Positions 1 to 64,000 of a DNA stretch of 64,000 nt are shown here, piece after piece. The first letter of the stretch is position 1; every line of letters begins with the position of its first letter. Under the pieces are notes generated by a model that saw nothing but the letters and a program-made list of their open reading frames with translations, made no database searches and was not told where the DNA came from. Where the stretch lies: IMG/VR virus record IMGVR_UViG_3300025896_000021. The stretch is one strand, 5' to 3'. Source of the stretch: a virus (Duplodnaviria; Heunggongvirae; Uroviricota; Caudoviricetes). The position numbers and the translations under genes were made by a program.

Positions 1-1515
1 AAGGAAGTCTTGGTAATCCAAAATGTTATTAAGACTACGATGCAGAATGCGACAAGCCCTACGCATATCTTCGGGATTGCGAAATGCACCCCAGTTAATA
101 CTGCCAAGTGTGCAGAGCGCAATTCTTCCCTCTTCGTCATCAAGTCTCTTAAACGATTTCGTTGGTAATAGAATTTCACAGCATAGATTACTCTGGTAGA
201 TTGTATGATACTCAGGATCGAATGGACCTTGATTCATTACATTGTCAATGAACACTAGGTAGATACGTCCTGTATCTGTTCGTTCTTTTAGAATTCCACT
301 TTTGAATACCTCTTCGGCACTCATTGTTTTCTTGCGAAGGTTCTTTTGTTTCTCGTACTTGACATACAGTTCTTCAAAGAGTTCCGTATTAGAATAGAAC
401 GCTTGATAGAGGTCGGGGACTTCATTGGGGTCGAAAAAAGTGATATCTTCTTTGTTCTTAAATCTACGCCAGAAGAAAGCAGATAGTACAACTCCATAGT
501 CCATGTGACGCACACGAGTTTCTTCTGTTCCTTGATTGTTCTTAAGAACGATTAGGTCATCAAACTGATGATGCCAGATAGGATAAAATACAGTAGCACT
601 TGCATTACGAATACCTCCTTGACTGCACGAACGCAGATCCCCAAACCATTTCTTTAAGAAGGGGATCATACCTGTATGCATAATTTCTCCGCCACGAATA
701 GGACTACCTAAGGGGCGTAGTCTTCCAATCTCTAAGCCAATGCCAGCACGTTTGCTAGCATACTTTGCCATCATTTCGCCACTAGCAAAAATACTATCCA
801 GATCATCATCGCTCCTGATAAGCACACAACTACTAAATTGTTTTGTCGGAGTGCCAAGACCAGCAAGCACAGGTGTAGCAAGAGTAAACAGACCATCACT
901 AGCAGCATTATAATATTCCTTTATGTAACGCATTCTCGCTGCATTCGGTTCTTCTTTGTGAAATATAGTAGCGGACGCGACCATATATCTAATTTGTGGA
1001 GTTTCATATGTTTGTTTTGTGCTACGGTTCTTAACCAAGTACTTCTCTATCAATTGTTCAATGGCGGCATAAGAATATTGCTCGTCCTTAGAATGGTCTA
1101 AGAATGAATCCATCTTGTTCCAGTCTTCTTCACTGTACCATTCTAGTAGTTCATTAGTGTATAGACCTGTCTCTACATTAGTCTTAATGATAGAGTACAA
1201 GCTAGGTACTTCATAGTCACCGTATACATCTTTACGTAACATGCTTAGTCGTTGCTTGCCAGCTACATACTGATAGTTAGTATGTCCTACATCTGGATTA
1301 TTCTCTACATCAATCAAGTCTACGATAGCACGTAGGGTAATCTCGTCAATTTGACGGGTTGAGATACCGTCATAAAAGTGAAGTTGTGACTTAATTTCTA
1401 CCATTGATGGGCTAACATCAGCTATCCCAACACATATTTTAGCGACCTGAGCTTGCCACTTTTCTAACATCAGTGGCTCTTTAGTTCCATCTCTCTTGAT
1501 CACATTTATATTCAT
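1..1515 (-). CDS. nrdA: Class Ia ribonucleoside-diphosphate reductase alpha subunit, 3'-partial (runs off the window)
   Basis: Manual translation from ATG at 1515 stays open to position 1. N-terminal ATP-cone (MNINVIKRDGTKEPL), TPVLAG, KQFSSCV, SKRAGIG, SCSQGGIR, ERTDTGRIY, YQSNLCCEI (Asn/Cys/Glu active-site loop) and IALCTL match the E. coli-type NrdA motifs. Confidence 0.97.
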   Translation of the reverse strand, partial: MNINVIKRDGTKEPLMLEKWQAQVAKICVGIADVSPSMVEIKSQLHFYDGISTRQIDEITLRAIVDLIDVENNPDVGHTNYQYVAGKQRLSMLRKDVYGDYEVPSLYSIIKTNVETGLYTNELLEWYSEEDWNKMDSFLDHSKDEQYSYAAIEQLIEKYLVKNRSTKQTYETPQIRYMVASATIFHKEEPNAARMRYIKEYYNAASDGLFTLATPVLAGLGTPTKQFSSCVLIRSDDDLDSIFASGEMMAKYASKRAGIGLEIGRLRPLGSPIRGGEIMHTGMIPFLKKWFGDLRSCSQGGIRNASATVFYPIWHHQFDDLIVLKNNQGTEETRVRHMDYGVVLSAFFWRRFKNKEDITFFDPNEVPDLYQAFYSNTELFEELYVKYEKQKNLRKKTMSAEEVFKSGILKERTDTGRIYLVFIDNVMNQGPFDPEYHTIYQSNLCCEILLPTKSFKRLDDEEGRIALCTLGSINWGAFRNPEDMRRACRILHRSLNNILDYQDFL

Positions 1516-1525
1516 ATTTTGCCTG

Positions 1526-1960
1526 TTATAATTTTAATTGGATTGCGGACACATCAATGTGTCGCTTGATTGTAAATTCTGTTGAACTGCTATTTAATAC
1601 TGAATTGGGCCAGTAATTAAGTACATACTTAGCGCGGTCAACTAGGACTATTACCATATCATCGCCTTGCATGTCAGTCGCCTCAACTAATTGTATATCG
1701 TCTACTCCCACTAGAAGTAGAGTATAACACATTCCTAGTGCTCTTGCAACCGTACAGTAGGTATTTTCGGATAGAAGTTCCCAGGGTCCCGGCCATGTCA
1801 TAGAATCTTGTAAGTGTAAATGGTGATTGACCAAAGGAGCTTTCTGCCACCAGTGGTCAATTGCTATAGATTTGGTTTTAGTATCGCTGTTTTCTAGGGT
1901 TGATCTTAACTCACACCAGCTGCGCAGTCTGGCTTCATAGTTAGTTTGAAATACATTCAT
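1526..1960 (-). CDS. Hypothetical phage protein, 144 aa, possible degenerate transglutaminase-like (BTLCP/LapG-like) fold
   Basis: Clean ORF ending 10 bp before the nrdA start. WPGPWELLSENTYC..ARALGMCYTL resembles the BTLCP pattern WATPxExLxxxxGDCEDYAIAKYxxL. Fold call is tentative. Confidence 0.75.
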   Translation of the reverse strand: MNVFQTNYEARLRSWCELRSTLENSDTKTKSIAIDHWWQKAPLVNHHLHLQDSMTWPGPWELLSENTYCTVARALGMCYTLLLVGVDDIQLVEATDMQGDDMVIVLVDRAKYVLNYWPNSVLNSSSTEFTIKRHIDVSAIQLKL

Positions 1961-1968
1961 TAGACATA

Positions 1969-1976
1969 TACTTATC
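1969..1976 (-). promoter_or_regulatory. Putative late promoter variant GATAAGTA
   Basis: 8 nt upstream of the ATG at 1960; one mismatch to the recurring TAAATA motif. Confidence 0.45.
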
Positions 1977-2008
1977 TATAGAATGCTTCCGTAGTTTTTA
2001 AATTACAA

Positions 2009-2311
2009 TCAGAAGAAAGAAAAGAATTCACCGGTCACCGGTACCACCGTAAAGATCCAGCCAGTGTTGTCACCGAAGTTGTAATTGGTTCTACTAGTAG
2101 CATCCCAAACTGCTCCACCAGTAGCGTTACTGTCTTGTATTTTCGTATAGGTTGCGGTAACTGTGCCGCTAGATTTAGCCAAAGTGAACTGTGTGCCGGG
2201 TGAAGAACTTTTCAGTGTTAGCATAGCTCCATCTACTCCGGATATATTAGTATCGGTTATCGTAGTAGTAGTCCCTGCTTCAAAAATAAGGGTAGTTGTA
2301 GATTGTGTCAT
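2009..2311 (-). CDS. 100-aa protein resembling the C-terminal cap of RYWVGG-type beta-helical repeat proteins
   Basis: Intact ORF with GGAATAAG upstream. TLIFEAGTTTT...TLKSSSPGTQFTLAKSSGTV...IQDSNATGGAVW...NTGWIF...FFSFF has the same composition as the upstream giant. Confidence 0.75.
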   Translation of the reverse strand: MTQSTTTLIFEAGTTTTITDTNISGVDGAMLTLKSSSPGTQFTLAKSSGTVTATYTKIQDSNATGGAVWDATSRTNYNFGDNTGWIFTVVPVTGEFFSFF

Positions 2312-2336
2312 GTGCTTATTCCATTATTAATATTAG

Positions 2337-5300
2337 TTACAGTGTTATAGTACCGGAGCTCTTGAAGATGTATAAGATATACAATCCATCATATACTACA
2401 GTGCATCCACCAGTTGCAGCGGCCGGTGGGGAAGTCGTCAGTAATTGACGAATGATGACTATACCCGAACCGCCAGTTCCGCCATATGTGTAACCAGCTG
2501 CTGCGCCACCTGCGCCGCCACCTGTATTTGTTTTGCCATTTCTAACACCGGTCGAATTAGATTGAGTACTGGCTGCAGATCCGGAGCCTTGATAAGTACT
2601 GGATGCACCCACTGCCCCGCCACCTAAACCACCTGCGCCACCGCTACCGTTTGCCATGCCACCGCCTCCGCCAGCAAAGTAAACAGAACTACCAGAAATC
2701 TCTCCTACACCTAGCGTTAGTGCTATGCTAGCACCAATCAATGTAGATGCTATACCAACGCCACCGACACCGCCAAGTTGAGATACACCGTAACCACCTA
2801 CTGCTCCGGCGCCACCTCCGCCGCCGCCAGCCGATGTGCCTCCACCTTCATTACCTGTTCGGCAGTTGCCGCCGTTGTTACCGTATCCACCACTAGCACT
2901 AGTTGGTTGTAAACCTGTGCCGCCTGTGCCCGGTGGGTAGTCTCTACCACCACCACCACCACCACTGCCGCCTGCAGTACCGTTCACCTGGAACGTGCCG
3001 CTTGCGCCACCGCCTAATGCAGTGAGTGAAAAAGTATTATCGGCCGCAGCTACTGTCGAATTAGAACCGTTACTATTGTAGCCACCAGTACCAACTGTCA
3101 CTACTATCGCTGTTTGCGATACTATCACTGATTGAGGAATAGTGTAAGTTGTAAGGACTACTCCGCCACCGCCACCGCCACCGATACCAGAATTTGCGTC
3201 TCCAGCGCCTATTTGGCTACCACCACCACCACCGACTATCATCATATCCACAGTCACCGGTGTATCTACTGGGAACGATCTTTTGTACCCCCAGATAATA
3301 CGAACTGCACCGTCGCCACCGGGCCCGGAATTGCCGCCGAATGTGTAGAGGCCATTGCCACCACCACCGTACAATTTTCCGGATCCACCTGATCCAGGAC
3401 TACCACTAGCACTTGTTATGCCGCTCGAAGCTGCTGAGCCATTTGCACCTAGACCCATAATTCCTACACCACCACCAGAACCGGTACCGTTGCCAACGCT
3501 AGTAGTACCATTTCCGCCACCACCGCCACCATTCTGTCCAGCACCGGCGCTGAGTCCGCTGCTATCGCCACCTTGACCACCGGTACCACTATTGCCGTTG
3601 TATCCTCCAGCACCTCCGGCGCCACCCCAGATGAATGATACCCGGCCGCCAGCACCACCACCGTCTCCGGCCAGAACAGCGCCGCCCGGTACTAGAGTTC
3701 CACTGCAATTGCCCCCAGTGCCGCCACCGGCTCTGACAGTAGTTGTACTTAAAAAGTAACTGTCGCCACCCGAGAAGCCGGTGTTTGAGCTAGATTGATT
3801 AACTTGTGCAGCACCGCCCGCACCGACAACTACGGTGTATGATTGGCCAGGAGTAACCGAAATATTGTTTTTCCAAGCTAGAGCACCGCCACCACCGCCC
3901 ATAGCTCCGCCAGTACTACCTATGCCACCAGACCCGCCGCCGCCGACAGTCACTACACTAACACTAGTTACGTATGCTGGTGCTGTCCAAGTATAAGTAC
4001 CTGGTGTAGTATATGACATTTCACCGATAGGTATCATAGCAGTAACAAATTCAACCATGTCGCTGCTTACTTGTACACTTTCAAAGCTGTTAGAACCTGT
4101 TATTAAAAGAGGGTACTTGCTCTTTTGAACAAGTGTACCATAAGTTCCCCCAGCGCCTGCAAATGTTTTAGTCGCCTGTGCAACCATATTAATTGTACAA
4201 CCGGATGTGTCGAGCCCCGTACCATTTATAACAGACCAATTATTAGTTACTGTAATTGCACTCGCTCCAGTAATAACTCTTGATCCGGTACCAGTAGAGC
4301 TAAAATTGTAACAAGATATATCATATCCGGCTAGATTTAGTGTCCCGGCATTTACTACGATATTAGACATAACAGCTAATGTTTGAGTACCGTCTAATGT
4401 TAGTGTGGCGCCTGCCTTATTCACTCCAATGCCACTTAATACTTTGCTGAATTGACTAGTCCAAGTTTGTGTTCTAGTAAATACCGAAGTCAAACTAGTG
4501 TAAGTGCCACCGGTCGCAAGTGTTAGTGTATCTACATTTAATGTAGTTGGAATTATCTCACTCGTACTACCGGTAAAATCTAATACCCTAAACCAACTAC
4601 CATTACTGATTGTTAGTAGATTTGCACCAGAGGTTATAGATAAATTAGGTGCACTTGTTGCAGAGCCACCTGTTGTACTTCCGAAACTAAATGTTCTTGT
4701 CACATTCATTCCTGCAGTAAATCCACCAGTACCTGTACAAGTGAAGTTAGTAGCATCTGCCATTGATAAAACTTCAGTATCTGCTACAGTAGTTGCTAGT
4801 GTAATGTTATTTGAGCCAAATACAATCGCACGAGCATTATTATTACTTGAAACAACTGATCCAAATGTTACATTGCTACCGCCTAAATCTAATGTACCTG
4901 CAGTCAGTAATAACTTACTTGTCGTTGCATAGGTTTGTGTACCATCTAGAGTAAGAGTTGCATCAACACTATTTACACCTATTCCAGCTAATTGCTTGGC
5001 AAATTGCATTGTCCAAATTTGTGTTCTAGTGAATACAGGTGTTAATCCGGTATATGTACCGCCGGTCGCTAACGTCAATGTATCTACATATAAGGTAGTT
5101 GCTGCTATAGTGCTTGTAGTGCCGGTAACAGCTAATACTTTGAACCAACTACCACTGGTAAGTGTTATTGTGCTTGCACCACTGGTTAGTGATAGATTCA
5201 TTGCATTGAATATAGAACCCCCGGCTGTACTACCAAAAGTAAATGTTCTAGTTACACTCATTGCACTAGTAAATCCACCAGTGCCGGTGTAACTGAAGTT

Positions 5301-8300
5301 AGTAGCATCATCCATTGACAATACAGTAGTTGATGCGGTAGTGCTAGTTAATGCAATATTACCTGTACCAAAAGCTAGTACACGAACATTCGTGTTGCTT
5401 GAACTGAATCCAGCCGTTGTTAGTGTAAAATTGTTTAGATTCAGTTTTCCTAGAGTTAATGAGGTAACTCCTGTTACAGTTAATGCACCACTTAATGTTA
5501 CTATGTCAGGTGAAGATGCTATTAATGGAATAGCTATAATAGTAGAAACATTAGGTGATCCAGTCGTTGATGATGGATCCGCGTAAACGGACATGTAACT
5601 AATAATTACTACACCCGAGCCGCCTGCGCCACCGCTAGTATTTCCGCCACCACCGCCGCCACCTCCGCCGCCGGTGTTAGATGTGCCTGCTGATCCGTTT
5701 TGGAGGTTACCTCCACCTGCTCCGCCGCCGCCATTGCCGCCAGCGCCCGGAGTAGTATTTCCGCCACCACCACCACCGCCAGCATAATATGTTTCTGTAC
5801 CGGCAATAACAGAAGATAGTCCGTCGCCGCCAGAACTAGCGACAGTAGCCACTGCATCAGCGGCTGCAAAGCCTGCACCACCACCACCACCAGAAGAATC
5901 TGCATTTGCCGGGCCGGCTGCTGCTGCTGCACCACCGTTATTACCTTGACCTGCAGTACCGAGTCCGCCTATACGGGTGCCTAGGCCACCTCCACCTCCA
6001 CCACCGGATCCGCCTGCACCACCTGGGACTCGCTGCCCGCCGTAACCTCCACCAATTGCTATACTATCATGAAATGAAGATATTGATCCTGATGTTCCGC
6101 TAATACCAGTGGCTGCAATGCCACCTGATCCGACTGCTATTGAATAACTAGATCCGGGTACTATACTAGCACTTGATAAAATTAGACCGCCGGCACCGCC
6201 GCCGCCCCCGCCACCACCGGCACCAATACCTCCTCCTCCTCCACCACCGCCTGCAGCTACTAAATATTCAACTGTCGGTGGTGCATTAGATGCAGGGAAA
6301 GTTATTGACCCGGAACTATTAAACGTATAAACTTTATATGGAACCAGTACGTCGGGGTTATTAGAATTGATGTTTAGTGCTGCAATAGTTTTACCATTAC
6401 TAGTAATAGTTCCAGTACCAACCATATTTACTGTTAGATTAGTGTATGTTCCGCCAGTTGCTAATATTATAGAATTGACATTAACTGTTGTCACTGCAGG
6501 TGTGCTAGAACTACCAGTAAAATTCAAAGTATTAAACCAACTATTAGTTATGATAGTAGGAATAGCTGTACCACTGTAAATAGATAAATTAGGTGCCTTA
6601 GTTGATGAGCCACCTGCTGTACTACCAAATCTAAATGTTTGTGCTACACTCAATGCACTAGTAAATCCACCAGTACCAGTACAAGTAAAGTTAGTAGCAT
6701 CTGCCATTGACAATACAGCAGTTCCGGCTGCGGCGGCCGTACTTATTGCAATGTTGCCTGATCCAAAATCAATTGCACGAACATTCGTATTACTTGAAAT
6801 AAAACTACTAGTTGACAGTGTGAAATTGTTTAGATTAATTTTTCCAAAAGTTAATGTCGTAGTTCCTGTTACAAACAATGCGCTACTTAACGTTACTATG
6901 TCAGATGTAGTCTGTGTTACTGCTACTAAAGGGACCGCAATAGTATAAACAGCAGGTGATCCAGTCGTTGACGTTGGATCCGCGTAAGTAGCTAGATAAC
7001 GGATACTGACTAGGCCCGATCCACCACCACCACCGAGGCCGGTGCCGCCATTGAATCCCCCGCCCCCGCCGCCACCGCCCTTATTAGCTGTACCGTTGCT
7101 GCCATTAGAATCCGAGCCCCCTGCCCCTCCGCCACCATTTCCGCCAGCGCCGGCCGAAGTACTCTGCGCACCGCCGCCACCGCCACCGGCGTAATAACTA
7201 GATGTTCCGGATATAGAGTTTAATAGACCCACACCGCCTGCGCCGCCAACGCTGCCATTGTCGCCGATGGCTCCCATTCCGCCGCCACCGCCGCCGCGCC
7301 ACGGGCCAGGAGTGCCGCCATCGAAGCCTTGGCCGCCGCCATATCCTTGATTTCCGGCTGCACCTGCTTGATTGCCGTTCTGCGAGCCACCGCCACCGCA
7401 GGCACCAGTAGTTGGGCCGTTGATATCCTGATAGCCACCACCGCCACCGCCGTTTCCTGTAACTCCAGAAAAAGATGATGCAGTTCCGACAGCACCCGCA
7501 CTGTCGGCTATTACGGTAGCGGCTCCGCCGCTACCAACAGTAACCGGGTAACTTATCCCACTAGTTATCGAAGATGTTCCCGCTACTAATCCGCCGGCAC
7601 CGCCACCTCCGCCACCACGCTGGGCGCCGCCGCCTCCCCCGCCTCCCCCGCCAACTACTAGATATTCAACTGTAGGTGGTGCATTAGATGCAGGGAAAGT
7701 TATTGACCCGGAACTATTGAAAGTAACAACTTTATATTGTTCTGTTGTGTTAGGGTTATTAGAGTTGACAGTTAGTGCTCCAATAGTTTTACTATTGCCG
7801 TTGATAGTACCATTACCAACCATATTTACCGTTAGATTGGTATATGTTCCGGTGCCGGGCAGTGTTAAACTGTTGAGATTCAATGTAGCCACATCCGGTG
7901 TGCTAGAACTACCGGTAAAGTTTAAAGTATTAAACCAACTACCGGATATGAATGTTGGTATTGAGGCGCCACTAGTCAATGATAGGTTAGGTGCATTGAC
8001 TGATGTGCCCCCCGCAGTAGATCCAAAATTAAATGTTCTAGCTACACTCATTGCACTAGTAAATCCACCGGTACCAGTGTAGCTAAAATTAGTAGCAGTT
8101 GGCATACTAAGGTTTACTACGGCAGCAGTAGTAGTTGCTAATATAATATTGTTAGTACCAAAAGCAATTGAACGAGTGTCAGTAGTATTTGAAATAAATC
8201 TACCAAATGTTTGATTAACACCACCTAAATTCAATGTACCAGCAACTAAACTAAAACTACCAGTCGCACTGTAAGTTTGTGTTCCATCTAGTGTTAGTGT

Positions 8301-11300
8301 TCCATCAATTAAATTAAAACCAATGCCAGCTAATGTTTTACTGTATTGACTGGTCCATGTTTGTGTTCTAGTGAATAATGGAGTCAATCCAGTGTAAGTG
8401 CCGGCGGTAGCTAATGTCAATGTAGACACGTTTACCGTAGTTGCTGCGGGTGTACAAGTACTACCTGTAAAATTAAGTGCGTTAAACCAGCTACCACTGG
8501 TAATTGTTGGTATTGCAGCACCGCTAGTAATAGATAAGTTTGGTGCGTTACTTACAGAGCCGCCTGTTGTACTGCCGAATGTAAATGTTCTATCTACTGA
8601 CATTGCACTAGTAAATCCACCAGTACCAGTACAAGTAAAGTTAGTAGCATCTGCCATGTCTAAATTCAGCACTGCTGATCCACTAGGGACTGATAAAACA
8701 ATATTGCCGGTACCAAACGCAATTGATCTTGTGTTTGTGTTAGTCGAAATGAAAGCAGCAGTTGTTAATGTATACCCAGCTAGCGCCAGTGTCCCACTAG
8801 TTAACGTGACCGAACAATTCAACACATAGTTTACTGCAAAATTTCCACCCAGTGTAGTGGTGGCCGAATGATTGATAGTTAGCCCGCCTAATGATGCAGT
8901 GCCATTACCTATAATAATGCCACTGCCAACCAGGTTTACAATCAAAGCAGTATAGCTGCCGCCGCCACTGGATAATGTCAGCCCGTTTAAGTTTAATGTA
9001 GTTACACTGGGGGAAAATGCAGTAGTACCAAAATCAAGTTTATTAAACCAGCTACCAGTAGTCAATGTTTGTATAGCGGTACCTGAACCAGTAAATGTCA
9101 AGTTAGGAGCGTTGGCACTAGTGCCACCGGTAGTACCAAAAACAAATGTTCTTTCCCTATCCGCCGGTATTACAAATCCACCGGTGCCAGTGCAGGTAAA
9201 GTTGGTAGCATTGCCAAAGTTAAGAGCTGTTACTAGTGTAGCAGTAGTAGTCAATACAATATTGTTGGTGCCAAATGCAATCAATTCGGCGGTACTGTTG
9301 GCACTAAATGTTCCAATTGAGAAATCATATCCACCTAAATTTAATTTTCCTGCCTGCAATAAAAAGCTGGAAATAGCAGGGAATGTTTGTGTACCATCTA
9401 ATGTAAGCGTACCGCCAGCCAGGTTAAACCCCATGCCACCCAGTTGTTTACCATATTGCATTGACCAAGTTTGTGTTCTAGTAAATCTAGCTACCAAACC
9501 GGTATAATCGCCACCTGTGGCCAATATCAAGGTGTTCACGTACGCCGCTGCTGCAATCGGTGCGCAGGTACTACCAGTAAAGTCTAACTTATTAAACCAA
9601 CTGTTAGTAGTGATAGTTGGTACAGCACTACCACTAGTAATTGCTAGGCTCACTGCATTTGTCTCAGAGCCTCCAGTGGTTCCGAAAGTAAATGTGCGGG
9701 TGATTGATGCCGCAGTGACAAATCCACCAGTACCTGATGTAGTAAAGTTAGTAACAACTGCCATTGACAGAACAGTAGTAGCGACAGTAGTATGTGTCAG
9801 TGTAATATTACCTGTACCAAATTCAATTGAGCGGGCAACGATACCGGTCGAACTGAATATACCAGTACTCAAATTATAGTTATTCAAATTCAATGAGCCA
9901 GCAGTTAATGTATATGTACCATTCACGGTGAGAGCGTAACTCTTACCTAGTGTCACCGTACCTGCATTATGATTAAACGTAGCTACCGGACTTATTGTTC
10001 CACCAAGGTAAGTAAGTGATCCTGAATTTAAGGTAATAGCTGAACTCGGAGTGATGATACCATTATCAAGTACAAAATTTCCAGCAATATTAAACGAAGT
10101 GCAAACAAAAACATTAATGTTAGAGAATGAGCCGCTAGAATAGATGGCAACAGTTCCGGTCAAGTTAAAATTATTGAAGTCAATGTTACCAGTAGTGTAT
10201 GTATGCGTAGTGCAGGTTAGTGCCCCCGCTAATGAAGTAGTTCCTAAATCAGTATGATTTATAACTAATGCTGCTATGCTCTTGCCATTAGGTGTGATTA
10301 TACCATTAGACCGCATGGTTGCTGAAATACCAGTAAATGTGCCGCCACTAGATAACGTTAGGTTATTGACATTTACTACTGTTGCTGCAGGGGTGCAACT
10401 ACTACCAGTGAAGTCAAGAGTATTAAACCAACTATTAGTTGTAATAGACGGTATTGCTGTTCCGCTATTAATTAATAAGTTTGGTGCATTCGCCGTGCTA
10501 GCACCGAGGGTGCTGCCAAATTGATATGTTCTTGCTATAGTAGCATCAGACACAAAGCCTCCGCTGATACTAGTATAACTAAAGTTAGTAGCATCAGCTA
10601 CTGACAGCACTGCGCCCGCAGTAGTAGTGTTCAAAATAATATTAGTATTTTTAAACACAACTGAACGAATACTTGTGCCTGAACTAATGAATGACCCAAT
10701 TGTTAAATCATACCCACCTAAGTCTAACGTACCTGCTATCACTGAGCACACTGAAGTTGCAGTATATGTTTGAGTGCCGTCTAGCGTAACAGTAGTGAAA
10801 AGTCTGTTCACCCCGATACCACCTAACTGTTTACTGTGCTGACTAGTCCAAGTTTGTGTTCTAGTAAAGCAAGGGATCAATCCAGTATAAGTTCCAGTAG
10901 CGTCAAGCAGTAGCGTATCTATATTGACGGTAGTTGCAGCCGGGGTACAAGTACTGCCGGTAAAATCTAATACTTTGAACCAACTGTTAGTTGTAATAGT
11001 TGGTACAGCACTACCACTAGTGATTGCCAAGCTAGGTGCATTGTTAAAGTTAGCACCCAAAGTACTACCAACTGTAAATGTTTTGGTCACATCTGCTGTT
11101 GTTCTAAATCCACCAGTCCCGGTATAGTTGAAATTAGTAGCGTCTGCCATTGACAGTACAGTTTGTGCTGCTGTTGTGTGAGTTAACATAATATTACCCG
11201 TACCGAATAATATAGAACGGGCAATGATACCAGTTGAACTGAATATACCAGTAGACAACGTAAAATCATTCATTGCTAGTGTACCAGCAGTGAACGTGTA

Positions 11301-14300
11301 AGTACTGTTTGGTGCTAAGGTCAAGTCACTAGTCATATTAACAGTACCGCTAGTGTGTGTAAAATTTGTCACCGAAGACAAATCTCCACCAACATAATTA
11401 AATGTACCAGATGCTACAGTAAAAGTAGGAGTATTTATTACGCCGCTAATGAATGAAAATACTCCGGTTGAGATAGTGACACTAGCGCAAGTAATAGTAG
11501 CATCGGTCAACGTTCCACCAGTATAGGACATTGCTCCTGTACTATTTATAGTATAGGTTTGATAATCAATGAATCCATCTAATTGGAAGTAATTTGCACA
11601 TTGTATGTTGCTAGCTAATGTAACTGTACCAAGTGTGTTAACAGTAAATGATCCGATTGTTTTACCGGCAGTATTGATGGTACCAGTACCGATCATATTA
11701 GGTGATAGTGCGGTGTACGTGCCATTAATAGATAACAACAGAGTAGTAAGATTTAATGTAGTTGTACCTGGATTGAATGAAGTAGTGCCAAAATTTAGTG
11801 AGTTAAACCAACTAGCAGTGGTAAGAGTTTGCACTGCTGCACCAGTAGTAAAAGTTAAGTTAGGTGCATTAGCTGTTGTACCGCCAATGGTGTTACCAAA
11901 AGCAAAAGTCCGTGTTATATCTGCTGCTGCTCTAAAGCCGCCGATACCAGTGCAACTAAAATTAGTAGCAGTTGACATATTAAGGTTTACTGCGGCTGCT
12001 GTACTAGTTGCGAGAATAATATCATTGAGACCAAAACTTATTTCACGAATATTTGCGTTACTTGAACTGAATATACCAGTAGTTAAGTTGTAACCGTTTA
12101 AAACTATGTATCCAGCAGTCAATGTATACGTACCGGTAGCAGTGAGCGCATACGCTTTAGAAAAAGTTGCGACGCCTGAAGTATGAATGAATGCCGGTGC
12201 CGGACTTAACGTACCACCGACATATTCAAATGTACCTGACGCTAATATGAAGCTAGTGCTAGGAGTAAGTGTACCGTTGGTAAGAGTGAAGTTACCGTTA
12301 ACAGTAAAAGTAGTGCAAGAAATTATACCAGTATTAGCGTATGTACCAGATGTGTAAGCTATTGCACCTGCGCAGGTTAAATTATATGTACCAAAATCAA
12401 TATCACCTGATGTTTGAGTATATGTTCCTGAAACTGTCAAGGATCCAGTAAAAGTTGTAGTACCAATGTGGTTGACGACTAATACGAACATTGATTTACC
12501 GTTACCGTTAATAGTACCAGTGTCAACTATATTTGCAGTCAAGTTAGCATATGATGCAGCACCACCAAGAGTTAATGATTTAAGATTTAATGTTACGAGT
12601 GTACCAGTAGCAGACCCAGATACAATACAAGTACTACCAGTCAAATCAAGTTTATTAAACCAACTGGTTGAAAAAAACAATATTTCATTAGAACCACTAG
12701 TAATAGACAAATTGGGTGCGTTAGAATCAGTACCACCTGCGGTGCGACCAAAATCAAATCTTCTACCAACTATATCTGCAGCGGCAACAAATCCACCTAT
12801 ACCGGTATATGAGAAGTTAGTAGCATCGGCCATTGACAAACAATTAATATTAGTAACAGTATTTGTTAATACAATGCTACCCGAACCAAATGCAATTGCA
12901 CGAGTGTTAGCATTAGATGAACTAAAGATACCAGTTGTTAATGTAAACCCACCTAAGTCTAGTGTACCACTTGTCAGTGCATAAATACCAGTAGTAGTGA
13001 GGCTATAATCTTTACCAAATATCACATCACCTGATGTATGAGTGAATAGAGGAGTTGGGCCCATCGATCCTAGTGCAGCCAATGTATATGAACCTGAGTT
13101 AATTACAAAACTAATGCTGCAATTTATAGATCCACTGTCAAGTACTAGAGTAGGTCCGTTGAGCGTAAAAGTAGTACAACTAATATTTCCAAAATTAAGT
13201 ATTACTCCACCATTATAATTGATTACCCCCAGTGAGGTAAATGCAAACCCAGCTAAATCTAAAGTAGTGTTTATCAACTGAGTATGAGCATTGACTCCCA
13301 ATGCACTTAGTAGGGTAGTTGTCCCTGTAGTAGGAATAGTAAACGTGTTTACTGACTTACCATTACCGCTGATAGTGCTAGCAGGTCCAAACATATTTGC
13401 AGTTAATGCAAGATATGTACCGCTACTGGATAATATTAACTCATTTACATTTATAATAGCAGGAGCACTTGTGCCAGTGCTACCAGTAAAGTCAAGTTTC
13501 TTAAACCAACTATTGTTTACCGAATCAAATGGAGCACTACCCGATGCTACAAATAAATTAATCGCATTGGAGGTATCGGCGCCGGATGTGCTACCAAAAT
13601 TGAACGATTGGGCTACGCCCATACTACCTTTAAATCCGCCGGTGCCTGTATAAGTGAAGTTGTCAGCAATTGGCATATCTATGCCGGCGGTAGTAGTTAC
13701 TATATAGTTAGTGCCAAAAATTATTGAACGTACCGTATTATAAGACGAAGCAAACGATCCGGTTGTCAAATCATAGCCATTCAAATCTAATGTAGGAGCT
13801 AAAGTGGCGCCAAATGTAGTAGTGCCGACCACAGTAACCGTTCCGACTAAACTTGTAGTACTGTCATGGTTTATAGTTAATGCCGCGATTGATTTACTGT
13901 TACCATTAATAGTACTCATTCCAACCATGTTTATAGTCATGAGAGTGTAGGTGCCATCACCTAAAATTAACGACTGTGTGTTAAAACTTCCAGTTACTCC
14001 GGTGCTACTACCGGCTACCGTACTTGTACTACCGGTATAGTCAACAGTTTTGAAATAACTTCCAGTGTACATCAGAACTTCACTAGCACCACTAGTGATT
14101 GACAAATTGGGTGCATTAGTTAATGTGGCTCCACCAGAACGACCGAAGTCAAATCTTCTAGAAGTTGTCATTGCGCTAGTAAAGGCGCCTGTGCCAGTAT
14201 AAGTAAAGTTAGTAGCAATAGCCATTACTAGAGCACTATTACCTGCAATAGTATTAGTCAATACAATATTAGTAGAACCAAATATTATTGAACGCTCATT

Positions 14301-17300
14301 TGTATTAGTTGAACTGAATACACCAGTTGTTAACGTGAATCCACCTAAATCTAATATACCTGTTGTTAATGTAGTGGTTCCGCCTGCGGTCAATGAGAAT
14401 GCATCTACCAATGTAGTAGTACCCGACACTGAATTGATATTCAATATTGCTAAAGTCGCATTTCCATTAGATTTGATAGTTCCAGTACCAACCATGTTTA
14501 TAGTCATGGTAGTATAAACGCCTGCGGCCGATGAAAGAGCTAAACTATCAAGATTTAATGTAGTTGTTCCTGGATTAAACGCAGTAGTACCAAAGTCTAG
14601 TTTATTAAACCAACTACTACTAGTCAGTGTTTGAATAGCAACGCCTGTAGTAAATGTTAAGTTAGGTGAGTTGTTAGTTGTTCCTCCGGTCGTACCAAAG
14701 GTAAACGTTCTAGTAATATCTGCTGCTGCCACGAATCCACCAGTACCGATATAAGTGAAGTTAGTAGCAGTCGCTATATTAAGGTTTACTGCGGCTGCGG
14801 TAGTAGTCGCTAATATAATATTATTAGAACCAAAACTTATTGAACGAGTGTTGGTATTAGTAGAACTGAATGTACCTATAGTTAGATCGCTGCTACCTAA
14901 GTCTAAAGTACCAAGAACTAGTAAAAATATTGATGTTGCAGTATATGTCTGTGTGCCATCTAATGTTAGTGTTCCGCTGCCTAAGTTAAATCCAATGCCG
15001 CCTAGTTGTTTACTGAACTGACTTGACCAAGTTTGTGTTCTAGTGAATACAGGAATTAGTCCAGTGTAAGTTCCGCCTGTTGCTAGAGTCAATGTACTGA
15101 CGTATATACCTAGAGTAATCGCAGACATTGCCGGGGTACACGTACTACCAGTAAAATTTAAAGTGTTGAACCATGATCCATTAGTAAATGTCGGAACTTC
15201 TGCTCCACTAGTGATAGATAGATTAGGTGCATTAGTTGATGAACCACCTGCGATATAACCAAATCGTAATGTGCGAGTAACGTTCATTCCTGTAACAAAC
15301 CCGCCCGTTCCAGTGTAACTAAAGTTAGTAGCATCTGATACTTCTAACACCACAACCGCAACAGTAGTATGTGTTAATACGATGTTGCCTGTACCAAATG
15401 CAATTGAACGAACAATAATGCCGTTTGTGTTGAATATACCAGTGGTCAGTGTAAAATCATTAAGATTTAATGTGCCACTTGTTAGAGTAGTAGTACCGGT
15501 GACAACAGTGGTTAATGCATCATTTAAAGTAGTAATTGCTGTACTATTGACAGTCAATGCTGCAATTGTTTTACCAGCAGTAGTTACACTGCCGGTGCCA
15601 ATTCCTACTATAGTTAAACCAGTATAAGTGCCGCCGGTATTTAAGATAATAGTGCTGACGTTCACTGATGTAGTAGGAACTGCGAATGCAGTAGTACCAA
15701 AATCAAGAGTGTTAAACCAACTACCAGTTGAGAATGTTGCTATACCAGCGCCAGTGCCAGTTAGCTTTATCTTAGGTGCGTTGGCTGCAGTAGGGGCAGT
15801 ACCACTAGTGCCGAATATATATGATCGTGTTACTGAGGCATCACTTTCAAACTGTCCAGTGCCGGTGTAAGTGAAGTTACTAGCGTTCGCTACTGATAAT
15901 ACGTTTGTTCCTGCCGCGGTAGTTGCTAATATAATTTTATTAGTACCAAACGCAATTGAACGGGCTAAGGTACTAGATGCAGTAAATGAACCTATAGTTA
16001 AATCTCTACCATTCAAATCGAATGTACCTGAATTCAAGTTGATGCTAGAAGTTGCTGCGCCAAACGGCAAGTTACTTGGTAGATAAAACGTACTCAAAGT
16101 ATTGATAACTAATCCACTGATAGGTTTACCATTAGAAACTATAGTACCACTACCAACCATTGTAGGTGTCAAACTGGTATATGTTCCACCAGTTGATAGT
16201 ACCAAATCGTTGACATTCAATCCAGTGCCAGGGAGCACGAATGCAGTAGTACCAAAATCTAGTTTATTAAAATAACTAGCAGTAGTAAGAGTTTGTATTG
16301 CGGTACCAGTAGTAAATGTTAAGTTAGGAGCGTTCGCTGATGTGCCGCCTGTAGTACCAAATGTAAATGATCTTGTTATATTTGCTGCTGCGTTGAATCC
16401 ACCGGTGCCTGTACAACTAAACCCAGTAGCAGTTGCCATGTTCAGGTTAGTTGCTGCCGCAGTAGTAGTTGACAATATAATGCTACTGGTACCGAAAGTT
16501 ATTGAACGAGTGTTAGTGTTAGTCGAACTGAATGTTCCAATAGTTAAATCACCAGTTAAATTCAATGTGCCAGCAGTTAGGGTGAATGCAGCAGTAGGAA
16601 CAAACGTTGGGGTGCCGTCTAAAGTTAGTGTTCCGCCACTTAAGTTAAATACCATACCTCCTAATTGTTTACTGAATTGACTTGTCCACGTCTGTGTTCT
16701 AGTGAACGACGGTATTAAAGCTGTATATGTACCACCTGATGCCAATGTTAATGTAGACACGTTAACTGTAGTTGCAGCAGGGGTACATGTGCTACCGGTA
16801 AAGTCTAACGTATTAAACCAACTGTTAGTTGTGATAGTAGGTATTGCAGCACCACTAGTAATAGCTAAGTTAGGTGCATTAATTGATGTGCCGCTAGTGG
16901 TTCCAAAAGTAAATGTGCGGGTGATTGATGCCGCAGTGACAAATCCACCAGTAGTTGCGGTTGTTGTAAGATTAGTTACAATTGCCATATTCAATACTGT
17001 AGTAGCGGCAGTAGGGTGCGCTAATACAATATTACCTGTATCAAATGCAATTGCACGGATAGTAGTATTAGACGAACTGAATATACCAGTTGTTAATGTA
17101 AAACTAGCTAATGCAAGAGTGCCGCTTGTCAATGTAGTAGTAGCGGTGTTAACTGTTGTGAGTGCATCTCCTAATGTTGTAGTACCTGATATACTATTAA
17201 TAGTTAATGTCGGTAGAGGTTTGCCATTGGAAATAATAGTACCAGTTCCTACCATTGTCGGCGTTAAAGTAGTAAATGTACCACCACTTGATAATGTTAA

Positions 17301-18695
17301 TCCATCCAAGTTTAATGCCGTTGTTCCCGGATTAAATGCAGTAGTACCAAAATTCAATAAACCAAACCAACTACCTGTTGTGAATGTTTGTACTGCTGTA
17401 CCACTACCAGTTAATGCTAAGTCAGGGGACTTCGCTGATGTGCCACCTGTAGTTCCAAACGTATAAGTTCTGGTTACTGATGCATCACTAACAAATGACG
17501 GTGATCCAGTAGAACTATAATTAGTAAGAACAGCCATATCCAATACAGTCTGCGCAGCAGTAGTGTGTGTCAAATATATACTATTTGTACCCCATGCAAT
17601 TGCCCGAATGTTTGTGTTATTGGAACTGAAACTACCAGTAGTTAAATTAAACCCATTTAATAAAAGGCTACCATTCGTTAATGTGGTGGTGACCGCTGCT
17701 CCAGTAGTTAATGCACTACCTAAAGTCCATGCCCCGCCTACTCCATTAAATGTTATCGGACTACTAATTGCTACTGTGTTAGCGGTTACTGTTCTACCCG
17801 AAGTGGTAGAGTTGAATGTTAGCAGACCAGTGGCACTCCAAACTGTTCCCGCATCTAATGACATAGAACCAGAATTTGTAAGTGTACCTGTGGATGTAAA
17901 TGTGGGTGCGCTGGCACTAACAGTCATACCAAAGCATGTTAAAGCACCTGTCATAGTGACAGTATAAGTACCAGCTTGATCAAATGTTACAGAATCAGAC
18001 ACCTTCGGGGCAGGAGCACCACTTGCACCACCTGATGAGAATGCCCAGTTAGTTGTTGTAGCATCCCATGTTCCAGTGCCGCCTACCCAATAGCGGCCGC
18101 TGGGTATGATGGAGAATGTAAAACCAGTCAGCTGGGTTAGAACATCTATTGTTGCGGATCTAATGGTACTAAGGCCTGCTGCTGCTTGAGTCTCATCTAC
18201 AATTAACAAACCGTTAGAAGTTGTATTGGACGATGCATTGACACGAGTTGTAGTAGGGGAACCGGGCGCTGTCCAGTTGCCTCCTGTGTTGGTAGCAGCA
18301 AAAACACTAACTTGAAGTTCATTGGCATAAGTGTTTGTTGTTTGTGAAGAAGTAGTTATAGGGCCTAGAGAAAGAGTTGGTTTATAAACATAACCACTAG
18401 TTACATCAACTGCGCTTGCGCCACGATAAGCAAGCATAACTGCAATAGAGTTAGCGCCGGTTAAGTTTGTTAGTGCTACTGCTGTTTCTGTACCAGTTGC
18501 AATTTTAGAGAGAATGACCACATACATTTGCCCACCTTGTGAGCGAGTTTGTGTCCAACCAGCCGGAGTTGCAACCGTACTTGAACCAGTGACAGTAATT
18601 AGAAGCAAGTCTCCTTGAATAAATCCTGCAGGAACTGCTACTGTAGGATTTACTCCTCCGGCTACAGCACCGGCAGCAACAAATGATACTGCCAT
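2337..18695 (-). CDS. Giant (5452 aa) repeat adhesin/fibre-like virion protein: N-terminal beta-sandwich, RYWVGG cap, ~19 beta-solenoid-like repeats, four glycine-rich modules
   Basis: 16.4-kb ORF. About 19 copies (counted by S[WY]F) of a ~170-aa unit: GTLNL..F.LTTGIFSSSNTNTRSIAFG...ATNFTYTGTGGF...NAPNL..TSG...SWF..LDF. Gly-rich modules at ~6900-7760, ~5505-6362, ~3270-4015 and ~2337-3250. Confidence 0.9.
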   Translation of the reverse strand: MAVSFVAAGAVAGGVNPTVAVPAGFIQGDLLLITVTGSSTVATPAGWTQTRSQGGQMYVVILSKIATGTETAVALTNLTGANSIAVMLAYRGASAVDVTSGYVYKPTLSLGPITTSSQTTNTYANELQVSVFAATNTGGNWTAPGSPTTTRVNASSNTTSNGLLIVDETQAAAGLSTIRSATIDVLTQLTGFTFSIIPSGRYWVGGTGTWDATTTNWAFSSGGASGAPAPKVSDSVTFDQAGTYTVTMTGALTCFGMTVSASAPTFTSTGTLTNSGSMSLDAGTVWSATGLLTFNSTTSGRTVTANTVAISSPITFNGVGGAWTLGSALTTGAAVTTTLTNGSLLLNGFNLTTGSFSSNNTNIRAIAWGTNSIYLTHTTAAQTVLDMAVLTNYSSTGSPSFVSDASVTRTYTFGTTGGTSAKSPDLALTGSGTAVQTFTTGSWFGLLNFGTTAFNPGTTALNLDGLTLSSGGTFTTLTPTMVGTGTIISNGKPLPTLTINSISGTTTLGDALTTVNTATTTLTSGTLALASFTLTTGIFSSSNTTIRAIAFDTGNIVLAHPTAATTVLNMAIVTNLTTTATTGGFVTAASITRTFTFGTTSGTSINAPNLAITSGAAIPTITTNSWFNTLDFTGSTCTPAATTVNVSTLTLASGGTYTALIPSFTRTQTWTSQFSKQLGGMVFNLSGGTLTLDGTPTFVPTAAFTLTAGTLNLTGDLTIGTFSSTNTNTRSITFGTSSIILSTTTAAATNLNMATATGFSCTGTGGFNAAANITRSFTFGTTGGTSANAPNLTFTTGTAIQTLTTASYFNKLDFGTTAFVLPGTGLNVNDLVLSTGGTYTSLTPTMVGSGTIVSNGKPISGLVINTLSTFYLPSNLPFGAATSSINLNSGTFDLNGRDLTIGSFTASSTLARSIAFGTNKIILATTAAGTNVLSVANASNFTYTGTGQFESDASVTRSYIFGTSGTAPTAANAPKIKLTGTGAGIATFSTGSWFNTLDFGTTAFAVPTTSVNVSTIILNTGGTYTGLTIVGIGTGSVTTAGKTIAALTVNSTAITTLNDALTTVVTGTTTLTSGTLNLNDFTLTTGIFNTNGIIVRSIAFGTGNIVLTHTTVAVVVLEVSDATNFSYTGTGGFVTGMNVTRTLRFGYIAGGSSTNAPNLSITSGAEVPTFTNGSWFNTLNFTGSTCTPAMSAITLGIYVSTLTLATGGTYTGLIPVFTRTQTWSSQFSKQLGGIGFNLGSGTLTLDGTQTYTATSIFLLVLGTLDLGSSDLTIGTFSSTNTNTRSISFGSNNIILATTTAAAVNLNIATATNFTYIGTGGFVAAADITRTFTFGTTGGTTNNSPNLTFTTGVAIQTLTSSSWFNKLDFGTTAFNPGTTTLNLDSLALSSAAGVYTTMTINMVGTGTIKSNGNATLAILNINSVSGTTTLVDAFSLTAGGTTTLTTGILDLGGFTLTTGVFSSTNTNERSIIFGSTNIVLTNTIAGNSALVMAIATNFTYTGTGAFTSAMTTSRRFDFGRSGGATLTNAPNLSITSGASEVLMYTGSYFKTVDYTGSTSTVAGSSTGVTGSFNTQSLILGDGTYTLMTINMVGMSTINGNSKSIAALTINHDSTTSLVGTVTVVGTTTFGATLAPTLDLNGYDLTTGSFASSYNTVRSIIFGTNYIVTTTAGIDMPIADNFTYTGTGGFKGSMGVAQSFNFGSTSGADTSNAINLFVASGSAPFDSVNNSWFKKLDFTGSTGTSAPAIINVNELILSSSGTYLALTANMFGPASTISGNGKSVNTFTIPTTGTTTLLSALGVNAHTQLINTTLDLAGFAFTSLGVINYNGGVILNFGNISCTTFTLNGPTLVLDSGSINCSISFVINSGSYTLAALGSMGPTPLFTHTSGDVIFGKDYSLTTTGIYALTSGTLDLGGFTLTTGIFSSSNANTRAIAFGSGSIVLTNTVTNINCLSMADATNFSYTGIGGFVAAADIVGRRFDFGRTAGGTDSNAPNLSITSGSNEILFFSTSWFNKLDLTGSTCIVSGSATGTLVTLNLKSLTLGGAASYANLTANIVDTGTINGNGKSMFVLVVNHIGTTTFTGSLTVSGTYTQTSGDIDFGTYNLTCAGAIAYTSGTYANTGIISCTTFTVNGNFTLTNGTLTPSTSFILASGTFEYVGGTLSPAPAFIHTSGVATFSKAYALTATGTYTLTAGYIVLNGYNLTTGIFSSSNANIREISFGLNDIILATSTAAAVNLNMSTATNFSCTGIGGFRAAADITRTFAFGNTIGGTTANAPNLTFTTGAAVQTLTTASWFNSLNFGTTSFNPGTTTLNLTTLLLSINGTYTALSPNMIGTGTINTAGKTIGSFTVNTLGTVTLASNIQCANYFQLDGFIDYQTYTINSTGAMSYTGGTLTDATITCASVTISTGVFSFISGVINTPTFTVASGTFNYVGGDLSSVTNFTHTSGTVNMTSDLTLAPNSTYTFTAGTLAMNDFTLSTGIFSSTGIIARSILFGTGNIMLTHTTAAQTVLSMADATNFNYTGTGGFRTTADVTKTFTVGSTLGANFNNAPSLAITSGSAVPTITTNSWFKVLDFTGSTCTPAATTVNIDTLLLDATGTYTGLIPCFTRTQTWTSQHSKQLGGIGVNRLFTTVTLDGTQTYTATSVCSVIAGTLDLGGYDLTIGSFISSGTSIRSVVFKNTNIILNTTTAGAVLSVADATNFSYTSISGGFVSDATIARTYQFGSTLGASTANAPNLLINSGTAIPSITTNSWFNTLDFTGSSCTPAATVVNVNNLTLSSGGTFTGISATMRSNGIITPNGKSIAALVINHTDLGTTSLAGALTCTTHTYTTGNIDFNNFNLTGTVAIYSSGSFSNINVFVCTSFNIAGNFVLDNGIITPSSAITLNSGSLTYLGGTISPVATFNHNAGTVTLGKSYALTVNGTYTLTAGSLNLNNYNLSTGIFSSTGIVARSIEFGTGNITLTHTTVATTVLSMAVVTNFTTSGTGGFVTAASITRTFTFGTTGGSETNAVSLAITSGSAVPTITTNSWFNKLDFTGSTCAPIAAAAYVNTLILATGGDYTGLVARFTRTQTWSMQYGKQLGGMGFNLAGGTLTLDGTQTFPAISSFLLQAGKLNLGGYDFSIGTFSANSTAELIAFGTNNIVLTTTATLVTALNFGNATNFTCTGTGGFVIPADRERTFVFGTTGGTSANAPNLTFTGSGTAIQTLTTGSWFNKLDFGTTAFSPSVTTLNLNGLTLSSGGGSYTALIVNLVGSGIIIGNGTASLGGLTINHSATTTLGGNFAVNYVLNCSVTLTSGTLALAGYTLTTAAFISTNTNTRSIAFGTGNIVLSVPSGSAVLNLDMADATNFTCTGTGGFTSAMSVDRTFTFGSTTGGSVSNAPNLSITSGAAIPTITSGSWFNALNFTGSTCTPAATTVNVSTLTLATAGTYTGLTPLFTRTQTWTSQYSKTLAGIGFNLIDGTLTLDGTQTYSATGSFSLVAGTLNLGGVNQTFGRFISNTTDTRSIAFGTNNIILATTTAAVVNLSMPTATNFSYTGTGGFTSAMSVARTFNFGSTAGGTSVNAPNLSLTSGASIPTFISGSWFNTLNFTGSSSTPDVATLNLNSLTLPGTGTYTNLTVNMVGNGTINGNSKTIGALTVNSNNPNTTEQYKVVTFNSSGSITFPASNAPPTVEYLVVGGGGGGGGGAQRGGGGGGAGGLVAGTSSITSGISYPVTVGSGGAATVIADSAGAVGTASSFSGVTGNGGGGGGYQDINGPTTGACGGGGSQNGNQAGAAGNQGYGGGQGFDGGTPGPWRGGGGGGMGAIGDNGSVGGAGGVGLLNSISGTSSYYAGGGGGGAQSTSAGAGGNGGGGAGGSDSNGSNGTANKGGGGGGGGFNGGTGLGGGGGSGLVSIRYLATYADPTSTTGSPAVYTIAVPLVAVTQTTSDIVTLSSALFVTGTTTLTFGKINLNNFTLSTSSFISSNTNVRAIDFGSGNIAISTAAAAGTAVLSMADATNFTCTGTGGFTSALSVAQTFRFGSTAGGSSTKAPNLSIYSGTAIPTIITNSWFNTLNFTGSSSTPAVTTVNVNSIILATGGTYTNLTVNMVGTGTITSNGKTIAALNINSNNPDVLVPYKVYTFNSSGSITFPASNAPPTVEYLVAAGGGGGGGGIGAGGGGGGGGAGGLILSSASIVPGSSYSIAVGSGGIAATGISGTSGSISSFHDSIAIGGGYGGQRVPGGAGGSGGGGGGGLGTRIGGLGTAGQGNNGGAAAAAGPANADSSGGGGGAGFAAADAVATVASSGGDGLSSVIAGTETYYAGGGGGGGNTTPGAGGNGGGGAGGGNLQNGSAGTSNTGGGGGGGGGGNTSGGAGGSGVVIISYMSVYADPSSTTGSPNVSTIIAIPLIASSPDIVTLSGALTVTGVTSLTLGKLNLNNFTLTTAGFSSSNTNVRVLAFGTGNIALTSTTASTTVLSMDDATNFSYTGTGGFTSAMSVTRTFTFGSTAGGSIFNAMNLSLTSGASTITLTSGSWFKVLAVTGTTSTIAATTLYVDTLTLATGGTYTGLTPVFTRTQIWTMQFAKQLAGIGVNSVDATLTLDGTQTYATTSKLLLTAGTLDLGGSNVTFGSVVSSNNNARAIVFGSNNITLATTVADTEVLSMADATNFTCTGTGGFTAGMNVTRTFSFGSTTGGSATSAPNLSITSGANLLTISNGSWFRVLDFTGSTSEIIPTTLNVDTLTLATGGTYTSLTSVFTRTQTWTSQFSKVLSGIGVNKAGATLTLDGTQTLAVMSNIVVNAGTLNLAGYDISCYNFSSTGTGSRVITGASAITVTNNWSVINGTGLDTSGCTINMVAQATKTFAGAGGTYGTLVQKSKYPLLITGSNSFESVQVSSDMVEFVTAMIPIGEMSYTTPGTYTWTAPAYVTSVSVVTVGGGGSGGIGSTGGAMGGGGGALAWKNNISVTPGQSYTVVVGAGGAAQVNQSSSNTGFSGGDSYFLSTTTVRAGGGTGGNCSGTLVPGGAVLAGDGGGAGGRVSFIWGGAGGAGGYNGNSGTGGQGGDSSGLSAGAGQNGGGGGGNGTTSVGNGTGSGGGVGIMGLGANGSAASSGITSASGSPGSGGSGKLYGGGGNGLYTFGGNSGPGGDGAVRIIWGYKRSFPVDTPVTVDMMIVGGGGGSQIGAGDANSGIGGGGGGGVVLTTYTIPQSVIVSQTAIVVTVGTGGYNSNGSNSTVAAADNTFSLTALGGGASGTFQVNGTAGGSGGGGGGRDYPPGTGGTGLQPTSASGGYGNNGGNCRTGNEGGGTSAGGGGGGAGAVGGYGVSQLGGVGGVGIASTLIGASIALTLGVGEISGSSVYFAGGGGGMANGSGGAGGLGGGAVGASSTYQGSGSAASTQSNSTGVRNGKTNTGGGAGGAAAGYTYGGTGGSGIVIIRQLLTTSPPAAATGGCTVVYDGLYILYIFKSSGTITL

Positions 18696-18729
18696 ACTTT
18701 ACCCCTGACCCGCTTGTTTCATTGACCGG

Positions 18730-18737
18730 TATTTATT
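18730..18737 (-). promoter_or_regulatory. Putative T4-late-like promoter AATAAATA
   Basis: In the 51-bp gap upstream of the giant gene. Confidence 0.55.
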
Positions 18738-18746
18738 TGCCATATG

Positions 18747-18974
18747 TTATACTATTGGAGTTTCTGTTACGGGAACTTCTTCAGTTGGCATAGCATTAAT
18801 AATAGCTAACCAGCTGTCATATCTTTCTTGCTTAATTGCATCAATAGATGCACTAGATGTTGCATCGTATTCTGTTTGTGCCATCCATATTGCATCTCGG
18901 TAAAGTTGAGCTCCTTCACCTTTTTCAAAGATCACTTGTACTTGTTCACCGATGCGATTGATAATATCTGCCAT
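18747..18974 (-). CDS. Small acidic protein (75 aa), candidate assembly chaperone/partner of the giant protein
   Basis: AAGGAAA RBS. YRDAIW...IDAIKQERYDSWLAII. Lies directly upstream of the giant gene; function inferred from context. Confidence 0.75.
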   Translation of the reverse strand: MADIINRIGEQVQVIFEKGEGAQLYRDAIWMAQTEYDATSSASIDAIKQERYDSWLAIINAMPTEEVPVTETPIV

Positions 18975-18992
18975 ATTCTATTTCCTTAAAGT

Positions 18993-19565
18993 TTAAAAGC
19001 CAAAGTTCTTAGCTAATAAATGCCATTTGTTAGTTGCACTATTATATATGAAACCCATATAGTCATATTTATCACTACCTGTAGACACGGTTGGCAATGC
19101 TAAATCAGCAGATCCAGCAAAGATAATATTCCATGCAAATTCTTGAATGTTAATAGACTGTATTCTGAATATAATTTTTTGCCCATCAAAGAATGACCCG
19201 GTTACTGCATTGATAGTTAATATACCTGCGACTTGCGTATTAATCTGTGATGCAATGTCAGTTACATCAGCGTTCATGGTGACAGATGTTGCATCTGTTA
19301 TAACTACTACTCTTGGTTTAACTGGGCCGCTGATGCCGCTAGTCGCAACTAAATTAGTAGCATGAAGATTACCGTTATAGTTTAATCTACTAGTATCAAC
19401 CGGATCAGTAGTACTATTATTAAATTGTCCATTGGCGACGTTGCTACCGTTATATGCGATAAACGATGACAAGTCATCGCTTGCGGTTACACCACGATCA
19501 CCGGGTAAAGTACCGCTAGTTAAAACCGCGGCATTTCCAAAAGATAATTGACTAGCTACACTCAT
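18993..19565 (-). CDS. 190-aa fibre adaptor-like protein with C-terminal beta-sandwich
   Basis: CAGGAAAA RBS. C-terminal domain LTINAVTG..DGQKIIFRI...AW..IF....LPT.ST...KYDYMGFIYNS..NKWHLLA is a type common at phage fibre ends. Confidence 0.8.
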   Translation of the reverse strand: MSVASQLSFGNAAVLTSGTLPGDRGVTASDDLSSFIAYNGSNVANGQFNNSTTDPVDTSRLNYNGNLHATNLVATSGISGPVKPRVVVITDATSVTMNADVTDIASQINTQVAGILTINAVTGSFFDGQKIIFRIQSINIQEFAWNIIFAGSADLALPTVSTGSDKYDYMGFIYNSATNKWHLLAKNFGF

Positions 19566-19582
19566 TGTTTTTTCCTGTTATA

Positions 19583-22477
19583 TTAAGCCTGTGCTTCGCC
19601 CCAGCGTAGAAGCGTGGTTGCAATTGCTGTTCCTGAAACAATTCTAACGTTGATAGCTAAAATGTCCGGACCGTTTGGATATGCGCCAACTCCGCCGAAT
19701 GGGCTATTTGTTAATTCTTTTAGTTCTAGTAGGTCAAGTTTACTATCATTATTGGGAGTTGCTGAGAACGCAAATACCTGTTCTCCTGGAATAGCAAAAC
19801 TACCCGATGACCAAGATACGCTTGTAGCAACTTGCGCAAGACTAGGTTGACCACCTTGACTTTCTAAGTTCAATGATGTCCAAGTAGCACTATTGAAGTT
19901 CTTTGGATTTAAAATACCTTCAACAATAACTGATCCGGGACTTGATGCCCCACTATAGGTTTGTATACCCACTGAATTAAGTAACAACTGACTTCTGTTC
20001 AATAAATCTTTTGCTCCTAAATCACCGATCTGTGAGTTGCTAACGCTTGGTGCTAGACGAATCAAGAACATAGTTGTTGCGACTGTAGTAATTGAAACTG
20101 CAGGACGCTGATAGTTAAAGATGTACCCACGATCTTGATCAAACAAACCGTCACATATTAAAGCACTACCCCAGTGAGTTAGTGTTGGGCTACATGTATT
20201 AGATACTAAGATAACACCGGTATTCGCAGTGTGCGCAGCTGCCGCGCCTGCAGCACCTTCTCTGAATGATCCAGATACCCACTGTGTCAATGTAGCAGCA
20301 CGGGTACATCCGGTGAAGGTTGTCGCTGTTTTACCGGTATAGCTAATCATTTCATTATCAATGTATACTGTAGCAGCACTTGGGAAATACGTTGTGTCGT
20401 TGATTGCCAGTGTTGTTGTAGTGTCAGTGACATCCGCGGTTAAGTAGCATAATGCAGGACTTCCGTCATTGTCAATACTATAACGAACTGGCAAGTTACC
20501 TGTACGCATGTGCGCTTCAGTGTTAACGTTGTTATTCTTCATGCGGTGAGCATAGACCCAATTACCATCACTGCCGCGACACATGAAGTCAATAAAGCCT
20601 GCGCCGTACCATGTATATTGCAGTCCCATCATTTGCATTTTACTAGGGTTAATGACGTATCCACTAGGTCCGGTACCATCTAGCTTATCAATATTAAAAT
20701 CACTTTGCTTAACACGAGTTTCTTGAACTACTGAGGCTTTGACACCTGATGCGTTAGATACGCCCCTGTAGTCAGGAGTGACAGTCATTGAAGTGTTACT
20801 TGAAACTTGAGTCACATACTGTGTCATGCCACGAATGACAACTTTATCACCAACCTTGACTTGTTGAGTGAATCTAGTATTATTACCAGTTACAACATTA
20901 GAGTTTGCATTAATTGATAGTGTTCCGGATAGCTGTTGAGTAGCTCTGCGTCTGACAACTGATAGTATTGTACCGGTATAGTCCCAGAACATACCATTTT
21001 GATCGTCAAAGCATCCTGCACGTGCAACTGCACCGTGCCAGTTAGTTACACTGATTGAGGATACTAAATCTAGTACCGGTTCAACTGCACCCAATACGCT
21101 AGTTGATAAAAATGTGAAAGTGTAATCATCTATGATGTTGGATACAATATATGAACCATTGTAGCCGCTTGTTGCTACACCAGTAAGAGTTATCTCTGCA
21201 CCTATTTGTAACCCATGATCCACATCATCAGTTTTGCAAGTGATAATTGAACCAATGATAGTCCCATCTGCTCCTATTGACTGTACATCATAACTAGGTC
21301 TAAATATTGTACCAGTAGACCATAACAAACCCTTACCTGATTGATATCTAAAATATTTTTTACTTACACGTACAGTACTTGCACCAAATGTAGGGGTTTT
21401 ACAACTAATCAGTACGCCACCGTCAAACGGACGATGAACAACTGAGCTATTTGAAAGCGCATAGATAGTAGGAGTACCGGGAGTTACAATGCCGCCGGTT
21501 CTTGCAGTAAACACAATACTAGTTAGTGTGGGGACACTAGAAATAACAAACTGACCAGTAGCTAGTAAAGGATTTGTTCCACCTGTCATACTACAGTAGA
21601 TAGGGCAGTTAGGAACTAGACCGTGATTTGAACTAAAATTTACTGTAATCACTGATGGATTAGCTCCGCTACTAGTAGCAGTAGTAGCAGCTAAACTAGC
21701 TCCGGTATATACGTTACCTTTCTTCAGTAACGTAAAATCAGTATACAAACTTTGGCCGGTGACTGTACCGACTACGCCATTAGCAAAATAACGAATTGAT
21801 GTAGTAGTAGGAACATCGTATACGATATAGTTTCCGTCAGCACGACTGAAGCCGGCAATTGCTGAATTCAGTCCGGTAATATTAAGAGCTTGTCCCGCAA
21901 CAAGGCCATGTGCACCTGAAGTAGTAATTCTTATCAAACTATTGCTTGTGCTAGTGGTAGTATAATCAGTCGTGATAGCAGTAGCAGTTAAATCAATGCC
22001 AGGGTATTCATAGATAGAAGGGTAGCCACGCATCAACCCGTAGCCTGCCCACTTAGTAGGTTGCAAGCCATATTCAAAGTCAGCGTCAATCATTGACTGC
22101 GGGGTTGACACACGCATACGCTCAATTGCGTCAGTACCAAAAAACCACGGGCGGACTGTTACGCCATTTTCAATTTCTTCATAAAAAATCTGTAGAGAAT
22201 CAGTACTTAGTTGTCCAACTGTACTAGCACCTAAGGTGATAATAGTATATCCACCTGATCTCTGAAGTAAATTTGGAATTGATTCAGAATTTTCAAGCAC
22301 AACGTCTACTGTTGTGCCTGCATAACTTGCATCTGCAAAGTTATATATGATTGTATTTCTAGTCGTATTGGTAATTACCAATAATTGTTCCAACCGCACA
22401 TTACCTGGAATTTGTATTGTTCCTACATTGCTTGCGCCTGGTGTAAATGTGTACGATGTTGCTAACGTTTTTGCCAT
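19583..22477 (-). CDS. 964-aa virion structural protein
   Basis: AAGGAAG RBS. N-terminal YTFTP...LEQLLVITNTTRNTIIYNFAD domain, RMRVSTPQSMIDADFEYGLQPTKW, three HGLxxG small beta-modules, FRYQSGKG, YTWYGAG, and C-terminal WGEAQA: a pattern seen in large-phage virion proteins. Confidence 0.85.
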   Translation of the reverse strand: MAKTLATSYTFTPGASNVGTIQIPGNVRLEQLLVITNTTRNTIIYNFADASYAGTTVDVVLENSESIPNLLQRSGGYTIITLGASTVGQLSTDSLQIFYEEIENGVTVRPWFFGTDAIERMRVSTPQSMIDADFEYGLQPTKWAGYGLMRGYPSIYEYPGIDLTATAITTDYTTTSTSNSLIRITTSGAHGLVAGQALNITGLNSAIAGFSRADGNYIVYDVPTTTSIRYFANGVVGTVTGQSLYTDFTLLKKGNVYTGASLAATTATSSGANPSVITVNFSSNHGLVPNCPIYCSMTGGTNPLLATGQFVISSVPTLTSIVFTARTGGIVTPGTPTIYALSNSSVVHRPFDGGVLISCKTPTFGASTVRVSKKYFRYQSGKGLLWSTGTIFRPSYDVQSIGADGTIIGSIITCKTDDVDHGLQIGAEITLTGVATSGYNGSYIVSNIIDDYTFTFLSTSVLGAVEPVLDLVSSISVTNWHGAVARAGCFDDQNGMFWDYTGTILSVVRRRATQQLSGTLSINANSNVVTGNNTRFTQQVKVGDKVVIRGMTQYVTQVSSNTSMTVTPDYRGVSNASGVKASVVQETRVKQSDFNIDKLDGTGPSGYVINPSKMQMMGLQYTWYGAGFIDFMCRGSDGNWVYAHRMKNNNVNTEAHMRTGNLPVRYSIDNDGSPALCYLTADVTDTTTTLAINDTTYFPSAATVYIDNEMISYTGKTATTFTGCTRAATLTQWVSGSFREGAAGAAAAHTANTGVILVSNTCSPTLTHWGSALICDGLFDQDRGYIFNYQRPAVSITTVATTMFLIRLAPSVSNSQIGDLGAKDLLNRSQLLLNSVGIQTYSGASSPGSVIVEGILNPKNFNSATWTSLNLESQGGQPSLAQVATSVSWSSGSFAIPGEQVFAFSATPNNDSKLDLLELKELTNSPFGGVGAYPNGPDILAINVRIVSGTAIATTLLRWGEAQA

Positions 22478-22494
22478 AATTCTTCCTTATCAGA

Positions 22495-22502
22495 TATTTA
22501 TC
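22495..22502 (-). promoter_or_regulatory. Putative T4-late-like promoter GATAAATA
   Basis: Intergenic, upstream of the RBS of the 964-aa gene. Confidence 0.65.
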
Positions 22503-22508
22503 TACGTG

Positions 22509-25500
22509 TTACATACCCATTGCAATACTCATTGCGATTGCAAAAGATTGAATAGAGTTGATATTAATTGCTGGACTAACCATACTAGAAATAATTCTAA
22601 CGATGTCACCTACATTTCTAGCGTCAACTAATACAACAGTAGCACCGTTTGAAGCAGCATAGTCATTGTTGTTCATTTGAATACCGTTAACGAATACTAA
22701 CACAGACCCAACATTATACCCGCCTAGAACAGTGAATGTTGTCTGGTCTTCAGTAGCTACAAATTCTTGTATAGCACCTGTTGCGCCTCCGCCCCCGCCT
22801 GATTGACCTACCCAAGATAGATTTCCGGAACCGTTAGTGGATAACACGTATCCAGACGAGCCACCGGGAATAGTTAAGTTACTTAATGAACCTAAGTCAT
22901 TACGACTTCCGGTTAGTGATAAATTTCCTGCTACGTTGGCGGGACCAGTGATGTTTGCGTATCCTGTAACGTTCACCCCAGTTGATGAAACAACAAATAT
23001 GTTTGCATTTCCATTCACTGAGGTAGTTACATTGCCACCACTAAGGTCTATACTTACATTACTAGTACCATTGAGTATATTAGAGCCGCCACCGCCAGTG
23101 CCTGCTGCTGAAGTAGCCCAGTATACCGTGTTGTTACCATATGTTGTTAGAACTTGTCCGTTCGCTCCGCCAGCGATATGTAAATTGCTAGCTGCACCTA
23201 ATGTTACATTACTTGTGTTGGCTAAATTAACAACACCGTTACTTGTTATCCCAGTTAATGTGCCTACTGAGGTGATGTTTGGTTGAGCATTTGTCGTTAC
23301 GACTCCGGCAACTGCTGCGTTGAGATTTGCTACTTGAGTTGTACTCAATACTAATAACGGGGCAGTACCTGAGGCTAATGTTGAGATTAGTTGCCCGGTT
23401 GCGCTGACATTACTACCACTAACATTGCTAGTTGCAGTAACATGTCCTGCAACGTTTGCGCCAGTGCCAGTGACTACTATTATATTAGCGTTACCGTTAA
23501 CTGAGGTACTTATGTTACCATTTGTAGTAACTATCAAGTTACTCGTGCCACTTGACATGAGAGCAATACCAGTTAATGCTGCACCATTACCAATGAAGAA
23601 CGGGGCAGTCACGTTACCTGTTATGTTTGCATAACCTGCAATATTTGCACCAGTCTTAGTAACAATCATCACATTAGCAGTACCATTAACTGATGTAATT
23701 ACACTGCCACCTGCTGTTGGTATAGCTACATTACTATTACCATTCACAGTAGTACTTGCTGCATCCACACCTGTTAAGAATGCACCATTACCAACAAAAT
23801 AGTTAGCAGTTACATTACCTACAACGGTTACTGCCGAACCAGTAACTGTCATTACATTGGCATTGCCTGCGCTAGATACAGTGACATTGCCGTTTAAGAA
23901 AGCCCTTACGTTAGCAGTACCGTTACTTATAGCAGCACCAGTTGTGCCGCCACCGGGTGCTGCCCAACTTAGTGTACCTGAGCCATCTGTTTGTAGTACG
24001 TAACCGGTTGTGCCGCCTGCAATGTGCAGATTGCCAGCGTCACCGAGTGTAACATTACTAGTATTAGCAAAATTAACAACGCCGTTACTTGTCAAACCAG
24101 TTAATGTACCGTGACTAGTGATATTTGGTTGTGCTGCCGTTATAACTGTGCCGGCAGTAGCTGCATTCAAGTTAGCTACTTGAGTAGTTGAAGTTACTGC
24201 TAGTGGCGCTGTGCCGGTTACAACTGTTGAAACATACTGCCCGCTTATGTTTGCATTGCCCGCAACAATGATACTTGTTCCAGACACTGTTACTACGTTG
24301 GCATTGCCTGAAACGCCCATAGTAATATTGCCGTTAACGGCATCAACACTTACGTTACTAGAACCATTTGATACAGTTGCAGTGGTGATCTGTAGTCCAG
24401 TTAAATAATAACCATTGCCCTTAACGTATGATGCATTTACGTTACCTGCTACGTTTGCATAACCAGCAACATTAATCCCGATTCCAGTGATAGTTATCAC
24501 ATCGGCATTGCCAGTGACACCTATTGTAACATTACCATTCAATGATGGAATATTTATGTTACTCGTACCGTTTGAAATATTAGCCGGGTTAGTAGCAACA
24601 CCTGTCAATAGTGAACCATTACCGATGAAGTAAGAAGCAGATACGTTACCCGTTACGTTTGCATAACCTGAAATGTTTGCGCCAGTTTTAGCGACAATCA
24701 GTACGTTAGCAGTACCGTTAACTGATGTAATTACATTTCCTCCGCTAATAGCAATGCTTACATTACTATTGCCATTAGACATGTTGCTAGGTGTTACATC
24801 AACACCAGTTAAGAATGCACCATTACCAATGAAGTACGGAGCAGATACGTTACCCGTTACGTTTGCATAACCTTTGATGTTTGCACCAGTGCTAGTGAAT
24901 ACTGCTGTGTTAGCAGTACCGGCTACCGTTAGTGAAATATTACTGTTAGGTGAAATTGTAATTGAACTATTACCCACCGCTAACGCATTAGCAGTATTAG
25001 CAGTTCCTGCATCAATATTTGTTAAGTAGTATCCATTACCTTTAATATAGTTTGCGCCTAAATCAATATTGCCTTTAACAGACATTCCATTACTCGCTAC
25101 TACTACTACATTAGCAACGCCACCGATACTAATATTAAAATTACCGTTTACTGCAGGGGCACTGACGTTACTAGTACCATTACTTATATACGATGCTGCA
25201 TATCCTAATTGTGTGGCCCAGCTTAGATTCCCCGAACCATCAGTAGTCAAGTAATAACCACTAGTGCCACCTGATATATGTAAATTACCGACTGCACCTA
25301 GGGAGACGTTGCTTGTATTCGCTAGATCCACTACCCCATTACTAGTTAATCCAGTTAATGTACCTACCGAAGTGATGTTTGGCTGTGCAGAAAATGCTAC
25401 AGTACCAGTATAGTTAGCGTAATTTGAACTAGATGAAGTAAGCCCAGTCAACAAACTACCGTTGCCGATGAAGAAATTAGCGGTAACTGCATTGCCTAAG

Positions 25501-25583
25501 TTAGCGTTTGTTGCAGTAACGTTGGCAAAGGCATAACTACCAGTAGTGTCTATGTTGAACGGTTGTAACTTTGTAAGTGCCAT
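22509..25583 (-). CDS. 1024-aa fibre shaft protein
   Basis: MALTKLQP N-terminus; QPNITS, ISNGTSNV and YVLxTDGSGNLSW repeats; C-terminal EFVATEDQTTF...VFVNGI domain; terminal FAIAMSIAMGM. Confidence 0.88.
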   Translation of the reverse strand: MALTKLQPFNIDTTGSYAFANVTATNANLGNAVTANFFIGNGSLLTGLTSSSSNYANYTGTVAFSAQPNITSVGTLTGLTSNGVVDLANTSNVSLGAVGNLHISGGTSGYYLTTDGSGNLSWATQLGYAASYISNGTSNVSAPAVNGNFNISIGGVANVVVVASNGMSVKGNIDLGANYIKGNGYYLTNIDAGTANTANALAVGNSSITISPNSNISLTVAGTANTAVFTSTGANIKGYANVTGNVSAPYFIGNGAFLTGVDVTPSNMSNGNSNVSIAISGGNVITSVNGTANVLIVAKTGANISGYANVTGNVSASYFIGNGSLLTGVATNPANISNGTSNINIPSLNGNVTIGVTGNADVITITGIGINVAGYANVAGNVNASYVKGNGYYLTGLQITTATVSNGSSNVSVDAVNGNITMGVSGNANVVTVSGTSIIVAGNANISGQYVSTVVTGTAPLAVTSTTQVANLNAATAGTVITAAQPNITSHGTLTGLTSNGVVNFANTSNVTLGDAGNLHIAGGTTGYVLQTDGSGTLSWAAPGGGTTGAAISNGTANVRAFLNGNVTVSSAGNANVMTVTGSAVTVVGNVTANYFVGNGAFLTGVDAASTTVNGNSNVAIPTAGGSVITSVNGTANVMIVTKTGANIAGYANITGNVTAPFFIGNGAALTGIALMSSGTSNLIVTTNGNISTSVNGNANIIVVTGTGANVAGHVTATSNVSGSNVSATGQLISTLASGTAPLLVLSTTQVANLNAAVAGVVTTNAQPNITSVGTLTGITSNGVVNLANTSNVTLGAASNLHIAGGANGQVLTTYGNNTVYWATSAAGTGGGGSNILNGTSNVSIDLSGGNVTTSVNGNANIFVVSSTGVNVTGYANITGPANVAGNLSLTGSRNDLGSLSNLTIPGGSSGYVLSTNGSGNLSWVGQSGGGGGATGAIQEFVATEDQTTFTVLGGYNVGSVLVFVNGIQMNNNDYAASNGATVVLVDARNVGDIVRIISSMVSPAININSIQSFAIAMSIAMGM

Positions 25584-25600
25584 GTATTGATTCTCTTGTA

Positions 25601-25608
25601 TATTTATG
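25601..25608 (-). promoter_or_regulatory. Putative T4-late-like promoter CATAAATA
   Basis: Intergenic, upstream of the 1024-aa gene. Confidence 0.62.
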
Positions 25609-25614
25609 CTATGG

Positions 25615-28600
25615 TTATCGTGTCACAGACGCCGATGTTGGTGGAGTAAAGGTAGCTGTATAACGTGCAACACCTTGTGTAATTCTTAAATCATCTATAT
25701 AACCGTTAAACATGCATTGAGCTAAATTGCCAGTTCTAGTACCAATAGACCAGGTACTTGTGTTATTTCCCATGGCAGAGGCCATAGCAACAGTCCATTG
25801 TTGTACCCCGTTAACAAAATATTTTAGTGTACCTGAGCTTTTAACCAATGCAACATGACTCCAGGTCCCGGTAGCCGGGTTGGTTCCGCCGTTAATATAT
25901 GCACCAGGTGATGTATAATAATATACCATATTCTGCCCAGACGGATGAGCTATATATATTGAAAATTCACCTGCCGCTGCGCCGTCTCCGGAGCCGCATG
26001 CTAGAAGAACGGGGTATGTGTAGGACCCTGTACCAACCGCTACTGGATATATCCACATTTCAATAGTGAAATCACCTGTACCAAATTGCAATTGCGTACT
26101 GGTAAGGACTGATAAGTAATCCCCAGTACCATCAAAATACATACTACCAGTACCGTACTTTTTAACCGCAGTGGATATTTTAGCATCTCCTATTGTTGAC
26201 AGATTATTTTTACCTGATGCATCAGTGATAGCTGCACTTGTTGAATTTACTAAAAGTACAGTTGACGTAGTTCTTGGTACCAGTGCTGTTGGAACGTAGA
26301 AATTACCAGTGTATTTTACGACACCCTTAGTTATTACTACATTACTAATATATCCATTAAAGTATGATACGTTTGATAATCTACCTATTGTTACCGCAGC
26401 AGCATCACCCATAGTAACTGAACTTGTTTGTGTTGTACTTTCCTGTACACCATTTAAGAACAATTTCCAACTACCGGCAGACCCAGATAAAGCCACGTGA
26501 TACCAAGTATAAGGAACTAGTGTAGTAGTTCCCGTAATCAACGTAGTATCGCCAGTTAGGGCCACTCGCATAAGACTACTATATACTCTAATACTCCAGC
26601 CAGCACTACCACTTGCATACTGTGATATTATTGTTTGATCTGTACTTATAGCAGTATTAACGTAAAACCAAGCTTCGGCAGTCATTGCAGAAACTGTAGA
26701 TCCTGTTCCAAATGCAAGACTCGTATTTACAGGAGCAGTCAGATAGTCAGTGCTACCGTTGAAATAAGTACTACCACCGTTTAGTACAGGATCATATGAT
26801 GCAGTTGGGCTAAACGGACTGAATGCTTGTATCTTTGGGGTGCCACTAGCCGTTAATCTATTAGTATAAACTGAGTTATCAATAAACCTATTATCTTGAC
26901 AGGTTAGTAACACTGTATTTGTTATTGCTGTTAAAGGAGTTGTAGCAGGCGTAAAGTTTGCAGTATACACTGCTGTTCCTTTTACTACACGAACATTAGA
27001 AATATAACCATTCATTTGTCTATATGGATTAGAAACTATCGCAGAATAATTTAATGCTCCTATATAATTTAATGTTCCTGCATACAATGTGCCGGCTTGT
27101 GTATAAGTTGTACCAACTTGTGTTCCATTTAAAAATACCCTGAAACTATTACCCGATCTTGTTACCGCTGCATGATACCAAGTATTTGATGCAACAGTAC
27201 CGATAGCTCCGGTATTGACTGTCCAGGTTGACCCATCTACTGATATGTAAAAACTAAGACCACTAGTATCAAGCCCCAATCTAATTCCAGCATACGCACT
27301 GGTGTTGCCATTCAGCCATATTAGTGTCTGGGCAGATGCTTGTGCAATATTACTAGTAAAAAACCAACACTCAGCGGTAAAGTCTCCGGTGCTAACATTA
27401 ATATTAGCAGTTGAGGGCATAGACAAATAATCCGTACTACCATTAAAATACGTACTCCATCCAGTTTGACTGAATGGTGAGAATGTACCTTGACTAGGTG
27501 TACCTGATGGAGTTAGTAAATTATTGTAGCCACTTGCATCTTGATATGTATTGTTGTTATGAGACTGTTTAGTTTGTAATGTTAATAAGGCTGTATTTGT
27601 TACTGCTGTTAACGGAGAGGGCGGTGGCGTGAAGGCTGCAGTGTAAAGTGCGGTGCCTTTTACTACACGAACATTAGAGATATATCCTAAGGTGTATCCT
27701 CCGCGCGGGCTCGGCTGACATCCTATAACAAAAGGATCGTTGATGCCAAATTTTCCAGTATAGGTAATTGACCCAGATGCTACACCGTTTACATAAAATG
27801 TCAGTGCGGTGTTGCTTCGTGCAATAGCTAAATGATACCATTGGCCTGCTTTAAATGCTGCATTAGTACCATCAAATTTAGTAGACCCATTATAATATAT
27901 TGCTGTTGTATTAGTCGATGCCCCAAAATCAATCTCCAATGACCAATATCCTGCTCCCGCGGTAGCACCACTGTATTGACTCAATGGAGAATAATATCCT
28001 GAGGTTGGTATTGTTGGAAGTTGAATCCAGCATTCAATAGTGAAGTCACCTGTTCCAAAGTCAAAATTAGTTGATAGCGGAGTAGTAATATAATCAGTTG
28101 TACCGTTGAAGTATCCGCTACCATAAGTATTAATAGGCAAAGTATAAGGAATAACTTGAGCAATCTTAGGAGTACCAGTAACTGTAATAGCTGATGCAGT
28201 AGTGCTGGTATCAATGAATCTATTACTTTGACAAGTTAATAAAACTGTTTGATTAGAAAGAACTGACGGAGTTGTAGCAGTACTAAACTTGATGGTTCCT
28301 GATGTAGTGAATACATATATTCTGTAGCCACCGGTAACAATGACAGTTGGTTTACCTGTCGTGATAGCGGGGGAATAACTATCGGGATAACGGATAGCTA
28401 CTATACCGCTACCACCATTAGCACCTAGGTAACTAATACCACCGGCATTATTGGCGCCGCCCCCGCCACCTCCACCTGAATTAGACATACCGGCGGTATT
28501 CTGTATAGCCAAGCCGCCGCCTTTGCCGCCACCACCTATACCTCCTCTACCGGGGAGGGTACTTGTATTGCCGGGGTCAGTGCCACCACCACCACCACCA

Positions 28601-31242
28601 GCATAGTACGTAGGTGTCCCTGTTATAGAAGAGGATAGGCCTATGCCGCCGCTACCTGCATTGCTTGCTGTGGCACCAGCAATGCCACCGATTGAGCCGG
28701 CACCACCACCGCCACCAGCTAGTCGTCCGCCTGCGCCTGCTCCACCCGCATTGCCTTGTCCGGTGATACCGGCGCCGCCGACACCGCCGGTGCCTTCGGC
28801 TGCGCTGCCACCACCACCTGAGCCGCCCGGTAGACCGGCGCCCGATTCCCAAGTGCCACCACCGCCGCCACCGAATGCAAGTATGCCAACCGGAGGGATT
28901 ACTGTTGAGGATACCGTCACTTGATTGGGTGTAATAGTATAGTTATTAGTTGAATTATCTATAATAGTGGCATTTTTAAATACTAAGTAACTTGTATTAG
29001 CTACCGCAGCTAATGGACTTATCGGCGGTGTAAAGTTTGCATTATACACTAACCTATTAGTTACTCTATAGTTACTTAAGTAACCATTAAAAGAGGCAGT
29101 ACCATTGGTAGCGCCGATATCAAAATTTGCACCGACACTATATGCTCCGGCAGCTCCGGTTGCTACTAATCCGCCATTGACATAGGCTTTGACTACACTG
29201 CCGCTACTACTATATGTAATTGCAAGATGAAACCAGGTACTAACCGGAAACTTACCCGTAATATTTGCGCCCGCGCCGTCATTTCCTTGCCAACCAAATA
29301 TATTTGCCTGAATGTTACGTATAATACCTGCTTCACCCGGACCACCATCATATAATCCTGTTATAGATGACGTATTAGAATATATCCAAGTTTCAATAGT
29401 AAGATCACCACCAGCAGTAGCTAATACTCCAGCGCCTGCTTTTCGTATATATGAGGCTCCAGTAAAAACTCCAGAATAGGTCACATCAGTAGTGGCAGAG
29501 ATTGCCGAGCTACCTCCGTATCCTCCGGGAATCTGACTTAGTGCGCCGACTCCACCGGCTCCTACAGCAACTGCAAAACCAGTATTAGATGCAACTGCAA
29601 ACCCCGTGCTAGTTAGCATACCACCGGCTCCTCCACCGCCACCCATTAAATATCCGCCGCCGCCGCCACCTGCTACTACTAGATAGTCAACTGTTGCAGG
29701 TGCGGTATATGTTACTGCTGATTCAGTAGTGGTTAATGGCGCGGTTGGTGGGTTGAATTGTTCTGTATATAGTGCTACACCTTTAATAAGTCGCACATTA
29801 GATATATATCCAGACCAATTATTACCCGTACCCCAATCAAGTCCGCCGATGAATATGTTATCTGCTGAAATATTTCCGGTACTTGTTCCTGTTGCAACTG
29901 ATACACCGTTTAAGTACAGGGTTGTTTGATTAGATCCGGTACCTGCTCTCACTAATGCAAAATGGTACCAAGCTCCAAGCACAGGAGTGAAAGCATAGTT
30001 TATAACTGTAGTACCTTCAATTTGAACTATAATATCATTACTGTTGTCTCTATACAATACAATGCCATAATGGCCGCTTCCGCCAAGATGGAATAAATGC
30101 TGCCAATGTGTATAGTCAACACTGTTGAACCATCCTTCTACTGTAAAGTTTCCGGTTCCGATTGCAAAAGCAGTTGCATTTGAAGCAACTTTTATAACAT
30201 CTGAAATACTATTGTTAAAATACCCAGAGTAGTAACCATCTTGAAACGGATTAGACTCATTCGCCTTAACACTACCGGCCGGTGTTAATGAAAATGCGTT
30301 GGTACTAGCGTCGGCAATGAACGGAGTAGTGTCACCATTCAATAACAATGATGTATTTTTAAAATAAATATCGTTTGATACATTAACTACCCAATTGATA
30401 GTTCTAGTTGATGTTCTAGTCGCGGTGCTAGTAGCAGTGAGCACAGTTGAAGTGTTAGCAGCTATTGTCGGTGTACCTGCAATGTTTGCTCCAGTAACGC
30501 TCAATCCAGTTGGCAATGTATCAGCAGTATACGTAATACTTCCTCCGGCTGCGCTGGTAGCACTCATTACTATATTAGCTATTGCACTATCTTTTCCCAC
30601 TGTGTATGTCGCACCGGCACTAGGGGTATCCCATGTAACTGCATCTGGATCAATAGTCAAACTAAATGCACGGTTCGTTGTTTGACTCTGTGCATCTTTA
30701 GCCGTAATCGTGAAACTATATGTAGTAGATGAAACCGTAGACGATGCTGTACCTGAAAGAAAACCAGTAGTACTATTCAATGTACTACCAGCCGGTAATG
30801 TTCCACTAGCAAGTGTATATGTAATTGGTGCATCTCCTGCAGCAGTTAACGTAGTACTGATGCTACCGGTTTCGTATACAGTGCCTAAGGTGCCTGCACT
30901 AGTAGACCAATTTGGTGTGCCACTATAACTAATACCCGGGATACTGATAGCAGTACCGCCGTCTGGATTGATAACATAGATAACGTAAGTACCAGCTGCT
31001 AATGCAGGGGCAATAAAACTAATCTGTGTACCGTTTATAAAGGTAACAACACTAGCTGCGGTACTAGCTACTAATACGCTACACCCACTTTGATATCCAG
31101 AGCCAGTTAAGTTAATCGTTTCTCCGCCTGCAATGTCTGTTGCAGTTTCTGTACCGGGATAAACGACTGTAGTAACCTTTGGTCCGGTTAGTGTTGCTAA
31201 TGCAGTGTCTGCAATGTTGTTAAGTGTAATCTTTGTTGTCAT
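25615..31242 (-). CDS. 1875-aa adhesin-like protein: IPT/TIG domain, two Ig-like domains, six LamG/ConA-like domains, one glycine-rich module
   Basis: GGETINLTGSG..(IPT); LPAGSTL/LPTGLSV (Ig-like); six copies of YFNG..DY...FT.E.W...WYH.A..R....F.NG...GYISNVRV.KG.A.YT..F.PP. Confidence 0.9.
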   Translation of the reverse strand: MTTKITLNNIADTALATLTGPKVTTVVYPGTETATDIAGGETINLTGSGYQSGCSVLVASTAASVVTFINGTQISFIAPALAAGTYVIYVINPDGGTAISIPGISYSGTPNWSTSAGTLGTVYETGSISTTLTAAGDAPITYTLASGTLPAGSTLNSTTGFLSGTASSTVSSTTYSFTITAKDAQSQTTNRAFSLTIDPDAVTWDTPSAGATYTVGKDSAIANIVMSATSAAGGSITYTADTLPTGLSVTGANIAGTPTIAANTSTVLTATSTATRTSTRTINWVVNVSNDIYFKNTSLLLNGDTTPFIADASTNAFSLTPAGSVKANESNPFQDGYYSGYFNNSISDVIKVASNATAFAIGTGNFTVEGWFNSVDYTHWQHLFHLGGSGHYGIVLYRDNSNDIIVQIEGTTVINYAFTPVLGAWYHFALVRAGTGSNQTTLYLNGVSVATGTSTGNISADNIFIGGLDWGTGNNWSGYISNVRLIKGVALYTEQFNPPTAPLTTTESAVTYTAPATVDYLVVAGGGGGGYLMGGGGGAGGMLTSTGFAVASNTGFAVAVGAGGVGALSQIPGGYGGSSAISATTDVTYSGVFTGASYIRKAGAGVLATAGGDLTIETWIYSNTSSITGLYDGGPGEAGIIRNIQANIFGWQGNDGAGANITGKFPVSTWFHLAITYSSSGSVVKAYVNGGLVATGAAGAYSVGANFDIGATNGTASFNGYLSNYRVTNRLVYNANFTPPISPLAAVANTSYLVFKNATIIDNSTNNYTITPNQVTVSSTVIPPVGILAFGGGGGGTWESGAGLPGGSGGGGSAAEGTGGVGGAGITGQGNAGGAGAGGRLAGGGGGAGSIGGIAGATASNAGSGGIGLSSSITGTPTYYAGGGGGGTDPGNTSTLPGRGGIGGGGKGGGLAIQNTAGMSNSGGGGGGGANNAGGISYLGANGGSGIVAIRYPDSYSPAITTGKPTVIVTGGYRIYVFTTSGTIKFSTATTPSVLSNQTVLLTCQSNRFIDTSTTASAITVTGTPKIAQVIPYTLPINTYGSGYFNGTTDYITTPLSTNFDFGTGDFTIECWIQLPTIPTSGYYSPLSQYSGATAGAGYWSLEIDFGASTNTTAIYYNGSTKFDGTNAAFKAGQWYHLAIARSNTALTFYVNGVASGSITYTGKFGINDPFVIGCQPSPRGGYTLGYISNVRVVKGTALYTAAFTPPPSPLTAVTNTALLTLQTKQSHNNNTYQDASGYNNLLTPSGTPSQGTFSPFSQTGWSTYFNGSTDYLSMPSTANINVSTGDFTAECWFFTSNIAQASAQTLIWLNGNTSAYAGIRLGLDTSGLSFYISVDGSTWTVNTGAIGTVASNTWYHAAVTRSGNSFRVFLNGTQVGTTYTQAGTLYAGTLNYIGALNYSAIVSNPYRQMNGYISNVRVVKGTAVYTANFTPATTPLTAITNTVLLTCQDNRFIDNSVYTNRLTASGTPKIQAFSPFSPTASYDPVLNGGSTYFNGSTDYLTAPVNTSLAFGTGSTVSAMTAEAWFYVNTAISTDQTIISQYASGSAGWSIRVYSSLMRVALTGDTTLITGTTTLVPYTWYHVALSGSAGSWKLFLNGVQESTTQTSSVTMGDAAAVTIGRLSNVSYFNGYISNVVITKGVVKYTGNFYVPTALVPRTTSTVLLVNSTSAAITDASGKNNLSTIGDAKISTAVKKYGTGSMYFDGTGDYLSVLTSTQLQFGTGDFTIEMWIYPVAVGTGSYTYPVLLACGSGDGAAAGEFSIYIAHPSGQNMVYYYTSPGAYINGGTNPATGTWSHVALVKSSGTLKYFVNGVQQWTVAMASAMGNNTSTWSIGTRTGNLAQCMFNGYIDDLRITQGVARYTATFTPPTSASVTR

Positions 31243-31262
31243 TTTATTCTCTGTTCAGGGCT

Positions 31263-34200
31263 TTATGCGTATATGATACCAGCGGGCTTGATGCCTGTGC
31301 TACCGTTAGTGTTATATACAAATACGTGATATGAATTAGCAGTTTTTGCCGGGCTAGTAAATGTCAAACTAGTTGAACTTACATATGTAGTTGTACAAGG
31401 AGTGGTATCTACGTAAACTATCACGCCACCATAAAATCCGCTACCAGTTATTGTAATAGTTTGACCGCCGGCCGTAGTCGCTGACGAACCACTAGGATAA
31501 CTAATTGATGTGATGTTTACTCCAGCAGCGGTTACTATAGCAATAGCTAATTCACGTATCTGTATCACTATTCCAGTTTCTGGCGCACCATTAAATGTTA
31601 GTGTTGACCCTGAAATAGTATAATCTACGGTTGGAGTTTGTAATAACCCGTTTTCTGTTACTAGCACGCTAGACACAGTACAACCATCAGTAACTGAAAA
31701 AGTTGACTGTATTCCGTTACCAGTATAGTTTCTTGTTACAAACGACCCAGCGCCAGTCATGGCACCTAAAGTAGATGTAACTTCAATCTTTGAACCACTA
31801 ATAGGTGCTTCTGAAAATGTTAGAGTTGACCCAGTTAATGTATATGCTTCTCTTAACTGGAATGCACCATTGTAGTTAACTACAGTTTGATTGATACTAC
31901 CAGGTGTTACACTCAATGTAAAGCTAGTAGTAGTTCCATCACCGGTAAAGTTATCTACTGCGATAGTTGCTACTGGTTGAGCGATCCATGATAAGTTTCC
32001 AGCACCATCCGTTTTCAATATTTGATTATCATTGCCGCCGCCGATGTATACATTGCTGATGTTGCTACCTAAATTAGCACCAGTGAGAGTTACAATTCTG
32101 CCTGTCGTAAATGTATTTGTTGTTTTATTAAAAACTAAATTTGCGCTAGCGCCTAATACGCCACCGTCATTAAATTGAATTTGCGTGTTGCTACCGGTAG
32201 CTGACACTCCGCCGCCGCCTGCTGCTGCTCCCCAACTTAAATTACCAGTACCGTCTGTAGTGATAAAATATCCAGCTTCCCCGCCCGCGATCTTGACATT
32301 ACCAACGTCACCTAAACTTACATTTGCACCAGTGAAACTAATGTCACCCGAAGATGTTATTGTTCCATTACCAAGCACTGTGTTTGCTGTTGCGTTCCCT
32401 ACAGTTAATGTAGTTAGTGTACCTAAACTTGTGATATTAGCTTGTGCATTTCCTGTTACAGAAGAAGCAGTTATCGCGGTGATGCTTGTTAGAAATGCTC
32501 CACTACCGGTAAAGTAGTTAGCAGATACATTATTACCTAAATTAGCATTGCCTGCTGTTAAGTTACCAGTATATGTAGGTAGATAAGCTGCAACGTTACT
32601 GTCAGTATAATTAGAGCCGCTAGCAATTCCAGTTAGTAAACTACCGTTACCAATAAAGTAATTAGCAGTTACTGCATTACCTAGGTTAGCATTAACCGAA
32701 GTAATATTTCCATCGGTTATTAAGTTTCCGCCGGTTACGTTGCCATTTGCTGATACAACGCCGGTTACTGTTAACCCAGTTGAAGCAATACTTACGATAG
32801 TCGTACCGCCTGATGGGGTATCTAAATCTCTAATGGTTGAGCCAACTCTAAAGTCTATAGCAGCGTTAGAATAAATTAAGGCGGCGCTGCCTGTGACAGC
32901 TCGCATACCCATACCGTTTGTGCCGTCATTGCCTTTGACCTGTATTAAAGAAGTAGCATTTAATCCGTTGGCTTTAGCAAATATGCTAGAATATTGTGTT
33001 GTAGTTACAGTACCATATGAATTACCAACAGCTAAATCAGTTAGTGTACCAACTGATGTAATGTTCGGTTGTGCTGCGGTTGTTACTGTTTCCGCAGTTG
33101 TAGATGATCCAGCAGTAAGTGCATAAGTTGCATTAGCAACAGTACCGCTTACATTAGCGCCGGCTACAGCGTTTGCAGTTGTTGCAAAAGTTGCTAATCC
33201 AACTGCACCAGTTACATTAGCGCCATCCACAGCATAAGATGTTGCAGACGTAATTGCATACGTTGCGTTAGCTACTGTACCAGTTACATTAGCACCTGCT
33301 ACTGCATTGGCTGTCGTTGCAAAAGTTGCTAGCCCGACCGTACCACTTACATTAGCACCTGCGACTGCATTGGCTGTCGTTGCATATGTTGCAAGGGAAA
33401 CAGCACCGGTTACGTTAGCTCCTGCTACTGCATACGCACTAGCAGCTATCGTTGCGGACGAAGCAATACCTGTTAAGTTACCAACGATTGTTTTGTTAAA
33501 GTTCCATGTATCAGATGATGAGGTGTATAAAATTGTAGCTGCTGCACCTGCAACAGTAATACCTGCACCATTAGCTGCCGAAGCTGTAGCAGCATCTTTA
33601 GCAACAGTAATATTTAAATCAGTTACTGATAAAGTTGTCGCATTGATTGTAGTGGTAGTACCATTAACTGTTAAGTTGCCGCCTACTGTGATATCACCTG
33701 ATGTAGCTAAACTAGTTAATGTACCAACACTAGTGATATTTGATTGTGCGCTTGCTGTCACTGTAACTGCGGTGGTAGATGTCCCTGCTGCGATCCCAGT
33801 TAACTGACTACCATTACCTATGAAGAATGCAGCAGTTATATTAGCCGATGCAGTAAAAGTATTAGCAGTAATTACATTAGCGCCGGTGATGTTGCCACCA
33901 CTACCCGATGTAGAGATATTACCAGCGACAACGTTACCCGTTACTGTCAATGCAGTCAATGTACCGGTTGATGTTATGTTAGGCTGTGCCGCAGTTGTTA
34001 CTGTACCAGCGGTAACTGAGTATGTTGCATTAGCTACTGTACCTGATACATTAGCACCAGCTACTGCATTTGCTGTTGTTGCAAAAGATACTGCACCACT
34101 TACATTAGCACCTGTTACTGCGTTAGCTGAAGCTGCAACTGTCGCACTTGAAGCGAGTCCAGTTAGATTACCGATGAAGTTAGTAGCTGTTATATTACCA

Positions 34201-35081
34201 GTGTATGTCGGTAAGTAAGCTGCAACATTGCTGTTACTATAACTTGCCGGCAAACCAGTTAACTGACTACCATTGCCAATGAAGAATGCAGCAGTTATAT
34301 TAGCTGATGCATTCATTGTAGTCGCAGTAATTACATTAGCGCCGGTGATGTTGCCACCACTACCCGATGTAGAGATATTACCAGCGACAACGTTACCCGT
34401 TACCGCTAGAGAAGTTAATGTTCCAACACTAGTAATATTGGGTTGTGCTGCAACTGTTACGTTACCTGCATAATTAGCAAAGTTTGATCCAGTAGCGACG
34501 AGTCCGGTTAGTAAGCTGCCGTTACCAACATAGAAGTTCGCTGATATATTCCCAGTAACTGTTAGTTCAGTTAATGTACCTACACTAGTGATATTAGGTT
34601 GAGCATTTGTATATACTGTTGCGGTTACTAAAGCGTTACCTACTTGACCAGTTACATTAGCACCGGCTACTGCATATGCAGTACCACTAGTAATTGCATA
34701 CGTTGCATTAGCTACTGTACCAGTTACATTAGCACCGGCTATCGCAGATAACCCGCTGCCGTTTCCAACAAAGTTAGTAGCAGTTAATGTATTTGTAGTG
34801 GTATCAAATGTTAGATCGGCGCTGCCTGCAAAGCTACTAGCATTATTGAACTGAACTTGAGTATTTGATCCAGCAGCAGAAGAAGTGAACGCATAAGCAC
34901 TTCCATTCGCATACAATATATTATCAGTTTTTATGTTACTTACGGTTACGCTGTTGGCACTAAGATTAGGAACAGTCAACGTACTAGTTACAGCATTAAA
35001 TGATGATTGTATCTCAGTTAATACAGCCAAAGTAATACTATTAGCATTTACGCCTGATCCGGGAATTTTTGTTAGTGCCAT
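31263..35081 (-). CDS. 1272-aa fibre shaft protein with two FTGxG domains and a C-terminal IPT/TIG domain
   Basis: MALTKIP start; QPNITSVGTL and ANAVAGANV[ST]G repeats; GSNTQVQFN; VDNFTGDG.. and RNYTGNG.. domains; AGGQTITITGSGF. Confidence 0.88.
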   Translation of the reverse strand: MALTKIPGSGVNANSITLAVLTEIQSSFNAVTSTLTVPNLSANSVTVSNIKTDNILYANGSAYAFTSSAAGSNTQVQFNNASSFAGSADLTFDTTTNTLTATNFVGNGSGLSAIAGANVTGTVANATYAITSGTAYAVAGANVTGQVGNALVTATVYTNAQPNITSVGTLTELTVTGNISANFYVGNGSLLTGLVATGSNFANYAGNVTVAAQPNITSVGTLTSLAVTGNVVAGNISTSGSGGNITGANVITATTMNASANITAAFFIGNGSQLTGLPASYSNSNVAAYLPTYTGNITATNFIGNLTGLASSATVAASANAVTGANVSGAVSFATTANAVAGANVSGTVANATYSVTAGTVTTAAQPNITSTGTLTALTVTGNVVAGNISTSGSGGNITGANVITANTFTASANITAAFFIGNGSQLTGIAAGTSTTAVTVTASAQSNITSVGTLTSLATSGDITVGGNLTVNGTTTTINATTLSVTDLNITVAKDAATASAANGAGITVAGAAATILYTSSSDTWNFNKTIVGNLTGIASSATIAASAYAVAGANVTGAVSLATYATTANAVAGANVSGTVGLATFATTANAVAGANVTGTVANATYAITSATSYAVDGANVTGAVGLATFATTANAVAGANVSGTVANATYALTAGSSTTAETVTTAAQPNITSVGTLTDLAVGNSYGTVTTTQYSSIFAKANGLNATSLIQVKGNDGTNGMGMRAVTGSAALIYSNAAIDFRVGSTIRDLDTPSGGTTIVSIASTGLTVTGVVSANGNVTGGNLITDGNITSVNANLGNAVTANYFIGNGSLLTGIASGSNYTDSNVAAYLPTYTGNLTAGNANLGNNVSANYFTGSGAFLTSITAITASSVTGNAQANITSLGTLTTLTVGNATANTVLGNGTITSSGDISFTGANVSLGDVGNVKIAGGEAGYFITTDGTGNLSWGAAAGGGGVSATGSNTQIQFNDGGVLGASANLVFNKTTNTFTTGRIVTLTGANLGSNISNVYIGGGNDNQILKTDGAGNLSWIAQPVATIAVDNFTGDGTTTSFTLSVTPGSINQTVVNYNGAFQLREAYTLTGSTLTFSEAPISGSKIEVTSTLGAMTGAGSFVTRNYTGNGIQSTFSVTDGCTVSSVLVTENGLLQTPTVDYTISGSTLTFNGAPETGIVIQIRELAIAIVTAAGVNITSISYPSGSSATTAGGQTITITGSGFYGGVIVYVDTTPCTTTYVSSTSLTFTSPAKTANSYHVFVYNTNGSTGIKPAGIIYA

Positions 35082-35112
35082 TCGTGTTACCTTAGTATAT
35101 AGTTACAATATG

Positions 35113-35120
35113 TATTTAGT
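35113..35120 (-). promoter_or_regulatory. Putative late promoter ACTAAATA
   Basis: Intergenic, upstream of the 1272-aa gene. Confidence 0.55.
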
Positions 35121-35190
35121 CAATAACAAATCAAAGTGACATCACAATAACTAATGCTTAAAATATTGACAATATCGTACAGTGAGTACT

Positions 35191-38100
35191 TTAACTCCAA
35201 TATTGTTGATTAGTCACCGTAGATGTTTCACTCGACAGAATTGGTGAACCATCAGTTGCTGCATAGGTAGTAGCTGAAAGTGGAGTCACTGTCGATAAGT
35301 TAGTGAAGTCGTCTCCTATCACCCTAGAAGCCGCCGCAGATGCTATTACCGTAATAGATTCCGTTAAAGTCGTATTGCTTTCAGGATTAGTAGCAGTTAG
35401 TAATGTTTGTTTAGGACCAAATCCATCCCCGATATCAATAGATGCAAATCCATTAATCAGTACAAATAATCCGTTACTAGCTGCTACAATACTGCTATCC
35501 ACTGAATTTGTTGCAGTAACTATACAAGATAAAGTCTTGAATCCATCAGTTAATAATGTAGTGTATGTATTGTTAGTAGATCCTGAAATATTGACTCCAT
35601 TAACATTCCATTGGTATGAATATACAATCGTGGCGTCTCCGGTCCAAGTCCCTGGGTTACACAACAAAACAGCATTTGCTAGCCCGTTAGTGACAGAGCC
35701 TGATGATACTGAAATTGAGGGTACAACTGTGTTAACCGGAGCTCCCGCAGTGCCTGTTTGAAATACACCCGAGCTTGACCATTTATATATTCGGTATCCA
35801 CCTGTAACGACGGGATAACCGGCATCAACGTTCAGTGCAGCAAGTGCTTCTGGATAACTATCTGGATACCGAATCACTACGATACCCGATCCACCCGTGC
35901 CACCAGCATTAGTTGCATTATAATAAGATCCGCCACCGCCACCTCCACCAGTAGATGCACCCCCATTACCACCCGGAACATTTGACTGACTACTTAATGT
36001 CCCTGCGCCGCCGGCTGTGCCAGTAGAAATGCCGCCGGTGCCCGCGGCGCCACCACCACTAACGCTAGGTGCGCCACCACCGCCGCCACCAGCTCCACCG
36101 GTACCCGCATTACCAGAATAACCGGCTCCGCCGCCGCCTCCACCCCAATAGTAACTAGTACCTAAGATTGCATTAATTAGTCCTATTCCACCATTACCGG
36201 GAGTGTTTTGACCGCTGCCCCCTGCGCCACCACCACCACCGGGATAATTTAATAAGCCAGCGCCGCCACGATTTCCTTGATCAGTTGTTCCCAATCCTGC
36301 GGTTAAGTAAACACTGCTGCCGCCACCGCCGGAGCCGCCGGATTGAGCTGCACCGCCAGCAGACCCGCCTGCGCCGCCACCGTATGCTATTATGTTGCTA
36401 AATGAAGATTTTCCTCCACTGCTGCCCGGCAAAGAAGTAGCTCCAGCAGGTGATCCGGTGCCGCCGGCTCCAACTGTAATTACGTATCTACCTTTTTGTA
36501 GATATAGTGGGTCAGCTGGTGATGCTACATCAACTGATATTGCCGGATAAGCGCGGGTGGGTCCCCAAACAATTCTCACGGCGCCGCCGCCGCCCATGCC
36601 GCCTCCAGTAGATGTTCCCGAGCCACCGCCACCACCGCCATAAGCACCACCAGTAATTGTTCCCTTAGTACTGGTACTTGAGCCGCCCGCTTCGCCTGGA
36701 TTTCCGTCTGCTCCGCCTGAGCCGCCTTTGCCACCAGACGTGCCGTTACCAGTAGCTGCACCACTTGCACCTTGACCAAGTATGCCCACGCCGCCGCCTG
36801 CAGGTGTACCGTATGTACTAGAATAATACCCAGGTGCGCCACCACCACCGCCTGCAGGTGCTGCTGTACCAGTCGAGCTTCCACCGTAGCTGTCGGCGCC
36901 GCGTCCAGCATATCCGCCAGCACCAGCACCAGCATAATTCCACGATCCATCAAACGCACCATTGCCGCCGCGGCCGCCGCCGTCACCAACATAGCCACCG
37001 CCATAGCCTGGTGTTGCCCCGGTTGAGTTTGCTCCACCGCGGCCGCCGCCGTATCCTGCTACTGTAGTTAATGCATCAAAATAACTATTACCGCCTTCAG
37101 CTCCAGCAGTAGTTGCATTAGCTAAACTTGCTCCGCCTGCCCCAACTACAACTGTGTATGATTGTCCCGGTACTACGGTGATGGCAGTTTTCCATCCAAG
37201 GCCACCACCACCACCGCCGCCAGAACTCCAAGTTTGTCCGCCGCCCCCACCACCACCAACAGCTACTACGCTGACTGATGTTATACCGGCTGGCGCGACC
37301 CAAGTATATGTTCCCGGAGTAGTATATGCTCGTTGGCCTGCTGTACCTCCGGGGCCGGGTGCTGTGGCTGCTAATACTCCGCCTGCACCGCCGCCACCAC
37401 CCAAATCAGATCCACCACCACCACCACCACCAACCACCAAGTATTCAATATAAGCACTTCCAGTAGCAGCTACGAAAATACTGTTTGATGTTTCAATGAC
37501 GCCGCCTTCTATATCGGTTGCAATAACATTACATGTAATTGTTGTATCACCATCTGCCATCACTGTAGTATAGGTACTAGATGTTGCGCTGCTTATATTA
37601 ACGCCGCCGCGTTGCCACTGATACGAGTAGGATATTGAGTTGCTACTTGTCCAAGTACCGGTTGTTGCAGTTAATACTTGATTCACCCCTGCAGTGCCGG
37701 ATATGACCGGTGCAACGGTATTCACCGGGCCTGGCGACATAAGAGTAATCGTACCAGAGGTAGTAAATGTGTATATTCTATATGAGCCGGAAATAGTTAT
37801 AGCAGGCGATCCGGTCGTTTTTGCTACAGGGAAAGTGCTTTGCTGTCGCACTACAACAATACCAGAGCCACCGGCACCTGAACCGGAAGACCAGCCACCG
37901 TTAGTAGCCCAGTAAGATCCAGCTCCGCCGCCACCGCCTGTATTGACAACCGCAGTCGGGATGCCACTGCCCTGAGTAGTGGCATTTACTTCATTTGTGT
38001 ATACGTTATAGTTGTAGTAAGTGGTTGTTCCAGCACCGCGGCCGCCGCCATGATAGCCATCGCCGGCTCGTTCACTACTATTACCACCACCACCACCACC

Positions 38101-39819
38101 ACCTGCATACCACTTAGCGGTGCCGGATATATTGTATGATCTGCCTTGACCACCATTACCACCTGGAGAGGCGCTGCTACCACTTACACCGGCGGACCCA
38201 GCTCCGCCGCCGCCAGCGCCGGTCCAGCTTATTGAGCTAGCTCCACCAGCAAATCCATATCCAATCGCAGACCCTATGCTAGTTTGAGTTGCGGCAGTGG
38301 AGCCGCCGCCACCGCTATTGGGCTCGGCGCGGCCGCCGCCTGAGCCACCGTTCATTGTCGTAGCATCGAATGCAATACCAGATGAACCACCCCCACCCCC
38401 ACCTTGTGCAATATATATACCTAAAGAAGAAATTGAGCCTTTATTTCCGTTACCTTTAGTTGAATTTACAATTGCTGGGCCTCCGGCGCCTACAATAACA
38501 GTGTACTTAGTAGAAATAGCCATTGGTAACTGATCTGCATATAGCAAACCTCCGGCTCCACCGCCGCCGTTCGCATTCGTAGTGTCACTATTGCCACCTG
38601 CGCCGCCGCCTGCTACTACTAATAAATCAATAAATCCGAAGTAAATTACATCAATACCGTTTGATGAAGCAGTAGCAGTTCCTGATGAATCAGTTGCTGA
38701 TACTTCACATCGTACAGTCAAGTTACCATCTGCCATCACTGTAGTATAGGTACTAGCTGTTGCACCACTTATATCGACTCCACCTCGACTCCACTGATAC
38801 GAGTAAGATATTGAGTTGCTACTTGTCCAAGTACCGGTTGTTGCAGTTAATACTCTACCGGTTGCATTATTTCCAGTAATCGCAGGTGCTATGGTATTTA
38901 CCGGGCCAGGTGGTACAGGAAATGTAATTGTACCAGAGGTAGTAAAGGTGTAAATTCTATATCCGCCCGAAATAATTACAGTGGGCGATCCAGTAGTCGT
39001 TGCAACTGGATTATAGCTTCGTTGTCTTATTACGACAATACCAGAGCCACCGGCACCTGAACCGGACGACCAATTGCCGTTGGGAGCCCAGTAAGATCCA
39101 CCTCCGCCACCGCCGCCTGTATTGACAACCGCAGTCGGGATGCCACTACCTAATGTAGTAGTGTTAACTTCGTTAGTGTATGTACTAGCACTATAATAAC
39201 TAGTGGTGCCCGCGCCTCGGCCACCACCATGATAACCATCACCGGCTCTTTCTGAGCTATTGGCTCCACCACCACCGCCACCTGCATACCACTTAGTAGT
39301 GCCGGATATATTGTATGATCTGCCTTGACCGCCGTCACCGCCAGGTGCTACTGAGGCACCACTTACGCCAGCGGCTCCAGCTCCGCCACCGCCGCCGCCA
39401 GTCCAGGCTTGCCCAGCTCCGCCACCAAAACCGTATCCTGTTGCACCCGATATACTTGTTTGCGTTGCGAGGCCAGGACCACCACCACCACCATTCGGGT
39501 ATGCACCACCGCCACCGGAGCCACCATCATTCTGCCCACTACTATAAGCTGTTCCAGACGAAACTCCGCCACCGCCACCTTGTGCAATATATATACCTAA
39601 AGAAGAAATTGAGCCTTTATTTCCATTAGCTGCAACGCCATTTGCAATAGCTGCGCCGCCTGCACCTACAGTAACAGTGTAAGAGGTAGAATATTCTAAT
39701 GAGGTAACTGCTGCATAAAGCAGGCCGCCAGCACCGCCACCGCCGTTTCCATTTGTTGTGGTGTGATTGCCACCAGAGCCACCGCCTGCTACTACGAGAA
39801 AATCAATCGAAATTGCCAC
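35191..39819 (-). CDS. 1542-aa protein of alternating glycine-rich and Ig-like modules (GTG start)
   Basis: AAGGGAA RBS before GTG. Three I[DE]xLVV.GGG...GGSGIVV.R modules alternate with three PVNT..P.I.....GTW....YSYQW Ig-like modules; a fourth Gly-rich module is nested. Confidence 0.88.
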   Translation of the reverse strand: MAISIDFLVVAGGGSGGNHTTTNGNGGGGAGGLLYAAVTSLEYSTSYTVTVGAGGAAIANGVAANGNKGSISSLGIYIAQGGGGGVSSGTAYSSGQNDGGSGGGGAYPNGGGGGPGLATQTSISGATGYGFGGGAGQAWTGGGGGGAGAAGVSGASVAPGGDGGQGRSYNISGTTKWYAGGGGGGANSSERAGDGYHGGGRGAGTTSYYSASTYTNEVNTTTLGSGIPTAVVNTGGGGGGGSYWAPNGNWSSGSGAGGSGIVVIRQRSYNPVATTTGSPTVIISGGYRIYTFTTSGTITFPVPPGPVNTIAPAITGNNATGRVLTATTGTWTSSNSISYSYQWSRGGVDISGATASTYTTVMADGNLTVRCEVSATDSSGTATASSNGIDVIYFGFIDLLVVAGGGAGGNSDTTNANGGGGAGGLLYADQLPMAISTKYTVIVGAGGPAIVNSTKGNGNKGSISSLGIYIAQGGGGGGSSGIAFDATTMNGGSGGGRAEPNSGGGGSTAATQTSIGSAIGYGFAGGASSISWTGAGGGGAGSAGVSGSSASPGGNGGQGRSYNISGTAKWYAGGGGGGGNSSERAGDGYHGGGRGAGTTTYYNYNVYTNEVNATTQGSGIPTAVVNTGGGGGAGSYWATNGGWSSGSGAGGSGIVVVRQQSTFPVAKTTGSPAITISGSYRIYTFTTSGTITLMSPGPVNTVAPVISGTAGVNQVLTATTGTWTSSNSISYSYQWQRGGVNISSATSSTYTTVMADGDTTITCNVIATDIEGGVIETSNSIFVAATGSAYIEYLVVGGGGGGGSDLGGGGGAGGVLAATAPGPGGTAGQRAYTTPGTYTWVAPAGITSVSVVAVGGGGGGGQTWSSGGGGGGGLGWKTAITVVPGQSYTVVVGAGGASLANATTAGAEGGNSYFDALTTVAGYGGGRGGANSTGATPGYGGGYVGDGGGRGGNGAFDGSWNYAGAGAGGYAGRGADSYGGSSTGTAAPAGGGGGAPGYYSSTYGTPAGGGVGILGQGASGAATGNGTSGGKGGSGGADGNPGEAGGSSTSTKGTITGGAYGGGGGGSGTSTGGGMGGGGAVRIVWGPTRAYPAISVDVASPADPLYLQKGRYVITVGAGGTGSPAGATSLPGSSGGKSSFSNIIAYGGGAGGSAGGAAQSGGSGGGGSSVYLTAGLGTTDQGNRGGAGLLNYPGGGGGAGGSGQNTPGNGGIGLINAILGTSYYWGGGGGGAGYSGNAGTGGAGGGGGGAPSVSGGGAAGTGGISTGTAGGAGTLSSQSNVPGGNGGASTGGGGGGGSYYNATNAGGTGGSGIVVIRYPDSYPEALAALNVDAGYPVVTGGYRIYKWSSSGVFQTGTAGAPVNTVVPSISVSSGSVTNGLANAVLLCNPGTWTGDATIVYSYQWNVNGVNISGSTNNTYTTLLTDGFKTLSCIVTATNSVDSSIVAASNGLFVLINGFASIDIGDGFGPKQTLLTATNPESNTTLTESITVIASAAASRVIGDDFTNLSTVTPLSATTYAATDGSPILSSETSTVTNQQYWS
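37600..39810 (-). repeat. ~1.2-kb tandem duplication (Gly-rich + Ig-like unit) inside the 1542-aa gene
   Basis: Near-identical DNA blocks, e.g. gatattgagttgctacttgtccaagtaccggttgttgcagttaatact near 37631 and 38808, and ccgcctgtattgacaaccgcagtcgggatgccact near 37934 and 39113. Confidence 0.9.
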
Positions 39820-39833
39820 AAAATTCCCTTACT

Positions 39834-41273
39834 TTACGCGACTCTAACTAACCACATGTCGTCATTGAGTACAAAGGGCAAGTAAGCATCACCATTAATA
39901 TTGAATGTCTGATTTGCCGCTTGCCAATACAATTTCATAGTTGCATAGGGCATACTTAAACTTTTATATATTCCTCGGCACGCACCGCCTGGATTCCAGG
40001 CACCGTTAAAACATCTACTAATTTTAATAGGATATGCTCCCGGAACTTGCATCCCAGTTGTAGTATCATACTGTGGCATATATAGCATATTGAGACTATT
40101 ACCCGTTTCACCGTTAAAGTAGGAACCGCCCATTGATCTAGTAGTAAAAAGTGGACCATCTAACATTTTATAGGCCGTGGAATAAGAATTAGGTTGCCAA
40201 CCAACTTCACTACTGTTTCTACCACCAGAATTTATATTACTGCCGAAAAATAAAGGGTTCATGTAAGTATTAGTTGTTACATAAATCTGTGCAGTTGTTG
40301 TTACTATCCCGCTATTGTTAATAGTTGCCATTGAAGCTGCTACTTGATTGTGTGAGTAAGGTTGACCGGTGGTGCCAGCTGCTGTTGCTCCTGTATCTCC
40401 TGTATGTTGCCAACATGTCCATGGTACATTGTTTGTTAATGTGTTTTCCCAAGGCTGAGTTTCACGCAGACCCATGTAATAAATACTGGCCCATCTAGCA
40501 TTACCCCAACCAGTAGTACCATTGCCTAGTGTAGTAGTATTAAAATACCCAGTAGCATATGAGTCGCCCACTTTGCTTTCCCAAATAATGCAGTAATCAG
40601 CAGTTATTGCCATGTGATACTGTATCGAAATGTCAGTATAGACTAACCCAGGGCCCTGATTGTATGTATTGCCAGCGGCGTGGGTATTTTGATTTAATGT
40701 GTATGATGTTGATTGAATATCCGGTCTATTTGGTTGGGTAGTATTAACCCCGCCCCCAGGTGGAAATGTAGTAGAGGTCCAATCTGTGCTGCTACTTGCC
40801 CCAAAGGTAATTAACATATTAGCAGCTTTATTGACAGTAATGGCTGTTTTACTTGTTCCACCGTACCCTTGGGCCCAGGCGATGCCATCGATATTTTCAT
40901 TATAACTATGAAAACATAGTTTTTTATACGGGAATGTACTTTTTCCCGAAGCATTGTAAAAATCAGCTTTATACAAATATGACGCAGCAGTTGGTAGTGC
41001 AGTATACGCTGCTGGAGTATTTGATAAAGATGATATCACATTGTGGCTGGCACTAGTGATCCACCCACCTGCTTCGGTATTTGAGTCAATGCTAATGATA
41101 CAGTTTTTAGTAGTGTCAATTGTATTACTAGCTGTAAATGGATTAACTGTTAGTGAAGTAGTTCCTGCAGCGGCCGTAGCAATTGCTGTAACGCATCGCA
41201 AAAAGTTCATGTAACATGCAGTTACATCCGTTGCTGAGGCGTTGTTAATTGTTGGTTGAAAGGTAACTATCAT
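39834..41273 (-). CDS. 479-aa hypothetical virion-associated protein
   Basis: Long ORF starting 4 bp after the upstream stop; aromatic/Asn/Thr-rich globular sequence; no family recognised. Confidence 0.8.
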   Translation of the reverse strand: MIVTFQPTINNASATDVTACYMNFLRCVTAIATAAAGTTSLTVNPFTASNTIDTTKNCIISIDSNTEAGGWITSASHNVISSLSNTPAAYTALPTAASYLYKADFYNASGKSTFPYKKLCFHSYNENIDGIAWAQGYGGTSKTAITVNKAANMLITFGASSSTDWTSTTFPPGGGVNTTQPNRPDIQSTSYTLNQNTHAAGNTYNQGPGLVYTDISIQYHMAITADYCIIWESKVGDSYATGYFNTTTLGNGTTGWGNARWASIYYMGLRETQPWENTLTNNVPWTCWQHTGDTGATAAGTTGQPYSHNQVAASMATINNSGIVTTTAQIYVTTNTYMNPLFFGSNINSGGRNSSEVGWQPNSYSTAYKMLDGPLFTTRSMGGSYFNGETGNSLNMLYMPQYDTTTGMQVPGAYPIKISRCFNGAWNPGGACRGIYKSLSMPYATMKLYWQAANQTFNINGDAYLPFVLNDDMWLVRVA

Positions 41274-41277
41274 AATT

Positions 41278-42117
41278 TTAATCCACTAATAAAGAAATAT
41301 CATTAACTGTCAATCTATAAAAATTAGAAGCATCTTTATAAATTTGCACTCCACTAAAACTTAAGTAAGGAATACGGTAACACCCGTACATTAAGTTAGT
41401 GGCACCTGAAGAAGTAGTAAATAACGGGTTTTCAAATATAACAGTTATTCCTTTGCCTCCGGATTTGCGCGAAGTTTGTGCACCAGTTATACCCGAAGTT
41501 ACCGTGGAGTAACTAGCAGTATCATAATTGTACGTGTATGGGATCGTGCCTCCGGTATTTGCAAAAACACCTTGACTTAGTACTCCCCAATTTGGGACAT
41601 TACCAAAGTCTTGCAACATCATAAGCATACTATTGGTATATGCACGAGTAGTGCTACTGTGACCTATGTCAACGATACCAATCATTGAGCCACTTTGAGG
41701 AGCAATAAACACTAGCACCTTATTGGTAACAATAATATCAATACCGTTTTGTAGTGATGAGTTAAAAGTAAACATTTGCATGTTCACGGTAACGGCTGAA
41801 CTGTTTACTAAAGTGTCGGTTCCGCTAGTATAACTCTGCGCTAGGCTCAACGTGGTCATTTTAGTTGAATCAAAGGTCAATCTAAAATAATGTGTGTATC
41901 CAGTGATACTGTTATGCGCTTTGCTATATGTGTATGTTCCTGCATTTACTTTATTGTAAATTGCCGGGGTATATGCTCCGTATACCGAGCAGTTTGGTTT
42001 GTCTGCACCCGAACTCAAATCGGCTGTTGTAACAATGTTACCAAGAATGATGTTATTAATATCATCCTTGAAGTTTTGTATTGTACATGAACTGTTTAAT
42101 CTATATCTTACTAGCAT
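41278..42117 (-). CDS. 279-aa hypothetical virion-associated protein
   Basis: ORF tightly packed between neighbours; loose N- and C-terminal resemblance to the 479-aa protein. Confidence 0.8.
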   Translation of the reverse strand: MLVRYRLNSSCTIQNFKDDINNIILGNIVTTADLSSGADKPNCSVYGAYTPAIYNKVNAGTYTYSKAHNSITGYTHYFRLTFDSTKMTTLSLAQSYTSGTDTLVNSSAVTVNMQMFTFNSSLQNGIDIIVTNKVLVFIAPQSGSMIGIVDIGHSSTTRAYTNSMLMMLQDFGNVPNWGVLSQGVFANTGGTIPYTYNYDTASYSTVTSGITGAQTSRKSGGKGITVIFENPLFTTSSGATNLMYGCYRIPYLSFSGVQIYKDASNFYRLTVNDISLLVD

Positions 42118-42120
42118 GGG

Positions 42121-42432
42121 TTACCCTTCTGTTGGGGGTGTTGATTCTTCAGCAACTGGTAATTGCTCAATCACTATATCCGGAATCAGATCAGTAATCA
42201 ATTCAAAATCTGTTGAGTTATTGAGATTTTCAACTGAGTTAGCATAAATCACAGTTACATTAAATATTGGTAATTCAATTACTATTGTATTCAATAAATT
42301 AGTAGCCACTGAGATGGCAAACGCATCAGTTATATAATGCGCTGTGCTTTCTCCATCAGGGACGGTGCCGGCGTATCTATATACATATCCGTGAGTTGCT
42401 TGGAATAGTCGCTGAAAAAAATCTTTATTCAT
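42121..42432 (-). CDS. Small acidic protein (103 aa), candidate chaperone
   Basis: ORF with GATAAATA 5 nt upstream; acidic, Pro-rich C-terminus like the other small partner genes. Confidence 0.7.
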   Translation of the reverse strand: MNKDFFQRLFQATHGYVYRYAGTVPDGESTAHYITDAFAISVATNLLNTIVIELPIFNVTVIYANSVENLNNSTDFELITDLIPDIVIEQLPVAEESTPPTEG

Positions 42433-42437
42433 ATGTA

Positions 42438-42445
42438 TATTTATC
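42438..42445 (-). promoter_or_regulatory. Putative T4-late-like promoter GATAAATA
   Basis: Fills most of a 13-bp gap; 5 nt before the ATG at 42432. Confidence 0.62.
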
Positions 42446-45400
42446 TTAGTAAGAGTACTTGAGTTTAATGCTCAAATCAGAGCCATTAACGCCTGTAATA
42501 TCTAATGTCAGGTAATCTGCGGTAGTCAATGTAACATTCACTGAAACCGGAGTCATAACAACCCCTGACATTGTAAATGTAGTTCCTATACTAACGCCGT
42601 TCTTTTTAATAATAAAAGTAAAATTACCAGCTGGGGCAGTACCCAAATTTGCATATACCGTAGTTATGACAATAGTACTGACCGGGTAATATCTAGCTGT
42701 TCCGGTTACCGGAGCAGTTATAGATCCGGGCATGTTCAAGTTCACATAAACCGGTGGGGCTGTCACTGTTGCAGATTTTGTATTTCTCCACTGCGTGCCA
42801 TTCCATAGATAGATAGTATCAGAATCGGACGAGTAACTAATGTCACCAACTTTGTTACCAACTAATGGGAGATAGCTTGCATCTTCTACGATAGTAACAC
42901 TTGGTACAACAACTACGCCATCGCCTGCGACTAATGTTGCAGTACCAGCTACTTCACGAATCTTATTCTTAAAGCTAGGTGTATTTTCTACATAGGTAGC
43001 CAAGTCTTGCGGTACGAATTTTCCAACAGAGGCGTCGTATACCACGCACATTTGATTTACTAAACTTGGAATAGGACGAATCTCAATCGGAGTCTTGTGC
43101 CCTTCGCCACCATGTTGTATGTATAAAACATAGTTACCGTCAATATTAGTCTCTACTGCTAATGGCTTAATAGTAATCGCGCCTCGTCTAGCAAAAGTAG
43201 TTGCTGACTGATAATAAAGCGTAGTTGGTGCTCCAACTGGTACAGTAAAGACTAGTGTTGTTTTACCCACTGAGCCGTTATTCCTGCTACCAGTAACACC
43301 AGTAGTGTACTCACCGAAGTAAGCATTTGCTACCCAATTTGTTCCATTGTCTGTAGTCAAGTATAACGGGTCGTTAACTAGATCACTAGCTAAGTTGAAT
43401 GTGTAAGTACCTGTCTCTCGCACAGGGCCTAGATTTTTGTTAGGATATCCAGCCGAGGGGCTAGCAATAGTATATACATCCGGTGTGCTCGCACTAATCG
43501 AATAAGATACAATAGGTGCAACAAGTGTAGGTGGAGTTACTACTTCCGGTACTGAAATATTATATCGTTGCACTGAAGTCGATGCACCACCGTTGATATC
43601 GGGATGTGTCATCGAGACATTACCGGCAGCTACTGCCCAACTTACATTGTTTTGTGACCCTGCGCCGTCGATCCATTTTAGTGCTACACCATGTCGCTGT
43701 GTCATATTACCAGTTTGCTCATTAGCAAAGTTGTTAAGCTGATATAAGCCTTTTTTATACATTGGTACGCTTACTTGCGGGCTGTTCGTGATAGTTGTAC
43801 GAGCATACGGTAATGTACTAGTTGCCCAAGTCCACAACCAAGGAATGTCTGAACCGGGTTCAGGTGCAGCAATTTGAATTTCTAATACTTCAGGTGCAAT
43901 GACTAGATTGAATGGGAATACATTTGCAGATGAGAATGGGGTATTACCTAAATAGATTGTACTGTTACTTAGATATAGGTCTTTCCAACGTTGTGTAGGA
44001 CTTCCAATATCATACGTGATATTCGCAGAAGGTAAAAGATTACCTGTAATATTGCCTGAAATACTGAGACTAGTTAATGTACCTACACTAGTGATATTTG
44101 GTTGAGCATTGGTGTATACAGTAGATGCAGCAGCAATTTGTCCGGGCACAATAGTAGTTACTTCTATCAATGCACCATTCACGGGTGCATCAGTAAAAGT
44201 CAGTGTCGTACCACTCACTCCGTATGCTTGTCTTAGTTGTGATACACCATCGATGTTAACTGATACATATTTAATATTACCTGGAGCCACACTCATCGTG
44301 TATGCAGTTTGAACACCATTAGCCGTGAAGTTATCTACTGATACATCACCTGCAGTTACTGTAGCAGATGCTGGTGCTGCCCATGTCAAGTTTCCAGTAC
44401 CGTCAGTTTGCAACGTATAATTAGCATTACCACCCGATATATGTACATTACCAATATTACCCAATGTTACTGACCCAGTGACGGTAAGGCTGGTCAATGT
44501 ACCGATGCTAGTAATATTAGGTTGACTATTAGTTACTACACTTCCGACAAAGTTTGCATAATTAGAATTAGTAGCAGTAGTAGCAATAAGTCCAGTTAAT
44601 TGACTACCGTTACCAATGTAAAAGTTAGCTGATACATTACCAGTAACGTCTAAACTAGTTAATGTACCTACACTAGTGATATTTGGTTGAGCATTTGTAT
44701 ATACTGTACCCGTTACTAGAGCATTCGCTACTTGACCCATTACATTAGCACCTGCTACTGCATTAGCTGTAGCTGCATAAGTAACTGCTCCGATTACATT
44801 AGCACCTGCTACTGCATTAGCTGTAGCTGCATAGCTAACTTGACCAGTAACGTTTCCACCTTGAATATTACTTAATAAATTACCACTACCAGTAAAGTAG
44901 TTTGCACTAACATTATTACCAAGACTTGCATTACCACTAGCAATGTTGCCAGTAACGTCTAAACTAGTTAATGTACCTACACTAGTGATATTTGGTTGAG
45001 CATTCGTGTATACTGTGGCCGCAACAAGGGCATTACCGACTTGACCTATTACATTGCCACCGGTTATATTAGTTATACCAGAACCATTAGTAACTAAGTT
45101 AGTAACAGTAAGAGTGTTGGTTGTTTTGTCAAAAGTTAGATTGCCGCTAGCAGCAAAGCTACCCGCATCATTAAATTGAACTTGAGTATTAGTGCCGGCT
45201 ACAGAAGTTGTAGTTCCCATTGACCATGCTGTACCATTTGCGTACAGTAAGTGGTCCGTTTTGATGTTACCAGCAGTAACATTGCTAGTGACAGATAGAT
45301 TTCCTAATGTACCTACACTAGTAATGTTAGGTTGACTAGTAGTTATTAATGTGCCTGTTACGTAATTTGCAGTTGCGAGATTACCTAAGTTAGCATTAGC

Positions 45401-45490
45401 TGATGTTAAATTCCCCGTAACGGTGACATTACCAAACACAAAGTCTTGTGTACTATCTACTACGGAGGGTTTTATTTTTTGTAATGCCAT
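42446..45490 (-). CDS. 1014-aa fibre protein with FTxxG domain, cupredoxin-like domain and C-terminal beta-sandwich
   Basis: MALQKIKP start; QPNITSVGTL repeats; VDNFTANG; LLPSANITYDIGSPTQRWKDLYL; TYTFNL...FTVPVGAPTTLYYQ. Confidence 0.88.
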   Translation of the reverse strand: MALQKIKPSVVDSTQDFVFGNVTVTGNLTSANANLGNLATANYVTGTLITTSQPNITSVGTLGNLSVTSNVTAGNIKTDHLLYANGTAWSMGTTTSVAGTNTQVQFNDAGSFAASGNLTFDKTTNTLTVTNLVTNGSGITNITGGNVIGQVGNALVAATVYTNAQPNITSVGTLTSLDVTGNIASGNASLGNNVSANYFTGSGNLLSNIQGGNVTGQVSYAATANAVAGANVIGAVTYAATANAVAGANVMGQVANALVTGTVYTNAQPNITSVGTLTSLDVTGNVSANFYIGNGSQLTGLIATTATNSNYANFVGSVVTNSQPNITSIGTLTSLTVTGSVTLGNIGNVHISGGNANYTLQTDGTGNLTWAAPASATVTAGDVSVDNFTANGVQTAYTMSVAPGNIKYVSVNIDGVSQLRQAYGVSGTTLTFTDAPVNGALIEVTTIVPGQIAAASTVYTNAQPNITSVGTLTSLSISGNITGNLLPSANITYDIGSPTQRWKDLYLSNSTIYLGNTPFSSANVFPFNLVIAPEVLEIQIAAPEPGSDIPWLWTWATSTLPYARTTITNSPQVSVPMYKKGLYQLNNFANEQTGNMTQRHGVALKWIDGAGSQNNVSWAVAAGNVSMTHPDINGGASTSVQRYNISVPEVVTPPTLVAPIVSYSISASTPDVYTIASPSAGYPNKNLGPVRETGTYTFNLASDLVNDPLYLTTDNGTNWVANAYFGEYTTGVTGSRNNGSVGKTTLVFTVPVGAPTTLYYQSATTFARRGAITIKPLAVETNIDGNYVLYIQHGGEGHKTPIEIRPIPSLVNQMCVVYDASVGKFVPQDLATYVENTPSFKNKIREVAGTATLVAGDGVVVVPSVTIVEDASYLPLVGNKVGDISYSSDSDTIYLWNGTQWRNTKSATVTAPPVYVNLNMPGSITAPVTGTARYYPVSTIVITTVYANLGTAPAGNFTFIIKKNGVSIGTTFTMSGVVMTPVSVNVTLTTADYLTLDITGVNGSDLSIKLKYSY

Positions 45491-45495
45491 ACTTG

Positions 45496-45503
45496 TATTT
45501 AGC
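45496..45503 (-). promoter_or_regulatory. Putative late promoter GCTAAATA
   Basis: 5 nt before the ATG at 45490; no SD visible. Confidence 0.58.
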
Positions 45504-45509
45504 TAACCC

Positions 45510-46880
45510 TTAAAACGTGATTGAACCGCTAGCTGTAAATTTGTATGTTCTATAACCACCGGCTACAGTAACAGTTGGACTACCTGTTGTTGAAGTAGCT
45601 GTTGGGCTTATATCTGAGTAACGTAAAATAACAACACCAGACCCACCGTGGCCTGACCCGTTATCACTACCGTTACCACCGTTACCAGTATTTGCAGGTT
45701 GAGCAACGCCGCCGCCGCCATTACCACCAACTGCATAGTAGTTTCCTGAAGCAGTAGGCCATTCATAACCCGCGCCTCCAGTAGCACTCGTGGATGCTGC
45801 ACCTTTACCTCCGCCGCCACCTGCGTAATATGCGCCTGTACTAGCAGCACCAGCATTACCTTGACCTGCTGTCCCTGCGCCACCTGCTTGACCACCATAC
45901 CAGCCGCCTCCGCCACCAGAGCCGCCGGCTGCGCCGCTTGTTGCCTGGTTTGCGCCGCCACCGCCACCACTAGACGTAGTTGGCCCAAATGTACTAGAGC
46001 CTCCGCTAGCGGCCTTGCTCCCGTTGTCGCCGAACGCGACCCCGCCTGCACCAATCGTTACTGTATACGGTGTTCCTGGTGCAGCTTGAAATCCTGTTAC
46101 AACAATCATACCACCTGCGCCGCCGCCACCACCAACGTTGGTTCCACCTGCACCGCCACCTGCGACTACTATATAATCAACTGAAGTTACCGCAGTTACC
46201 GTAATACTGAAATTTCTATCAGTATCTTGTTTTTCTGCATCAGTTGCACGTATCGTAAAGTTATATACAGTAGAATTACCAACTGTACCTGCTGTCCCTG
46301 AGATAACGCCACTGCTGGCATTTAAACTAAAACCAGTAGGTAATGTACCTGAGTATACACTGTAAGTAACTGTAGTATCGCTTGTAGCGGCAACAGTAAA
46401 ACTACCACTAGCACTACCAGCAACACTTCCCAGCGTGCCAGCAGCAGTAGACCATGCAGGTACACCTGAGTACTGTAATCCTGATACATACAACGCACTT
46501 GCACCGTCTGCATTAACTACCGCTAATGAATAGTTGCCTGCAGTTTTTGCTGGTGCAACAAATGTGACTTGAGTTGAATTTACTACGGTTGTAACTCCCA
46601 CGATAGTTCCACCTACGTATACTGATGCGCCTGCACCAAATCCAGATCCGTTAACGGTAATAGTTTTACCGCCTGCTGAATCAGTTGCAGTATCATCTCC
46701 GCCATATGATATGGCCGACACTCTAGGTGCCACTGCATTAGTAGAATTTAAAGTGGTACCATTTAAACTAATGTTACCGCTCATGTAGAGATTACCATAT
46801 TTGTTAGATGGACTACCAAGATCGGTGTTAGAGACTGGAACTATGATACTAGAATTTTTTAGTGAGTGATAATTTGCCAT
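45510..46880 (-). CDS. 456-aa tip/adhesin-like protein: IPT/TIG, Ig-like and glycine-rich domains
   Basis: AGGKTITVNGSGF, LPTGFSLNASSGVISGT, VDYIVVAGGG...GGYRTYKFTASGSITF. N-terminal half parallels the 1875-aa protein. Confidence 0.88.
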   Translation of the reverse strand: MANYHSLKNSSIIVPVSNTDLGSPSNKYGNLYMSGNISLNGTTLNSTNAVAPRVSAISYGGDDTATDSAGGKTITVNGSGFGAGASVYVGGTIVGVTTVVNSTQVTFVAPAKTAGNYSLAVVNADGASALYVSGLQYSGVPAWSTAAGTLGSVAGSASGSFTVAATSDTTVTYSVYSGTLPTGFSLNASSGVISGTAGTVGNSTVYNFTIRATDAEKQDTDRNFSITVTAVTSVDYIVVAGGGAGGTNVGGGGGAGGMIVVTGFQAAPGTPYTVTIGAGGVAFGDNGSKAASGGSSTFGPTTSSGGGGGANQATSGAAGGSGGGGGWYGGQAGGAGTAGQGNAGAASTGAYYAGGGGGKGAASTSATGGAGYEWPTASGNYYAVGGNGGGGVAQPANTGNGGNGSDNGSGHGGSGVVILRYSDISPTATSTTGSPTVTVAGGYRTYKFTASGSITF

Positions 46881-46902
46881 TTTTATTCTTCTTTTAATTA
46901 AG

Positions 46903-46933
46903 TAGTATCGGGCACCCCGGCACCTCGATACTA
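46903..46933 (-). other. Intergenic RNA stem-loop (attenuator or processing/stability element)
   Basis: Minus strand reads UAGUAUCG-A-GGUGC-CGGG-GUGCC-CGAUACUA: a perfect 8-bp outer stem plus an inner stem with two G-U pairs. No U-tract. Confidence 0.6.
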
Positions 46934-46947
46934 TGCCATACGTAGTA

Positions 46948-49470
46948 TTAAACGTTAGTTAACAACCAGCCCTGAGTGCTATTGTAATATGCTAATGTAA
47001 ATGCTGCTCTATCAGTAGTAACTACCATATCGCTTGCATCACCTTGAATCTTGCCACCGTTACGTGCAATAGTGATAGCATGAGTGCTTGAATTACCAGT
47101 ACCATCGATGATAGAAATTTCGTCACCTAATGTAGCGGTAGCAGGCAAAGTCAATGTAATGTTTGCAGTTGTTGTGTCTACGATATACTTATATGCAACA
47201 GCCATTGATACGTTAGCAGTTACTTCAGAGTAAGTATAGCTTACACCACCACCGCCGCCGCCGCTACCACCAGTGCCGCCAGTAACAGTTGTAATTTCAA
47301 CTGTTGCTCCTGTTGGAGGGGCTTCACTGAATGTAATAACCGCTGCCAATACACTGTATGTGCTTCTTGGTTGCAATACACCACCGATAGCTACGATTGT
47401 ATAATCAACACTTGCAGGAGTAGCAGCTAGTGTCTTCATTGTCCAGCTACCGTCACCAGTGAATGTATCTACAATCATAGTAGTAGTTGACAATGCTGTC
47501 CAACTTAAGTTACCTGTTCCGTCAGTCTTCAGCACATAGTCTGCACTACCACCTGAGATTGCGATATTAGCTACTGCACCTAAGTTAGTAGTACCGGATA
47601 CTGCTAAACTAGTTAATGTACCAACGCTTGTGATTCCAGTTTGTGCTGCTGTAGTCAAATTACCTGCAACAGATGTTGCAGTCACTACGTTAGTAGTGAT
47701 ACCGGTCGCTGTTACAATAACTACGTTACCAGTCCCACCAACTGCCATAGTAATATTACCATTAGCTGTCGTAATGTCTACATTACTTGTTCCGTTTGCT
47801 GTCTTTGTTGCAGTACCGCCTGAAGCAACAACACCTGTCAATAGACTACCGTTACCAATGAAGTAATTAGATGTTACTGCGTTACCTAGATTTGCATCAC
47901 CTGCTTTAATTTTACCTAATGTACCGACAGTTACTGTATTGTCAGTTACTGAAACATTGCTAGCAAAGGTGAACTCTTTATCAGTGTTCATCCAACCCAT
48001 GAACGCATCTTTCACACCACCATCATAGTAATGTAATAACTGACCACGTTCTTTACCATCATTAGTTGATAACACAGCACCGTTCGCGCCACCACCCAGT
48101 TCAAAGATAGGGTCTACGATTTGCGTTACAGTTGAGTTAACTGTAGTTGTTGTTCCGGTAACAGTCAAGTTACCTGCGATAGTAGTATCACCTGAAGTAA
48201 GTGATCCAGTAACAGCCAGTGAAGTTAATGTACCGACAGACGTGATATTTGGTTGTGCAGCAGTATATACAGTACCCGCAACTAATGCGTTACCAACTTG
48301 TCCAGAAACGTTAGCTCCTGCTACTGCATTAGCTGTAGCTGCAAATGCAACTTCACCTGTTACGTTAGCACCAGCAACTGCATTAGCTGTAGCTGCAAAT
48401 GCAACTTCACCTGTTACGTTAGCACCAGTGATACTGCTCAATGCACTACCGTTACCAATAACGTAACTACCTGTTACGTTACCTGACGCAGTGATATATC
48501 CTGTAGCATTCACTCCAGTTGCAGTTACGGTCACTACATCTGCTGTACCGCCGATGCCAATTGTGACATTTCCATTAGCAGTTGCGATATTTACATTACT
48601 TGTTCCGTTTGCTGTCTTTGTTGCAGTACCACCTGAAGCAACAACACCTGTCAATAGGCTACCGTTACCAGTGAAATAACTTGCTGATACGTTGCCAGTA
48701 ACATCTAAACTAGTTAGTGTACCAACACTAGTAATAGCGGGTTGTGCAGCAGTATATACTGTACCTGCAACTAATGCATTACCTACTTGACCGCTTACAT
48801 TAGCACCTGCTACTGCATTAGCTGTAGCTGCAAATGCAACTTCACCTGAAACGTTTGCACCAGCAACTGCATTAGCTGTGCCTGCATATGTTGCATTAGC
48901 TACAGTGCCAGTTACATTAGCGCCGGCGATAGCAGATAAACCTGAACCATTACCTGCAAAGTTAGTAGCAGTCAATGTATTTGTGGTCGTGTCAAATGTT
49001 AAATTAGCACTACCTGATAGATTGGTTCCATCATTGAATTGAATCTGAGTATTACTTCCACCTACATTAGCATTACCTGTACCAGATGCTGCTGCTCCCC
49101 ATGTCAAGTTACCAGAACCGTCTGTTTTTAATACATATCCAGTAGTACCGCCAGTAATCTTAACGTTAGCGACTGCACCTAAATCAGTTGCACCTGATAC
49201 TGTCAAGCTAGTTAATGTACCAGTACTCGTAATATTAGGCTGAGCAGCAGTATATACTGTTCCAGCTACTAATGCATTACCAACCTGACCGGTTACATTA
49301 GCACCGGTTAGTGAAGTAAGTAAACTTCCATTACCGCTGAAGTAGTTAGATGTTGCTAAATTGCCTAATGTGGCATTTCCTGCAACTAGATTGCTAGTGA
49401 TATTCGCATTCGCAAACGTGAATAATTCAGCAGTATCAATACTGAACGGTTTAATTTTTAAAATTGACAT
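46948..49470 (-). CDS. 840-aa fibre protein with FTGDG domain and C-terminal T4 gp9/gp10-like attachment domain
   Basis: AAGGGAA RBS; MSILKIKP start; shaft repeats; DPIFELGGGANG; VDTFTGDG; terminal YIVDTT..ITLTLPA...GDEISIID...ITIARNG.KIQG...AAFTLAY...QGWLL. The gp9/gp10-like call is from motif memory. Confidence 0.85.
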   Translation of the reverse strand: MSILKIKPFSIDTAELFTFANANITSNLVAGNATLGNLATSNYFSGNGSLLTSLTGANVTGQVGNALVAGTVYTAAQPNITSTGTLTSLTVSGATDLGAVANVKITGGTTGYVLKTDGSGNLTWGAAASGTGNANVGGSNTQIQFNDGTNLSGSANLTFDTTTNTLTATNFAGNGSGLSAIAGANVTGTVANATYAGTANAVAGANVSGEVAFAATANAVAGANVSGQVGNALVAGTVYTAAQPAITSVGTLTSLDVTGNVSASYFTGNGSLLTGVVASGGTATKTANGTSNVNIATANGNVTIGIGGTADVVTVTATGVNATGYITASGNVTGSYVIGNGSALSSITGANVTGEVAFAATANAVAGANVTGEVAFAATANAVAGANVSGQVGNALVAGTVYTAAQPNITSVGTLTSLAVTGSLTSGDTTIAGNLTVTGTTTTVNSTVTQIVDPIFELGGGANGAVLSTNDGKERGQLLHYYDGGVKDAFMGWMNTDKEFTFASNVSVTDNTVTVGTLGKIKAGDANLGNAVTSNYFIGNGSLLTGVVASGGTATKTANGTSNVDITTANGNITMAVGGTGNVVIVTATGITTNVVTATSVAGNLTTAAQTGITSVGTLTSLAVSGTTNLGAVANIAISGGSADYVLKTDGTGNLSWTALSTTTMIVDTFTGDGSWTMKTLAATPASVDYTIVAIGGVLQPRSTYSVLAAVITFSEAPPTGATVEITTVTGGTGGSGGGGGGVSYTYSEVTANVSMAVAYKYIVDTTTANITLTLPATATLGDEISIIDGTGNSSTHAITIARNGGKIQGDASDMVVTTDRAAFTLAYYNSTQGWLLTNV

Positions 49471-49494
49471 GAAAGTTCCCTTTTCTCTTTATTA

Positions 49495-49502
49495 TATTTA
49501 TC
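49495..49502 (-). promoter_or_regulatory. Putative T4-late-like promoter GATAAATA
   Basis: Intergenic, upstream of the RBS of the 840-aa gene. Confidence 0.65.
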
Positions 49503-49505
49503 TGT

Positions 49506-49856
49506 TTATGGTGTAGTTAGTTCTACCCAATTTAATGCATCTTCATCCCAAGTATACATTTTACCTTCTACTACGGGCATTGCTACTGGAGCACCCCATA
49601 CACATGTTGATTCGTTCAATAACCAACTATTGAATGGCTGAGGTGCATAAAATGCATCTCGTTCACTATCGTATGTATAACCAATTCCAGCGTAGTTCTT
49701 ACGCAATGGAGTTCCACCGTTGACGTGTTCGCCACCGTATGTATTATAGCTAGTTTGTACCCAGCCTGTTCCAAATAACCCAGTATCGATCACATCTTGT
49801 TCTGCTACGATGACTTGTGTTACTGTTCCGTTTTCTACTTTTGCAAAATGACTCAT
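49506..49856 (-). CDS. 116-aa acidic protein, candidate chaperone for glycine-rich adhesin modules (start re-assigned)
   Basis: AAAGGAAA precedes the ATG at 49856 (MSHFAKVENG..VIVAEQ..WVQTSYN..LRKNYAGIGY.YD..RDAF..PQP..SW.L). The track's 49901 start overlaps the upstream gene. Confidence 0.85.
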   Translation of the reverse strand: MSHFAKVENGTVTQVIVAEQDVIDTGLFGTGWVQTSYNTYGGEHVNGGTPLRKNYAGIGYTYDSERDAFYAPQPFNSWLLNESTCVWGAPVAMPVVEGKMYTWDEDALNWVELTTP

Positions 49857-49870
49857 ATTATTTCCTTTAT

Positions 49871-50731
49871 TTAAAATGTGATTGAACCTGAGCTGGTCCA
49901 TGCGTAAATCCTATATCCACCTGAAACTGTTATTGTCGGCGATCCCGTTGTAGCTGCTGCTGATGCATGGGTGTCTGCGTAACGAATGATAACGATACCG
50001 GAGCCACCGGAGCCGCCCGGTAGAACAGCAGTAGAATAACCGCCGCCCCCGCCACCGCCGCCAGTATTAGTAGTTCCCGGCGATGCTGTAAAATTTAAAC
50101 CACCGCCTTTGCCACCTCCACCAGTACCTCCAGAACTTTGCCCGGTGTAGCCACCGCTGCCGCCTCCACCTGCATAAGTTACCGAAGCCCCGGATATCAG
50201 TGAAGTCAGCCCGTTTCCGCCTAACCCAGTTCCTACAGCGCCGCCACCTTCAGCCCCGACTGCGCCAGCGCCACCACCGCCGCCTGCATAATAATTACCA
50301 CCCCCGGTAAATCTTCCGCCATTTTTGCCTTGACCAACAATACCGGTGCCGCCAAGAATAGCTACTTGATCGTTAGTACCAGCGCCGCCACCTGATCCAC
50401 CATTTTTACCAGCCGCTGATCGGGCGTCATTACTTGGACCGCCACCGCCGCCGGCTGTTGCAATTATACTACTAAACCCCGAATCATTTCCATTATTAGT
50501 ACCAGCGCCACCGGTTAATCCAGTGCCACCTGCACCTACAGTGACTGTCAACTCAATTCCAGGGGATATAGCAAATCCAGTAGCGGTTAAATAGCCGCCC
50601 GCGCCACCGCCGCCACCATATGCGCCACCTGATCCGCCGCCAGCAACCACTAGATATTCCACTGGTATACTAGATGACCCAACTGATAATGATATGCCAC
50701 CGCCAAAAGTTATTCCTGCTCCGATATTCAT
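49871..50731 (-). CDS. 286-aa stand-alone glycine-rich adhesin-like protein
   Basis: One canonical module: VEYLVVAGGG...GGSGIVIIRY...TTGSPTITVSGGYRIYAWTSSGSITF, after a short MNIGAGITFGGGISL leader. Confidence 0.88.
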   Translation of the reverse strand: MNIGAGITFGGGISLSVGSSSIPVEYLVVAGGGSGGAYGGGGGAGGYLTATGFAISPGIELTVTVGAGGTGLTGGAGTNNGNDSGFSSIIATAGGGGGPSNDARSAAGKNGGSGGGAGTNDQVAILGGTGIVGQGKNGGRFTGGGNYYAGGGGGAGAVGAEGGGAVGTGLGGNGLTSLISGASVTYAGGGGSGGYTGQSSGGTGGGGKGGGLNFTASPGTTNTGGGGGGGGYSTAVLPGGSGGSGIVIIRYADTHASAAATTGSPTITVSGGYRIYAWTSSGSITF

Positions 50732-50732
50732 G

Positions 50733-51704
50733 TTAACTTAGCCCCAATGTAGTGATTTCAATGAATGCAGTATCAGGTGGTGCCGAACTAAACGTAAGCA
50801 CTGCTCCTTCAAGTATGTAAGCACTCTTTGGTTGCATAATACCCTGAATCACAGCGAATGTAAAGTTCTTACTTGTTGGGATAACAGACAATACAAATTG
50901 TGTTTGTATACCAGTTCCAGTAAACTCATCTACCGCAGAACTTAATGTAGGTGCTGCTGGAGTGTTGAAACTTAGCACACCACTACCGTTAGTAGTTATT
51001 ACTTGTCCATTACTTCCACCAGTAATTGTAATGTTACCAATAGCTCCTAAATTAGTAGATCCTGATACGCTTAAGTTAGCTAGTATTCCGACACTAGTAA
51101 TATTTGGTTGTGCGTTTGATGTTACTGTTGCTGCACTTGATGCAGCGACGCCGGTCAATGAACTACCATTACCAACGAAATAGCTAGCTCTTAAATTACC
51201 TAAAGTGTTTATGGTAACTGCGTTGTTATTGACGCTTGCGTTACTTGCAAATACGAATTCACTGTTAGCAGTTTGCCAACCCATGAACGCATCCACTGCA
51301 GCGGTAGTATAATAATGAAGTAATGTACCGCGATCTTTATTATCGTTAGTCGTTAGCGGGGTACCGTTAGCGGCTCCACCTTGTTCAATCAATGCATCTT
51401 TGACGTACAAGTTAGTTACGTTGACGTATTCGACATTGCCGCCAACAGTTAAATTACCAGAGATAGCAGTATCACCGGTTACTGTTAGTAAACTAGTTGC
51501 ACTATCAAACGTGAAGTTGCTATTAGCACCCAATGCTCCTGCATTGTTATACTGAATATAAGTATTGCTACCCGCAGCAGATGCTACAGCAGAACCACCG
51601 GTTAGTGCCGCGTCAACATATGATTTAGTTGCCGCGTCAGTACTATCAGTTGGGCCGGATAGATTCTTAAGCTGCGTCGGTGAGGGGAATATTAATGCTG
51701 CCAT
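50733..51704 (-). CDS. 323-aa fibre segment ending in an FTGxG domain
   Basis: DAATKSYVD, GSNTYIQYN, DALIEQGGAANG, QPNITSVG, terminal VDEFTGTG...LTFSSAPP...IEITT. Confidence 0.87.
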   Translation of the reverse strand: MAALIFPSPTQLKNLSGPTDSTDAATKSYVDAALTGGSAVASAAGSNTYIQYNNAGALGANSNFTFDSATSLLTVTGDTAISGNLTVGGNVEYVNVTNLYVKDALIEQGGAANGTPLTTNDNKDRGTLLHYYTTAAVDAFMGWQTANSEFVFASNASVNNNAVTINTLGNLRASYFVGNGSSLTGVAASSAATVTSNAQPNITSVGILANLSVSGSTNLGAIGNITITGGSNGQVITTNGSGVLSFNTPAAPTLSSAVDEFTGTGIQTQFVLSVIPTSKNFTFAVIQGIMQPKSAYILEGAVLTFSSAPPDTAFIEITTLGLS

Positions 51705-51705
51705 T

Positions 51706-54153
51706 TTATGAAGTGGTCAAAACAGTTGTAACTTGACTAAAGTTAGTAAATCCCCACACACGATACGCTTGCCCGGATATAGTAATATTACCGGACGCAT
51801 CGGGTGTATCTACAATGTCTGAACCTAAGAAAATGTGTTTGAAAGTATGTGCGGTGTTGTTCGGCGTAGCTAACCATAGATAGTTAGACGCAGTAGTAGT
51901 TGTATTTGCTCCTTGACCTGTTGCGAAATTGTTACTGTTACGACTGTCACTTGTTGTAAAAGAAGGGATAGTGCTATTTGCCGTTGTTTTCCAGAACAAC
52001 GGATAATATTTTGTTGCTGCTGCTACTGTTCCAGTAACTGCTGTTGGGATAGTTCTTTGTCCTGCACCGAATCCACCTGTACCATTATAGTCAGATGAAG
52101 TTATTGTGTACACATAAGTGCTATCTACTGAAGGGCTAGTACCTGATACTGCACCGGTCGTTGTTAGTGAACCGCTGATGCTAGCAGTTGCATTTGAATA
52201 CGTTACGTTACCAGTTATACCCGTAGCTCCTGCGGTAGTAGTTGCATTCCAGTTGAATGTTTGATTCAAGCTCCAATAAGGAACTGTACTACTAGTTAGT
52301 GTACCTGATAGTGCAGTAACGTTAAACGGTACTGGTTGATTGTTTGTTAGTGTGGTGCCACTACTAGTTTGTAAGCCACGGTTAGTTGTTAAGCTGACTG
52401 ATACAGTATCAGTTGCTTGAGTTTGAACTGTAGTGCTTAACATGCTACTTGGAATAGTATATGTACCGCCGGTACCTGTAATACCCAATCCAGTTAGATT
52501 TGAACCAGTAACAGTAGAACCGTTAATTGTAATTGTGTCGCTAGCTTGGATACTAAAAGTAGCATTAGCTAAAGTTAATGTTATTGCAACGTTCTGAGTA
52601 TTGATAGTGCCAGCGATGAAGTTTGCATATGCATTCTTGCTAGTTCCACCACTAGCCCATACATCAGTTGTACTTAATGAAATTGGACCCAATTGATCTA
52701 GCGTAAATACTCCACCTGGATATGTAAGATTAGAGTAGTCAACTGAGAAATTAAGTGCAGAACCCACGACAATACTTGTTACATTTGATGTTACTAATAC
52801 ATTAGCGGCTCCGCCTAATGCTGTGCTTCCGGCAACCCATGATAAGTTACCAGCACCATCAGTACTCAATACATAATTACTAGTACCACCTGAGATGTGT
52901 ACATTACTTACAGTACCTAACGATACGTTACCCGATACGCTTAGGTTGCTTAATGTACCTAAACTAGTAATATTTGGTTGAGCGTTAGTGGTTAGTGTTC
53001 CTGTAAAGTAGTTCGCAATGACCACATTACCTAAATTCGCACTAGTTGCAGTGATATTCCCTGTGCTGATAGCATCACTAGAAACTGTCGTGTTGCCAGT
53101 TGTTATACCATTACTCGTAACGCTTGTATTACCTGTTGTTACAGTAGTTGTCGTAATAGTACTGCCAGTAACTGTCGTGTTACCAGTAGTCAATCCAGTT
53201 GAGCTTACAGTTGTGTTCCCTGTGGTTACACCTGTACTTGTTACACTAGTGTTACCAGTAGAAATCCCGTTGCTAGTAATCGATGTGTTACCAGTTGTTA
53301 AACCAGTATCAGTGATGCTGGTGTTACCAGTAGTTACTGTTGTTGTAGTAACTGTGTTGCCTGTGACCGAAGTATTGCCAGTTGTTAAACCAGTTGAGCT
53401 AATACTAGTATTACCAGTTGTAAGGCCCGTAGTACTTACAGTAGTATTACCTGTTGTTACTCCGGCATTGCTAATACTAGTATTACCGGTGGTTACCGTA
53501 GTGGTAGTTACTGTATTACCAGTAACGCTCGTGTTGCCAGTAGTCAGTCCGGTTGAGCTAACTGTAGTGTTACCGGTAGTTACTCCATTTGAAGTAATAG
53601 CAGTATTGCCAGTAGTCAGTCCAGTTGTGCTAACTGTAGTGTTACCTGTAGTGACACCAGTGGTACTAATTGTTGTGTTACCGGTAGTTAATCCAGTATC
53701 AGTGATACTTGTGTTACCGGTAGTTACTGTCGTAGTAGTTACCGTATTACCAGTAACACTAGTATTACCAGTAGTCAGTCCAGTTGTACTAACTGTAGTG
53801 TTACCTGTAGTGACGCCGGTTGTACTAACAGTTGTATTACCAGTAGTGACACCAGTCGTACTAATAGTTGTGTTACCGGTAGTTAATCCAGTATCAGTGA
53901 TACTTGTGTTACCGGTAGTTACTGTCGTAGTAGTTACCGTATTACCAGTAACACTAGTATTACCAGTAGAAATTCCGTTACTACTAACTACAGTGTTACC
54001 AGTGGTAACTGCACCGTTCGATATAGCGACATTAGCAATAGTTGTACTAACTACTGCGGTCTTTGTCCATGAGTATTTTGTCGAGCTATAGACATAGGTA
54101 TATCCACCTGATACATAGGTTTGACCATTATACGCGGGGGATGGAAATGCCAT
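51706..54153 (-). CDS. 815-aa fibre protein with TTGNT repeats and a globular C-terminal region
   Basis: AAGGAA RBS; MAFPSPAYNGQTY..Y.Y....W start; ~310 aa of TTGNT repeats. Confidence 0.87.
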   Translation of the reverse strand: MAFPSPAYNGQTYVSGGYTYVYSSTKYSWTKTAVVSTTIANVAISNGAVTTGNTVVSSNGISTGNTSVTGNTVTTTTVTTGNTSITDTGLTTGNTTISTTGVTTGNTTVSTTGVTTGNTTVSTTGLTTGNTSVTGNTVTTTTVTTGNTSITDTGLTTGNTTISTTGVTTGNTTVSTTGLTTGNTAITSNGVTTGNTTVSSTGLTTGNTSVTGNTVTTTTVTTGNTSISNAGVTTGNTTVSTTGLTTGNTSISSTGLTTGNTSVTGNTVTTTTVTTGNTSITDTGLTTGNTSITSNGISTGNTSVTSTGVTTGNTTVSSTGLTTGNTTVTGSTITTTTVTTGNTSVTSNGITTGNTTVSSDAISTGNITATSANLGNVVIANYFTGTLTTNAQPNITSLGTLSNLSVSGNVSLGTVSNVHISGGTSNYVLSTDGAGNLSWVAGSTALGGAANVLVTSNVTSIVVGSALNFSVDYSNLTYPGGVFTLDQLGPISLSTTDVWASGGTSKNAYANFIAGTINTQNVAITLTLANATFSIQASDTITINGSTVTGSNLTGLGITGTGGTYTIPSSMLSTTVQTQATDTVSVSLTTNRGLQTSSGTTLTNNQPVPFNVTALSGTLTSSTVPYWSLNQTFNWNATTTAGATGITGNVTYSNATASISGSLTTTGAVSGTSPSVDSTYVYTITSSDYNGTGGFGAGQRTIPTAVTGTVAAATKYYPLFWKTTANSTIPSFTTSDSRNSNNFATGQGANTTTTASNYLWLATPNNTAHTFKHIFLGSDIVDTPDASGNITISGQAYRVWGFTNFSQVTTVLTTS
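53060..54010 (-). repeat. Coding tandem repeat TTGNT[ST][VI][ST]xxG[LV] (12 aa) with 17-aa variants
   Basis: Seen in translation; includes an exact 103-bp duplication, 53672-53774 = 53867-53969. Confidence 0.95.
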
Positions 54154-54166
54154 TTATATATGTTCC

Positions 54167-55438
54167 TTAAAAAGTCGGTGGTAAAAAGTCGTAGAAGAAA
54201 TCACTAGTACCATCAGTGACCCACATGTATAATCGTTGTTCGCCATCGTCCCCGATGTAGAACCAACAATCACCGTAATTAGGATCAATTGATTGTGCTT
54301 GCGGTGGTGCATTTCCTGAGTAGAACTTACTTGCCCATGCAGAAGTATTATCTCCTCTTGAAGTCAATAATTGACCTACGCTACCAAAACTTCCTCCTAG
54401 CGAGATTCCATTACCTAAAGTAATATTACCATCAACGCTTAAGTTATTTAGTGTACCTACACTAGTGATGTTAGGTTGTGCATTTGTATACACTGTCCCA
54501 GCAACTATACTGTTTTGTACTTGCTGTGTCCAATTTAAATTACCAGTACCATCAGTAGATAATACATATCCAGTGTCTCCACCTGTAATTTTTACTGTAC
54601 CTACATTACCAAATGTCTTCAGCCCACTAACAGTTAGTGTACTCAATGTACCTACACTAGTAATATTTGGTTGACTTGCTGTTGTTAGTGTACCAGTTAA
54701 CGTGTTTGCACTGATATCGTTCGTTACCGATAGTGAAGTTAATGTACCTACACTAGTAATATTTGGTTGAGCATTGCTAGTCACAGTGACTGCGGTGTTT
54801 GCATTAGTTGCATTACCACTTAAGTCACCGATAAAGATGTTAGCTCTTAAATTTCCTAATTGATTTATCGTAACATTGTTATCCACAATGCTTACGTTAC
54901 TTGCTACGACAAATTCGCTGTTTGCATTCTTCCAACCGATAAATGCATCGATTGCAGAACCATCATAATAATGCAACAGGGATCCGCGATCTCTGTTGTC
55001 GTCTGTTGTTAGCGGGGCGCCATTTGCATCGCCGCCTTGCTCAATAATTGAGTCTTTGATGTAAAGATTAGTTACGTTAGTGTATTCTAATGTTCCACCT
55101 ACAGTCAAGTTACCCGAAAATACTGCATCACCTGCAGATAATTCACCAGTGTATGTTGGTAGATAACTAGCTACGTTAGCGTTACCGTAAGTTGATGTGA
55201 TGCCAGTTAGAAAACTGCCATTACCTATAAAATAGTTTCCGCGTACTGCATTGCCCAAATTAGCATTAAGAGATACGATATTCCCAGAACTAACAACATT
55301 ACCAGTAACGCCAATACCACCGGCTACTTTTAAAGCACCAGTGGTGTTGCTTGTGGATGCATCTTCACCGCTGATAACCAATACGGTATCAACAGTTGCG
55401 TTTCCATAAATTCTAGTACCTGATCGTAATAATGCCAT
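54167..55438 (-). CDS. 423-aa fibre segment
   Basis: MALLRSGTRIYG start; TGALKVAGGIG; DSIIEQGG; QPNITSVGTL x3; terminal P.YGDCWF...LYMW.TDG...FFYDFLPP. Confidence 0.87.
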   Translation of the reverse strand: MALLRSGTRIYGNATVDTVLVISGEDASTSNTTGALKVAGGIGVTGNVVSSGNIVSLNANLGNAVRGNYFIGNGSFLTGITSTYGNANVASYLPTYTGELSAGDAVFSGNLTVGGTLEYTNVTNLYIKDSIIEQGGDANGAPLTTDDNRDRGSLLHYYDGSAIDAFIGWKNANSEFVVASNVSIVDNNVTINQLGNLRANIFIGDLSGNATNANTAVTVTSNAQPNITSVGTLTSLSVTNDISANTLTGTLTTASQPNITSVGTLSTLTVSGLKTFGNVGTVKITGGDTGYVLSTDGTGNLNWTQQVQNSIVAGTVYTNAQPNITSVGTLNNLSVDGNITLGNGISLGGSFGSVGQLLTSRGDNTSAWASKFYSGNAPPQAQSIDPNYGDCWFYIGDDGEQRLYMWVTDGTSDFFYDFLPPTF

Positions 55439-55459
55439 CTTTTTCCGCCTTACATATAC

Positions 55460-55693
55460 TTATGTAATTCCTGTGACCTCGTCAAAAACTCCAGAAATTT
55501 TAAGTACACCCGTATTTAGCTGTTGCATAGCCATGCCATTTTCAGGGCCAGTATATTCATCCAAAGTATAAGCAAACACCCCATTAGGGGTGATGCTTAT
55601 GTTGCTTTGACTAATTTCGTTAAACCCTACACTACCAGTAGTAGTAGTGTAGAGTGTGCCGTTGTTGTTTAATCTAGCTGCGACATTAGACAT
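55460..55693 (-). CDS. 77-aa putative connector protein
   Basis: MSNVAARLNNNGTL...LDEYT...MQQ..TG.LKISGVFDEVTGI; paralogous to both ends of the 311-aa protein. Confidence 0.82.
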   Translation of the reverse strand: MSNVAARLNNNGTLYTTTTGSVGFNEISQSNISITPNGVFAYTLDEYTGPENGMAMQQLNTGVLKISGVFDEVTGIT

Positions 55694-55704
55694 TTCACTT
55701 CCAA

Positions 55705-58700
55705 TTAATTGAAGATGAAGTCTAAGCTATTTGCAGATGAGTTAAATTGAATATACGCCTTACTAGCAGTTCCACCGTTGTTATCAGCAAATCCTACAGA
55801 TTTACCTGCATAGATATTACCAGTTGCTGCGATACCACCTACTACAGTGACTGCACCTGCTGCTGCACTAGTTGCTGCTGCACCGTCTGTTACAGAGATT
55901 GAACTTGCAGCAGTGATGTTATTACCACTGATGTTACCAGATACGTCAAGTGTACCAGTTACGTTAGCGCCAGTTCCTGTGATAGTAAGAATTGTGTTTC
56001 CACCACTTACTAAGATTACATCACCGTTAACAGTTGGGATACTTACATTACTAGTACCATTAGAGATTTTATCTGAGCTAATAGTGCCCCAGCTTAGAAC
56101 GCCTGCCCCATTAGTCTTCAAGTAATCACCTGCGCCGCCGCCAGTCAATGTTACATTACCAACTGCACCTAGATCAGTAGCACCTGATACTATCAAGCTA
56201 GTCAATGTACCAAGTAATGTGATATTGCTTTGAGTAGCTCCGGAAACTTGTGCAGCCAGAGTAGCGTTAGCAACTGTACCTTGAACTTCAGAACCAGTTA
56301 AGAATGTCAATGAAGCACCATTACCACTTACAGAAGCAGCAGAAACTGCACCAGATGCAGTTACATTAACAGCAGTCAATGTATCAGTACCTGTATTGTA
56401 TGATAAGTTCGCACTATCAACTAACAAGCCAGCAGAACCAGCAAGAACGATACGACCAGCAGTGCTTAGGTTACGTGCAGTAACGTTAGCAGCAGTGATG
56501 TATCCAGAAAGATTTGCGTTGACTGTAGACAATACGTTGCCGTCTGCATCGAATGTTAGGCCAATGCTGTCAGTTAGTTCTCCACCAGTTGTAGCAAAAG
56601 TGATACTACCTGCAGTCAAACTAGCAGTCTTCAAGTTACCAGCAGTTACCATACCAGAGATATTAGCTGTACCAGTAACTCCTAATGCAGTACCACTGAA
56701 TGTTAAGTTTGTGCTGTCAACTAATTTACCGCCAGCAGCAGCAAAAGTTACTGAACCCTCAGTTAATGTGTTAGCATAAACATAGGCTGAATTAACAGTA
56801 GTTGCATTAACAGTAGTAGCGTTTGCAGTAGTAGCAGCAACTGTAGTCGTAGACAATGTACCATCAGCAAATGTCAATGCAACAGAACCTGTTAACTCTT
56901 GTCCAGCGCCAGCAAATGTTACTTGACCAGCAGTCAATGAACTATCAACAATATTACCAGCTGTTAATAACCCAGATACATTAGCTGTACCAGTAACTAC
57001 CAATGCATTACCATTGAATGTCAAGTTTGCGCTTGCAGCTAAATCATTTACTACGTTACCATCAACATTACCTGCGTGGAATTGAAGTTGAAATTCAGAA
57101 CCTGAAGCAGTTTGGAAGTCGATTGGTGTACCGTCTGCATATTGATATACATCAGACTTGAATGAACCTGCAGTTACAGCACCAGTTACAGCTAAACTAG
57201 TTAGTGTTCCGACTGAAGTAACGTTAGGTTGTGCAGCAGTTGTAAGTGTACCTGTTAATAAAGTAGCAGAGACTAAGCTAGCACCGGTGATGTTACCAGT
57301 TACGCTTACATTACCTGCTGTTACATTACCGGTACCTAAATCTAAGCTGTCACCAGTAGCTGCACCAATATTTGGAGTAGTCAATATTGCGCCTGCGATG
57401 ATAGCTAAGTTGCCACCAGATACAGTCAAGGTGACCTCGTCGGTCAATGCACTGAATACGCCGCCGTTTAATGCAAGACCATGAGTTGCTGAAAGTTGGC
57501 CAGCGCCAGAGAACTGTGTCCAAGCGATTGGATCAGTGCCTACTGTGATAGTTCCGTTCGTAGAAACAACCCATCCTGAATCAGATTGTGCAGTACCTTC
57601 TTCAACGAAAGTAAATGAGCCAGCAGTAAGTTCGCCCGTTGCATTAGCGTCAACAGCACGAGTCCATGAACCACCGTCAACTACGACATAGATACCGTTT
57701 TGGCTAGCAGTTGTTTGATCTTTAACAAGTACACGATCACCTGCAGCTAATAAAACACCGTCAACTGTTTGCGTACCACTTAGTGTAATGTTCACCATTG
57801 TAGCTGCACGTACAGATTCTTTAATATCTAGACCTTGTGCTGCACCGTCAACATAACCTTTTGTAGCAGCGTCAGTTGCATTAACTGGAGTTGCTAAGTT
57901 AGTAATTGTACCTGCACTAGCATCAATAACACCTGAAAAAGCGTTTAAAGTAATTCCACCTGCCACTGTTGAAAGTGTCAATGAAGTTGCACCAGCAACG
58001 TTTGGAGTGTTAACTGTACCTGTTACATTTACGTCACCCGCAGTAGATAAACTACCACCAGATACGTCACCAGTAGCGACAACTGTACCAGCTGTTGATA
58101 AGTTACCAACAGTAGCAGTATCAGATACGCTAGCAGTTCCTGTAATAGTAGTTACACCAGCAGCTAATGTACCAACTGATGTTGCACCAGCAGATAAATT
58201 ACCAACTGTAGTATTACCAGTAACACCTAGTGTAGTTGTAATAGTTGCGCTGTCTAGTGTAGAAGCACCAGCCGTAAACGTAGTAACTGTAGTAGCATTT
58301 GCTGTCAAAACAGCTAATGTAGTAGCGCCAACGACACCCAATGTACCACCAACGTTAGCGTTAGTAGTTACGCTTAAATTAGGAGCAGTTAAAGTTTCAG
58401 TAGCATAAGTAAACCCGCTAGCACTAGTTAATTTGCTACCATCAGCAAACACAACTTGAGTAGTTGACAAGTTATTAGCAGTTACATTAGCACCAGTGAT
58501 AGCACCAGATGCAATAACTGTTACAGCAGATATTGAATTAGAAGCTACAATATCAGCTACCGACAACGTGTTAGATAAATTAATTCCACCATTACCAGTT
58601 GTAGTAGTTGAAATCGTTTGCGTACCGATTCTGATACTGCTACCAGACAACCATAAGTCTCTCCATGCTGCGCCTTCGCCACCTAGATCATACGTTATGT

Positions 58701-60090
58701 CTGCTGATGGGAGCAAGTTACCAGTTACTACACCGGAAATTGCTAAGTCACCAATATCTGCTGTACCAGCAGTAGTGATGTTACCACCAGTTACTAAACC
58801 AGTTACAGTTGCATCACCACCAGTTACTAAACTACCTGCAGTAAGAGTACTTGTAATGTTTGCTGTACCAGTTGCAACAATATTTTTGATATTCAATGCA
58901 CTAGATGAGCCAGTTCCATCAATATTTGCACCAGTCGTAAATCCACCAGCAGCGTTTGCAACACCGGTAATAAACGCGCCTAGCGTTACGTTAAGATTTG
59001 CAGTAGTGCTGATATTACCAGATGCAGTAACAGTAACAGTTGTTACGTCACCAGCAGTTGTCAAGTTACCACCAGATACATTACCAGTTGCAGCTACAAC
59101 ACCAGCAGTTGTCAAGTTACCACCAGATACATTACCAGTTGCAGCTACAACACCAGCAGTTGTCAAGTTACCACCAGATACATTACCTGTTACACTAGCA
59201 GTAGTAGTTACTTCTAATGAACCTACGTTAGCAAGGCCTGTTGCCGTAACTGTTCCACCAGTAGACAAGTTGCCACCAGTGATTGTTCCTGTTGCAGTTA
59301 GTGCATTTGATGCCTTGTTGAATGTAAATCCAGCAGTTGCATTTTGAGCACCATCATCATTGAACTGAACTTGAGTATTATCACCCTTAGCAGCAATATT
59401 ACCTGCAAAGTTACCATAGATGTTTCCACCAACGTGCAAGTTAGCAGTAATACTAGCACCGCCGGCGACTTTAAGTGCACCAGTTGATGTTGAAGTTGCT
59501 TCAGTAGCGTCACTGAAAGTTACAACACCGCTAGCAGTAACAGTAGCTAGATTAGCTGTACCACTGACGCTTACGCCAGCTAGAATACCAACACTAGTGA
59601 TGTTCGCTTGTGCGTTGTTAACAACATTACCTGCAAATGCAGCCATGTTAGCACTAGCTACTGTACCAGTTACTTCTTCACCAGTTAGATTAGTAAGAGT
59701 ATCACCGTTACCAATGAAGTGAGCAGCATGTACATTACCGTAGTTAGTAATTTCAAGAACATCACCTGTATTCGTGACAGATTTTGCTAATACAAATTCC
59801 CCGGCAGCAGTGTGCCAGCCCATGAATCCATCAACTGCTGCTGAGTTAGCAGTGTCAAACGTATGAAGCAATAAACCACGTTCTTTACCATCATTAATCG
59901 TTAGTGCCGCACCATTGGCGCCGCCGCCTAATTCGATTAACGGATCAACTAATGTTGTTGTAGTTGTGTCAACTGTTGTTGTAGTACCTTTAATTACCAA
60001 GTTACCACGAATTGTTACGTCTGTTACATCAAGTGCGTCATTAACTGATAATGCACCGTAAACTACCGTACCGCCTTTTAATTTTGCCAT
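55705..60090 (-). CDS. 1461-aa long fibre protein
   Basis: AAAGGAAA RBS; MAKLKGGTVVYG start; DAATKGYVD followed by KESVRAAT..NITLSGTQTVDGV.L.AGDRVLVKDQ...QNGIY (a known phage tail-fibre-related domain); terminal YIQFNSSANSLDFIFN. Confidence 0.9.
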   Translation of the reverse strand: MAKLKGGTVVYGALSVNDALDVTDVTIRGNLVIKGTTTTVDTTTTTLVDPLIELGGGANGAALTINDGKERGLLLHTFDTANSAAVDGFMGWHTAAGEFVLAKSVTNTGDVLEITNYGNVHAAHFIGNGDTLTNLTGEEVTGTVASANMAAFAGNVVNNAQANITSVGILAGVSVSGTANLATVTASGVVTFSDATEATSTSTGALKVAGGASITANLHVGGNIYGNFAGNIAAKGDNTQVQFNDDGAQNATAGFTFNKASNALTATGTITGGNLSTGGTVTATGLANVGSLEVTTTASVTGNVSGGNLTTAGVVAATGNVSGGNLTTAGVVAATGNVSGGNLTTAGDVTTVTVTASGNISTTANLNVTLGAFITGVANAAGGFTTGANIDGTGSSSALNIKNIVATGTANITSTLTAGSLVTGGDATVTGLVTGGNITTAGTADIGDLAISGVVTGNLLPSADITYDLGGEGAAWRDLWLSGSSIRIGTQTISTTTTGNGGINLSNTLSVADIVASNSISAVTVIASGAITGANVTANNLSTTQVVFADGSKLTSASGFTYATETLTAPNLSVTTNANVGGTLGVVGATTLAVLTANATTVTTFTAGASTLDSATITTTLGVTGNTTVGNLSAGATSVGTLAAGVTTITGTASVSDTATVGNLSTAGTVVATGDVSGGSLSTAGDVNVTGTVNTPNVAGATSLTLSTVAGGITLNAFSGVIDASAGTITNLATPVNATDAATKGYVDGAAQGLDIKESVRAATMVNITLSGTQTVDGVLLAAGDRVLVKDQTTASQNGIYVVVDGGSWTRAVDANATGELTAGSFTFVEEGTAQSDSGWVVSTNGTITVGTDPIAWTQFSGAGQLSATHGLALNGGVFSALTDEVTLTVSGGNLAIIAGAILTTPNIGAATGDSLDLGTGNVTAGNVSVTGNITGASLVSATLLTGTLTTAAQPNVTSVGTLTSLAVTGAVTAGSFKSDVYQYADGTPIDFQTASGSEFQLQFHAGNVDGNVVNDLAASANLTFNGNALVVTGTANVSGLLTAGNIVDSSLTAGQVTFAGAGQELTGSVALTFADGTLSTTTVAATTANATTVNATTVNSAYVYANTLTEGSVTFAAAGGKLVDSTNLTFSGTALGVTGTANISGMVTAGNLKTASLTAGSITFATTGGELTDSIGLTFDADGNVLSTVNANLSGYITAANVTARNLSTAGRIVLAGSAGLLVDSANLSYNTGTDTLTAVNVTASGAVSAASVSGNGASLTFLTGSEVQGTVANATLAAQVSGATQSNITLLGTLTSLIVSGATDLGAVGNVTLTGGGAGDYLKTNGAGVLSWGTISSDKISNGTSNVSIPTVNGDVILVSGGNTILTITGTGANVTGTLDVSGNISGNNITAASSISVTDGAAATSAAAGAVTVVGGIAATGNIYAGKSVGFADNNGGTASKAYIQFNSSANSLDFIFN
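59050..59187. repeat. Perfect 51-bp tandem repeat, 2.7 copies (GNVSGGNLTTAGVVAAT)
   Basis: accagcagttgtcaagttaccaccagatacattaccagttgcagctacaac at 59050 and 59101, with a partial third copy at 59152. Confidence 0.95.
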
Positions 60091-60132
60091 TTTAAATTTC
60101 CTTTATTTCTTTATGTTTCTTAGTTTATAGTG

Positions 60133-61068
60133 TTACGCACTTATACCGGTATACTCATCAAACTCATTTGCAACTAATAGTGATCCAGATTTTCTCTGTT
60201 TCATCTTACCGTTGTAATTAGTTGATAATGGGGTGAGAGCATCATACGTTGCGCCACCGACGTTAGTGACAGACTTACTGGAACCAGAAGTATCTGTTGT
60301 TAAAGCACCTGTATCTGCCATAGTTAATAGCAATACAGTAGCTGAACTTGGGATAGCAGCAATATTAACGCTGCTAGATTGTGTAGCACTGAATGGCTTG
60401 ATAGGAGTACTAAAGTTTCCAGTGTACACTGCTAGCCCTTTTACTACACGAAAATTTGTAACGTTTCCAGTTAGGAATCCGTCAGTTACCCCTGCTGATC
60501 CGCTTTGACCAGTAACACTTGCGTTGACTTCTCCGCCAATTGCTAGTGCTCTAGATGTAACTGAAGTATACGGAGAACTATCTGTAATTACTGAAGTTCC
60601 GTTAACATATACTTTCACATGAGTCGAATCTGTTTTTACTAGTGCAACGTGAAACCATTGATTTTGAGGAACTACATTAGATCCGCTACCAACTGGAGCA
60701 TTGGTACCATTCCAATAATAAAGAGTTGATCCAAGCATCTCAATGTTGTCACCATCTGGGAAAGACCAAAGACGTTGATACGATGTTGAAGTTACAAAGA
60801 ACCATCCTTCAATCGTAAAAGCTGCACTTCCGAATTGGAAATCGCCGCTACCGACTACTGACAAGTATTGACTTGTACCGTCTAATTTAACCGAGCCGCC
60901 GGATGGTTGACCACCTGGTAAAGTAACTTCATCAAATTCATCAGCGAATATATGATCCACTGTGACTTTATGCCCTAAAGGAACAGAACCATCTACGCCG
61001 TATTCATCGAATGAACCCGCAGTTAATAAGGTGCCGTCGTTTTTTAATCTTGCGCCAACTGTTGCCAT
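60133..61068 (-). CDS. 311-aa putative connector protein carrying an inserted LamG/ConA-like domain
   Basis: MATVGARLKNDGTL...FDEVT-[LDGTSQYL..FTIEGWF..QWFHVALV..VYVNG..NFRVVKG.AVYT]-MKQ..SG.LLV..EFDEYTGI. Confidence 0.88.
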   Translation of the reverse strand: MATVGARLKNDGTLLTAGSFDEYGVDGSVPLGHKVTVDHIFADEFDEVTLPGGQPSGGSVKLDGTSQYLSVVGSGDFQFGSAAFTIEGWFFVTSTSYQRLWSFPDGDNIEMLGSTLYYWNGTNAPVGSGSNVVPQNQWFHVALVKTDSTHVKVYVNGTSVITDSSPYTSVTSRALAIGGEVNASVTGQSGSAGVTDGFLTGNVTNFRVVKGLAVYTGNFSTPIKPFSATQSSSVNIAAIPSSATVLLLTMADTGALTTDTSGSSKSVTNVGGATYDALTPLSTNYNGKMKQRKSGSLLVANEFDEYTGISA

Positions 61069-61074
61069 ATTTTT

Positions 61075-61599
61075 TTATCCATTAAATTTAAAATCTATAC
61101 TATTGGCAGTGTTGTTAAAGTCAATTATTCCCTTAGGAGATGTTCCTCCACCGGTCAAATTGATATTTCCACCCACTGTCAAATCTTTCTGAATCCCTAC
61201 TCCACCCTCGGTGACAAAACTGCCCGTGATAGTAGATGTAGAATCTGTATTACTATTTATGATAAGTTGATTATTAATAGCTACAGTGTTAATATTTGCA
61301 CTGTTTAGAAACACGTTTCCGGCTATAATTCCGGATGCGTTTGCTGCAATCACTTGCCCATTTATATCAATATTACCCGTAAGATAGAAATCTTTGTATC
61401 TACTAGCTGAATTTGCTAAAGATAATACTCCGTTCCCGTTCGGGATCAAATTTGAAGTTAGTAACGCTACTGATAAGTTTGCCGTTTTTACCGTGTCCGT
61501 AGCATTGACGTTGGCGACATTAGCGTTACCGCTAGCCGCATCTAATGTTATATTTCCAGTGGTTAACCCACCTTTAACATTAAAATTCTTTGTTGTCAT
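61075..61599 (-). CDS. 174-aa short fibre segment
   Basis: MTTKNFNVKGGL start; NLIP....LSL...SRYKDFYL; TGSFVTEGGVGI; terminal IIDFNNTANSIDFKFN. Confidence 0.85.
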   Translation of the reverse strand: MTTKNFNVKGGLTTGNITLDAASGNANVANVNATDTVKTANLSVALLTSNLIPNGNGVLSLANSASRYKDFYLTGNIDINGQVIAANASGIIAGNVFLNSANINTVAINNQLIINSNTDSTSTITGSFVTEGGVGIQKDLTVGGNINLTGGGTSPKGIIDFNNTANSIDFKFNG

Positions 61600-61616
61600 A
61601 TACTGTTTTGTTCCAA

Positions 61617-63335
61617 TTAATCAGTCACGTAAGTGCCTACAAGATTCACCACAGTGTTTGCTGCGATTCCTGATGCATACAACTTAACATTTCCACTAGC
61701 AATGTTACTAGTGACAGTAATAATATCTTCATTTAAGGTGCTGATTGCTCCGTAAACTGTGATATAACTATCGCTGCCATCATGTATTAACAAGACTTCT
61801 AGTGATTCGTACCCAAGGTCATTGCTAGCTTTGATAATGTATTTAGCAGTTCTAAAAGATGCCACCGTGAAGCTGTCGATCACTGTGTTGGTAGTGACTA
61901 TCACGCTAGTAGCAGAGCTACTAATAATAGATGAGGTTACTAGATTAGTTGAAGTAATGTTACCCGTAGCAATCGAATCACTTGCAATCGTTGTATTACC
62001 AGTAGTTAATCCACTCGTTGTAATTGATGTATTACCGGTAGTTAATCCAGTTGTACTTACCGTAGTGTTGCCCGTTGTAACTCCATTACTACTGATGCTA
62101 GTATTACCGGTTGACAATCCATTAGCTGTAATAGACGTGTTTCCAGTAGTGAGACCAGTTGTGGTAATTGATGTATTACCTGTAGTAAGGCCGGTAGTAC
62201 TTACAGTAGTATTACCAGTAGTAACACCTGCATTGCTGATACTTGTATTACCAGTAGTGACTGTAGTGGTTGTAACTGTATTTCCAGTCACACTTGTATT
62301 TCCAGTAGTCAATCCAGATGAACTAACAGTTGTGTTACCAGTAGTTACTCCGGTTGTGCTGATGCTTGTATTGCCAGTTGTCAACCCAGTGTCTGTAATA
62401 CTTGTATTGCCAGTGGTCACCGTTGTTGTTGTAACTGTACTTCCCGTAACCGTTGTATTACCAGTGGATATTCCATTACTAGTGATACTTGTATTACCAG
62501 TACTCAATCCATTAGCTGTAATCGATGTATTACCAGTAGTCAGGCCTGAGCTACTGATACTTGTATTACCGGTTGTTACTGTCGTTGTCGTAACTGTACT
62601 TCCTGTTACAGTAGTATTACCAGTCGTAAGTCCATCGCTGCTAATTGAAGTATTACCAGTAGTTACTCCTGAACTGCTTACACTAGTATTACCAGTACTC
62701 AATCCATTCGCTGTAATCGATGTATTACCAGTAGTCAATCCGTCAGTACTGACTGTCGTATTACCAGTAGTTACTCCATTACTACTGATGCTTGTATTAC
62801 CAGTTGATAATCCATTAGCTGTAATCGATGTATTACCAGTAGTCAAACCAGTAGTGCTTACTGTAGTTGCACCAGTAGTAACTGAATTACCAGTAACTGA
62901 GGTTGTACCAGTAGATAATCCATTTGCCGTGACAGTTGTATTGCCAGCAGTTAAACCAGTAGTACTAACTGAGGTTGTGCCAGTAGTAAGACCGGTATCA
63001 CTGATACTAGTATTACCAGTTGTTACCGTAGTAGTCGTTACTGTATTTCCGGTTACGCTAGTGTTACCAGTAGTAAGTCCGGTTGTGCTAACTGTGGTAT
63101 TACCAGTAGTAACGCCCGTTGTAGTGACACTTGTATTACCAGTAGTAACACCTGATGTAGTGACTGATGTATTACCGGTAGTAACGCCTGTACTAGTGAT
63201 ACTAGTGTTTCCTACTGCTACGGTAGCTAGCCCAAGATTCTTCCAGCCTACTCCGGTCCATTGGTAGTTATAACCGTTGTATGTAACGATTGTACCTAAT
63301 GGTGCGGTCTTCGGTAATGCTGTAACTGTTGCCAT
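61617..63335 (-). CDS. 572-aa fibre protein with TTGNT repeats and a C-terminal beta-sandwich
   Basis: About 420 aa of TTGNT repeats; terminal IDSF...FRTAKYII...ESLEVLLIHDG..YITVYG domain of a type seen in large-myovirus virion proteins. Confidence 0.88.
   Translation of the reverse strand: MATVTALPKTAPLGTIVTYNGYNYQWTGVGWKNLGLATVAVGNTSITSTGVTTGNTSVTTSGVTTGNTSVTTTGVTTGNTTVSTTGLTTGNTSVTGNTVTTTTVTTGNTSISDTGLTTGTTSVSTTGLTAGNTTVTANGLSTGTTSVTGNSVTTGATTVSTTGLTTGNTSITANGLSTGNTSISSNGVTTGNTTVSTDGLTTGNTSITANGLSTGNTSVSSSGVTTGNTSISSDGLTTGNTTVTGSTVTTTTVTTGNTSISSSGLTTGNTSITANGLSTGNTSITSNGISTGNTTVTGSTVTTTTVTTGNTSITDTGLTTGNTSISTTGVTTGNTTVSSSGLTTGNTSVTGNTVTTTTVTTGNTSISNAGVTTGNTTVSTTGLTTGNTSITTTGLTTGNTSITANGLSTGNTSISSNGVTTGNTTVSTTGLTTGNTSITTSGLTTGNTTIASDSIATGNITSTNLVTSSIISSSATSVIVTTNTVIDSFTVASFRTAKYIIKASNDLGYESLEVLLIHDGSDSYITVYGAISTLNEDIITVTSNIASGNVKLYASGIAANTVVNLVGTYVTD
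61960..63215 (-). repeat. Coding tandem repeat TTGNT (12/17 aa units)
   Basis: Seen in translation of the 572-aa gene; synonymous positions vary between units. Confidence 0.95.
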
Positions 63336-63341
63336 ATATTG

Positions 63342-63349
63342 TATTTACC
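63342..63349 (-). promoter_or_regulatory. Putative late promoter GGTAAATA
   Basis: 6 nt before the ATG at 63335; no SD visible. Confidence 0.55.
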
Positions 63350-63353
63350 CTTG

Positions 63354-63998
63354 TTACGCCGAAGGCGGTGTTATGTTGAACCAGTAATCGCCACCTGCGG
63401 GATTCGTGTCCGGATCATATGCGCCCGAGCCATCTAAGCTAGTCCACATCATTGGGGTTGATTTTGAATTAGGAGAAGTTACTGTAGGTGATATGTCAGA
63501 CCCGTCATTAGTAACTAGCATCCAAATAGAACCGTACGGGATTTCTACACCGGGTATAAATCCAAATGTCACTGGATCTTGATTAGGTGCCATATTCATG
63601 TACCCCATTCCATATTCGGTGAAGTCATATAGTGTAGTAGTATAGTAATATCTACCTTTCCATTCTGTCTTTCCATCGCCAGTTGAAGACAATACTTCAA
63701 ATTTGTTTCCAAAATTTCCGTTTGCAGATAATCCATTACCTAATACAATGTTACCAGTAACATTCAAATTCAGCAAGTTACCCACTGATGTAATGTTTGG
63801 CTGCGCTGCTGTTGTTAATGTACCTGTAAAGAAGTTAGCTGTTACTAAGTTACCTAAATTAGCACTAGTAGCAGTTACGTTTCCGGTTACTGTTAGATTT
63901 ACTAATGACCCGAGTGAAGTTATATTTGGTTGTGCAGAAGCCGATACAGTAACTGCTACATTTGCATTAGAAATAGTACCAACTAAGTTCTTATTAAA
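63354..63998 (-). CDS. Fibre segment, 5'-partial (enters from outside the window)
   Basis: The frame stays open from 63785 to the window edge (FNKNLVG...QPNITSLG...QPNITSVG), so the track's 143-aa call is a fragment. C-terminus parallels the 423-aa protein. Confidence 0.87.
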   Translation of the reverse strand, partial: FNKNLVGTISNANVAVTVSASAQPNITSLGSLVNLTVTGNVTATSANLGNLVTANFFTGTLTTAAQPNITSVGNLLNLNVTGNIVLGNGLSANGNFGNKFEVLSSTGDGKTEWKGRYYYTTTLYDFTEYGMGYMNMAPNQDPVTFGFIPGVEIPYGSIWMLVTNDGSDISPTVTSPNSKSTPMMWTSLDGSGAYDPDTNPAGGDYWFNITPPSA

Positions 63999-64000
63999 GT

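Follow-up and report, generated by a model that had tools for sequence, protein, structure and literature searches.

A putative three-part fibre joint with an internally triplicated adaptor among the fibre genes of an uncultured jumbo myovirus

Is the wiring of a multi-protein virion fibre written in the order of its genes, and over what distance does such a rule hold? These questions are raised by a stretch of DNA of 64,000 nucleotides (hereafter the window), which belongs to an uncultured jumbo myovirus of about 350 kb and constitutes its fibre region. A preliminary description of this stretch had proposed that at least 26 genes over 62 kb form a collinear "socket-and-plug" code, matched protein ends wiring a branched, tree-like appendage. 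The number of genes was right, but they do not form one coupled set: wiring by gene order holds only for a chain of about nine genes and not for the whole 62 kb. In this chain, p02-p09 look like successive segments of a single fibre, in which two small candidate adaptors, p04 and p06, would each stand between trimers. Ever since the description of the T4 knee, the way in which a single-copy protein fits between the two trimeric halves of a fibre has remained an open structural question.

The minus strand holds every gene of the window, and the genes were numbered p01 to p28 in transcription order. A megablast search of 20 kb against isolate phages gave no match. For the T4 late-promoter motif TATAAATA, one occurrence was counted against 7.8 expected, so that no operon map could be derived from it. 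The chain and its parts are the following.

63354..63998, minus strand: p01, fibre segment, partial at the window end, PP-type end ..DYWFNITPPSA, sharing 35% identity with p07 across 217 aa
61617..63335, minus strand: p02, fibre segment, aromatic start, 24 TTGNT-type repeats, C3 end ..NLVGTYVTD
61075..61599, minus strand: p03, short fibre segment of 174 aa, N3 start MTTKNFNVKGGL, kept in 17/17 related loci
61078-61302, minus strand: p03 C1 tail (..NNTANSIDFKFNG)
60133..61068, minus strand: p04, 311 aa, putative first adaptor ("knee 1"), triple-FDEVT module split by a lectin-like domain
60907-61068, minus strand: p04 repeats 1-2 (aa 1-54), module HMM
60523-60882, minus strand: p04 Laminin_G_3 domain (aa 63-182), Pfam PF13385, E 4e-10
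60139-60216, minus strand: p04 repeat 3 (aa 285-310); the module HMM matches both protein ends
55705..60090, minus strand: p05, long middle fibre segment of 1461 aa, N2 head and C1 tail
59956-60090, minus strand: p05 N2 head MAKLKGGTVVYG
55708-55932, minus strand: p05 C1 tail ..FNSSANSLDFIFN
55460..55693, minus strand: p06, 77 aa, putative minimal adaptor ("knee 2"), three tandem repeats of about 24 aa
54167..55438, minus strand: p07, fibre segment, N2 head and PP-type C-terminal domain
55304-55438, minus strand: p07 N2 head MALLRSGTRIYG
54170-54439, minus strand: p07 PP-type C-terminal domain
51706..54153, minus strand: p08, fibre segment, aromatic start, 22 TTGNT-type repeats, C5 end ..WGFTNFSQVTTVLTTS
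53884-54153, minus strand: p08 aromatic start
50733..51704, minus strand: p09, probable distal segment, N5 start MAALIFPSPTQLKN.. conserved, C-terminal part variable among relatives

The first pattern of the preliminary description, a C1 end followed by an adaptor and then by an N2 start, was confirmed twice in the window, in p03-p04-p05 and in p05-p06-p07. The C1 end of p03 and p05 reads ..NxxANS(I/L)DFxFN, p04 and p06 start with Mxx(V)(G/A)ARLxNxGTL, and the N2 starts of p05 and p07 follow the pattern MAxL(K/R)xGTx(I/V)YG. The adaptors carry the triple-FDEVT module, i.e., three tandem repeats of about 24 aa, each ending with (F/L)(D/N)E(V/I/Y)(T/S). This module is full in p06, whose repeats end with FNE, LDE or FDE followed by (I/Y/V)(S/T), and split in p04, where the Laminin_G_3 / concanavalin A-like lectin domain (PF13385) scores 40.4 bits for a gathering score of 27.6; C1 and N2 flanks are present for both. 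The p06 ORF is visible only with a minimum ORF length of 25 aa. A read-through yielding one long p05-p06-p07 polypeptide was rejected, given the stop codons, the spacers of 11 and 21 nt, and the separate ribosome-binding site and start codon of each of the three genes.

This arrangement was then followed among relatives. The chain running from a p02-like gene through p03, p04, p05 and p06 to p07 was recovered in 17/17 IMG/VR relatives of p06, with a gene order that is unchanging in all of them. Junctions were kept in 36/36 cases for C1 to N1, 35/35 for C2 to N2, 18/18 for C3 to N3 (p02 to p03) and 15/15 for C5 to N5 (p08 to p09), raw counts that overstate the support because the relatives are phylogenetically non-independent. 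Each related genome fragment contains exactly two module genes, one of them split and the other stand-alone. At the other extremity of the chain, the length of the N5 proteins varies between 284 and 859 aa, with at least four C-terminal end types. In one relative the chain begins immediately after the head genes, and the fibre may be attached to the head instead of the tail.

The triple-FDEVT protein appears to be a previously undescribed small adaptor, p06 having no match in Pfam, PHROG or the PDB. Its profile retrieved 159 clusters among 1.84 billion representatives; the module stands alone in proteins of 69-100 aa, is N-terminal in proteins of 260-2510 aa or is C-terminal in unrelated ones of 180-2000 aa, and the full modules constitute 7 clusters at 55% identity, to which split forms are added. 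Elsewhere, module-bearing LamG proteins match phrog_8510, a "virion structural protein", and relatives of the p25/p26 family carry a C-terminal triple-FDEVT module, which p25 and p26 themselves lack. Distant loci were collected with a degenerate DNA pattern of two FDEVT motifs, which returned 18 true loci out of 19. Across about ten separate lineages of uncultured phages, the module-bearing protein, whichever it is, lies between a C1 end and an N2 start, and the fibre bodies beside it are wholly unlike each other on unrelated viral contigs (123-2395 aa upstream, 345 to at least 1284 aa downstream). Among the 478 ORFs surveyed, the N2 start occurred in 0/376 of those devoid of an upstream module gene, and 51/53 C1 ends were followed by a module gene; in L024/L025, a 57-aa ORF separates the module-bearing gene from the C1-ended one. 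Among the matches inspected, the module was never fused to a fibre with a C1 end or an N2 head, as expected under a 1:3 stoichiometry. When 50,697 phage records were searched by tblastn with p06, the p07 head and a LamG-type module protein, matches were confined to the LamG parts and no module was recovered, and the module profile found none in the genomes of Vibrio phage 2.275.O, Phosso, PA5oct, S-CAM1 and T4; the four related metagenomic genomes used as positive controls were matched. The possibility that the N2 head is a fourth module repeat was rejected (hhalign probability of 2%).

Such adjacency could also arise from DNA linkage, with no docking at all, if the conserved termini were recombination linkers or relics of block duplication. 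The recurrences in the window correspond to paralogous blocks (p01/p02 versus p07/p08, and p03-p04-p05N versus p05C-p06-p07N), T-even fibre genes are mosaics (PMC3157838) and, since the simplest form has the C1 tail, the module and the N2 head directly adjoining in the DNA, linkage alone helps hold them together. However, the termini flanking the module stay conserved as protein while module identity drops to 29-46%, and in L028, L034 and L036 the order is kept although another domain, of hundreds of residues, lies between the module and either the C1 tail or the N2 head. The fission of p07/p08 (see below), which points to physical continuity, and the predicted complex, which sets the cognate pair apart from controls, also argue against this explanation, and we consider it quite improbable. 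Sequence comparison supports instead a C1 end/adaptor/N2 start triplet that would behave as a cognate joint, kept amid unrelated fibre bodies in about ten lineages.

Complex prediction was performed with three copies of the C-terminal 75 aa of p05 and one copy of p06, with user-made alignments, together with three controls. The complex of three C1 tails and one p06 scored 0.79 versus 0.01 for the best of the three controls, while the mark used for reading such scores, reached by 58/80 solved complexes and 2/110 mismatched pairs, is only a rough one for a 3:1 job with user alignments. For the C1 tail-p06 pair, the prediction thus separated the cognate partners from the controls. The runs showed a contact agreement of at least 59% and a partner pLDDT of at least 46, one of the three being weak (0.44, partner pLDDT of 46). 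The predicted contacts link residues 67-75 of tail copies 1, 2 and 3 to p06 residues 5-10, 33-35 and 56-59, respectively, i.e., one p06 repeat per p05 chain, and in this prediction a single p06 molecule caps the three-chain end of p05 (1:3). Neither the p05 tail nor p06 has sequence relatives in the PDB, and p06 folded alone gave a model of low confidence (pLDDT of 63, pTM of 0.27), unusable for fold search.

A contact of this kind would also be made by a fibre assembly chaperone. T4 gp38 and the Tfa proteins of lambda and Mu are such chaperones, encoded downstream of fibre genes. Similarly, p04 and p06 might bind the C-terminal strands of the fibre, so as to start its trimer or set the chains in register, and may then leave. 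Like gp38 and Tfa, they are encoded directly downstream of a fibre gene, which is the typical position, the predicted contact of p06 involves the extreme C-terminus of all three chains, and p06 is small and has no confident fold alone. Unlike gp38 and Tfa, the module always precedes a fibre with a specific N-terminal head and is often part of large structural proteins. The chaperone role leaves unexplained the constant N2 head of the next gene in about ten lineages with differing bodies, the fusion of the module to large structural-type proteins (LamG proteins, Gly-rich giants), and the presence of exactly two module genes per genome, at the two C1/N2 boundaries. It is therefore regarded as unlikely.

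The closest precedent is the T4 long tail fibre, in which gp34, gp35, gp36 and gp37 follow each other from proximal to distal in the same order as their genes, with the monomeric gp35 at the knee (PMC3004832), and the proposed joint would work, by analogy, on the principle of the T4 knee. As in T4, trimeric segments would be arranged end to end in a physical order matching that of their genes, and the LamG domain of p04 would bulge sideways as does gp35, present in single copy at the knee. Unlike T4, which has one knee, the fibre would possess two, and the adaptor, in contrast to gp35, is reduced to as little as 77 aa with an internal triple repeat and is portable, occurring elsewhere in fusion with other proteins. 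For the joint termini, homology to T4 gp34-gp37 was rejected: no significant similarity was detected by blastp or HMM between p04/p06 and gp35, or between the C1, N2 and N3 termini and gp34, gp36 and gp37 (-0.8 bits for the N2 profile against the gp36 N-terminus, nothing for the module against gp35). A short conserved terminal peptide docking on a domain of another fibre protein, as predicted here, is also used by KP32, K11 and KP34, podophages of Klebsiella, whose dual receptor-binding proteins rely on a branching domain and a conserved docking peptide (PMC13352976, PMC6872550) and are likewise modular and exchangeable. Their two-part junction places trimer on trimer without an adaptor, unlike the separate adaptor described here, and the sequences are unrelated.

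Taken as a whole, we regard as reasonably probable that p02-p09 make up one fibre with two three-part joints, a single adaptor lying between trimers. In this scheme p02-p09, and probably p01, would be present in the virion as successive segments of one long fibre, gene order running from the proximal, N-terminal side to the distal, C-terminal side, like that of the T4 long tail fibre. At each of the two joints, the last nine or so residues of each upstream C1 chain (..NS(L/I)DFxF) would be added as a beta-strand to one repeat of the adaptor, which would be a single triple-FDEVT molecule, either p06 alone or p04 with its LamG domain looped out. The adaptor would also hold the N2 heads of the next trimer and, as an internal pseudo-trimer, could solve the 1:3 symmetry mismatch.

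A different, two-part junction, made of a PP-type end and an aromatic start, would separate p07 from p08, having been inserted into a polypeptide that is single in most relatives. The ends of p01 and p07 read ..W..DG...PP, p02 and p08 have the short aromatic start, and no other gene is enriched in TTGNT-type repeats. The preliminary description had taken this pairing as a second element of the code. It does occur twice as sequence; however, p02 matches the N-terminal 560 aa of p08 with 50% identity and p01/p07 are 35% identical, so that its recurrence in the window amounts to a single block copy. Nor is it exclusive, since the aromatic start is also found after fibres ending in an S74-type chaperone. 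In the position of p01, relatives encode proteins of about 1000 aa. Searches for distant relatives yielded 0 loci for the PP-type end and 2 for the aromatic start. In 12/16 relatives, one polypeptide of 546-911 aa aligns with p07 (1 to ~305) in its N-terminal part and with p08 (~385-815) in its C-terminal part, which shows that the p07/p08 boundary is a fission.

The rest of the 62 kb is occupied by two further groups of genes.

19583..50731, minus strand: p10-p22, other fibre-like or accessory genes, comprising the MxxxKI-start fibres p12, p14 and p19-p21, the Gly_rich_2 proteins p10, p13, p18 and p20, the cassette p14-p17, the small p11 and the virion-protein homologue p22
2009..18695, minus strand: p25 (5452 aa) and p26, giant repeat protein with four Gly_rich_2 domains

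Under the full code, all of the approximately 26 genes would belong to one branched appendage wired by cognate termini, FTGxG sockets and MxxxKI plugs included. Indeed, a single strand carries the genes, almost all of which are fibre-like, lectin-like or glycine-rich, and the C1/N2 joint is conserved together with several neighbour pairs. The premise that known complexes involve only a few proteins is moreover outdated: related jumbo phages build fibres from nine or more proteins of consecutive genes, as illustrated by the nine-protein long fibres of RaK2 and the hyperbranched fibres of phiKp24 (PMC10253068, PMC9700779). The motifs of the third pairing, a Gly-rich end followed by an MxxxKI start, are also present. 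Gly_rich_2 (PF21722) is above its gathering score in p10, p13, p18, p20 and p25, with ends of the type (S/A)SG(S/T)IT(F/L), and p12, p14, p19, p20 and p21 start with MxxxK(I/L). However, their adjacency is not specific: they are direct neighbours in only 1/5 cases in the window (p13 to p14) and, among the 17 related loci, a Gly-rich end precedes 7 start types and an MxxxKI start follows 7 end types, while in L011-L013 a p09-like gene immediately precedes the MxxxKI fibres, no Gly-rich gene intervening. Thus, adjacency of termini across related phages was verified for the C1/N2 set (the 17 loci and the distant contigs) and failed for this one (the 17 loci). Single pairs fared unequally: in 9/14 instances, the next start after a p12-type end is of the SLK type (MANYHSLK or MATNLKSVK), this start always coming after that end (9/9), whereas the p21 to p22 pair does not recur.

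Branching itself found no support, as Pfam detected no gp10-like branching domain in any protein of the window. CBA120 TSP1-4, RaK2 gp526-gp534 and the phiKp24 fibres branch from one organiser protein via T4 gp10-like XD domains (PMC10253068, PMC9700779). The present locus resembles them in the many fibre proteins encoded by consecutive genes of a jumbo myovirus, with conserved N-terminal parts that would here also mediate assembly; unlike them, it is devoid of a Pfam-detected XD domain, the supported arrangement is a linear chain, and its tips are LamG and glycine-rich domains. No depolymerase family was matched among these fibre proteins in Pfam or PHROG. Besides, p20 contains six Laminin_G_3 (PF13385) copies (322 bits), and the giant gene shows no tandem repeats at the DNA level. 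A code spanning the whole 62 kb is consequently very improbable, and wiring of p10-p22 by neighbour order is not supported. These remaining genes would rather encode further fibres, glycine-rich proteins and accessory proteins, whose attachment would not be encoded by neighbour order.

That most of the proposed 62-kb code is unsupported is as useful an outcome as the joint itself. For uncultured jumbo phage fibre loci, an annotation rule can be drawn, according to which one jointed fibre is denoted by the combination of a C1 end with a module gene and an N2 start. An internal pseudo-trimer offering one repeat per chain would give a concrete and testable answer to the symmetry question posed by the T4 knee. 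The joint is small (tails of about 10 residues, a 77-aa adaptor and a 12-residue head) and kept around very different bodies, and could thus be a natural connector for engineered modular fibres. More tentatively, triple-FDEVT proteins might constitute a family of couplers not described before, monomeric and triplicated internally, with each repeat adding a strand to one chain of a trimer, and the adaptor either joining two trimers or hanging an accessory protein on the joint. If so, these couplers would represent a universal plug-and-play connector by which uncultured jumbo phages swap fibre segments.

The fibre end ..NxxANS(I/L)DFxFN (C1; genes p03 and p05), a short adaptor and the fibre start MAxL(K/R)xGTx(I/V)YG (N2; p05 and p07) were found in the window exactly in the succession given in the preliminary description. 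This succession rests on p06 (55460-55693), a gene of 77 aa that is visible only once short ORFs are listed. All real genes of the window, numbered p01-p28 in the order of transcription, are located on the minus strand. Both ends of p06 are shared with p04, where a Laminin_G_3 domain lies between them. According to the alignment of p06 homologues, the module consists of three tandem repeats of ~24 aa, each with the end (F/L)(D/N)E(V/I/Y)(T/S). It has no family in Pfam or PHROG and no relative in the PDB. Searching its profile against 1.84 billion representatives yielded 159 clusters at E<=0.001, full modules forming seven clusters at 55% identity. The module stands alone (69-100 aa), opens proteins of 260-2510 aa or ends proteins of 180-2000 aa of the MATYYWVGG or glycine-rich kind; no fusion to a C1-ended or N2-headed fibre was seen among the inspected hits. 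Besides, in each of four genome fragments the module is encoded by exactly two genes, one in the split form and one in the stand-alone form. Judged from these comparisons of sequence, the triple-FDEVT adaptor is a new and widespread module. It was absent from five isolate genomes in a profile search, including the nearest by head protein, and from the isolate phage collection in a tblastn search.

Then, 17 loci at 58-83% identity were collected with p06 as query, their ORFs were called, the first and last 28 residues were clustered unsupervised and the neighbours were tabulated. Since these loci are related to one another, the counts reflect conserved synteny and not independent events.

Gene ends and the starts that follow them in the close-relative loci
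C1 end, then adaptor start: 36/36
Adaptor end, then N2 start: 35/35
C3 (end of p02, with the related C11 and C13), then N3 (start of p03): 26 of 28 N3 starts; C3 alone, 18/18
C5 (end of p08), then N5 (start of p09): 15/15
..SGDYITSWSFS, then ..DYLWKK: 13/13; pair missing from the window

The last junction was observed at L007:35-4083 and L007:10255-16553, and also in L002, L004-L009 and L011-L014. There, the end ..SGDY(I/V)(T/S)SWSF(S/A) overlaps, in the ATGA manner, a gene starting MA(I/L)S(D/T)..(V/L)D(Y/F)LWKK, and one genome holds it at two different positions with differing outer halves. The glycine-rich FT[GA]xG ends and MxxxKI starts, which had also been proposed as a pair, do exist in the window, p13 to p14 being their sole direct adjacency. 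In the close-relative loci seven different start types come after the glycine-rich end and seven different end types before the MxxxKI start, hence they follow no pairing rule.

The same succession was recovered in unrelated phages. Contigs encoding distant hits, together with 19 loci retrieved by a degenerate DNA pattern that matches a pair of FDEVT motifs, provided about ten distinct architectures. Wherever neighbours were visible, the module-bearing gene was preceded by one ending Y.YN(S/A)..S(L/I)D(T/F).F(G/N) and followed by one that began MA(K/N)L(Q/L/K)(S/D/G)GT.(I/V)(Y/F)G, even with 230-390 residues of another domain between module and neighbour (L028, L034, L036). The upstream fibre bodies ranged from 123 to 2395 aa and the downstream ones from 345 to >1284 aa, several such bodies ending in an S74-type chaperone. 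Among 478 ORFs, an N2 start was never found without a module gene upstream, and 51 of 53 C1 ends had a module gene as the next gene, a 57-aa ORF intervening in the other two. The nine failures of the strict N2 regex downstream of modules corresponded to eight one-residue variants and one spurious hit (L029).

Modelled alone, p06 gave a poor fold (pLDDT 63, pTM 0.27). A complex in which three chains, each comprising the 75 C-terminal residues of p05, were combined with a single p06 was run with custom alignments A3 and A2. It reached a median score of 0.79, whereas the best of the three controls gave 0.01; the score mark is attained by 58/80 solved complexes and 2/110 mismatched pairs, a calibration that is only rough for a multi-copy job. 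Contact agreement between runs was at least 59% and partner pLDDT at least 46, one run being weak. Because no structure has been solved for a sequence relative of either the p05 tail or p06, it is unlikely that the predictor merely reproduced a known complex. In the predicted complex, each tail contacts p06 through its residues 67-75: copy 1 touches p06 residues 5-10, copy 2 residues 33-35 and copy 3 residues 56-59, which belong to the first strand of repeat 1, repeat 2 and repeat 3, respectively. The model fits a single adaptor that would cap the trimer, each repeat pairing with one chain. No confident contact is listed for the FDE(V/I)T half of any repeat; these halves would, putatively, receive the three N2 heads.

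A second junction, a PP-type end followed by an aromatic start with TTGNT repeats, had been described as recurring in the window. Its motifs are present, the TTGNT-type repeats being confined to p02 (24 copies) and p08 (22 copies); since p02/p08 and p01/p07 are paralogous, the recurrence amounts to one block copy. Twelve of 16 relatives have one protein, 546-911 aa long, that spans p07 residues 1 to ~305 and p08 residues ~385 to 815. In the window and L002, this protein is split by a cassette in which the PP-type C-terminal domain and a stop are followed by a start and the aromatic head with its TTGNT repeats; a cassette of this kind also connects p01 with p02. Such Rosetta-stone evidence indicates that p07 and p08 belong to one fibre. 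The PP-type end also precedes a MAFP or aromatic start in two further contexts (L024, L048). The junction is plausible, although not exclusive, as the aromatic start also comes after fibres with an S74-type chaperone end.

Other genes of the window were noted:
49506-49901, minus strand: p11, phrog_7759, start MSHFAKVENG..
39834-45490, minus strand: cassette p14-p17, recurring in L003, L015, L016 and L018
2337-18695, minus strand: p25, an uninterrupted ORF of 5452 aa
2009-2311, minus strand: p26, ending ..GDNTGWIFTVVP

Located ahead of an MxxxKI-start fibre in 6/6 loci, p11 is to be preferred to the glycine-rich genes as a candidate fibre-specific helper. The cassette comprises p14, an MxxxKI-start fibre with the end ..DLSIKLKYSY, p15 (103 aa), p16 (279 aa) and p17 (479 aa); p16 and p17 have no family match and could serve as distal adhesins or in assembly. 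Four Gly_rich_2 domains occupy the second half of p25, and no Pfam match covers its first ~2700 aa. Elsewhere, p25-type proteins (MATYYWVGG.. start, ..NTGW.F before the end) bear a C-terminal triple-FDEVT module; the end of p26 resembles their pre-module segment, but lacks the module. Hydrophobic fibre tails (..AIAMAIVFGF, ..GYNLVFGG) precede 119-123-aa proteins starting MA(N/A)PN(I/L) at L021:13069-16387 and L023:11887-14508; the p21 tail ..FAIAMSIAMGM is similar, but is followed by p22.

As regards the phage itself, p28 is NrdA, with ~64% identity to Xanthomonas phages of ~200 kb, and p22 shares 48% identity with a virion structural protein of cyanophage S-CAM1 that sits just before gp13 there. 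The IMG/VR relatives are fragments of 83-223 kb with CheckV completeness of 24-63%, which puts the full genomes at ~350 kb. In the relative G002 (L020:8922-14875), the fibre chain directly follows the portal, prohead protease, scaffold-like protein and major head protein, the latter sharing 65-67% identity with its counterparts in Vibrio phage 2.275.O (349 kb), Sinorhizobium phage Phosso and Pseudomonas phage PA5oct. Accordingly, an uncultured jumbo myovirus is the source of the element, which represents its fibre region. Three to four tandem N3-headed genes stand ahead of the p02-like gene in G002. TATAAATA, the core of the T4 late promoter, is present a single time in the whole window vs 7.8 expected, and the late-promoter motif of this phage probably differs from that of T4. 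At 36000-40000, GC rises up to 53% vs ~41% elsewhere, with strongly negative GC skew; as the rise lies over p18, a glycine-rich gene with five Gly_rich_2 stretches, it is an effect of codon composition and not a sign of foreign DNA.

The whole 62 kb had been read as a code for a branched tree of at least 26 genes. This is not supported, as Pfam detected no gp10-like domain in the window proteins and the glycine-rich set shows no specific pairing. The accompanying view that known complexes have only a few proteins is outdated, given the nine-protein branched complex of RaK2 on gp10-like domains (PMC10253068) and the hyperbranched fibres of phiKp24 (PMC9700779). The working model is the T4 long tail fibre, whose genes 34, 35, 36 and 37 follow the physical order of the fibre. 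In T4, gp35 is a single-copy knee joining trimeric parts (PMC3004832). No sequence or profile similarity was found between the window joint and this fibre, so the relation is one of functional analogy and not of family membership. The real core of the proposal is a fibre joint of three parts that is portable and contains a new adaptor module; it occurs twice along a chain of some nine collinear genes.
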